Part shown: piece by piece, positions 1 through 32,000 of the stretch | How positions within the stretch are numbered: position 1 is the first letter of the stretch | How the letters are laid out: every line of letters starts with the position of its first letter | From: Candidatus Pelagibacter sp. HTCC7211 | Lineage (GTDB): Bacteria; Pseudomonadota; Alphaproteobacteria; Pelagibacterales; Pelagibacteraceae | Length of the DNA stretch: 32,000 nucleotides | Direction of reading: 5' to 3' | NCBI RefSeq assembly: GCF_000155895.1 | Contig: NZ_DS995298.1 | Coordinates: forward strand, 1,410,001-1,442,000 | Program-made: the position numbers and the translations under genes | The notes under the pieces: model-generated | Database searches by the model: none | Told to the model about the DNA's origin: nothing | The model's input: the letters and a program-made list of their open reading frames with translations, nothing else

Positions 1-2
1 CT

Positions 3-302
3 AGTCATAAATTGGCCAAAGAAAAGATATACTCAAAGGTGATATCAATGCCATGCCAGGATCTTTTTGACTTACAGTCTAATTCATACAAACAAAAAAT
101 AATTAATGAAACAAAAATGAAAATTTCTATTGAAGCTGCATCAACAGATAGTTGGAAAAAATATATTGGAAATAATGGTTTGGCTTTTGGAATTGATACT
201 TTTGGTAAAAGTGCTCCATATAAAGAAATTTATAAACATTTTGGTTTAACAGCAACAAATATTGCTAATAAATCAAAAAAAATTTTAAGAATAAAAAAAT
301 GA
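3..302 (+). CDS. tkt: Transketolase, C-terminal fragment (5' end lies outside the window)
   Basis: The frame is open from the window edge, so the TTG at 12 in the ORF track is not a real start. The tail VISMPCQDLFDLQ...IEAASTDSWKKYIG...GIDTFGKSAPYKEIYKHFGLT matches the conserved transketolase C-terminal domain (compare E. coli TktA VVSMPSTDAFDKQ...FGESAP...). The TGA stop overlaps the gap ATG (ATGA at 299-302). Confidence 0.85.
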   Translation, partial: SHKLAKEKIYSKVISMPCQDLFDLQSNSYKQKIINETKMKISIEAASTDSWKKYIGNNGLAFGIDTFGKSAPYKEIYKHFGLTATNIANKSKKILRIKK

Positions 303-1306
303 CAATAAATGTTGGTATCAATGGAATGGGTAGAATTGGCCGAATGGTTATCAGGGCAATTATTGAAAGCAAAAATAAAAATATAAAGATAAGACACATT
401 AATAATAGATCTAATTTGGAGGCAAGCTGTACTCTAATTAAATATGACTCAGTCCACGGTAAGTTTAATGCAAACCTAAATTATAATGAAAATCATTTGA
501 TTATAAATAATGATAAAATCTCTTTTTCACAAGAATCAAAAATTGAAGATATAAATTGGAAAAAATTTGGTGTTGATTACGTTTTTGAGTGCACTGGAAA
601 ATTTAATTCAAAAGAAAAACTATTAGCACACATTAATAATGGTGCAAAAAAGGTTATTGTATCTGCTCCTTGTAAAAATGCTGATAAAACAATTGTTTTT
701 GGTGTAAATGAAGAAGAGCTTACAATAAAAGATCAAATAATTTCTGCTGCTTCTTGTACAACAAACTGTTTGGCACCTGTTGCAAATGTCCTTCACAAAA
801 ATTTTGAAATAGAAAAAGGTTTTATGACCACAATTCACGCTTTTACAAGTGATCAAAGAATTTTAGATAATTCTCATAAAGATCCTAGAAGAGCAAGATC
901 AGCAAGTCAATCAATTGTTCCAACATCTACTGGGGCATCAAAGGCAATTGGAGAAATAATTCCATCATTAAAAGGCAAACTAGAGGGTATAGCTATGCGG
1001 GTTCCAACTCCAAATGTATCTCTTATTGAATTAGTTTTTTGTACAAAAAAAGATATTAATAAAGAAAAAATTAATAATGCATTTAGAGAAGTTTCAAAAA
1101 CTCAGTCTAAAAAAATATTAGAGATAACTTCTGAAAAACTCGTGTCTATTGATTTTAATCATAATTCATCATCAGCAATTATTGACTCATCACTTACTAG
1201 CGTTGTAGGTAAAAATATGGGAAAAATTTCTGCCTGGTATGATAATGAGTGGGGATTTTCAAATAGAATGTGTGATATAGCTGAGTATGTCAATAAGATC
1301 TCTTAA
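299..1306 (+). CDS. gap: Glyceraldehyde-3-phosphate dehydrogenase
   Basis: 335 aa. Has the N-terminal Rossmann motif INGMGRIGR, the active-site ASCTTNC, and the C-terminal WYDNEWGFSNR signature. Confidence 0.95.
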   Translation: MTINVGINGMGRIGRMVIRAIIESKNKNIKIRHINNRSNLEASCTLIKYDSVHGKFNANLNYNENHLIINNDKISFSQESKIEDINWKKFGVDYVFECTGKFNSKEKLLAHINNGAKKVIVSAPCKNADKTIVFGVNEEELTIKDQIISAASCTTNCLAPVANVLHKNFEIEKGFMTTIHAFTSDQRILDNSHKDPRRARSASQSIVPTSTGASKAIGEIIPSLKGKLEGIAMRVPTPNVSLIELVFCTKKDINKEKINNAFREVSKTQSKKILEITSEKLVSIDFNHNSSSAIIDSSLTSVVGKNMGKISAWYDNEWGFSNRMCDIAEYVNKIS

Positions 1307-2484
1307 TGAAAAGCATAAAAGAAGAAGTAAATCTCGAAAATAAAAAAATATTATTAAGATTAGATTTAAATGTTCCTATAGTTGACAATAAAATTATGGA
1401 CACTACAAGAATAGATAAAATTTTACCTACTTTAAGATTTTTAATTGATCAAAATACTAAAATCATAATTATTTCTCATGTAGGAAGACCAAAAGGTAAA
1501 ATTGTTAACGAGCTATCACTTAAACTAATATGTGAAGAATTGAGTAAAAAATCAAATCAAAATGTAAAGCTTATTTCAAAAAATGTTAAAGAAATCAATT
1601 CAAAAGAGTTATTTAATAATAATGATGAAAGAATAATGATGTTAGAAAATATAAGATTTTATTCTGAGGAAGAAAAAAACGATGAACAGTTTGCAAAACA
1701 TCTTGCAACCTTAGCTGACATCTATGTAAATGACGCTTTTTCATGTTCTCATAGATCTCACGCTTCAATTGATGAGATCACTAATTTTTTACCTTCTTAT
1801 TCTGGCTTACAGTTTGATCAAGAAGTTAATGCTTTAAAAAAAATCACTTCTGAAATTAAAAAACCTATCACATGTATAATTGGAGGCTCAAAAGTCTCAA
1901 CTAAAATTAATATAATTAAAAATTTAATACCAAAATTTGATAATATTATAATTGTTGGTGGAATGGCTAATAATATTATTAAATTTATGGGAAATAATAT
2001 TGGAAAATCTTTACATGAAGAAGGCTCAGATAAAATTATCGAAGAAATTTTATTACTTTCAGAAAAAACAAACTGTAAAATAATATACCCAAAGGACGTC
2101 CTTGTAGGAAAGAATTTAGACGGAAATCCACAAATAAAAGAATTAAATGAAATTTTATCAGATGACATGATTTTAGATATTGGCCCAAAAACGATTAAAA
2201 TTATTAATAATATAATTGATGAAAGTAAAACCATTTTATGGAATGGGCCTGCTGGGTATTTTGAAAACCCAAAGTTTGCTAATGGTAGTATTAAAATTGC
2301 AAAAAAAATGATTGAAAATAATAAATCTAATAATATTTATTCAGTTGCTGGAGGAGGAGATACAGTTTCATTGATAAATAGCTTAAATGCAATAAATAAT
2401 TTTAACTTTGTTTCAACTGCTGGTGGAGCCTTCTTAGAATATCTTGAAGGTAAAAAACTTCCTGGTATAAAAGCTTTAAAATAA
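1306..2484 (+). CDS. pgk: Phosphoglycerate kinase
   Basis: 392 aa. Motifs RLDLNVP, ISHVGRPKG, NIRFY.EE and C-terminal STAGGAFLEYLEGKKLPG. The ATG overlaps the gap stop (TAATG). Confidence 0.95.
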   Translation: MKSIKEEVNLENKKILLRLDLNVPIVDNKIMDTTRIDKILPTLRFLIDQNTKIIIISHVGRPKGKIVNELSLKLICEELSKKSNQNVKLISKNVKEINSKELFNNNDERIMMLENIRFYSEEEKNDEQFAKHLATLADIYVNDAFSCSHRSHASIDEITNFLPSYSGLQFDQEVNALKKITSEIKKPITCIIGGSKVSTKINIIKNLIPKFDNIIIVGGMANNIIKFMGNNIGKSLHEEGSDKIIEEILLLSEKTNCKIIYPKDVLVGKNLDGNPQIKELNEILSDDMILDIGPKTIKIINNIIDESKTILWNGPAGYFENPKFANGSIKIAKKMIENNKSNNIYSVAGGGDTVSLINSLNAINNFNFVSTAGGAFLEYLEGKKLPGIKALK

Positions 2485-2485
2485 T

Positions 2486-3496
2486 ATGTCAGATCTTAAT
2501 ACAATCGCTTTAAAAATTCTTTCAAACGGTAAAGGTATACTTGCTGCAGATGAAAGTAATGGAACTATGACAAAAAGACTTGAGGCAGTTAACATTCAAT
2601 CATCACCAGAAAATAGACTTCTTTTTAGAGAAACACTTTTTGCTTCTGAAAGTATGTCAAAATGTATTGGTGGAGTTATTTTATTTGATGAGACAATAAA
2701 TCAAACATCAAATTATGGAAAAACAATTCCAACTATGATCTCAGAAATAGGAGCAGTCCCAGGAATTAAAGTAGACACTGGAGCAAAAGATTTAGCAAAT
2801 TCATTAGATGAAAAAATTACAGAGGGCTTAGATGGGCTAAGAGAAAGATTAAAAAGATATTACGAGCTTGGGGCAAGATTCACAAAATGGAGAGGGGTAT
2901 ATAGTATTGGAGAAAAATACCCAAGCAAAATTGCTATCAATTCAAATGCACATGCATTAGCAAGATATTCTGCTTTAGCTCAAGAAAGTGGGATGGTACC
3001 AATTGTAGAACCAGAAGTATTAATGGATGGTGAGCATTCAGCAGATGACTGTTTAATAAAAACTTCTGAAGTAATTAAAAAATGCTTTGAAGAACTTATA
3101 ATTCATAAAATTGATTTAACAGGAGTAATTTTAAAACCAAACATGATCCTGGCAGGAAATAAATCAAAAAATAAAATTTCCAATGAAGAGGTTGCCTCTA
3201 AAACACTCGAATGTTTAAAAAATTCTGTTCCGAATGAGGTCCCTGGAATTGCTTTCTTATCTGGTGGTCAATCGGAGGTAGAAGCAACTGAAAATTTAAA
3301 TTTAATTAATAAAAATAATGATACTAATTTTATAATGACTTATTCGTATGGAAGAGCTCTTCAACAAAGTGCTCTAAAATTTTGGTCGAAAGATATAAAA
3401 GATATTAAAGGAACCCAAATTATTTTTAATCATAGAGCAAAAATGAATACTTTAGCTGCTCAAGGAAAATGGACTAACGAGCTTGAGAATAAATAA
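2486..3496 (+). CDS. fba: Fructose-bisphosphate aldolase, class I (Schiff-base type)
   Basis: 336 aa. Motifs ILAADESNGTMTKRL, VILKPNM (catalytic Lys region), FLSGGQS and YSYGRALQ are typical of class I FBA. It completes the tkt-gap-pgk-fba arrangement common in alphaproteobacteria. Confidence 0.9.
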   Translation: MSDLNTIALKILSNGKGILAADESNGTMTKRLEAVNIQSSPENRLLFRETLFASESMSKCIGGVILFDETINQTSNYGKTIPTMISEIGAVPGIKVDTGAKDLANSLDEKITEGLDGLRERLKRYYELGARFTKWRGVYSIGEKYPSKIAINSNAHALARYSALAQESGMVPIVEPEVLMDGEHSADDCLIKTSEVIKKCFEELIIHKIDLTGVILKPNMILAGNKSKNKISNEEVASKTLECLKNSVPNEVPGIAFLSGGQSEVEATENLNLINKNNDTNFIMTYSYGRALQQSALKFWSKDIKDIKGTQIIFNHRAKMNTLAAQGKWTNELENK

Positions 3497-4097
3497 AAAA
3501 AAATTTATTTATCTTATTTCCCCAAACAAAATTTACCCTAAATTTTATCATGATTTAAATAAAGTCTTTGAAACCGGCAAGATTAGTCTATTTCAATTAA
3601 GATTTAAAAGATATTCACTTAAACAAAAAATTGCAATTGGAAAAAAAATTCACCCAATATGTAAAAAAAATAAGGTAAAATTTTTAGTAAATGATGACCC
3701 AACACTTTCAAAAAAAATTAATGCTGATGGATGTCACATTGGTCAACAAGATATGAGTATAGTAGAAGCAAGAAAAATAATTGGAAATAAAATTATAGGG
3801 GTTACTTGTCATAACTCAATTAATTTAGCAAAAGCTGCTATTAAAAGAAAAGCAGATTATATTGCCTTTGGTTCTTTCTTCTCTACTAAAACAAAAAAAG
3901 TAAAATATAAAGCAACAACCAAAATTGTAGACAAAGTAAAAAAGTTAACCAAAATACCAATAGTGGCCATTGGGGGAATTAATATAAGTAATTATAAAAA
4001 ACTGTTATTGAACAATGTTAATTTATTGGCTATTTCAGGCTACGTTTGGAATAATAAAAAATATAAACCCTATAAAACTATAGAAAAAATTAAATGA
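3483..4097 (+). CDS. thiE: Thiamine-phosphate synthase
   Basis: 204 aa. Motifs LFQLRFK, GCHIGQQD, IGVTCH, ADYIAFGSFFSTKTK and PIVAIGGI. The only plausible start upstream of the conserved IYLISP is TTG at 3483, giving a 14-nt overlap with fba, so the start coordinate is uncertain. Confidence 0.8.
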   Translation: MRINKKKFIYLISPNKIYPKFYHDLNKVFETGKISLFQLRFKRYSLKQKIAIGKKIHPICKKNKVKFLVNDDPTLSKKINADGCHIGQQDMSIVEARKIIGNKIIGVTCHNSINLAKAAIKRKADYIAFGSFFSTKTKKVKYKATTKIVDKVKKLTKIPIVAIGGINISNYKKLLLNNVNLLAISGYVWNNKKYKPYKTIEKIK

Positions 4098-4654
4098 AAA
4101 TAAATGCTGGAGAAATAAGAGTAGGAATGCTCTTAGAATACAAAAATGATTTATGGTTAGTGCTAAAAACTCAACATGTAAAACCTGGTAAGGGTGGAGC
4201 ATTTGCTCAAGTAGAAATGAAAAGTGTGGGTAAAAACACAAAATTAAATGAAAGATTTAGATCTAGCGAAACAGTTGAAAAAGCATCGCTTGAAGAAACA
4301 AATTATAATTATTTATATGATGATGAGGTCAATTATATTTTTATGGATCCAAAAACATTTGAACAAATTGAAATTAAAAAAGATATAATTGGTGAAAAAG
4401 GAGAGTTATTGACTGAAAATCTTGAGGTCAAAGTAAACTTTCATAATGAAAGTCCAATTTCAGTTGAACTTCCTAATCAGGTAAAATGTAAAATTGAAAC
4501 TACAGATGCTGCTCTTAGGGGACAAACTGTTTCTTCATCCTACAAGCCTGCTACACTTGATAATGGCATGAATATTCAAGTACCACCATTTATAGATTCT
4601 GGAGATGAAGTAATTGTTGATACAAGAACCCTTGAATACATAAAAAAAATATAA
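4094..4654 (+). CDS. efp: Elongation factor P
   Basis: 186 aa. Has the N-terminal KOW-like domain with the VKPGKGGAFAQVEMK loop containing the conserved modified-Lys position, followed by two OB-like domains. The ATG overlaps the thiE stop (ATGA). Confidence 0.93.
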   Translation: MKINAGEIRVGMLLEYKNDLWLVLKTQHVKPGKGGAFAQVEMKSVGKNTKLNERFRSSETVEKASLEETNYNYLYDDEVNYIFMDPKTFEQIEIKKDIIGEKGELLTENLEVKVNFHNESPISVELPNQVKCKIETTDAALRGQTVSSSYKPATLDNGMNIQVPPFIDSGDEVIVDTRTLEYIKKI

Positions 4655-4658
4655 TTCA

Positions 4659-5399
4659 ATGTTATCTATCTCTGCAAATCTCAACATAATGATTAAGGCT
4701 GCTGAAAAAGCATCTAAATCAATAATAAGAGATTTTGGAGAAATTGAAAAGTTGCAAGTATCTAAAAAAGGACCACATGATTTCGTGACTAAAACAGATA
4801 AACATGTTGAAAAAATATTAATTGAAGAATTGTCAAAAACAAAAAAGAATTATTCTTTTTTGACTGAAGAAACTGGTATTATTAAAAATAAAGATAATGA
4901 AAATACTTGGATAATTGATCCAATTGATGGAACAACTAATTTTCTTCACGGCATACCTCACTTTGCAATTTCTATTGCACTTATGTCAAAAGATGAATTA
5001 TTAAGTGGTTTAATTTTTGATCCAATTAAGGATGAAATGTTTTTTGCCGAAAAAAATAATGGTGCTTTTTTAAATAATCAAAGATTAAGAGTTTCAAAAA
5101 AAAATTCTTTAGATGAATGTTTGTTTTCAAGTAATAATGAAGGTGTAAAATTTAGCAATTTAAATATGAGATGTAGTGGGTCTGCTTCATTAGATTTAGC
5201 TTATGTGGCTGCAGGTAGACTTGATGGATACTTTCAGAATAAGATTAATATATGGGATGTGGCCGCAGGAATATTGATGATAACTGAGGCAGGTGGAATA
5301 GTGAATGATATTCATAAATTTGAAGTAAATAATATTGATATTAGGGCTTCAAGTGCTGCAATAAATGATAAAATGTTGGAAAATTTAGTTAACTTTTAA
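4659..5399 (+). CDS. suhB: Inositol monophosphatase family protein (SuhB-like)
   Basis: 246 aa. IMPase signatures FLTEE, WIIDPIDGTTNFLHG and WDVAAG. Confidence 0.88.
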   Translation: MLSISANLNIMIKAAEKASKSIIRDFGEIEKLQVSKKGPHDFVTKTDKHVEKILIEELSKTKKNYSFLTEETGIIKNKDNENTWIIDPIDGTTNFLHGIPHFAISIALMSKDELLSGLIFDPIKDEMFFAEKNNGAFLNNQRLRVSKKNSLDECLFSSNNEGVKFSNLNMRCSGSASLDLAYVAAGRLDGYFQNKINIWDVAAGILMITEAGGIVNDIHKFEVNNIDIRASSAAINDKMLENLVNF

Positions 5400-5434
5400 T
5401 TGTGTTATAAAATTCTTTTGCTATAAGTCTCGGT

Positions 5435-5665
5435 ATGAAAAAAGACATACATCCAAACTACCACACAATTAAAGTCGAAATGACTGACGGAACTCAATTT
5501 GAAACAAAATCAACTTGGGGTGCTGAAGGTGATTTGCTTAAATTAGAAATCGATCCAAAATCACATTCTGCGTGGACAGGTGGAAAACAAAAGCTAATGG
5601 ATAAAGGCAGAATAAGTAAATTTAACAAAAAATTTCAAAATTTTAAATCAGATAAAAAAAATTAA
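5435..5665 (+). CDS. rpmE: 50S ribosomal protein L31 (Cys-less, zinc-independent form)
   Basis: 76 aa. Starts [10 protein letters not shown], then ...[11 protein letters not shown]...RISKFNKKF. It has no CxxC pairs, as is usual for alphaproteobacterial L31. Confidence 0.93.
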
Positions 5666-6253
5666 ATGTCAAATGCACCTTTGATGCCAATGGCTACAGC
5701 TGTTTGGTTAGTTGAAAATACAACACTTACTTTTAAACAAATTGCAAATTTTTGTAACCTACATGAAGTTGAAGTTCAAGGAATAGCAGACGGTGAAGTT
5801 GCAAAGGGAATTAAAGCTTATAACCCAATAATTTCAGGTCAACTCACTAGAGAAGAAATTGAATTATCATCAAATGATGAAAATAGAGATCTTCAAATCA
5901 AAAGCACAGATATTGAAATATCCAATATTGAGAAAAAAACTAAAAAATATATACCTCTCTCTAAGAGACAAGACAAGCCGGACTCTGCATTATGGTTAAT
6001 CAGACAACATACCAAGCTAAAAGACTCTCAGATTGCAAAACTAATTGGTATAACAAAAAATTCGGTCACCTCTATAAGAAACAAAAGCTATTGGAACTAT
6101 AATAATTTAAATCCAAAAGACCCTGTTGCTTTAAACTTATTTTCGCAGAAAGATCTGATAGAAGCACTAGAAAAAGCTGAGAGAAGAATTAAAAGAGAAA
6201 AAAAAGAAAAAGAAAAAGAAAAACAAGCTAAAGAAATTTCAAACATTGAATAA
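5666..6253 (+). CDS. DUF1013-family conserved alphaproteobacterial protein with two HTH-like segments (putative DNA-binding regulator)
   Basis: 195 aa. The N-terminus MSNAPLMPMATAVWLVENTTLTFKQIANFCNLHEVEVQGIADGE is the signature of the DUF1013 family. A second HTH-like stretch is DSQIAKLIGITKNSVTSIRNKS, and the tail is Lys/Glu-rich. I recall that some databases label members as a cell-cycle regulator, but this cannot be verified here. Confidence 0.75.
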   Translation: MSNAPLMPMATAVWLVENTTLTFKQIANFCNLHEVEVQGIADGEVAKGIKAYNPIISGQLTREEIELSSNDENRDLQIKSTDIEISNIEKKTKKYIPLSKRQDKPDSALWLIRQHTKLKDSQIAKLIGITKNSVTSIRNKSYWNYNNLNPKDPVALNLFSQKDLIEALEKAERRIKREKKEKEKEKQAKEISNIE

Positions 6254-6306
6254 ATTTAATAGACATCAAAATTTTATAGTGATAATTACTCACTTTAAAA
6301 AAATAT

Positions 6307-6501
6307 ATGAAAATAGAAGTTAAAGATAATAACATTGAACAAGCGCTTAGGGTTCTTAAAAGAAAGCTACAACGCGACGGTTTTTTTAAAGTAATAAAAT
6401 TAAAAAATACTTATGAGAAACCATCTGAGAAGAAAAAAAGAATTCTTCAAGAAAATATAAAAAGAGTTAAGAAGTTAAATAAACTTAAAAATAGAATTTA
6501 A
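6307..6501 (+). CDS. rpsU: 30S ribosomal protein S21
   Basis: 64 aa and very basic. Motifs ALRVLKRKLQRDG and YEKPSEKKKR are typical of S21. Confidence 0.92.
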   Translation: MKIEVKDNNIEQALRVLKRKLQRDGFFKVIKLKNTYEKPSEKKKRILQENIKRVKKLNKLKNRI

Positions 6502-6507
6502 GTATAC

Positions 6508-6584
<77 letters not shown>

Positions 6585-6592
6585 ATTCCAGA

Positions 6593-7291
6593 CTAAATTT
6601 TAAAATTAGATTTTTTACTGTCTATTATAAAAGCTCTAACTGTTTCTTTTGTAAGTTGGTCAAATGACTTTCCAAATTTTTCTATTTTTTCAATGATAGT
6701 TGGTGGCACAGTAATTATATGGCAACCTAATTGTTTTGCCTGTAAATAATTGTAAGGCTCACGAACACTTGCCCATAAAATCTCAACATTCTTAAACCTC
6801 TTAGCCAATTTAATACTCTTAACAAATTCTGGCACTGGATCTTTGCCAACGTCGCCTGCTCTTCCTGCAAAAATAGAGATAATCACTTTTGTTTTTTTAT
6901 TAATTAATTTTAAAATGTTTTTGGTTTGTTTAGCGCTATAGACTGCTGTTATATTAAGTTTAATATCATGACTATTTAATTCTTTAATAATTCTACCCAT
7001 AAATTTACCTTTTGAATTGGCAACTGGCACTTTTACATAAACATTTTTTCCCCAACTATTGATTTTCATTGCTTGAATTTTCATTTCTTCATATTCATCA
7101 GCAAATACCTCAAGTGATACTGGTTTGTTATTACAAATTTTAAGAATTTTTTTTGAATAAGATTTGTAATTTTTTGCTCCAGCTTTTCTCATTAAGCTAG
7201 GGTTTGTTGTAAAACCTTTAACAATTTTTTTTTTATTGAATCTTTTAATTTGATTTAATTCTGCAATGTCACAAAATATTTTAGTAATCAA
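6593..7291 (-). CDS. Transaldolase-family protein (short TalC/fructose-6-phosphate aldolase-like type)
   Basis: 232 aa with a TTG start. Motifs GFTTNPSL, the Schiff-base Lys context NVYVKVP, and IFAGRAGD. Confidence 0.8.
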   Translation of the reverse strand: MITKIFCDIAELNQIKRFNKKKIVKGFTTNPSLMRKAGAKNYKSYSKKILKICNNKPVSLEVFADEYEEMKIQAMKINSWGKNVYVKVPVANSKGKFMGRIIKELNSHDIKLNITAVYSAKQTKNILKLINKKTKVIISIFAGRAGDVGKDPVPEFVKSIKLAKRFKNVEILWASVREPYNYLQAKQLGCHIITVPPTIIEKIEKFGKSFDQLTKETVRAFIIDSKKSNFKI

Positions 7292-7299
7292 ATTTATAC

Positions 7300-8697
7300 C
7301 TATAGATTCTTAGTGATATCTTCTGTCATTTTTTTTGCATCTGCAAACAACATTAGAGTATTTTCTTTGTAAAATAGATCATTATCAATTCCTGCGTAGC
7401 CAGGGGATAAACTTCTTTTAACAAATAATACTGATTTACATTTTTCAACATCAAGAACTGGCATGCCATAAATTGGACTTTGAGGATCTGTTTTTGCAAC
7501 TGGATTTGTTACATCATTGGCACCTATTACAAAAGCTACGTCTGCATTTGCAAAATCATTATTGATCTCTTCAAGCTCAAATACCTCATCATATGGAACA
7601 TTTGCCTCAGCAAGTAAAACGTTCATATGACCTGGCATTCGTCCCGCAACAGGATGGATTGCATAGGAAACTTTTATGTCATTTTTTTTTAATGTATCAA
7701 CCATTTCTCTTAAAGCATGTTGTGCTTGTGCTACAGCCATTCCGTAACCTGGTACAATTATAACTGATGAGGCATTCTTCATTAAAAATGCGGCATCATC
7801 TGCATTTCCACTTTTAACTGGTCTTTGTTCTTTGTTTTGTGATGATGAAGATTGTTCAGTTGCACCAAATCCACCTAAAATAACATTAAAGAATGATCTA
7901 TTCATTCCTTTACACATTATGTAAGATAATATTGCTCCAGATGATCCAACTAATGCACCTGTAATAATTAATGCTGTATTTTCCAAAGTAAAACCAATTC
8001 CAGCCGCTGCCCAACCAGAATATGAGTTTAGCATTGAAATCACTACCGGCATATCTGCACCACCTATTGGAATGATAAGTAAAAAACCAATTAAAAAAGA
8101 TACAGCTAACAGTATCCAAAATAAATTAGAAGATTGTGTAGAGCAAAGTAGATAAGTTAATACAATTATTGAAATCAAAATTAGGGCATTTAGTGGATGT
8201 TGTCCCTTAAAAGTTATAGGTGAACCTGACATTATTCCTTGAAGTTTTAAAAAAGCAATAATTGAACCTGAAAAAGTGATTGCACCTACTGCTGCACCAA
8301 TTGACATTTCAATCAAGCTTCCAAGTTTAATATTGCCTGGTGATCCTAAATTGAAGGCATCTGGATTTAAAAAAGCAGCTATGGCAACAAATACTGCTGC
8401 AAGACCAACTAAACTATGAAAACCAGCTACTAATTCTGGCATTGCTGTCATAGGGATTTTATAAGCAATAAACGCACCTATTAATCCACCTATTAAAAGA
8501 AATATTAAAACAACTGCAAATCCAGTTGAAAAATTTCCAATTGATAAAAAAGTAACTGTAATTGCAATAATCATTCCTAAAATACCAAAGAAATTTCCTT
8601 GTCTGGATGTTTCTGGTGATGAAAGTCCCCTTAAAGCAAGAATAAATAATACACCTGAAATTAGATAAAATATGGCTGATAAATTTGCTGATAACAT
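7300..8697 (-). CDS. pntB: NAD(P) transhydrogenase subunit beta
   Basis: 465 aa. The N-terminal half is polytopic membrane. The C-terminal dIII domain carries VIIVPGYGMAVAQAQH, YAIHPVAGRMPGHMNVLLAEA and VIGANDV. The ATG overlaps the pntAB stop (TAATG). Confidence 0.95.
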   Translation of the reverse strand: MLSANLSAIFYLISGVLFILALRGLSSPETSRQGNFFGILGMIIAITVTFLSIGNFSTGFAVVLIFLLIGGLIGAFIAYKIPMTAMPELVAGFHSLVGLAAVFVAIAAFLNPDAFNLGSPGNIKLGSLIEMSIGAAVGAITFSGSIIAFLKLQGIMSGSPITFKGQHPLNALILISIIVLTYLLCSTQSSNLFWILLAVSFLIGFLLIIPIGGADMPVVISMLNSYSGWAAAGIGFTLENTALIITGALVGSSGAILSYIMCKGMNRSFFNVILGGFGATEQSSSSQNKEQRPVKSGNADDAAFLMKNASSVIIVPGYGMAVAQAQHALREMVDTLKKNDIKVSYAIHPVAGRMPGHMNVLLAEANVPYDEVFELEEINNDFANADVAFVIGANDVTNPVAKTDPQSPIYGMPVLDVEKCKSVLFVKRSLSPGYAGIDNDLFYKENTLMLFADAKKMTEDITKNL

Positions 8698-9005
8698 TAT
8701 TTATCCTTTTTCTTTTTTTTATACATTGCAAGCATTCTCTGCGTTACTAAAAAACCGCCAAATATATTAATAGCTGCTAGTGATATTGCTAAAAACCCAA
8801 AGATACTTGAAGTGTTAAATATAGTATCAGAGTCCCCTGCTAATCCTGCAATGATCGCGCCTACAATTATGACAGATGAAATAGCATTGGTAACTGACAT
8901 TAAAGGTGTGTGAAGTGATGGCGTAACACTCCAAACCACATAATATCCTATAAAAATTGAAAGGATAAAAATACTTAATCTAAATATAAAAGGATCTATT
9001 TCCAT
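8697..9005 (-). CDS. pntAB: NAD(P) transhydrogenase subunit alpha, membrane part 2
   Basis: 102 aa with three predicted TM helices. Motifs HTPLMSVTNAISS and GGFLVTQRML. It sits between pntAA and pntB, as in split alphaproteobacterial transhydrogenases such as Rhodospirillum. Confidence 0.9.
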   Translation of the reverse strand: MEIDPFIFRLSIFILSIFIGYYVVWSVTPSLHTPLMSVTNAISSVIIVGAIIAGLAGDSDTIFNTSSIFGFLAISLAAINIFGGFLVTQRMLAMYKKKKKDK

Positions 9006-9009
9006 AATT

Positions 9010-10098
9010 TCATTTTATTAACGTTTTTTCAACTATCTCGTCTTCTAAATTAATATTAATTCTATTATTTTCTTTATCATATAAATTCGAAACAAAATTA
9101 AATACATTTTTAGCATATAAATTGGATGCTGAAGTTGGAAGCTTGTTTAAAATATTACTTTCCCCCATTATTTTAACACCATTGCTATCAACAATTTCAT
9201 TAACTTTAGTGTGTGCTGTATTTCCACCTTGAATGGCTGCTAAATCATAAATTATCGAACCAGAATTCATATTATTAATCATGGCTTCTTTAATTATCAC
9301 TGGTGCTTTTTTCCCAGGAATTAAAGCTGTGCAAATTACAATGTCAATTTTCTTTAATGTTTCTGACAATAATTCTTCTTGCTTCTTTTTAAAATCATCT
9401 GATGCTTCTTTAGCATAACCTCCTTCTGTCTCTAAATTTTCAGCTCCTTCAACTGTTAAAAATTTTCCCCCTAAACTTTCAACCTGTTCTTTAGAAGCCA
9501 TTCTAACATCTGTCGCAAATACAATTGCACCCATTCGTTTTGCAGTTGCAATTGCTTGCAATCCTGCCACCCCTGCTCCAACAACTAATACTTTTGCAGC
9601 GGGTATTGTTCCTGCTGCAGTCATCATCATTGGAATTGCTTTTTCAAAATGAGCGAACGACTCTACTACCGCTTTATAACCTGCAAGGTTTGCTTGTGAA
9701 GATAGTATATCCATTGATTGAGCTCTTGTTATTCTTGGAAGTAATTCAAGTGAAAAAATATTAATTTTTTTTTTAACTAAATCATTTATCTTCTCTTTAT
9801 TATCATATGGGTTTAACACTCCAATAAATGTTTGATTTTCTTTTAATGAAGAACTTTTGTCATCATCGAATAAGCCTAATTGGACAATAATATCTGCACT
9901 AGATATGATTTCTTTTTCATCTTGTGAAATTGATACGCCTAATTCTTTATACTCTTCATCTTTAATTCCAAGATGGCTTCCATAATTTTCAGCTAATGAA
10001 ACTCCAAGACCAAGAGATATATATTTTTTTGCAATCTCAGGGGTAATTGCAATTCTTTTTTCAATTTTTTGATTTTCTAAAATAGAAGCAATTTTCAT
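9010..10098 (-). CDS. pntAA: NAD(P) transhydrogenase subunit alpha, soluble part 1 (dI)
   Basis: 362 aa with alanine-dehydrogenase/PNT fold. Motifs RIAITPE, the Rossmann motif VLVVGAGVAGLQAIATAKRMGA, and ALIPGKKAP. Confidence 0.93.
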   Translation of the reverse strand: MKIASILENQKIEKRIAITPEIAKKYISLGLGVSLAENYGSHLGIKDEEYKELGVSISQDEKEIISSADIIVQLGLFDDDKSSSLKENQTFIGVLNPYDNKEKINDLVKKKINIFSLELLPRITRAQSMDILSSQANLAGYKAVVESFAHFEKAIPMMMTAAGTIPAAKVLVVGAGVAGLQAIATAKRMGAIVFATDVRMASKEQVESLGGKFLTVEGAENLETEGGYAKEASDDFKKKQEELLSETLKKIDIVICTALIPGKKAPVIIKEAMINNMNSGSIIYDLAAIQGGNTAHTKVNEIVDSNGVKIMGESNILNKLPTSASNLYAKNVFNFVSNLYDKENNRININLEDEIVEKTLIK

Positions 10099-10107
10099 AC
10101 ATTAATC

Positions 10108-10218
10108 TTATATTAAGAATATTGCCATTAAAACTAAAACACCAATAACTGCGACTGTTCCCCACAACACAAATTTTGTGAAATTATTCCAGGTATTTTT
10201 ATGGTTTTCATTATCCAT
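10108..10218 (-). CDS. 36-aa single-pass membrane protein resembling bacterial aa3-oxidase subunit IV-like small proteins (COX4_pro_2-like); not in the ORF track
   Basis: Hand translation gives MDNENHKNTWNNFTKFVLWGTVAVIGVLVLMAIFLI*. It has ATG and TAA and sits exactly in the gap between rpmJ (5 nt upstream) and pntAA (9 nt downstream). The H..TW..F.K...WG motif plus TM helix recalls the COX4_pro_2 family. Family assignment is from memory, not from a search. Confidence 0.6.
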   Translation of the reverse strand: MDNENHKNTWNNFTKFVLWGTVAVIGVLVLMAIFLI

Positions 10219-10223
10219 AAAAA

Positions 10224-10349
10224 TTACTTCTGTCTTGCTTTAAATTTTGGATTAGTTTTATTGATAACGTACACACGACCTCTTCTTCTAACTAGTTTAG
10301 AATTAAGATCTCTTTTTTTAATCGACTTTAATGAGCTTTTTATTTTCAT
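10224..10349 (-). CDS. rpmJ: 50S ribosomal protein L36 (Cys-less form); not in the ORF track
   Basis: Hand translation gives [41 protein letters not shown] (41 aa). This closely matches the alphaproteobacterial L36 pattern MKI..SLKSLK.R......[20 protein letters not shown]. The ATG overlaps the TGA of the upstream SDR gene (ATGA at 10346-10349). Confidence 0.9.
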
Positions 10350-11233
10350 AATTTTTCACCTTTAATAAACGAAGTTACATAATCTTTCAAATCTATTTTT
10401 CCATATTTATTAATTATTTTACGATTATTTGACATTTTAGTTAATGCTGATGCATATCGTTCACCTAGTCTAGGATTTAGATAGATTACTTTTGACTTAA
10501 ACATTTTAGCAAGACTTATAATGGAATACGATTTTTTATGACTAATACTATAATGATGACATTTATTTTTCTTCCAAGCATCAATACAAACATTAATAGT
10601 ATCATCTATATGAGTGAATCTTCTGGTTTGAGTTCCAGGTTTTACAATTGTTAGAGGTTTATTATTTGAATATTGATTTTCAAAAATTCCAACAACTGTA
10701 GCCATGTTTCCTACTTTGATTTGACCTGGACCGTAAACATTGTAAAAATAAATAACTTCAAATTTAAAATTAAACCATTTTCTTAAATTTTCTAATAATT
10801 CTAAATTTTTAGACTTTGTAAAGGCATATGGAGATAAATTTTTATCGCCACCCTTATTTCCTAAAGATGCAGAAGTTGCTGAATAAATAAGTTTTATATT
10901 ATTATCTAAACAAAATTTAAAAACTTCATTTGAACCAATAGAATTTGATTTAAAGCATTCATCAAATCTTTTAAAACTTTGATAAATTCTAGCAAATTCT
11001 CCAAAATGAAAAATTGAATGAATTTGACTCTTTATCTTGTTAAAAAGATTTGAAATATTAACAGTATTTCCTTTCACATACTTTACTCTGATATTTTTTA
11101 AATGATTATTTTTATTTCCTGAGGAATAATTATCTAAACTTATGATTTTTTTATTAGTTTTTTTTAATAATGATTTAATTAAATTCGAGCCAACAAATCC
11201 AGCACCACCAGTTACAATTATGAGATTTTTCAT
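10346..11233 (-). CDS. NAD-dependent epimerase/dehydratase family protein (extended SDR, nucleotide-sugar type)
   Basis: 295 aa counted from the internal ATG at 11233: [18 protein letters not shown] (Rossmann motif), then SPYAFTKSK (YxxxK). The 38 extra N-terminal codons in track ORF 10346..11347 are a read-through of the 5S rRNA gene and are discarded. Confidence 0.85.
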
Positions 11234-11242
11234 TTTAGAATA

Positions 11243-11360
11243 TGCCTGGCAATGTCCTACTCTTCCGTGTCTTAAGACAAAGTACCATTGGCGCTGAAAG
11301 GCTTGACTTCCGAGTTCGGAATGGGATCGGGTATTACACTTTCGCAATAATTACCAGGCA
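11243..11360 (-). rRNA. rrf: 5S ribosomal RNA
   Basis: The minus-strand sequence is TGCCTGGTAATTATTGCGAAAGTGTAATACCCGATCCCATTCCGAACTCGGAAGTCAAGCCTTTCAGCGCCAATGGTACTTTGTCTTAAGACACGGAAGAGTAGGACATTGCCAGGCA (118 nt). The termini pair over 9 bp (helix I). It contains the universal CCGAACTCGGAAGT.AAGC, GCGCCAATGGTACT and AGAGTAGGACA blocks. It is a locally GC-rich island in AT-rich DNA. End coordinates are accurate to 1-2 nt. Confidence 0.95.
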
Positions 11361-11469
11361 CTGTCTATTACTAAAATTAGTTAACAATGTAAAGATTTAT
11401 TTATGTTTATTAAAATATTTAAAAAACCCAAAATATGACAATTGAAGTTTAGTTATAGGCTCTATTAAT

Positions 11470-12528
11470 TTAGTTTTTTCTATTTAATTTATTTTGTCCT
11501 AATATATTTGAGAAAATAACATAAATTACTCCAAATATAATACCAATGAAAATCGAAAAGTATAAATACTTCTTTTCATCTTTTAATGAATTTACGGATA
11601 TTAAAAATAAATTATAATCGACTAAATTAATTTTTTCAGTTTTTAATATTTCTATTCTTTCTTTTATCTTTTTAATATCCTTATACTCTCGATTTTCTAT
11701 TAGCGAAATTTCTTTGTCTATTGCTTTATATCCTTGCAAATAGTATCCAATGTTGTTGGTGGTAACATTTACTGCGATTTTATCTTGTGGCAAATTAACA
11801 GTATCTACTTGATTTTCTGCTATATTTAGTTCTTTTGCAATTGCACTTTGTTCTGTTAAAAATAGTATTCTACTTTCATTTTCGCTAATTTTTATCTCCT
11901 TTTTAATTTTTAAAAAATAATCTAAATCTTTAAAAACTGATTTATGTAAATTAATCTTTGTGAGATTTAATGTTTCGCTTAGAATTTTTAGACCTTCCTC
12001 GCTATCTCCCCATATAAGTTTTATGACATATCCAAGATCTTTATTAGTTTCATCTAATCTTTGAAGAGAAAGTAATTTTGAATATTTCAGCATTTGTCTT
12101 TGTCTTTCAATTTCAGTTTGAAGAGTATTTTCATCTATATAAGAATTACTTTCTAAAACGTTTATAAATTCCTCAAAATCTAAAAATTCTTTAACAAATC
12201 GATCTATCATTGTTATTTCGTTTACTTGGAGTTCTTGGTTAATTTCCAATTGCTGGTTTGTAAAATGTTTTTGAGTTGAATTATTTAACAAACTTGAAAT
12301 TAACATTTGATTTATAGGTATAAATTTAACAAAATTTGAATTCTTACTTGGTTGAATAGTAATTGAAAGCTTAAATGAATTTGGTATTTTACTAGTATAA
12401 CCTACGCCAATTAATGTGAAGATAATTGTTATTAAAAAAATTTTTACTTTTCCATTCCAAATTATTTGCAAAATTTCAATAAATTCTATGTCATTATTGT
12501 ATCTGTATAAAGGAATTTTTTTTTTCAT
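11470..12528 (-). CDS. wzz: Polysaccharide co-polymerase / O-antigen chain-length determinant (Wzz-like, PCP-1 topology)
   Basis: 352 aa. The N-terminal Wzz pattern is IEFIEILQIIWNGKVKIFLITIIFTLIGVGY (TM1). A long Glu/Lys/Leu-rich, probably coiled-coil periplasmic region follows, then the C-terminal TM2 YLYFSIFIGIIFGVIYVIF. Confidence 0.75.
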   Translation of the reverse strand: MKKKIPLYRYNNDIEFIEILQIIWNGKVKIFLITIIFTLIGVGYTSKIPNSFKLSITIQPSKNSNFVKFIPINQMLISSLLNNSTQKHFTNQQLEINQELQVNEITMIDRFVKEFLDFEEFINVLESNSYIDENTLQTEIERQRQMLKYSKLLSLQRLDETNKDLGYVIKLIWGDSEEGLKILSETLNLTKINLHKSVFKDLDYFLKIKKEIKISENESRILFLTEQSAIAKELNIAENQVDTVNLPQDKIAVNVTTNNIGYYLQGYKAIDKEISLIENREYKDIKKIKERIEILKTEKINLVDYNLFLISVNSLKDEKKYLYFSIFIGIIFGVIYVIFSNILGQNKLNRKN

Positions 12529-12637
12529 TGAATTTAATCGTAAATTTTTAACATAATTTATAATTATGTTTTATTAAACTAATCAATCAAAATTACAAAT
12601 AAATATTTCTTATAAAATTTCACTTGATTACAAGACA

Positions 12638-13906
12638 TTAATTAACACTTTTTTTTTTAAAAATATTTTTTTTTGAATAAATAGATTGAAGATAAAAACC
12701 TACAGGTAGACTGTAAACTATTATTAGCCAATTATTGAAAAAATTGCCATTTGGAGAAAATGGCCATGTAGTTATTAATAATCCAGCTAACAAACATACT
12801 TGATAATCTGTAAAATATCTTTTTTGTTTAAATAAAATAGTCTTAATCTGTCTTAAAGCAGAATATAGAACATAACATATTGCGCTTAACAAAAAAATAA
12901 ATCCTACAATTCCAGTTTCTGCTAATAATTGTACATAAAAATTATGAGGATGAGTACTACATGGTTGTTGTCCTGTTGAATATTTGGAGTCGGAACATTT
13001 TATTCTAAACATTTTGGGGCCATGACCAAAAATAGGTTTGTCTTGAAACATTTTATATGCTGTTTTTAAATGACTATCATGAACAGGAGTAAAAATTGTT
13101 TTTTGGTTTGAGCTTTTGATTAAACCCATGTTTTTAGCAGGCGACAAAAACATCCTATCAGTTAAATTAGATGAATTTAGACTTAAAATAACGACAAAAA
13201 ACATTGCCACAATAAATGTGACTAATCTAAATTTTTGATATTTTTTGATCAAAAGAATTATAAATACAGTTGATAAATTTAAAAAAAAGAATGCAGTCCT
13301 TTCGCCAGACATAAATATTAAAACATCAACTAAAATAAATAAAATTCCTATAAAATAAATTTCAAATTTTTGTTTTGGTTTGATTAAAAATAAAGCAAAT
13401 AATAAAGGAAACAATCTTGATAAATAAGAGCCCATGACAAGTTCATCACCAAATAAGGATGAAATCCTATTTCCTATTGTTTCCAATCCTAATAAATTTT
13501 TTCCCGTTAAATATTGAAAATAACCATCAATTACCAAAACTGAAAAACATAAAATTAAAGCATAATAAAAATAAATTAAAATACTTTTATCTTTATCTAT
13601 CAAATACCAAATCAAACAGCTGAATATTCCTATTCTAAAATAAAATAAAGAACTTTTTACACTTAAAGATATATCTTCAGCCTCTAAGCTTAATAAAGTA
13701 GATATAATACAAAATGATAAAAATATAATAAATGGTATGTTATTAAAATAATAAAAATTATTATTTTGCAATACAAAATATAAAAAAAATAAAGATGAAA
13801 CACTTACTATTAAATCTGGAAAAAAAGGCCCCGAAATTAAAAAGGGAATTACAGACACAACTATTAAATTAATTAAAATTTTATTCGAGTATTTAAATTT
13901 ATTCAT
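12638..13906 (-). CDS. Wzy_C-domain membrane protein (O-antigen ligase WaaL family; an O-oligosaccharyltransferase or polymerase role is also possible)
   Basis: 422 aa with about 10-12 predicted TM segments. The periplasmic loop carries SGERTAFFF, FGHGPKMF and the Wzy_C hallmark HPHNFYVQLLAETGIVGF. Confidence 0.75.
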   Translation of the reverse strand: MNKFKYSNKILINLIVVSVIPFLISGPFFPDLIVSVSSLFFLYFVLQNNNFYYFNNIPFIIFLSFCIISTLLSLEAEDISLSVKSSLFYFRIGIFSCLIWYLIDKDKSILIYFYYALILCFSVLVIDGYFQYLTGKNLLGLETIGNRISSLFGDELVMGSYLSRLFPLLFALFLIKPKQKFEIYFIGILFILVDVLIFMSGERTAFFFLNLSTVFIILLIKKYQKFRLVTFIVAMFFVVILSLNSSNLTDRMFLSPAKNMGLIKSSNQKTIFTPVHDSHLKTAYKMFQDKPIFGHGPKMFRIKCSDSKYSTGQQPCSTHPHNFYVQLLAETGIVGFIFLLSAICYVLYSALRQIKTILFKQKRYFTDYQVCLLAGLLITTWPFSPNGNFFNNWLIIVYSLPVGFYLQSIYSKKNIFKKKSVN

Positions 13907-13937
13907 AAAAAATTTAGAATTAAATTTATAAAAAGTA

Positions 13938-15917
13938 TTAAGTCTTGATCCTTACTACTTTATTTTCTTGATCCTTAACTTTAGTAGATTTTTTTAAATC
14001 ATTTTTATTTTTTAGACTCTCTTCATAATAAAGATCAACAATTTTTGAATTTGATTTATAACTAGGGACCAATCTATGCAACATATCTTTAATTTCAGAT
14101 GCCCTATTATCTTCAACTAAAACTGATAAATTATCCAATTCTATTTTAAGTTGATCAAATGGAATGAAGGGGTCTTGAGCTTTTTGAATTTTATCATGAT
14201 AAGTTTTTTGAGGATTATCTCCTAACAATAGTTCTTCATATAATTTTTCTCCTGGTCTAAGTCCTATAATCTTGACTTCTATGTCTCCCCCTAAATTATT
14301 ATTATCTTTGACAGATAAACCTGAAAGTTTAATCATTTTATTAATTAAATCTCTAATTTTTACACTTTTTCCCATATCAAGAACAAATACCTCACAAGCT
14401 TCAGACATCGCACCTGCTTGTATAACCAATTGTGATGCCTCAATTATCGTCATAAAATATCTTGTGACCTCTGGATGAGTTAAAGTTACTGGGCCTCCCT
14501 GTCTAATTTGTTTTTTAAATTTTGGAATTACAGAACCTGATGATTGTAAAACATTGCCAAAACGAACAATAGCAAATTTTGTGTTTTTATTTTCTTTATT
14601 ATAAAGAGCTTGTATACAAATTTCAGCAAGTCGTTTACTCGCACCCATAACATTCGTTGATCTTACTGCTTTATCACTAGAGATCAGAACAAAATTTGAA
14701 ACATTATTTTGAATCGCAGTTTGTGCAATTGAAAAAGTTCCAAAAACATTATTTTTAATGCTTTCACAAATATTTTCTTCAACTAAAGGTACATGTTTAT
14801 AAGCTGCAGCATGATAAACCGTATCTACTTTAAAAGTTCTAAAAACTTCGTTCAACCTTGATATGCTTTGAACATTAAGCAGTAAAGGAACATAATTTAA
14901 ATTTTGATTTAAATTTTTTAGCTCTTCATAAATATTATAAAGGGCAAACTCATTTAACTCTATGAGTAACAATTTTTTTGGTTTTAATCTTGTTATTTGA
15001 CGACATAATTCAGAACCAATTGAGCCTCCTGCACCTGTTACTACCACAACTTTAGAGCTAACATTTTTAGATAACAATTCAATATCTGGTTTAACTTGTT
15101 CTCTGTTTAAAAGATCTTCAATAATTAAATCTTTAATATCAGAAACTGATATTTTTCCATCTACAATATCCTGAATACTTGGCAATGTTTTAACCGATAT
15201 TTTATGTTTATTTAAATCATTAATAATTTCATTTCTCTTTTTTCGACTAATTGATGGAAGTGCAAGTAAAACTAGATCAATATTTTTTGAATTTATTAAT
15301 TTACTTATATTAATTGGGTCAAAAACTGTTTGACCCAATACTGTTTGGTTGTGAAATTGTTTATTGTCATCTAAAAAACCTACCGCTTTCATTTCAGGAT
15401 TATTTTCTAAACTAAGTAACAACTGTCTACCGGCATTACCAGCTCCATAAATTAATAATTTTTTTTTATTTTCTATATTTTTTATAGATGTGTTAATTGG
15501 AAACAAAAATTTAATTGCTATTCTTGAACTTGTAATTCCTAGAAATAATAATAATGGTTGAATAATTCCAATAGATCTAGGAATGCCTTGTATTCCAAAA
15601 ATACTTATAATTGAAAAATAAATTATTCCATATACTAATACGGCAACTGATACAGTAAAAATTATAGATGTTCCTCCAAAACGTAGTATTGTTCTATATA
15701 AACCATGAAGCCAAAAAATTGGTATAGCTATAATTGTGGAAATTAATACTGCAAGAATAGTTATATCATTAATTTTTATAAATTGTTCTAATCTCAAATA
15801 AAAAGCTAGCCAAGTACATGAAATACATAAACCTAAATCAATAATAATGGTAATAATCCTCTTAGCAAAACGTGGTAAATTAATTATATTTTTTGAAGCT
15901 TCTGTTAAAAATGACAT
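13938..15917 (-). CDS. Membrane-anchored nucleotide-sugar 4,6-dehydratase (CapD/WbpM/PglF family, Polysacc_synt_2)
   Basis: 659 aa. Has four N-terminal TM helices, a first Rossmann-like motif LLIYGAGNAGRQL, a second VVVTGAGGSIGSEL, and the catalytic region SSDKAV.STNVMGASKRLAE. Confidence 0.88.
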   Translation of the reverse strand: MSFLTEASKNIINLPRFAKRIITIIIDLGLCISCTWLAFYLRLEQFIKINDITILAVLISTIIAIPIFWLHGLYRTILRFGGTSIIFTVSVAVLVYGIIYFSIISIFGIQGIPRSIGIIQPLLLFLGITSSRIAIKFLFPINTSIKNIENKKKLLIYGAGNAGRQLLLSLENNPEMKAVGFLDDNKQFHNQTVLGQTVFDPINISKLINSKNIDLVLLALPSISRKKRNEIINDLNKHKISVKTLPSIQDIVDGKISVSDIKDLIIEDLLNREQVKPDIELLSKNVSSKVVVVTGAGGSIGSELCRQITRLKPKKLLLIELNEFALYNIYEELKNLNQNLNYVPLLLNVQSISRLNEVFRTFKVDTVYHAAAYKHVPLVEENICESIKNNVFGTFSIAQTAIQNNVSNFVLISSDKAVRSTNVMGASKRLAEICIQALYNKENKNTKFAIVRFGNVLQSSGSVIPKFKKQIRQGGPVTLTHPEVTRYFMTIIEASQLVIQAGAMSEACEVFVLDMGKSVKIRDLINKMIKLSGLSVKDNNNLGGDIEVKIIGLRPGEKLYEELLLGDNPQKTYHDKIQKAQDPFIPFDQLKIELDNLSVLVEDNRASEIKDMLHRLVPSYKSNSKIVDLYYEESLKNKNDLKKSTKVKDQENKVVRIKT

Positions 15918-15921
15918 AGCG

Positions 15922-16449
15922 TTATAATTTTAAGATTGTTCTCAATATATAGTAAAAATAATAAAATAAATTCATATTCTTTATCATTTTAGAGTCTGTT
16001 TTTGCTAACTGTGTAGGCGTTTGCATATTGACACCTGATATTTGAGCAAGACCAGTAATTCCTGGTTTTACTTTAAATACTCCTCTTTTTTTTCGTTCAG
16101 CAATTAATTTTTCTTGATTTAATAAGCAGGGTCTGGGCCCAACTAAACTCATATCACCTAAAAGCACATTAAATAATTGTGGAATTTCATCTAATTTAGT
16201 TCTCCTTAGAAAATAACCAAAGGAGGTAAATTTTATATCCCTTATTAAATGTGTCCCAACTGATTTGGTTTTTTTTGGCATTGTTCTAAATTTTATTAAT
16301 GTAAAAGATTTAAGATTTCGACCAACTCGTTTCTGTAAAAATATTGGAGAACCATTATCAAATGCACCTATCATCCATAGCAAAATTAAAAAAGGTGATA
16401 AAAAAATTATCCCTGTTAATGAAAAAAAAATATCAAAAATACGGATCAT
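15922..16449 (-). CDS. Small monotopic phosphoglycosyltransferase (Bac_transf family, PglC/WbaP-C-terminal type); initiating enzyme
   Basis: 175 aa. The N-terminal re-entrant helix is IFFSLTGIIFLSPFLILLW. Motifs SPIFLQKRVG, KFRTM, the catalytic dyad context KLDEIPQLFNVLLGDMSLVGPRP, and KPGITG. The ATG overlaps the stop of the upstream gene (ATGA at 16446-16449). Confidence 0.9.
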   Translation of the reverse strand: MIRIFDIFFSLTGIIFLSPFLILLWMIGAFDNGSPIFLQKRVGRNLKSFTLIKFRTMPKKTKSVGTHLIRDIKFTSFGYFLRRTKLDEIPQLFNVLLGDMSLVGPRPCLLNQEKLIAERKKRGVFKVKPGITGLAQISGVNMQTPTQLAKTDSKMIKNMNLFYYFYYILRTILKL

Positions 16450-17426
16450 TTACCCTGAATCATTCTTCTTATACCTTCTACAACACTTAAAGGAGGTGTC
16501 CAATTTAATTCCTTTTGAGTATACCTGCTATCTATTTTTAAAGATCCAACTAATCGATTAATTTCTGCTTGTTTACCAAAAATTAAGCCTAGCAGTTTAA
16601 GTAAAAAAAAAGGAATAGGAAAAAATCGAGCTCTATGTCCCATTGAATTTGCAATATATCTTATAAAATCAGGTGTAGATAAATCTTCTCCATCTGAAAC
16701 TAAAAAAGTTTTTCCAGCAGCGTTAGGATGATCAACACATGTAATTAATAGATCAACTAAATTATCTATTCCAATCATAGAGCGTTGATTTTTAACCATT
16801 CTCAATGGAAGGGGGATGCGGAATGCTACAAGTTTTAACAAATTTGCTAAGTTTCCTTTTGCGCCATAACCATACACTAATGGCAAGCGAAGTATTGAAA
16901 CTTCTAATCCTGTTCTGGAAGAAATTTCCCACAAAGCATTTTCAGCTTCAAATTTAGATACTGCATAAGAGTCTTGTGGATTTGGTAAGTCATTATAACT
17001 AAATATTTTCTTTCTCTGATGATAAGAAATATCTTTATTATCAATATTATAAGTACACTCTCCATTAACCTTTACTGAACTTAAAAATATAAATCTTTTA
17101 ACTTCTGCTTTAGACGCTTGTTCAGCAAGTTGTTTGGTGCCTTCGACATTTACTGATTGAAAAATTTTAGATGTATCATTTTTCTTTTCATTCATTATAT
17201 GCGCTCTTCCAGCACAATGAATAATGCAATCAACATCAACTAAAATATCTTTCCAGTTTGTTTTAAGACTAATATCTTCTACTAATACATATTCAATATC
17301 AGTATTTTTTGAAAATGAATTAATAGTTCTTACTGTGCCACGAATATGTTTGCCTGATTTTGACAATTTCTCGCTTAGAGATTTTCCAATAAATCCCGAT
17401 GTTCCTGTAATTAAAATTTTTTTCAC
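16446..17426 (-). CDS. NAD-dependent nucleotide-sugar epimerase/4-reductase (extended SDR, WbpK/WreQ-like context)
   Basis: 326 aa. Motifs MKKILITGTSGFIGKSL and DSYAVSKFEAE (YxxxK). It sits directly upstream of the phosphoglycosyltransferase and the CapD-like dehydratase. Confidence 0.8.
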   Translation of the reverse strand: MKKILITGTSGFIGKSLSEKLSKSGKHIRGTVRTINSFSKNTDIEYVLVEDISLKTNWKDILVDVDCIIHCAGRAHIMNEKKNDTSKIFQSVNVEGTKQLAEQASKAEVKRFIFLSSVKVNGECTYNIDNKDISYHQRKKIFSYNDLPNPQDSYAVSKFEAENALWEISSRTGLEVSILRLPLVYGYGAKGNLANLLKLVAFRIPLPLRMVKNQRSMIGIDNLVDLLITCVDHPNAAGKTFLVSDGEDLSTPDFIRYIANSMGHRARFFPIPFFLLKLLGLIFGKQAEINRLVGSLKIDSRYTQKELNWTPPLSVVEGIRRMIQGK

Positions 17427-17431
17427 TAAAA

Positions 17432-18187
17432 TTACCTTTTTAAAAATTGATTAAATCGAGAAATTAACTTATTAATAAAAAAACTTATTGGGTTTACTGA
17501 TAAGCCATTTTTTTTAAATGAATTAAAAACTTCCATATTTTGAGTCCAAATATTTCGTATACTTTTATTTGTGGTACCGCCGATTCGCATCTTAATCCAA
17601 ACTTTAGGTACGTATCTAGACTTAATTTTATGAACTTCAAGAAATCTCATCATAAGCTCGACATCTGAAGCTATATTATAATTGATATCAAAATTACCCA
17701 AATCTTCATATACGGAACGACGAACAAAAAAAGTTGGGTGCGGCGGGCACCATCCTTTTGAAAATAAACCTTCTTTAAATTCACAGGATTTTACATAACG
17801 AATAATCTTTGAGGTATCAGATTTTCCAACATATATTAAATCTGCATAACAAGCATCTATTGAAGAGTCTTTCTTAAATTCTTTCACAACTTCAGAAATT
17901 ACATTATTGTTTATATAAAAATCATCAGAATTTAAAAAACCAATAATATCACCTGATGCAATACCAATTCCCTTATTCATAGCATGATAAATGCCTCCGT
18001 CTTTCTCGCTAATTAATGATGCAAATTGATGACGTTTTGACTCTAAAATTGATAAAGTTCCATCAGTACTAGCTCCATCAATTATGATATGTTCAATATC
18101 AGAATATTTTTGTAATTTAACTGAAGCTAAACAATCATTAATAACGGAAAAACTATTAAATGCTACTGTAATGATAGATACTTTCAT
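17432..18187 (-). CDS. Glycosyltransferase family 2
   Basis: 251 aa. Motifs VSIITVAFNS, IIIDGASTDGT and the DxD motif NSDDFY. Confidence 0.85.
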   Translation of the reverse strand: MKVSIITVAFNSFSVINDCLASVKLQKYSDIEHIIIDGASTDGTLSILESKRHQFASLISEKDGGIYHAMNKGIGIASGDIIGFLNSDDFYINNNVISEVVKEFKKDSSIDACYADLIYVGKSDTSKIIRYVKSCEFKEGLFSKGWCPPHPTFFVRRSVYEDLGNFDINYNIASDVELMMRFLEVHKIKSRYVPKVWIKMRIGGTTNKSIRNIWTQNMEVFNSFKKNGLSVNPISFFINKLISRFNQFLKR

Positions 18188-19639
18188 TTAAAACTGAAAA
18201 TATATAAATTGATTTATTGATCTGAAGAAAATCACAACTGTTGAAAAAATAATTGTTATTAAAACAATATCAAGCGAAATAGTTATTAATTTTTTTGAAT
18301 TTAATTTCGGAATAATTTTTTCTTTAAATAAATAAACTAAATAAAAATTTAGTAAGATTAGAAAAGTAATTAAATAAACATTTTCTCGCATACCAAGCCA
18401 CAAATATGCAAATGGGTTAATAACTTTTAGCCACATCTCTATACTATCAGATAAAGAATTAGCTCGAAACGGAATCCATGATAACATTATTAGTGGAATG
18501 GTTATTATAATTCCTAAAAATGATCTTAACCTATGTGAAAGATTTCGTTTAGATGGTTCTATAAATCTATAAATACTTATTAAAATTGCATGATAAATTC
18601 CCCATATTACAAATGTCCAATTTGCACCGTGCCAAAGCCCCATAATTCCCCATGTTATAAACAAAGATTTGTTGCTTCCTGAACTTTTTAAACTTTTTTT
18701 AAATCCACCTACTGATCGATTTTCAACTTTTTTTTTATTTAAAGGTAAATAAAGATAATCACGTATCCAACTTGATAAAGAGATATGCCATCTTTGCCAA
18801 AATTCCTTTGGAGAGCTTGAAATGTAAGGAAAATTGAAATTATTAGGAAATACTATTCCCATCATTCTTGCGCTACCTATTGCTATATAAGAATATCCGC
18901 TAAAATCAAAGTAAATCTGGAAACCAAACAAAAATGCTAAGGTCCAAACATCTATAGCTGACAAATCAGCAACGTTTATTATAAAGCCCCTGTCAACAAG
19001 AATTGAAATATTATCTGCTAGAACAACCTTTAAAAATAAACCAAATAATATAAATCGCAATCCAATCATAAGGTGATCAAGTGAAAATGATGATCGATTA
19101 ACAAATTGAGGAATTACTTCTTTTGCACGCAATATTGGACCAGCAACTAATTGAGGAAAAAAGGTTACATAACATGCAAATAGAATAAAATCTTTTTCTG
19201 GTTTAATGAAGCCCCTGTAAACATCTACTGTGTAACTTATTGTTTGAAATGTATAAAAACTAATACCCAAAGGAAGAATAATCTTTAGAGCAATAGGATC
19301 TATTTCAGCACCTAAAAGATTAGCAAAACCAAGTGCATTGTTCGCAAAGAAAATTAAATATTTAAAATAAACTAAAAGTCCAAGATTGGTTGTTAAACTA
19401 ATCAGTAATAAGGAAAACCTATGTTTTTTTTGACATTTATATATTTTTTGAGCAACCCACCAATCAACAATTACCGAAATTAATAAGATTGGAATAAATG
19501 AAATTTTCCAAAATCCATAAAATACTAAACTTGAAATAAAAATAAGAATTAGACGAGCCTTGTAAGGTAGCGACCAATACAAAGCGACAACTAAAAATAG
19601 CAATAATATATAAGTTAATGAATTAAAAATCATAACCAA
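18188..19639 (-). CDS. MBOAT-family membrane O-acyltransferase (AlgI/DltB/PatA-like)
   Basis: 483 aa and polytopic. Motifs GISFYTFQTISYTVDVYRG, FWQRWHISLSSWIRDYLYLPL (catalytic His) and GLWHGANWTFVIWGIYHA. Confidence 0.9.
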   Translation of the reverse strand: MVMIFNSLTYILLLFLVVALYWSLPYKARLILIFISSLVFYGFWKISFIPILLISVIVDWWVAQKIYKCQKKHRFSLLLISLTTNLGLLVYFKYLIFFANNALGFANLLGAEIDPIALKIILPLGISFYTFQTISYTVDVYRGFIKPEKDFILFACYVTFFPQLVAGPILRAKEVIPQFVNRSSFSLDHLMIGLRFILFGLFLKVVLADNISILVDRGFIINVADLSAIDVWTLAFLFGFQIYFDFSGYSYIAIGSARMMGIVFPNNFNFPYISSSPKEFWQRWHISLSSWIRDYLYLPLNKKKVENRSVGGFKKSLKSSGSNKSLFITWGIMGLWHGANWTFVIWGIYHAILISIYRFIEPSKRNLSHRLRSFLGIIITIPLIMLSWIPFRANSLSDSIEMWLKVINPFAYLWLGMRENVYLITFLILLNFYLVYLFKEKIIPKLNSKKLITISLDIVLITIIFSTVVIFFRSINQFIYFQF

Positions 19640-19643
19640 ACAA

Positions 19644-20795
19644 TTATTCTATAATTTTTAGAATCTCGACATATAAAGCTTCAGCTAACAAACTATGTCC
19701 TTCACCTTTAAAGTGCATAAAATCTAATTCTTGTTTTTTTTTTAAATTAGTTGAACCTTTAAATCCCCATAGTTTACTTGGGATAATCTTTTCTAAAGAA
19801 ACAAAATTAACATAATATTTATCAGCGATATTTTTAGTTTCTATTTTAAAATTAGAATACTCATTAATATTATAAGGGATCTTCACATCATTTCTTAATG
19901 GTGGAATATAAACTAATACTTTTATTTTATTTTTGATGGCTAAATTTAGAATATCTTCATACGCTTTTTGATTTTTTATATAAGGTCCTTTAATCATTCT
20001 ACGAGTCGAGGTTGCATTAATACCAAATATTGAATTTCTAAGTTGATATAATAATCCAAAAAATTTTCCTCTTAAAACCTCTCTATCTTTCCATAACGAC
20101 CAAATTTCACCAAGTTCTTTATTTAAGAAATTTTCCCAATTATTTTGTTTAGTGTTTTTTTCAATTTTTGACTCATTTCCAACTATATCTTTTGCATCAT
20201 TGAGAAAAATTAGATTTTTGCCTGTAAACGTTTTTTTAATACTTTCTAAAGTTTGTTGATCTTCTAAGGCGCTTATAATGTTTGATCTTAATACATCTTC
20301 GCGCATATCATCAAAAACTAAAGGTAATATCAAAGTTTCGATTGGAAATTTTTTTATTAAATGTGCAAAAAGCAAAAAATGCTCTTGTAAATTTGCATTT
20401 GGTTGAGAAAAAGTCAAAGTATATATTCCAAATTTTTTCAGTTTTTTATGTAATTTTAATGGTGAAACTTCATCATCAGGTTGAGGTTGATTTATTGCGT
20501 GCAGTTGAGAATTGCCTAGCCATAAAATTACTGGCATTTTATCATTAGTGTTTTTATAACTATCAATACAACTATCTAAATCGCTTAAGTCACCACAATG
20601 AACTCTTTCACCATCTTCTATCCCCATTGATTTTTTATTATCATCACCTAGAGCTAATTCCTCAAATTTAATATCTTTTTTGCTATTATGTGTAACAAAA
20701 GTAAGGAAAAAAAAACCAAAAATTAATCCTATTAAAATTGATATTTTACTTTGATATAAATTGTCTTTTTTAATTAATAAAAAAAATTTATTCAT
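19644..20795 (-). CDS. Signal-anchored periplasmic protein with degenerate SGNH-like blocks; putative partner of the MBOAT enzyme
   Basis: 383 aa with one N-terminal TM, ISILIGLIFGFFFLTFV. Candidate SGNH blocks are VILWLGNSQLH (block I-like, GNSQ in place of GDSx) and ELDFMHFKGEGH (DxxH block V-like). Its stop is 4 nt upstream of the MBOAT gene's start codon. Function is inferred from motifs and position only. Confidence 0.45.
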   Translation of the reverse strand: MNKFFLLIKKDNLYQSKISILIGLIFGFFFLTFVTHNSKKDIKFEELALGDDNKKSMGIEDGERVHCGDLSDLDSCIDSYKNTNDKMPVILWLGNSQLHAINQPQPDDEVSPLKLHKKLKKFGIYTLTFSQPNANLQEHFLLFAHLIKKFPIETLILPLVFDDMREDVLRSNIISALEDQQTLESIKKTFTGKNLIFLNDAKDIVGNESKIEKNTKQNNWENFLNKELGEIWSLWKDREVLRGKFFGLLYQLRNSIFGINATSTRRMIKGPYIKNQKAYEDILNLAIKNKIKVLVYIPPLRNDVKIPYNINEYSNFKIETKNIADKYYVNFVSLEKIIPSKLWGFKGSTNLKKKQELDFMHFKGEGHSLLAEALYVEILKIIE

Positions 20796-20809
20796 ATTTT
20801 GATACTCTT

Positions 20810-22567
20810 TTAATTATTTCTTTTTATTATCCAGTCTCCTATCACCAAGATATCCATTTTAGTGCGTAAAAAAGTTTCGAGTGCTTCTTCAGGTTTACAA
20901 ACAACTGGCTCATTTTCATTAAACGAAGTATTTAAAACCATTGGAACTCCTGTTAGATTTTTAAATTCATTTATTAATGAATAATATCTTGGGTTATTTT
21001 TTTTATCTACAGTTTGTAATCGCCCAGACCCATCTACATGTGTAACTGCAGGAATTATTGATCTTTTATTTTTTTTAATTTGATAAACCTGCATCATAAA
21101 TGGCACATCATCGTTTTGCTCAAACCATTCAGATACTTCTTTACTAAGAATTGAGGGTGCAAAAGGTCTGAAAGACTCTCTTCTTTTTATCTTAAGATTT
21201 AATATATCTTTCATATCAGATCTGCGAGGGTCGCAGACAATGCTGCGATTTCCTAAAGCTCTTGGTCCCCATTCCATTTTTCCCTGAAACCATCCAATTA
21301 CTTTTCCTTCTGCAATCTCTGAAGCTATATGTTTTGTCAGTTGTGTGATCTCAGAAAAATTTTCTATAAGACAATTTTCTTTTTTTATTTTATTTTTTTG
21401 TAATTTTAATAAATCGCTAATATAATCGTCTGTAAAAGAGGGTCCCCAGTAAGCATGATCATGTGGTAAAACTCTTTCTTTTGATTTTTTACCGCCAATT
21501 TTATGCCATGTCATCAATGCTGCTCCAATTGCACCACCCGCATCACCTGCTGCAGCTTGAATATAAATTTTCTTAAACGGAGTTTTTAAAGATACTTTTC
21601 CATTTGCAACTGAATTCATTCCACAGCCACCAGAAATCGAGAGATTATCTATTTTATATCTTTTATATAATTTGTTTAATAAATGAAAGAATGCTTCTTC
21701 GTACATTAACTGCACAGAGTGTGCTATATCTTTATGTTTTTGAGTTAATTCTTGATTATTACCTCGAGCTGAACCTAAAAGTTTTTCAAGATCAGGCGAG
21801 AATAAAGTTCCAATATGAGGTGATCCTTTTTCCCATTCATAATCAATTTTTTCACGATGATGTCTAAAATATTTAAGATTTAATTCAAATGTGCCATCTG
21901 ATTTTAATTTTACTATATCTCTTAATTGTTTGATATAAACTGGTTTACCATATGGGGCTAAACCCATGACCTTATATTCATCTCCATAATTATGAAATCC
22001 AATATACTGCGTTAATGCTTGATAAAAAATACCCAACGAATGAGGAAAATAAACACGATCTGCTAAGTTAATTTTTGTACCCTTTCCAATACCAAAAGCA
22101 GTACTTGCAAAGTCTCCGAAACCATCTACTGAAACTACTACTGCCTCATTAAAATTAGATGTATGAAAGGCAGACGATAAGTGTGCAGCATGGTGTTCGA
22201 CTGCATGAATAGAGCCATTAAATTTTGAATTTGAAAATACTTTTAAAATTTGGTCATTAATATTAAGACGCTTCCGCTTATTTTTAAGACGGTCTAAAAG
22301 CATTTTCAAATTTGGGCGATTTTTAAATGTAAATATAATTTTTCTTAGAAGGTTAGCTTTTACATCTTGATTTAATGCAATGTGTTCCACATTTTCTAAA
22401 CCAATCCCTGCTTCAGATAAGCACCATTTAATCGCCTCTGATGGAAATCCAGCCCAATGCTTAATTCGTCTAAAACGTTCCTCCTCCGCTGCTGCAATTA
22501 AACGACCATCCTTTAAAATGCAAGCTGAGGAATCTCCATGAAATGCATTGATGCCAATTATGTACAT
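20810..22567 (-). CDS. Carbamoyltransferase (NodU/CmcH/TobZ family)
   Basis: 585 aa. The N-terminus is IIGINAFHGDSSACILKDGRLIAAAEEERFRRIKHWAGFP. Further motifs are SGGCGMNSVANG and the C-terminal LNTSFNENEPVV. Confidence 0.9.
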   Translation of the reverse strand: MYIIGINAFHGDSSACILKDGRLIAAAEEERFRRIKHWAGFPSEAIKWCLSEAGIGLENVEHIALNQDVKANLLRKIIFTFKNRPNLKMLLDRLKNKRKRLNINDQILKVFSNSKFNGSIHAVEHHAAHLSSAFHTSNFNEAVVVSVDGFGDFASTAFGIGKGTKINLADRVYFPHSLGIFYQALTQYIGFHNYGDEYKVMGLAPYGKPVYIKQLRDIVKLKSDGTFELNLKYFRHHREKIDYEWEKGSPHIGTLFSPDLEKLLGSARGNNQELTQKHKDIAHSVQLMYEEAFFHLLNKLYKRYKIDNLSISGGCGMNSVANGKVSLKTPFKKIYIQAAAGDAGGAIGAALMTWHKIGGKKSKERVLPHDHAYWGPSFTDDYISDLLKLQKNKIKKENCLIENFSEITQLTKHIASEIAEGKVIGWFQGKMEWGPRALGNRSIVCDPRRSDMKDILNLKIKRRESFRPFAPSILSKEVSEWFEQNDDVPFMMQVYQIKKNKRSIIPAVTHVDGSGRLQTVDKKNNPRYYSLINEFKNLTGVPMVLNTSFNENEPVVCKPEEALETFLRTKMDILVIGDWIIKRNN

Positions 22568-22589
22568 AAGTTTTCTACCCTCTTAATTT

Positions 22590-23735
22590 TTATTTATAAT
22601 TAGATATGTATTTATAAGCTAGTGAATGAAGTTCCCCACATCTCTTTAAATTAAGTTTATTTTCAGCTATTTGTCTTGATTTTTTACCAAATCTTTGTCT
22701 TAGTTTAGATCTATCAATAAGCTTTTTTATACCTTTTGCCAAATTTTTATCATTTCCTACTCTAACAACCAAACCATTATTGCCATTATTAATAAATTTT
22801 TTAATGTCACCAACATCAGTGGAAACTATTGCCTTCTCCATTGACATAGCTTCCCATACAGATAAGGGTGAAGATTCATTTCTAGAAGTACAAACATATA
22901 TATTAATTAGCTTAAGCAAAGGCCTAACATCTTCTCTATAATTCAGAAAAAAAAAATTTTTTATTGACAGTTCTTTTATTAAACTATTTAATTTCTTAAA
23001 ATATTCATTTTGACTAGCGTAAATATTACCTATTACAATAAAAACTATTTTATCTGAGTAAAAAGATAGTTTTTTTGCAGCCTTTATAAACATTTCAAGG
23101 TTTTTAACTGGATTTATATTTGAAACTGTACCAATAATAATTTTTTTTTTTTCAATTTTTTTATTTATAAATTTCTCTTTTGGATATTTCAAATAAGGAT
23201 TAAAAAAATTTGTATCAACAGGTGACTGAATTATAAAACTTTTACGATTAGGTATTAATTTCTTATAATAATCTTTTGTCTTCTCCGAAGCAAAAATAAA
23301 CCCATTTGCTAAATGACTTAAAAAAAAAAATATATTTCTAATTAAAGTAGGAGAATATGTATCATTTAATTCCCAAATAACCTTGATAGAAGCTAATTTT
23401 GCAGCAAAAATTCCTTTACTTTGCCAACAGCCACCACTTACGTGTACAAGGTCAAAGTTATATTTTTTCAATATTTTAGCTAGCATAATAACCTCAAATG
23501 GAAAAAAAATTATATAAAGTAAAATATCAATCAAATTACGTTTTATTGTAGTTAAAGATAACGATAAATAATTAACACCAAGTAATTTACATTGTTTTTT
23601 TATAGCTCTTGAATTTTGATTTGGGAAAATTAATGTTACATCAACCTGTCCTCTTAAAACTTTTGCAACTTTTAAATTTCGAATCTGTGGACCACCTATT
23701 CTTGCTTCTTCTATAATGTTAGCAACACGTATCAA
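22590..23735 (-). CDS. Glycosyltransferase family 4 (GT-B fold)
   Basis: 381 aa with a TTG start overlapping the upstream stop (TTGA). EX7E-type motif ESSPLSVWEAMSMEKAIVSTDVGD. Confidence 0.82.
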   Translation of the reverse strand: MIRVANIIEEARIGGPQIRNLKVAKVLRGQVDVTLIFPNQNSRAIKKQCKLLGVNYLSLSLTTIKRNLIDILLYIIFFPFEVIMLAKILKKYNFDLVHVSGGCWQSKGIFAAKLASIKVIWELNDTYSPTLIRNIFFFLSHLANGFIFASEKTKDYYKKLIPNRKSFIIQSPVDTNFFNPYLKYPKEKFINKKIEKKKIIIGTVSNINPVKNLEMFIKAAKKLSFYSDKIVFIVIGNIYASQNEYFKKLNSLIKELSIKNFFFLNYREDVRPLLKLINIYVCTSRNESSPLSVWEAMSMEKAIVSTDVGDIKKFINNGNNGLVVRVGNDKNLAKGIKKLIDRSKLRQRFGKKSRQIAENKLNLKRCGELHSLAYKYISNYK

Positions 23736-24955
23736 CTGATAAGATCCTTAATTGTGTTTTTGTTTTTTAAATTACTTACGTTAACAGGTCTTTTGTAATT
23801 ATAATGATTTAAACCACACAAGATAATTGCATACCAACAAAAATAATATCTATACCAAGGGATAGCCAGAAGATAAATCATACTTATTAATAAGAGAGTA
23901 CGATTTGTATTTGAAAAAGATATGGACATAAATAGCACTAAGCAAGAAATTAAAATTCCAAATTCAAAGAAAAGATATAAAAAACCTGAAGATAATCCTC
24001 TACCTAGTTCATCATCAGAATATTTGATAAAATTATTTATTCCATGACCAAATAAAAGTTTGGAAATAGAGGCATCCTTTAAAACTTCAATAGCAAAGAA
24101 ATTTCGTTCCATTCGATCTAGAAATGAGGTTTCAGAAAAATGTAAATTGAATGACTCAAAATTTACATTAAACAAATAAGAAACAATTAAAATTAATAAT
24201 GATGACATTAATACAGTAAGTACAACATTAATTTGTTTAAATTTTAAATCTAGAATAAGAATAATTATTAAAACCAAATAAAATGTAAGTGAAAAAGTCA
24301 ACAAACCAGCTAACAAACTTGTAAGATAATATTTTATTGGAAATAAATTTCTATTCTTTGAGATAATCAATAAATTAAATGCAAAAAACATACCTGCATA
24401 TTGTGGTTCAGTAAAAAAACTACTAACTCTCTCTAATCCAATAAAAGCAAATTGTTTAAAGACTGTAAAACCAAAAATACTAATTTTATAATCGTAAGCT
24501 GGGTTAAATAAAGACTCAGATGAATTGAAACTTACTAAAGAAGTATTAAAATTTGTGAACTGATTAACAAAAAAAGAAATAATTGCTAAAATTGAAATTA
24601 TGAATGAAAAACGTATCCATAATCGAAGAAAAGTTTCATTACTAAAATTATTTGTTCTTAAAACTCTAAATATTGAATAAGCAACAAAAATTACCGCATA
24701 TGCAGATAGAACATTATTTAAGCTACTCCTCTGAGAGAAAATCTCCAGAATTAAAATAATCATCAAAAGAATAAAAAAATTAATTTCTAAAAATTTAAAT
24801 TTTGTATTCTCAAGATAAAGTAATAATATAATTACTACACCAATCAACCCTCTTATTTCTTTTCCAAAAAATGGAAGTTGAGAGAATACAAATGGTGGGC
24901 TAATTAATGCTAAAGCAATTAGTAAAATAGAAATAATTTTTATTCGAGTATGCAT
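23732..24955 (-). CDS. Polytopic membrane protein, O-antigen polymerase-like (Wzy-type)
   Basis: 407 aa with about 10-11 TM segments. Has a loop with FGHGINNF followed by GFLYLFFEFGILIS, a degenerate version of the Wzy_C motif. It is embedded between glycosyltransferase genes. Confidence 0.6.
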   Translation of the reverse strand: MHTRIKIISILLIALALISPPFVFSQLPFFGKEIRGLIGVVIILLLYLENTKFKFLEINFFILLMIILILEIFSQRSSLNNVLSAYAVIFVAYSIFRVLRTNNFSNETFLRLWIRFSFIISILAIISFFVNQFTNFNTSLVSFNSSESLFNPAYDYKISIFGFTVFKQFAFIGLERVSSFFTEPQYAGMFFAFNLLIISKNRNLFPIKYYLTSLLAGLLTFSLTFYLVLIIILILDLKFKQINVVLTVLMSSLLILIVSYLFNVNFESFNLHFSETSFLDRMERNFFAIEVLKDASISKLLFGHGINNFIKYSDDELGRGLSSGFLYLFFEFGILISCLVLFMSISFSNTNRTLLLISMIYLLAIPWYRYYFCWYAIILCGLNHYNYKRPVNVSNLKNKNTIKDLIS

Positions 24956-24997
24956 TTATTCAACAAAGATTTATTATATATAATTTTTTAAATTGAA

Positions 24998-25888
24998 TCA
25001 TCTATTGGAACTAATCATTATATGAGTAATCATAATTAATGATTTCAATCTCAATTTAAAAGAACTATATCTTAATACAAATACTAAATCTTTTTTTGCT
25101 TGTTTATAGTTAAAATTTAAATAATTAAATCGACCTGATATATACTTAATATTTGCTTCTAATTTTTTTTTTTGCTTATTATTTAAAATACACAAAAAGT
25201 CTTGTGTTGCTTTTTGAGTTGGCATAGACATATTTCTTCGAGATACTCCTTCGTGATGTATATAATAATATCCAAGTTTTTTGGGAATGTATAAAAATTG
25301 GTCGGTAAATTTTGAAATTTTTAACCAAGTGTTATAATCCTCAGCTGCAATTAAATCTTTATTTTCCTCAATTAAACCAATTTTTGTAAGTACTTTTTTT
25401 CTAACAATCACAGAGGAATTACTGATCACATTACCATTTACTAATAAATCTATTAATATTGGTTTTTTTAATTGACGAGATTTATTTATTTTGCCTTTAA
25501 AAAATATTTGTCTATCAGACGTAACTTCCAAATCATGATAAATTAAATCTATTTGATTATTAATATTCTCTATGCAGGTTTTAAGTTTATCACTTGTCCA
25601 AGAATCATCAGAGTCCAAAAAAGCTACCCAATCCCCTTTTGCTGATTTAATACCTATATTCCTAGATTTAGCAATTACTCCATAATTTTGGATTTTTAAG
25701 TACTTGATTCTATGATCATTGAATCTAGCAATTACCTTACCTGTATCATCTGTTGAATGATTATCGATTACGATTGCTTCCCAATTTGTGTATGTTTGAT
25801 GAAGAACTGATTGTAATGCCTTGTTGAGATAATCCGCATGATTAAAAGTTGGAATTATAATGGATACAAGTGGTTTAAATTTATACAT
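24998..25888 (-). CDS. Glycosyltransferase family 2
   Basis: 296 aa. Motifs VSIIIPTFNHADYL, VIDNHSTDDT and the DxD motif LDSDDSW. Confidence 0.85.
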   Translation of the reverse strand: MYKFKPLVSIIIPTFNHADYLNKALQSVLHQTYTNWEAIVIDNHSTDDTGKVIARFNDHRIKYLKIQNYGVIAKSRNIGIKSAKGDWVAFLDSDDSWTSDKLKTCIENINNQIDLIYHDLEVTSDRQIFFKGKINKSRQLKKPILIDLLVNGNVISNSSVIVRKKVLTKIGLIEENKDLIAAEDYNTWLKISKFTDQFLYIPKKLGYYYIHHEGVSRRNMSMPTQKATQDFLCILNNKQKKKLEANIKYISGRFNYLNFNYKQAKKDLVFVLRYSSFKLRLKSLIMITHIMISSNR

Positions 25889-25919
25889 TAATTTAATAGT
25901 ATTAGTATTTTATAGAAAT

Positions 25920-26831
25920 TTATTTCATAATAAGTTTATATTTTTTAATTATTTTATTTATATTTTTCAAAATTTGATCAATTTCAAAATAAATTTTTTT
26001 ATTATCTGGAGAAAATTTTAAATTTTGATTGCTATGTATTAAAATTTTCTTTTTTTGTCTAGATTTTTTTATTATTGTGTCAATATTTAAATTAAATATA
26101 AATTTACATCTTTTCTGAATTAATTTTGCTGTATCTCTAAGATTTAAATTTTTATATGAAATATTTATAATTGAATTCTTGAAAAATTTTTTGGTTATTA
26201 TAAAGTTTAGTACTTGCATAAATATTTTTGATGGAACAAATGTCCTCTGTACAGAACCATTATTAATTATAATCTTATTTTTTTTTAAAGCCGAAACACA
26301 TAAACTATGAATTATGTTATTATTAATTTCTCTTAAATTTTCATACTTTTTAAATCCAAAAACATTACCAATCCTTAAAATTGTAAACATATTTTTATGA
26401 TTTAAAAATTTTTTAATAATAATTCTTTCAGATTCATAGTGCGCTTTTGAATAAGAATTTTTAAGATTAATTTTAGAATTTAAAGAAATATTATTTTTTC
26501 CGTAATCTTTATAAACTTGCATAGAAGATATATAAATTAATTTGATATTATTTATTAAACATAGATCACAGATATTTGAAGTGATTTGATTTTTTTTTTT
26601 TATTAAATTGATATTTTTTAATAATTGATTTTGATTAGGCCCTATAAGATGAACAATATATTCAAATTTTTTGAATATTTTTAAATTTTTTTTAGTAAAT
26701 TTATAATTAAAAAAATTTTTAGCATTCTTTTTTCTAGAAAAAAAAAAATATTTATTTTTTTTAAAACTATTTTGATTTTTTATTAACGATGCTAGATAAC
26801 CAGTGCCACCAAAGACAGCTATTTTTGCCAT
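25920..26831 (-). CDS. Extended-SDR family protein, probable NDP-4-ketohexose reductase (RfbJ/RfbS-like size and position)
   Basis: 303 aa. Motifs IAVFGGTGYLAS (Rossmann) and ILRIGNVFG. The catalytic region reads NSYSKAHYESE, so YxxxK is not in the canonical register. The gene is extremely AT-rich (15% GC hand-counted at 26001-26100). The ATG overlaps the rfbF stop (TAATG). Confidence 0.6.
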   Translation of the reverse strand: MAKIAVFGGTGYLASLIKNQNSFKKNKYFFFSRKKNAKNFFNYKFTKKNLKIFKKFEYIVHLIGPNQNQLLKNINLIKKKNQITSNICDLCLINNIKLIYISSMQVYKDYGKNNISLNSKINLKNSYSKAHYESERIIIKKFLNHKNMFTILRIGNVFGFKKYENLREINNNIIHSLCVSALKKNKIIINNGSVQRTFVPSKIFMQVLNFIITKKFFKNSIINISYKNLNLRDTAKLIQKRCKFIFNLNIDTIIKKSRQKKKILIHSNQNLKFSPDNKKIYFEIDQILKNINKIIKKYKLIMK

Positions 26832-27526
26832 TATTTAAGCCATGGAGATTTTTTATTTCTTATCATCTTATCTAATACTTTTTTATCCCTTAAAGTATCC
26901 ATACAAAACCAAAAACCTTTATGTTTATAAGCAGCTAAATTTTTTGAAATTACTGCTTTTGTTAAAGGAGATCTTTCAAGCATTTCATTTTTTTTTCCTA
27001 TAAATTTTAAAAATTCAGGTTCGACCACAAAAAAACCTCCATTAATCCAACCTTTTTGTAATTGAGGTTTTTCCTCAAATTTTGTCACTACTCGACCAGA
27101 TATAGTCAACTCACCAAACCTTGCAGGTGGATGAACAGCGGTTAAAGTAATTTTTTTTTTACTTTTTTTATGAAAATATAATAATTTTTTTAAATTAACA
27201 TTTGATAAACCATCACCATAAGTTAGCATAAATGTTCTTTTTAACTTATCCTCAAGTTTTTTTAGTCTAGTTCCTGTTAAAGTTTCAACGCCTGTGTTTA
27301 TAACTTCTATTTTTGCAGATATTTTTTTGTTTCTAAAATAATTATTTATGATTGAATGTTTATATCCGCTAGCTATTATAAAATCATTAAAACCAAATTT
27401 CATATAATATTTAATTATATGATCTAAAATAGGTTTAGATCCAACTGGCACCATTGGTTTTGGTATTGATCTTGTAAATTCTGCTAATCTTGTTCCTTTT
27501 CCACCAGCTAATATTACAACTTTCAT
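26831..27526 (-). CDS. rfbF: Glucose-1-phosphate cytidylyltransferase
   Basis: 231 aa counted from the ATG at 27526: MKVVILAGGKGTRLAEFTRSIPKPMVPVGSKPILDHII, which parallels Salmonella RfbF MKAVILAGGLGTRL...KPKPMVEIGGKPIL. This ATG forms an ATGA overlap with the upstream stop. The track's longer start at 27544 would add 6 non-conserved residues. Confidence 0.88.
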   Translation of the reverse strand: MKVVILAGGKGTRLAEFTRSIPKPMVPVGSKPILDHIIKYYMKFGFNDFIIASGYKHSIINNYFRNKKISAKIEVINTGVETLTGTRLKKLEDKLKRTFMLTYGDGLSNVNLKKLLYFHKKSKKKITLTAVHPPARFGELTISGRVVTKFEEKPQLQKGWINGGFFVVEPEFLKFIGKKNEMLERSPLTKAVISKNLAAYKHKGFWFCMDTLRDKKVLDKMIRNKKSPWLK

Positions 27527-27972
27527 CCTAGTTTTATATTCCAATTATAATTAAAATATGGATCATCAAAAGGTTTCCTGGACATTTCTTCAGCTTCATG
27601 AGGTATATCTGAGCAATTAGCAATTATTGAAAACTTATTTTCCACTGATTTAAAACCATTCCAAACTCTTGCGGGCACAGTTACTAAACTGTAATTTTCT
27701 GTTGTCAGAAAAATTTCTTGTAATTCACCTTTGGTAGAACTTTCAGGTCTATCATCAAACAATACTAATTTTATTTTACCTATAACGCAGACATAATTAA
27801 CGGTCATTCTTTTATGTAAATGCCAAGCTTTTACTGTATTTGGATGAGAATATGAAAAATATATTTCACCAAACTTAGTAAAATTTGGATCATCATTTCT
27901 CATCATGTGCATGATTTTTCCTCTTTCATCAATAATTTGTTTTTTAGGGATAATTTTGACACCTTCAATCAT
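27523..27972 (-). CDS. Small RmlC-like cupin, probable NDP-4-keto-6-deoxyhexose 3- and/or 5-epimerase
   Basis: 149 aa. The pattern DERGKIMHM...GEIYFSYSHPNTVKAWHLHKRMTVNYVCVIGKIKLVLFDDRPESSTKG follows the RmlC pattern DERG.F.E...RG.H.H......V.G....V..D.R..S.T.G. The gene overlaps rfbG by 8 nt. Confidence 0.7.
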   Translation of the reverse strand: MIEGVKIIPKKQIIDERGKIMHMMRNDDPNFTKFGEIYFSYSHPNTVKAWHLHKRMTVNYVCVIGKIKLVLFDDRPESSTKGELQEIFLTTENYSLVTVPARVWNGFKSVENKFSIIANCSDIPHEAEEMSRKPFDDPYFNYNWNIKLG

Positions 27973-29020
27973 AGAAAAAACTTGTAAATTGTTTTTTGCT
28001 TAACTTATCAATATTCTTTTTATCATATATATAACATTGGTACCAATGCGCTGTCATTTTAAGAGTTTTGATAAAAGAGAGTTTTGGCTTCCACTTGAGA
28101 TATTTTTTTGATTTATTTATTTTTAAACTTAATAATCCAGTTTCTTCTAAATTCATATCTTTTTTTACAAAAATTCTCTTTTTTACTCCCATAATTTCTA
28201 CTAATCTCAAAACTACTTCTTTTACTGTTACGTTGCCTTTGGCTGGCCCAAAATTCCAAGACCCATTGTAATTACTTCTTCCATATATCTTCTTACTTAA
28301 AATCAAATAACCATTTAAGAGATCAAAAATATGTTGCCATGGTCGAGTAGCCTTAGGACTTCTTAAAGTAAATTTTTGATTATGAATAATAGATTTAATG
28401 AAATCAGGAATAATTCTATCTTTTGACCAATCACCGCCCCCTATAACATTCCCAGCTCTCACAGATACAAGACCTAATTTTTTTTTTTTCTGAAAGAAAG
28501 ATTCTTTATATGAGTAAAATATATTTTCAGCAGCAGCTTTTGAAGCACTATAAGGATCTTTGCCTCCCAATTCATCATTTTCTGAATAACCAGATCTTTT
28601 TTCATAATTTTTATAACATTTGTCTGATGTAATTATTACTGCTGATTTTATACTTTTAGTATTTTTTATAGCTTCTAAAATATTTAGAGTTCCAATTATA
28701 TTTGTAGTAAATGTAAATTTTGAATCTAAATAAGAATCTTTTACTAAAGGTTGTGCTGCTAAATGAAAAATAATATCAGGTTTAAATTTTTTAATTTTTT
28801 TAGATAAATTTTTTTCATCTCTAACATCACCAAAAATATTTTCGATTTTATTTTCTAATTTTAACAAATAAAAATTATCAAATTTATATTTTGGTTTTAA
28901 GCTATACCCTGCTATTTTTGCTCCGCTTAAATATAAAATATATGTCAACCATGAACCTTTGAAACCCGTATGACCTGTAATGAAAATTTTTTTTCCTCTA
29001 AAAAATTTTAAATCTAGCAT
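27965..29020 (-). CDS. rfbG: CDP-glucose 4,6-dehydratase
   Basis: 351 aa. FRGKKIFITGHTGFKGSWLTYILYLSGAKIAGYSLKP is the RfbG/DdhB N-terminal signature. Catalytic motif DPYSASKAAAE. Confidence 0.9.
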   Translation of the reverse strand: MLDLKFFRGKKIFITGHTGFKGSWLTYILYLSGAKIAGYSLKPKYKFDNFYLLKLENKIENIFGDVRDEKNLSKKIKKFKPDIIFHLAAQPLVKDSYLDSKFTFTTNIIGTLNILEAIKNTKSIKSAVIITSDKCYKNYEKRSGYSENDELGGKDPYSASKAAAENIFYSYKESFFQKKKKLGLVSVRAGNVIGGGDWSKDRIIPDFIKSIIHNQKFTLRSPKATRPWQHIFDLLNGYLILSKKIYGRSNYNGSWNFGPAKGNVTVKEVVLRLVEIMGVKKRIFVKKDMNLEETGLLSLKINKSKKYLKWKPKLSFIKTLKMTAHWYQCYIYDKKNIDKLSKKQFTSFFYD

Positions 29021-30298
29021 TTAGTTAATAGAATATGACATGCTGTTAAAATTGGATCTTAAATATTTTTTATAATTATTTTTATCAACAACATGAAATA
29101 TAGGTAGATGAAATATCAGTTTACCTCCTTTTTTAATATAGTTCATTTCCTGTTTAATAACTTCTGATCTAAAAGACCAAATCAAAACTAAAAGATATTT
29201 AGGGTTTCGTTTCCTCATTATTTCCTTTGAAACTATTTTAATATTAGTACCTGGAGTATACCTATTATACTTAAATGGATTAGTGTCACATATTAATGGA
29301 ATATCTTTATTTGTAATTCCCAAATGATTTAAGACGATATTTCCTTTAGTTGAAGCGCCATATCCCATTATATCTTTTGCAGAAATGTTTTTTAAAAATT
29401 CTAAAACTGTTTTCTTTACATTATCCACTCTGTCTTGAAAAAGGTTAAAGATGTTTTTTGAAATTTTAGACTCTTCTTCAAAAATTTTTTGCACAATTGG
29501 CTTTGGTTTTATTTTAGAGACTCTTTTTGCGCAAACAACTTCTATACTTCCACCATTAATTTCATTAAAACTTAGGTCAATAACTTTCATTTGATTATTT
29601 TCTAAAATTTTATCAAATGTGGTTAGTGAGTAATAAGTAACATGCTCATGGCATATTTGATCATAAGTTAGATTTTTGAATAAAAGTGGTAAATATGAAA
29701 ACTCAACTATCCAAATACCATCTTTATTTAAAAGTTCACTAATATCTTTACAAAAACTATTGGGATCTTCAATGTCATAAAACATTGCAAATGAGGTGAT
29801 AATATTAAATTTTTTTCTTATTTGATCTTTTGTCATATTTCCTAATAATTTTTTTTTTGAAAAATAATCTGTAATAACTGAGATATTTTTTTTATAATTA
29901 TCTAAAAATTTCTTTGATGATGGGTCCATACCAAAAAGCTCTACCCTTCTCAAACTAGACATAAAATTTAAAAAAGTTCCATCGTTTGACCCTATATCTA
30001 AGATTTGACCTTCAAGTAATTTTTTATAACTTTTTTTTATAGAATAAAATTTTTTTCTCATATGATTTACCATCAAAGGACTCAGAGAAGTATTATAACC
30101 ATAAGTTAATCCATACATATCATCTAAAGGTGGTAATGAACTAAATTGAACCAATCCACACTTGGGGCAAGTATATAAGTCTAAAGAATAATTTTTAAGC
30201 TTGTATTTAGGTTTATCATGAAAAACGCTACTGATTGGTTGTTTGCCAATTTTAAATACTTTTTTTAAATTTGGATTTTTACAATTTTTACACTTCAT
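29021..30298 (-). CDS. NDP-hexose C-methyltransferase (zinc-ribbon + SAM + C-terminal sugar-binding domain; TylCIII/TcaB9-type architecture)
   Basis: 425 aa. The N-terminal C3-x2-C6 ... C44-x2-C47 forms a zinc ribbon (MKCKNCKN...YTCPKCGLVQ). SAM motif ILDIGSNDGTFL. The long C-terminal domain has GYGASTKGN. The gene abuts rfbG with zero spacer. Confidence 0.75.
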   Translation of the reverse strand: MKCKNCKNPNLKKVFKIGKQPISSVFHDKPKYKLKNYSLDLYTCPKCGLVQFSSLPPLDDMYGLTYGYNTSLSPLMVNHMRKKFYSIKKSYKKLLEGQILDIGSNDGTFLNFMSSLRRVELFGMDPSSKKFLDNYKKNISVITDYFSKKKLLGNMTKDQIRKKFNIITSFAMFYDIEDPNSFCKDISELLNKDGIWIVEFSYLPLLFKNLTYDQICHEHVTYYSLTTFDKILENNQMKVIDLSFNEINGGSIEVVCAKRVSKIKPKPIVQKIFEEESKISKNIFNLFQDRVDNVKKTVLEFLKNISAKDIMGYGASTKGNIVLNHLGITNKDIPLICDTNPFKYNRYTPGTNIKIVSKEIMRKRNPKYLLVLIWSFRSEVIKQEMNYIKKGGKLIFHLPIFHVVDKNNYKKYLRSNFNSMSYSIN

Positions 30299-30306
30299 TA
30301 CTGTGC

Positions 30307-31452
30307 TTATAATTTAAATTCTCTTAGTTTGCTATTAATAAAGCTTATCTCTTTATTTTTTAAATGAGGATGCAAAGGCAAAGTAACTAATTCTTTCCAA
30401 ACTTTAAGAGCGATTGGTATTTTAGATTTAAACTTTTTATACAATGGATGCAAAGGTAATGGCATCAAATGAACACTAGTTGAGATATTATGTTTTTTTA
30501 GATAAGAAATTAATTTGTCTCTATTTTTTGATCTTATTGAAAACATCCAGTATGATGATTTATTTAGATCATAGGGAAATGTTGGAATTAAATTTTTACA
30601 TTTTTTTAAATTTTTTAAATATTTTTTTAAAAACTTTATTCTTGAATTATTAAGAAATGATAATTTTTTTAATTGTACTCTACCAATAGAAGCTTCAAGA
30701 TCATTCATATTGTATTTAAAACCAAGTTGATTTATTTCGTAATACCAATGAAGATTTTGTTTGTTTTTTTTTTTATTATTTGAAAATCTTTGCTTATGTC
30801 TTAATAAAGGGTCTTTATCCCATCCATGAAAACTTAATGATTTTAATTTTTTTGCAATATGAGTATTATTTGTAACGATCATTCCACCATCACCCGTTGT
30901 CATCATTTTTTTTTCCTCAAAACTAAAGCAACCAAAGTGACCCCAAGTACCAATTTTTTTTCCTTTATAGTAGCCTCCACAAGTTTCGGCACAATCTTCT
31001 ATTACAATTAATTTTTTTTGATTAGCAAATTTCATAATCCTATCCATTTCACAGGGATGTCCCCCAAAATGAACTGGCATGATAGCTACACAATCTTTAG
31101 TAAATTTTTTTTTCAAATCATCTAGGCTCATATTTAAATCATTTTTGTTTATGTCCACAAAAACTGGGATTAAACCACAATATAAAACTACTGCTGCAGT
31201 TGCGCTAAAAGTTATCGCTGGAACTAAAACTTTTTTTCCTTTTTTAAAATTGTTGCATAAAAGAGCAAGGTGCAAAGCTGCTGTACATGAATTTACTGCT
31301 ATACTGTGTTTAACCCCAAAATGTTTATTCCATTCTGCTTCAAATTTTTGTACTTCGGTTCCATAACCTATCCATGATCTTTTAAAAACTTTTTTTACTG
31401 AATTTAGTTCTTTAGAACCTAACGAAGGTTGAAACAGCCTAATATTATTCAT
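30307..31452 (-). CDS. DegT/DnrJ/EryC1/StrS-family PLP-dependent sugar aminotransferase
   Basis: 381 aa. Motifs VNSCTAALHLAL, VIEDCAE and FSFEEKKMMTTGDGGM, where the Schiff-base Lys is retained. This argues for an aminotransferase rather than a His-containing dehydrase. Confidence 0.85.
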   Translation of the reverse strand: MNNIRLFQPSLGSKELNSVKKVFKRSWIGYGTEVQKFEAEWNKHFGVKHSIAVNSCTAALHLALLCNNFKKGKKVLVPAITFSATAAVVLYCGLIPVFVDINKNDLNMSLDDLKKKFTKDCVAIMPVHFGGHPCEMDRIMKFANQKKLIVIEDCAETCGGYYKGKKIGTWGHFGCFSFEEKKMMTTGDGGMIVTNNTHIAKKLKSLSFHGWDKDPLLRHKQRFSNNKKKNKQNLHWYYEINQLGFKYNMNDLEASIGRVQLKKLSFLNNSRIKFLKKYLKNLKKCKNLIPTFPYDLNKSSYWMFSIRSKNRDKLISYLKKHNISTSVHLMPLPLHPLYKKFKSKIPIALKVWKELVTLPLHPHLKNKEISFINSKLREFKL

Positions 31453-31455
31453 AAC

Positions 31456-32000
31456 TTATTTTTTCTTAAATATATAAGTTTGTATCTGAGAAAAATCTTT
31501 AGTGTGTTGATTTTCTGACATTGAATTTGCAATTTTTTCTAATGGATGATCATAATTTGTTTTTTCTTTCAAAAATTCTTTTGCATATCGCGCGTATACT
31601 AATCTTGTAATATAATAGAAATCGCTTGCAAATGGAGAAATTTCAACAAGTTTTATACTTTTAAATTCATGATTTCTTAATCTTTCATCATCAAAAAAAA
31701 GATTATGAAACGGAGGAATTATTTCATGAAGATCGTATTTTTTTCTTGCTAAATTAAGTCTTTTTTGGGCATCAGCAGAACTTTCAACTAATACCATTAA
31801 TCCGTCATCTTTTAAAAAACTACCTAAATTTTCTATTGTTTGAATTTGTAGATCTTGCTCTAAAACATTTTGTATAGCCCTTTTTGAAATTATGAAATCA
31901 TATTTTTTTTCAAAAGAGGAGCTAGTAATGTCAGTCATATCCTGTTGAATAAAATTATGTTTATCTGAATTAGATTTTTTAGAACAAACATCAATTAAGT
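31456..32000 (-). CDS. Class I SAM-dependent methyltransferase, 5'-truncated by the window edge
   Basis: The track starts this ORF at Met 31938. Reading the same frame by hand, it stays open to the window end (...LIDVCSKKSNSDKHNFIQQD-MTDI...). The downstream segment YDFIISKRAIQNV...LKDDGLMVLVE resembles post-I/II methyltransferase motifs, so the true start is beyond 32000. Confidence 0.6.
   Translation of the reverse strand, partial: LIDVCSKKSNSDKHNFIQQDMTDITSSSFEKKYDFIISKRAIQNVLEQDLQIQTIENLGSFLKDDGLMVLVESSADAQKRLNLARKKYDLHEIIPPFHNLFFDDERLRNHEFKSIKLVEISPFASDFYYITRLVYARYAKEFLKEKTNYDHPLEKIANSMSENQHTKDFSQIQTYIFKKK

Follow-up and report, generated by a model that had tools for sequence, protein, structure and literature searches.

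Positions 11359-32000 of the window (the whole 32-kb stretch of HTCC7211 DNA analysed here) are, with high confidence, the 5S-proximal 20.6 kb of hypervariable region 2 (HVR2) of this strain, Candidatus Pelagibacter sp. HTCC7211, a replacement-type flexible genomic island for a strain-specific surface glycan. The HVR2 of HTCC7211 is already published, and the reading, put forward in a preliminary description of the sequence, is correct and known; it is borne out by comparison with relatives (80 genomes) and, for the 23S end, by the literature (PMC3448164). According to Grote et al. (2012, PMC3448164), HVR2 lies in every SAR11 genome but HIMB59 between a 16S-tRNA-tRNA-23S cassette on one side and the 5S on the other, with 83 genes between 23S and 5S in HTCC7211; the cassette at the far end is given for HTCC7211 itself (PMC3448164, PMC3815206). 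In the literature, the HTCC7211 region is also described as drastically unlike that of HTCC7217 (95% ANI) and as kept in the near-identical SAG-MED25. Across 135 complete genomes, the 5S and the 16S-23S pair are a median of 46.8 kb apart (bioRxiv 10.64898/2026.04.03.716430). Further support comes from other HVR2 literature (PMC2217521, PMC7318151, PMC7542561), and eight proteins of the window match HTCC7211 entries exactly.

Gene content of the island

The stretch from 11470 to 32000 is filled by 19 tightly packed minus-strand ORFs (11470-31938). The gaps, computed with likely start codons, range from -8 to 42 nt, with 109-111 nt on either side of wzz, and this layout bears out the spacers first reported (-8 to 42 nt, about 109 nt flanking wzz). 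The 19-gene array of the preliminary description stands as 19 same-strand ORFs, the last of which is cut by the window end. This ORF (31456-31938) encodes the C-terminal portion of a SAM methyltransferase of 261 aa; the 3′ part of the gene occupies 31456-32000, and its start lies beyond the window (contig L001, gene 9212-9997, overlap 100% identical). The 160-aa form corresponds to no recorded protein. Glycan-pathway families were identified by Pfam and NCBIfam in 16 of the 19 genes.

The array, minus-strand throughout, has nearest the 5S a Wzz-type chain-length determinant of 352 aa (11470-12528; Pfam PF02706, 37.4 bits against a cut-off of 25.5) with a transmembrane segment at each end. It is followed by a Wzy_C-family membrane protein of 422 aa (12638-13906; PF04932, 66.7 bits), a membrane-anchored PglF/WbpM-like UDP-HexNAc 4,6-dehydratase of 659 aa (13938-15917; Polysacc_synt_2, 388 bits; PseB/FnlA-like by NCBIfam) and a small PglC-like phosphoglycosyl transferase, the initiating enzyme (15922-16449; Bac_transf, 172 bits), which matches the C-terminal part of EPS_sugtrans. 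Next are an SDR epimerase/reductase of 326 aa (16446-17426; Epimerase, 97.9 bits), a GT2 glycosyltransferase (17432-18187; PF00535, 80 bits) and a DltB/AlgI-like membrane O-acyltransferase of the MBOAT type (18188-19639; PF03062; TIGR04091 at 179 bits, below its cut-off). The adjoining 383-aa protein (19644-20795), with one N-terminal transmembrane anchor, is likely to be the extracytoplasmic partner of the MBOAT enzyme; it has no Pfam, NCBIfam or PDB match and no homolog in the 80 loci compared.

Further from the 5S, there is a NodU/NolO-type O-carbamoyltransferase (20810-22567; Carbam_trans_N 196 bits, Carbam_trans_C 245 bits), a GT4 glycosyltransferase (22590-23735; Glycos_transf_1, 113 bits), a 407-aa polytopic membrane protein with at least six hydrophobic segments (23732-24955), a second GT2 glycosyltransferase (24998-25888; PF00535, 106.8 bits) and an SDR epimerase/reductase with an extreme GC content of 16.8% (25920-26831; Epimerase, 56 bits). 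No significant match to a family or a PDB entry was obtained for the 407-aa protein, which we infer to be a candidate Wzy polymerase. The remaining genes encode an RfbF-like glucose-1-phosphate cytidylyltransferase (26831-27544; NTP_transferase; TIGR02623, 256 bits against a cut-off of 300), an RmlC/FdtA-like cupin sugar epimerase/isomerase (27523-27972; PF00908, 53 bits), the CDP-glucose 4,6-dehydratase RfbG (27965-29020; TIGR02622, 433.7 bits, cut-off 278), a TylC3-type sugar C-methyltransferase (29021-30298; Methyltransf_14, 138.5 bits, with Methyltransf_13) and a DegT/PseC-type sugar aminotransferase (30307-31452; PF01041, 337 bits). For the 383-, 407- and 160-aa proteins, Pfam searches at E-values up to 10 and NCBIfam gave no usable family, as did PDB searches with the 383- and 407-aa proteins.

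Of the gene content listed in the preliminary description, the NodU-like carbamoyltransferase, the MBOAT enzyme, the CDP-glucose enzymes, the C-methyltransferase and the aminotransferase were recovered by Pfam and NCBIfam, and the partner of the MBOAT is one that we infer. The claim of two Wzy_C-type proteins was not upheld, as only one has a Wzy_C match, the other being the 407-aa protein.

By exact protein look-up, the island was followed to 40 kb from the 5S, at least 19 kb past the window, on contigs L001 and L091; Logan contigs are 100% identical to the window. Genes for NeuB, a formyltransferase, PIG-L, HisH/HisF-like proteins, an APS kinase and additional methyltransferases and glycosyltransferases are among those gained in this way, together with a faint Sulfotransfer_1 match. 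Extending the contig, as had been suggested in the search for the 23S, showed that the island continues, and no rRNA gene was met: Rfam detected no RNA gene in the 20 kb past the window, so there is none to 40 kb from the 5S. With the 23S over 40 kb away from the 5S, its position as the other boundary rests on the literature.

The predicted glycan and the Wzy_C-family enzyme

Judged by its protein families, the island would build a surface glycan particular to the strain, with polyprenyl phosphate as the carrier. The chain may be started by the PglF/WbpM-like dehydratase, a reductase and the PglC-like transferase. A CDP-glucose branch, comprising the cytidylyltransferase, 4,6-dehydratase, C-methyltransferase, aminotransferase, epimerase and reductase, would supply a C-methylated and/or aminated 6-deoxy sugar. 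Extension would fall to the GT2 and GT4 enzymes, decoration to the carbamoyltransferase, the MBOAT pair and the methyltransferases, and length would be set by Wzz, which scores above its Pfam cut-off, together with the candidate polymerase, which has no family match; the Wzy_C-family enzyme would then transfer the glycan to its acceptor. The suggestion that this is an undescribed surface glycan stands only insofar as no paper reporting a SAR11 glycan structure was found.

O-antigen ligases and O-oligosaccharyltransferases share one fold, and the Wzy_C-family protein (12638-13906) is predicted to be one or the other. In a rival reading, the glycan is joined to proteins and not to the lipid A-core: the enzyme would be an O-oligosaccharyltransferase of the PglL/TfpM type, and HVR2 an island for protein glycosylation. 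A profile built from 22 SAR11 homologs aligns over 317 positions (E-value 1.3e-9) with a PDB entry named 'Oligosaccharyltransferase' (9rmk_A) and over 158 positions (E-value 2.4e-7) with WaaL (7tpg_B), and the sole NCBIfam match of the window protein is TfpM at 36.8 bits. The PglF/PglC-like start module also adjoins the Wzy_C gene, with PglD/PglE-like genes present there in relatives. Against this, the NCBIfam matches of the family are weak and mixed between subfamilies, with all scores far under the cut-offs (600 bits for TfpM) and other members matching polymerase or ligase models instead; the protein is WaaL-sized (422 aa), the island has a Wzz, and it is treated in the literature as an LPS O-chain locus (PMC7318151). 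Protein glycosylation is on balance rather unlikely. If it were true, HVR2 would be mainly a protein-glycosylation region, and each SAR11 strain would carry a glycan of its own on its surface proteins, either instead of or in addition to lipid A.

The 5S border and variability among relatives

The 5S rRNA gene was located by Rfam at 11244-11358 on the minus strand (RF00001, 88.8 bits), in agreement with the earlier placement at 11243-11360, and is 87-98% identical across all 80 related loci. The only other RNA matches of Rfam and ARAGORN in the window are a tRNA-Met (6508-6584, plus strand) and a 'pntA' motif (10161-10222, minus strand). Neither 16S nor 23S was found by these in the 32-kb window, and the claim that the 20.6 kb upstream of the 5S is free of both was confirmed by Rfam. 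A search of the 80 relatives with E. coli 16S and 23S conserved segments, run without a positive control, likewise gave no rRNA gene within 10 kb of the 5S. On the core side, a conserved nucleotide-sugar epimerase gene (10346-11233, minus strand; Pfam Epimerase; 80 of 80 loci, 66-87% identity) begins 10 nt downstream of the 5S, so that glycan-type genes flank the 5S on both sides. It is followed on the same strand by a conserved flank (6593-10349) of rpmJ (10224-10349), a 36-aa ORF (10108-10218), pntAA, pntAB, pntB and tal, in which every intergenic gap is 9 nt or less.

The 5S is a sharp border between this conserved core and the variable island. In a comparison of 80 Pelagibacteraceae loci (closest match 87%), all-against-all blastn of 9.5 kb on either side of the 5S gave median pairwise coverages of 0.87 downstream (core) and 0.00 upstream (island), in favour of the island reading of the preliminary description. 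By tblastn, core-side proteins were found in 43-80 of the 80 loci with a median identity of 67-92%, and island proteins in 0-19 loci (the Wzy_C protein in 42) with a median identity of 23-62%, five of them lacking any match. As a proxy for the recruitment of marine metagenome reads, clusters at 90% identity contain 2037 members for pntAA and 6449 for pntB versus 1-24 for island proteins. The Wzz gene is among the strain-specific ones, with homologs in only 7 of 80 loci at a median identity of 26%.

The only part of the island that recurs is a diverged 5S-proximal module of Wzy_C, PglF-like dehydratase, PglC-like transferase, reductase and GT2, with 69-78% identity in relatives whose core reaches 76-90%. 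The dehydratase gene has 72-78% nucleotide identity in loci L013-L015, L019 and L020, and the GT2 gene (17432-18187), the end of the module, is common only to L049 (69% nucleotide identity). Homologs of the Wzy_C protein have a median identity of 39% and adjoin the 5S in the relatives mapped. Among the island genes, Wzy_C alone is retained, though diverged, by roughly half of the Pelagibacteraceae loci. At the same site, L021 has a PglFEDC-type set with EpsG, and L086 has a GDP-mannose dehydratase with FkbM.

The region could also be seen as one that tRNA genes delimit and phage integration fills, with the rRNA genes as mere internal landmarks and the 5S no real boundary. This is the model of the 2026 preprint 'Pelagibacter, resolved', where the region is reported to be surrounded by conserved Phe/His and Arg tRNAs (135 complete genomes). 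The glycan-type epimerase on the far side of the 5S would fit this, as would the 11 of 80 genomes in which this gene either lies on the island side or is set 1-2 kb apart from the 5S. However, the switch from conserved to unalignable sequence falls at the 5S here, the sole tRNA in the window (tRNA-Met) lies 4.7 kb into the conserved core, and no integrase, phage gene or att-like feature is present among 41 annotated island genes. We consider this model improbable and retain the 5S as the border of HVR2.

With regard to base composition, the island has a GC content of 26.1% versus 29.3% for the core. The three GC values sampled by hand earlier (0.15, 0.41 and 0.34) were reproduced exactly. GC as a sign of mosaicism was rejected, as the scatter of GC in 100-nt segments is equal in the two (standard deviation 0.065 in the core, 0.061 in the island) and the genes of both have an even GC3 of 0.11-0.20. 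The hint of mosaic cassettes thus loses its GC argument and finds support instead in the relatives, where the semi-conserved 5S-proximal module lies beside unshared sequence. Because their GC3 is that of the core, the island genes carry a SAR11-like codon composition, which also speaks against a recent horizontal acquisition of the island from outside SAR11. The latter would be in line with the lower GC of the island and with its many proteins lacking a close SAR11 relative in the 80 loci. However, island proteins looked up exactly were found, among named sources, only in HTCC7211 and SAG-MED25, and relatives of the island formyltransferase occur by the hundreds in marine metagenomes (50-83% identity), leaving such an origin very improbable. 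An ordinary conserved LPS operon beside an orphan 5S, as the tidy, operon-like same-strand array might suggest, has next to no probability: the 19 genes are not syntenic and conserved in relatives, and gene content at the site differs in nearly every one of the 80 loci.

A σ70-type promoter-like motif (TTTACA-17 nt-TAATAG; 11365-11393, minus strand), read from the sequence, stops 6 nt short of the 5′ end of the 5S. A strict pattern of this type precedes the 5S in 56 of 79 genomes versus 8 of 553 control windows, and the motif moves together with the 5S in genomes of differing gene order. A generic promoter scan found 33 sites with 30 expected, hence no excess, and was uninformative because the DNA is AT-rich. 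The detached 5S probably remains expressible through this putative promoter of its own.

Different strains have different gene sets at this one site, and in the replacement model the conserved 5S/core flank and the 23S are possible homology arms for swaps of whole or partial cassettes; recombination is taken here from the literature, as is phage pressure, the usual explanation for how many variants may be kept.

Significance and comparison with known systems

In the most abundant bacterium of the sea, HVR2 is the chief place where strains differ in their surface, and it is believed to determine susceptibility to phages. It is also a main cause of the poor assembly of SAR11 genomes from metagenomes. 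As this importance is established, also for HTCC7211, no new biology is added here. The additions are modest, namely figures for the conserved-to-variable switch at the 5S on this side of the island, a semi-conserved module for chain start and transfer close to the 5S, and a conserved putative 5S promoter.

The HTCC7211 island, an instance listed by Grote et al. (PMC3448164), occupies the same 23S-5S site as the HVR2 of HTCC1062 (Wilhelm et al., 2007, PMC2217521) and of other SAR11 isolates (PMC3448164). It shares with these its cell-surface glycan genes, its low GC and having little or no counterpart in other strains; it is larger than that of HTCC1062 (83 versus about 50 genes), and the genes are largely different. 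It also resembles replacement flexible genomic islands, in which a locus common to all strains keeps its function but not its genes, variants are exchanged by homologous recombination between flanks that are conserved, and many of them are maintained; islands of this kind for O-chain or exopolysaccharide synthesis in aquatic bacteria are the subject of López-Pérez et al. (2014, PMC4033161). Unlike those islands, HVR2 is flanked by rRNA genes and so splits the rRNA operon.

Like Wzx/Wzy O-antigen and capsule clusters and the pgl loci of Campylobacter and Neisseria, the island has a PglF/PglC-type start, nucleotide-sugar cassettes, GT2 and GT4 enzymes, Wzz and a Wzy_C-family transferase. Unlike Wzx/Wzy clusters, no Wzx flippase family was recognised in the 40 kb read from the 5S, that is, among the 19 window genes and 22 further genes of an island of 83. 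Set against both kinds of locus, the HTCC7211 island has an unusual combination of carbamoyl, acyl and C-methyl decorations.

The 5S rRNA gene and its promoter

The window contains a full-length 5S rRNA gene on its minus strand (11244-11358, Rfam 88.8 bits), the only other Rfam and ARAGORN matches being a tRNA-Met (6508-6584, plus strand) and a 'pntA' motif (10161-10222, minus strand). No 16S or 23S rRNA gene was identified in the window by these searches, and the isolated 5S gene of the preliminary description is thus upheld. That account requires correction in that a nucleotide-sugar epimerase gene (10346-11233) begins just 10 nt downstream of the 5S.

Ahead of the 5S gene lies TTTACA, 17 nt and TAATAG (11393-11365, minus strand), ending 6 nt before it. 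The conserved form of this motif (TTTACA, N17, TAnnAn, ending 5-7 nt before the 5S) occurs at the same position among the 80 related Pelagibacteraceae loci compared (L011-L090), and in an alignment of 79 genomes its positions are the only conserved ones in otherwise unrelated upstream DNA. The strict pattern occurs in 56 of 79 Pelagibacteraceae genomes, as against 8 of 553 control windows (1.4%). In six genomes the 5S sits between the epimerase gene and rpmJ, and here too the motif is present in the short spacer ahead of the 5S; it therefore travels with the 5S gene. We infer an independent σ70-type promoter, with a predicted start at or beside the mature 5S 5′ end. While no description of this motif was found in the literature, a promoter of its own is an expected feature of the 5S.

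The 5S, epimerase, rpmJ, a 36-aa ORF, pntAA, pntAB, pntB and tal (6593-11358, minus strand) follow one another with all gaps ≤10 nt, and no terminator-like site was found after the 5S in this interval. The 5S may be the leader of an mRNA operon, excised from the transcript. The 36-aa ORF (10108-10218, minus strand), which has a COX4_pro_2 match, is overlapped by the Rfam 'pntA sRNA' match. This ORF is uninterrupted in 55 of 59 related loci, with 519 substitutions at third, 215 at first and 67 at second codon positions, and the site resembles a gene for a small membrane protein, either in place of an sRNA or in addition to one.

The order epimerase-5S-rpmJ, in place of the usual 5S-epimerase-rpmJ, was seen in 6 of the 80 genomes (L074, L075, L080, L086, L089, L090), the 5S lying mostly 10-20 nt ahead of rpmJ (~880 nt in L089). 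Five others (L060, L068, L069, L083, L085) have an insert of 1-2 kb between 5S and epimerase. L035 (SAG AG-337-P03, an 8.6-kb contig) has two inverted copies of 5S-epimerase-rpmJ, probably a single-cell amplification chimera and not a real duplication.

The glycan gene array

Upstream of the 5S and on the same strand are 19 ORFs (11470 to 31938) with gaps of -8 to 42 nt, except for ~110 nt on both sides of the first gene. ORF calls and Pfam and NCBIfam assignments bear out the same-strand array of closely spaced glycan genes described earlier, with two corrections. Outward from the 5S, all on the minus strand, these encode Wzz, a Wzy_C protein (12638-13906), a membrane-anchored Polysacc_synt_2 dehydratase (659 aa), a Bac_transf phosphoglycosyl transferase (175 aa), an SDR enzyme, a GT2, an MBOAT protein, a 383-aa protein without family, a NodU-like carbamoyltransferase, a GT4, a 407-aa protein without family, a second GT2, a second SDR enzyme (25920-26831), a glucose-1-phosphate cytidylyltransferase, an RmlC-like cupin, a CDP-glucose 4,6-dehydratase (scoring above its curated cut-off), a C-methyltransferase and a DegT aminotransferase. 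The count of 19 stands, but the last ORF is only the 3′ part of a gene for a 261-aa methyltransferase, whose start lies outside the window. Of two proposed Wzy_C-type proteins one is demonstrable; the other, the 407-aa protein, is polytopic and found no match in family and PDB sequence searches.

Protein families suggest a pathway in which a UDP-HexNAc would be dehydrated and reduced and its sugar-phosphate passed to a lipid carrier, while a CDP-glucose branch would supply a 6-deoxy sugar, C-methylated and/or aminated. The GT2 and GT4 enzymes could then extend the unit, and carbamoyl, acyl and methyl groups may decorate it. The 407-aa protein is a candidate polymerase, with chain length presumably set by Wzz, and the Wzy_C-family enzyme would transfer the glycan onto an acceptor. 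Among the genes of the 40 kb of island read, none was recognised as a flippase. A profile of 22 SAR11 Wzy_C homologues matched the solved 'Oligosaccharyltransferase' 9rmk_A, an O-oligosaccharyltransferase (E-value 1.3e-9, 317 positions), somewhat more strongly than the WaaL ligase 7tpg_B (E-value 2.4e-7, 158 positions), and curated family models gave weak and mixed matches to the Wzy_C proteins.

Variability among relatives and composition

One genome per species was scanned with the 5S-adjacent epimerase, giving the 80 loci, all from Pelagibacteraceae. Core-side proteins of the window are present in 43-80 of these (median identity 67-92%) and island proteins in 0-19 (23-62%), five of the latter having no match in any of the 80. 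The exception is the Wzy_C protein (42 loci, median 39% identity), whose gene alone among those of the island persists in roughly half of the relatives. All-against-all blastn of 9.5 kb to either side of the 5S gave a median coverage of 0.87 for the core flank (69 genomes) and 0.00 for the island flank (47 genomes). Clusters at 90% identity number 2037 members for pntAA and 6449 for pntB, as against 1-24 for island proteins. The locus is accordingly hypervariable, as first proposed, rather than conserved and syntenic. A 2026 preprint argues that the region is bounded by tRNA genes and not by rRNA genes (bioRxiv 10.64898/2026.04.03.716430); however, on the window's side the blastn comparison places the switch from conserved to variable at the 5S, and the window's sole tRNA lies 4.7 kb within the conserved core.

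Mean GC is 26.1% in the island and 29.3% in the core. The three GC values sampled by hand for the preliminary description were exact on recomputation, but their reading as a sign of mosaic cassettes fails, as the scatter of 100-nt GC is alike (SD 0.065 core, 0.061 island) and GC3 is 0.11-0.20 across all genes, features which also argue against recent import of the island from outside SAR11. The second SDR gene, an epimerase/reductase, is the most AT-rich in the window (16.8% GC; GC1 0.20, GC2 0.19), with no homologue among the 80 loci.

A mosaic is nevertheless apparent from comparison with relatives. The segment at 12.66-15.9 kb (Wzy_C and PglF-like dehydratase) is alignable in six of them at 71-78% nucleotide identity, reaching 17.4-18.2 kb (transferase, reductase, GT2) in three, while their core is 76-90% identical; wzz and everything past 18.2 kb are unshared. 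A diverged 'start and transfer' module thus adjoins the 5S, with strain-specific sugar and decoration genes further in.

Extent of the island and comparison with published HVR2

The island runs on beyond the window for a further 19 kb, which brings it to 40 kb from the 5S and 41 genes in total, and Rfam found no RNA gene in this extension. Among the products of the extension are NeuB, a formyltransferase, PIG-L, HisH/HisF-like proteins, an acetyltransferase, TylF-like and other methyltransferases, a CTP transferase, APS kinase and a PEP-utilising enzyme, along with a faint Sulfotransfer_1 match. Public sequencing runs yield contigs that match the window at 100% identity. SAG-MED25 (L091, GCA_014653865.1), a single-cell genome from the Mediterranean, has the same island and is 100% identical to the window across a 1.3-kb overlap and to HTCC7211-derived contigs (L092, L001, L094) over the shared 9-16 kb of extension. 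A metagenome contig (ERR9649192, L093) is nearly identical to L091, with 2 base differences over 11.4 kb. These near-identities fit the published report of a 'persistent clone' (PMC7542561).

The feature is real and was correctly read: it is the known hypervariable region 2 (HVR2) of HTCC7211, already in print for this genome, whose GC content is 29.0% (PMC3815206). The side observations on the putative 5S promoter, the tight 5S-to-tal string, the variable placement of 5S and epimerase gene, the apparent coding at the 'pntA sRNA' site and the choice between ligase and oligosaccharyltransferase leave this picture unchanged. Wilhelm et al. described HVR2 of Candidatus Pelagibacter ubique HTCC1062 as 79% AT with cell-surface genes, and suggested that recombination takes place at the rRNA genes (PMC2217521). 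It was reported in every SAR11 isolate but HIMB59, bounded by a 16S-tRNA-tRNA-23S cassette and the 5S, with 83 genes in HTCC7211 (Grote et al., 2012; PMC3448164); from this gene number the 23S should lie ~40 kb beyond the 40 kb read. Across 135 complete genomes the median distance from 5S to 16S-23S is 46.8 kb (bioRxiv 10.64898/2026.04.03.716430). Haro-Moreno et al. describe an LPS O-chain island splitting the rRNA operon of every bona fide member of the Pelagibacterales (PMC7318151), and López-Pérez et al. (2020) found HVR2 conserved in SAG-MED25 (99.8% ANI to HTCC7211) but drastically different between HTCC7211 and HTCC7217 (95% ANI) (PMC7542561). Other glycan genes occupy the equivalent site in two of the genomes compared: a PglF/PglD/PglC/PglE-type set with EpsG in L021, and genes for GDP-mannose dehydratase, FkbM methyltransferase and GT2 enzymes in L086. 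As in the published descriptions, the HTCC7211 island is a replacement-type island.

Follow-up and report, generated by a model that had tools for sequence, protein, structure and literature searches.

Branched sugars on a dTDP carrier are exemplified by mycarose (TylC3/EryBIII), tetronitrose (TcaB9) and the KijD1 and MtmC systems. CDP-6-deoxyhexose formation is known from Yersinia enterocolitica O:8, in which DdhA and DdhB are joined by the WbcA epimerase and the WbcB reductase, a route of which the Rml pathway is the dTDP analogue. For cereose, a glucose-1-phosphate cytidylyltransferase, a CDP-glucose 4,6-dehydratase, a TylCIII-type SAM-dependent C-methyltransferase and a C4 reductase act in that order, and Li and co-workers reportedly described these steps in Bacillus cereus as a four-gene RfbF/RfbG/C-methyltransferase/4-reductase operon for CDP-cereose and CDP-cillose (J Biol Chem 292:7636). 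Passages of PMC7725333 and PMC10050317 confirm the CDP-cereose and CDP-cillose pathways and the title of Li et al. 2017. We found the same four-gene layout on a B. cereus-group plasmid, and its RfbF, RfbG and C-methyltransferase are 42%, 43% and 28% identical, respectively, to their counterparts in the window, the whole 32,000-nt stretch of DNA analysed here.

The Pelagibacter (SAR11) locus is a surface-glycan island in which seven tightly packed minus-strand genes run from 25920 to beyond 32000. All seven ORFs listed in an earlier note on this DNA are present, on the minus strand, at the positions given below; they are joined by overlaps of 8 nt, 4 nt (ATGA) and 1 nt (TAATG) and by gaps of 0, 8 and 3 nt, and no terminator-like site was found on the minus strand between 20000 and 32000. 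Wzy, Wzz, ligase and initiating-transferase genes lie downstream, and the rest of the window holds genes of a Wzy-type polysaccharide, into which the sugars discussed here would go. We observed gene identities and family memberships directly, with profile matches far above chance; substrates, regiochemistry, stereochemistry and the activity of the YxxxH SDR are inferred from these. The island holds real genes for cytidine-activated rare sugars, and the CDP activation and C-methylation proposed in the note both hold. We put at about one in two the probability that two modules drawing on one CDP-4-keto-6-deoxy-D-glucose pool have been fused in this cassette; the fused modules most likely make two sugars.

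The pool would be supplied by two common steps. A short RfbF-like glucose-1-phosphate cytidylyltransferase (26831..27544) would convert CTP and glucose-1-phosphate to CDP-glucose. Translation likely begins with the ATG at 27526, for a protein of 231 aa, and this start overlaps the cupin stop as ATGA. The alignment with the RfbF structure 1TZF (E = 1.5e-54) falls into two blocks, leaving out residues 70-95, and the protein scores 256 bits against TIGR02623, under the cut-off of 300, because about 20 residues are deleted; this shortfall against a curated cut-off and in length stands as a caveat to the two-module model. It groups with canonical RfbF and apart from RmlA/GalU, which bears out the RfbF-type, rather than RmlA-type, assignment of the note. 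It is the sole RfbF-type transferase in the genome, a genome-wide search having found no second RfbF-like gene. The 351-aa product of 27965..29020, with readable YSASK and TGHTGFKGSW motifs, matches the CDP-glucose 4,6-dehydratase (RfbG/DdhB) model TIGR02622 at equivalog level (434 bits, where the cut-off is 278; just 116 bits to the dTDP-glucose dehydratase model), as the note had said, and would turn CDP-glucose into the CDP-4-keto-6-deoxy-D-glucose that feeds both modules. The classical CDP-3,6-dideoxyhexose pathway (DdhA-D, or RfbF, G, H and I) has these first two enzymes in common with the cassette but also uses E1 and E3, genes for which were absent from the window, in agreement with the note, and from the ORFs of the 15 kb beyond it. 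Nothing in the whole genome reached the cut-off of the RfbH/E1 profile, and its only His-type DegT relative sits with rmlB, rmlA and rmlC at a distance of about 137 kb.

Module A comprises a sugar C-methyltransferase, an aminotransferase and possibly a second methyltransferase. The 425-aa C-methyltransferase (29021..30298; PF08421, PF13489 and PF08484) has the full TylCIII/TcaB9 architecture that the note had described, from zinc ribbon and SAM domain to the C-terminal domain. It matches MtmC (E = 3e-37) and TcaB9 (E = 8e-37) over its full length and keeps the CxxC...CxxC and HEH motifs, reading CHEH where MtmC has YHEH; relatives at 40-78% identity adjoin RfbF/RfbG in several phyla. This enzyme would add a SAM-derived methyl group beside the keto group of CDP-4-keto-6-deoxy-D-glucose, with C3 as the likeliest site, judging from TylC3, TcaB9 and the enzyme that acts in B. 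cereus cereose synthesis. The DegT/DnrJ/EryC1-family protein (381 aa, 30307..31452; PF01041, 337 bits) retains its PLP lysine within SFEEKK and is the predicted C4 aminotransferase, which would then replace the C4 keto group by an amine. Orthologues of DegT (59-86% identity) are found at 9 SAR11 loci, 3 of which have no cupin or isomerase, so that C4 is the only keto group available there; formyltransferase genes accompany it in L005, L015 and L017, which would fit a DegT product with a free amino group. The predicted product is CDP-4-amino-4,6-dideoxy-3-C-methylhexose; sibirosamine and kansosamine are sugars of this type. The second methyltransferase, MT2, is a class I SAM enzyme (Methyltransf_31/23/12/25; NodS only weakly, at 26.6 bits) that occupies 31456..32000, where the window stops short of the rest of it; the complete gene, for a protein of 268 aa, extends to what would be window position 32262. 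L005 (69%) and L008 are the only loci with an MT2 orthologue beside DegT or the C-methyltransferase, and MT2 probably methylates the module-A sugar at N or O. A GT2 just past the window edge probably transfers it.

Module B comprises a cupin, a divergent extended SDR and a glycosyltransferase. The 149-aa cupin (27523..27972) scores 53 bits to PF00908 and 31 bits to PF05523; its best structure match, 3EJK, is an uncharacterised protein. We predict a keto-sugar epimerase, which would act on CDP-4-keto-6-deoxy-D-glucose and could in the HTCC7211 genome also work within branch A. The 303-aa SDR (25920..26831; PF01370, 56 bits; RmlD_sub_bind, 24.9 bits) is the predicted ketoreductase of the cupin product and would yield a CDP-6-deoxyhexose, the module's predicted epimerised product. 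In its YxxxK motif, read as Y-S-K-A-H, the catalytic Lys is replaced by a His; the canonical SDR that L102 has in this slot reads YNKSK, and its final Lys lines up with that His. By its sequence the enzyme may be weak or inactive. On the same strand, the 296-aa GT2 encoded at 24998..25888 (GT2dn; PF00535, 107 bits) comes after the SDR in every module-B locus and is the predicted transferase for the module-B sugar.

Support for two modules comes from about 60 related loci, fetched by peptide patterns from the window's C-methyltransferase (one of them YDQICHEH). The co-occurrence is itself an observation. L007, L008 and L032 have module A by itself, as [MT2]-CMT-GT2-DegT-RfbF-RfbG, lacking cupin and SDR and ending at pntA. 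Module B is the only one present at L096, L100 and L102, where it runs RfbF-RfbG-cupin-SDR-GT2, with neither DegT nor an orthologous C-methyltransferase and with an SDR of canonical YxxxK type (RmlD_sub_bind, 55.7 bits). Thus, the single seven-gene pathway envisaged in the note does not fit these loci, and the aminotransferase and reductase most likely finish different sugars. The gene order cupin-(NT)-SDR-GT2dn is shared by L005, L006, L016, L031, L096, L100, L102 and L104, and the cupin is present in 27/301 Pelagibacteraceae genomes, of which one that is 99% complete has no C-methyltransferase match at all. Beside the C-methyltransferase, 9 loci have a DegT orthologue, 10 have a 277-aa SDR-type reductase, homologous to the fourth gene of the B. 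cereus-group RfbF-RfbG-CMT-reductase operon, and none has both; with a biased sample of loci that are related to one another, this exclusivity is not a statistical test. The window C-methyltransferase is 78% identical to that of L005, a DegT-type locus, and 77% to that of L006, a reductase-type locus, as swapping of the C4-finishing enzyme would give. Modularity and this exclusivity together account for the presence of an aminotransferase as well as a reductase in the window.

One linear pathway to a single sugar, in which the cupin epimerises, the C-methyltransferase branches, DegT aminates and MT2 N-methylates, would relegate the SDR to a side product or another pathway. The seven co-directional, overlapping genes, free of terminator-like sites, and the retention of the same set in L005, L015 and L031 are consistent with it; we nevertheless consider it unlikely, given that each half stands alone elsewhere with its own GT2, that a single keto group cannot undergo both amination and reduction, and that L006 has two reductases, fitting two products. 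It is quite unlikely that the cupin is an FdtA/QdtA-type 3,4-ketoisomerase, with DegT aminating C3 or the SDR reducing a 3-keto sugar to give 3-amino-3,6-dideoxy or C3/C4-inverted 6-deoxy sugars on CDP; such an activity would change branch B and possibly also the regiochemistry of DegT in loci with both. The cupin's W-H50-L-H52-K motif aligns gap-free to FdtA H49-A-H51-K, preserving the HxHK spacing, and where RmlC has K73, H120 and Y133 the cupin has N, N and A. Its 149-aa size, a PF05523 score above the cut-off and the DegT gene directly before it in L017 and L031 point the same way. Against this, the score to the RmlC family is the higher one, canonical RmlC-type proteins fill its slot in cyanobacterial cassettes, stand-alone module B pairs it with an RmlD-like reductase and no aminotransferase, and DegT orthologues work in L007, L008 and L032 with no cupin.

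Decay of branch B, leaving the SDR inactive and the cupin serving branch A alone for one epimerised C-methyl amino sugar, would accord with the lost YxxxK lysine, a sole PDB match at E = 0.004 and an SDR gene of 19% G+C, over which G+C is at its lowest. We regard it as very unlikely, because seven SDR orthologues (33-66% identity), all intact and each followed by GT2dn, keep YxxxH together with the Ser-Ser motif and a Gly-rich N-terminus, and the L104 homologue has Arg at the catalytic-Lys position, suggesting that a basic residue is tolerated. Least probable of all is methylation at C5 (noviose-type gem-dimethyl) or another carbon, prompted by a Cys in place of Tyr222 of the TcaB9 motif and by the presence of C5-methylating enzymes such as NovU in the family; to our knowledge, all solved relatives (MtmC, TcaB9 and KijD1) and the characterised B. 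cereus CDP enzyme are C3-methyltransferases.

Under the favoured two-module reading, branch A shares with actinomycete dTDP pathways the three-domain C-methyltransferase fold (E about 1e-37, full-length) and the logic of C-methylating a 4-keto-6-deoxy intermediate before amination or reduction. It differs in its CDP carrier, its CHEH rather than YHEH motif, the lack of a 2,3-dehydratase, and its setting in a marine oligotroph's Wzy-type surface glycan rather than an antibiotic cluster. Module B matches the Yersinia O:8 route in logic (cytidylyltransferase, 4,6-dehydratase, cupin and SDR reductase), whereas its 149-aa 3EJK-type cupin lacks the RmlC Tyr/Lys and matches 5BUV weakly (E = 0.0013), and its SDR reads YxxxH. 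The note's view that no characterised pathway matches was too strong and outdated, since the first three steps, acting in turn on a CDP carrier, are those of the published B. cereus CDP-cereose operon. That operon ends with a C4 reductase, which sister SAR11 loci such as L006 keep, whereas the window has DegT instead, with no reductase orthologue beside the C-methyltransferase, and the cupin/SDR/GT2 module is extra. In the literature that could be searched, we found no characterisation of a 4-amino variant. With the core carbon-methylation route known from Bacillus cereus, only the amino variant is new in that route; new in the cassette as a whole are this aminotransferase variant, the short RfbF, the HxHK cupin and the YxxxH SDR.

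The cassette comprises seven contiguous, mostly overlapping genes on the minus strand, all present as the earlier note had described them. From the window edge inwards they encode a class I methyltransferase (MT2; 31456 to past the edge, where it is truncated; 268 aa in full), a DegT-family protein (30307-31452), a 425-aa C-methyltransferase (CMT; 29021-30298), RfbG (27965-29020), a 149-aa cupin (27523-27972), an RfbF-like transferase (26831-27544) and a 303-aa SDR (25920-26831). Orthologues of the RfbF-like protein begin with MKVVILAGG, and the matching ATG, at 27526, forms an ATGA overlap with the cupin stop, while the RfbF-like stop overlaps the SDR start as TAATG. Scanning the minus strand over 20000-32000 returned zero terminator-like sites and no excess of promoter-like matches over shuffled expectation. 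The genome is a single contig of 1,456,888 bp at 99.9% completeness, of which the window covers bases 1,410,001-1,442,000; G+C runs at about 19-32% and is lowest in the window over the SDR gene, and the close relatives of the cassette all belong to Pelagibacteraceae. A 95-aa ORF on the plus strand at 31079-31366, antisense to the DegT gene, most likely stays open by chance, given the AT-rich DNA.

We next assessed the two shared enzymes. RfbG exceeds the curated equivalog cut-off for CDP-glucose 4,6-dehydratase (TIGR02622, 433.7 bits against 278.45), as its initial assignment would have it, scores 116 bits against the dTDP model (cut-off 365), and carries both the NAD-binding TGHTGFKGSW and YSASK (YxxxK). 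The RfbF-like protein falls below its equivalog cut-off (TIGR02623, 256.3 bits against 300.25) and matches Salmonella RfbF (1TZF) at E = 1.5e-54, compared with about 1e-11 for RmlA. The 1TZF match is split into two blocks on either side of residues 70-95, with ~20 residues missing; the segments GTRL, PKPM, TGTRL, YGDG and MDTLRD all align, as do all the residues that we take to form the S. typhi RfbF active site (Thr14, Arg15, Lys25, Arg111, Asp131 and Asp236). In a maximum-likelihood tree containing canonical RfbF from a verrucomicrobium (454 bits to TIGR02623), a cyanobacterium and 1TZF, with this genome's RmlA and GalU-like proteins as outsiders, the cassette protein grouped with canonical RfbF (support 84/92) and RmlA/GalU stood apart (98/93), in agreement with the first description of it as RfbF-like. 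Though below threshold, it is probably an RfbF-type glucose-1-phosphate cytidylyltransferase, and the genome has no other RfbF-like gene. SAR11 RfbF-like proteins (225-245 aa) lack the ~20 residues matching Salmonella RfbF 70-95, and this short form is the only nucleotidyltransferase adjoining RfbG in many loci; one SAR11 locus, L095, has a 255-aa form that retains the segment. Many SAR11 loci have a second nucleotidyltransferase ('NT-long'), which scores 84 bits against TIGR02623 and was considered as the real CDP-glucose synthase but rejected; it is absent from the window's genome, so the short RfbF must serve here.

The TylCIII/TcaB9-type architecture claimed for the 425-aa protein held up in HMM searches, which found all three domains: the zinc ribbon (PF08421, Methyltransf_13, 46 bits), the SAM domain (PF13489, 55 bits) and the C-terminal domain (PF08484, Methyltransf_14, 138 bits). 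The alignment with MtmC, TcaB9 and KijD1 spans the whole protein (E 1e-32 to 1e-37), and its Cys 3, 6, 44 and 47 align with MtmC cysteines, so that both CxxC pairs are retained. TcaB9 presumably works through Tyr222, Glu224 and His225 of a Y-H-E-H motif; here the motif reads CHEH, with HEH retained and Tyr replaced by Cys. CHEH recurs in loci L034 and L048, which were retrieved with that same peptide and hence are not independent. As a marker of CDP use, CHEH versus YHEH was set aside, since a YHEH paralogue also adjoins RfbF-RfbG in locus L100 and the CHEH loci were fetched through the peptide. A plasmid search returned only distant CMT relatives (25-35% identity), in CDP contexts (S. meliloti pSymB and Bacillus) and in a GDP context (Phyllobacterium), so that belonging to this family does not by itself fix the nucleotide; the adjoining dehydratase can supply the enzyme with a 4-keto substrate. 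The CMT family (matches at E <= 1e-40) is represented in 124 of the 301 Pelagibacteraceae genomes, often by 2-3 copies, and the window's own contig (G000:C1) carries a second zinc-ribbon CMT paralogue at G000:C1:21527-22771 (locus L105), 33% identical and separated from the first by ~38 kb when counted across the contig ends.

The DegT protein (PF01041, 337 bits) retains the PLP lysine in SFEEKK in place of the His of E1/ColD dehydratases, which fits the aminotransferase assignment made at first reading, and scores 160 bits against the RfbH model (cut-off 423). That reading had also placed no ddhC/ddhD genes in the window; extending the search to the ORFs of the 15 kb beyond it revealed none resembling E1/E3. 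The ORFs past 32000 encode, in order, a methyltransferase, a GT2, a TylF-type methyltransferase (these three by Pfam), a 598-aa protein, a nucleotidyltransferase and others, and one of the ORFs beyond 32000 looks like a NeuB-type synthase. Across the genome no gene reached the RfbH cut-off of 423; the best, with 303 bits at 122.9 kb, lies ~137 kb from the cassette, has SFYASH, in which His replaces the PLP lysine, and lacks the CxC cluster. A classical 3,6-dideoxy route from the cassette is thus unsupported. This gene belongs to a separate dTDP locus at G000:C1:120100-124700 (L064, L065), which holds rmlB, rmlA, a 284-aa ORF without family, the 400-aa His-type (ColD/E1-like) DegT gene itself and canonical rmlC, a gene content that predicts a putative 3-deoxygenated sugar made without E3. 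His-type (ColD/E1-like) DegT relatives, with the His identified by eye, also lie inside SAR11 CDP cassettes without CMT (L095:6462-7649 and L099:7757-8926), and some SAR11 lineages may make CDP-3,6-dideoxy sugars without E3.

To place the cassette among its relatives, we compared 52 loci carrying CMT relatives, together with cupin contexts in genomes lacking a cupin beside the CMT. The earlier note had read the seven genes as one sugar pathway; the co-occurrence comparison instead found two modules, each standing alone elsewhere. Module A, the CMT and DegT genes with or without MT2, appears without cupin or SDR in L007, L008 and L032, in the order (MT2)-CMT-GT2-DegT (65%)-RfbF-RfbG-GT2 and then pntA. 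Because the only keto group after 4,6-dehydration and C-methylation is at C4, the simplest reading of the DegT lineage is a C4 aminotransferase. Module B appears in L096, L100 and L102 as RfbF-RfbG-cupin-SDR-GT2, with neither an orthologous CMT nor DegT, and its cupin was found in 27 of the 301 Pelagibacteraceae genomes searched, one 99%-complete genome having no CMT match at E <= 1e-40. Each of 19 SAR11 loci has, beside CMT-GT2, the DegT orthologue (9 loci) or a 277-aa SDR that would act as the C4 reductase in sister loci (10 loci), never both; this is a pattern and not a test, since the loci are related and query peptides were used to retrieve them. The window CMT is 78% identical to that of the DegT-type locus L005 and 77% to that of the reductase-type locus L006, where the 277-aa SDR and the module-B SDR are both present; an orthologue of the 277-aa reductase is absent from the window, in which DegT takes its place. 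The cassette thus corresponds to module B (RfbG-cupin-RfbF-SDR, with the downstream GT2 at 24998-25888) joined upstream to MT2-DegT-CMT, with one RfbF and one RfbG serving both. Separable modules explain why the window has both an aminotransferase and a reductase, which most likely finish two different sugars, and we regard two branches from CDP-4-keto-6-deoxyglucose as the best reading, at a probability of about 0.5.

Several loci vary the genes around the CMT. A formyltransferase (PF00551, with NLHPSYLP; L005:9179-9952, and also in L015 and L017) lies alongside the DegT orthologue where the window has MT2, which suggests N-formylation of the amino sugar in those loci. A recurring pair, a Gfo/Idh/MocA-type oxidoreductase (~301 aa) and a radical SAM protein (~377 aa), is located between CMT-GT2 and DegT or cupin in L017, L019, L022 and L031 (for example L031:11303-13348); the radical SAM protein had no NCBIfam match.

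The chemistry of the second branch depends on the cupin, which could be an RmlC-like epimerase or a 3,4-ketoisomerase of the FdtA/QdtA type. It scores higher against the RmlC family (53 bits) than against the FdtA family (PF05523, 30.8 bits, above that model's cut-off of 23), and gives 27 bits to the RmlC equivalog TIGR01221 (cut-off 155.75). At the RmlC catalytic positions, which we take to be His63, Lys73 and Tyr133, His is retained, Lys73 is replaced by Asn and Tyr133 by Ala; the cupin's W-H-L-H-K aligns gap-free with F-H49-A-H51-K of FdtA, whose sequence was verified against 2PA7. The aligned HxHK, the PF05523 score and the missing equivalents of Lys73 and Tyr133 thus speak for a ketoisomerase, but such an enzyme would be expected to pair with a C3 aminotransferase, and in L096, L100 and L102 an SDR and a GT2 come after the cupin, with no aminotransferase. 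Because the RmlC score is the higher and the module-B partner is a reductase and not an aminotransferase, an epimerase is favoured as the probable function. The closest structure, 3EJK, is an uncharacterised structural-genomics entry; a canonical rmlC is present elsewhere in the genome, and cyanobacterial cassettes have canonical 184-aa RmlC-type proteins in the cupin's slot. Elsewhere in the same island, at G000:C1:3306-6328 (L004), a 150-aa cupin whose RAWHGHKK motif is FdtA/WxcM-like by eye precedes a 460-aa ORF and a DegT-family protein of 395 aa (156 bits against RfbH), and this cupin and DegT could form a ketoisomerase/aminotransferase pair.

The module-B SDR is very divergent. It has the Ser and Tyr of the catalytic triad but Y-S-K-A-H instead of YxxxK, and its His is shared by six orthologues (33-66% identity), in which the Ser-Ser motif and Gly-rich N-terminus are retained. 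In the alignment this His takes the place of the catalytic Lys in the L102 homologue; the same position is Arg in L104 and Lys in L096, L100 and L102, whose SDRs have the canonical YxxxK and match RmlD_sub_bind at 55.7 bits. The only PDB match of the window SDR has E = 0.004.

Downstream, the cassette is followed by a 407-aa ORF (23732-24955) and genes for a GT4, a carbamoyltransferase, an MBOAT protein, a GT2 and an SDR, and then by a Bac_transf initiating transferase, a PglF-like dehydratase, an O-antigen ligase-family protein, a Wzz protein and an epimerase. Pfam returned no match for the 407-aa ORF or for a 383-aa ORF at 19644-20795. The former, very hydrophobic and in the position of a Wzy polymerase, is taken for a putative Wzy-type polymerase; a separate Wzy_C/ligase-family gene lies at 12638-13906. 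Three ORFs at 7300-10098 (362, 102 and 465 aa) resemble in length the island-flanking genes of relatives (364, 103 and 467-468 aa), which read as probable pntA, pntA2 and pntB; if they are pnt genes, they would mark the island boundary. On the upstream side, the island continues past the contig end and extends at least 44 kb into the contig start, where the second CMT paralogue, the FdtA-like cupin and the further DegT gene lie.

Our tentative proposal, possible rather than probable, is that this SAR11 strain decorates a Wzy-type surface polysaccharide with a CDP-derived 4-amino-4,6-dideoxy-3-C-methylhexose, possibly N-methylated (kansosamine/sibirosamine-like), with a C4 aminotransferase replacing the reductase of the cereose route, together with a cupin-dependent 6-deoxyhexose made by the His-for-Lys SDR. 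If true, the former would be the first branched amino sugar linked to CDP. SAR11 bacteria are among the most abundant in the sea, and a role in interactions with phages and grazers is ascribed to their hypervariable glycan islands; we know of no chemical description of their surface glycans. The modular reading predicts two rare CDP-derived sugars in one cultured strain, one of them a C-methyl amino sugar, and suggests that SAR11 lineages diversify the sugar around a conserved CMT by swapping the C4-finishing enzyme (reductase or aminotransferase, in some cases accompanied by a formyl- or methyltransferase). Enzymologically, the cassette offers a putative CDP-specific CMT/aminotransferase pair, a shortened RfbF and an SDR lineage in which His or Arg replaces a supposedly essential Lys.

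CDP-vinelose of Azotobacter vinelandii is an older chemical precedent for a CDP-dependent C-methyl route than the B. cereus operon, and sibirosamine and kansosamine are dTDP examples of 4-amino-3-C-methyl sugars. Li et al. in 2017 reportedly described a four-gene B. cereus operon for CDP-cereose and CDP-cillose. According to PMC7725333, the two pathways differ in the last C4 reductase; that paper and PMC10050317 both cite the 2017 work by title among their references. In the B. cereus-group plasmid CP126591.1 (L110), RfbF, RfbG and CMT are 42%, 43% and 28% identical to those of the window and are accompanied by a GT2 and an NAD(P) oxidoreductase homologous to the SAR11 277-aa SDR. Canonical RfbF-RfbG-CMT-SDR cassettes occur in Verrucomicrobiota, with related ones in cyanobacteria and Kuenenia, and S. 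meliloti pSymB has a ddhA-ddhB-methyltransferase trio. In S. meliloti ABS7 pSymB (L107), the ddhA homologue upstream of rfbG and CMT, at 6114-6867, matches as two fragments whose reading frames differ; the gene table does not list it, and it is possibly a pseudogene. Our literature searches, which covered vinelose, SMb21418, aminotransferases for CDP-4-keto-6-deoxyglucose and a CDP-linked route to C-methyl sugars, returned annotation-level mentions only, and no characterised CDP pathway ending in C4 amination was found in them. Of the earlier note's account, the CDP-hexose genes and C-methylation stand; a single product is not supported, and the claim that the cassette matches no characterised pathway gives way to the route known from B. 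cereus, surviving for the C4-aminating ending within the literature searched. The CDP-dependent C-methyl route is established and widespread, and the cassette opens no new pathway class. With the cereose operon the window shares RfbF, RfbG and CMT within 26831-30298, but with a cupin between RfbG and RfbF and, unlike that operon, with DegT where the C4 reductase would be the fourth gene.
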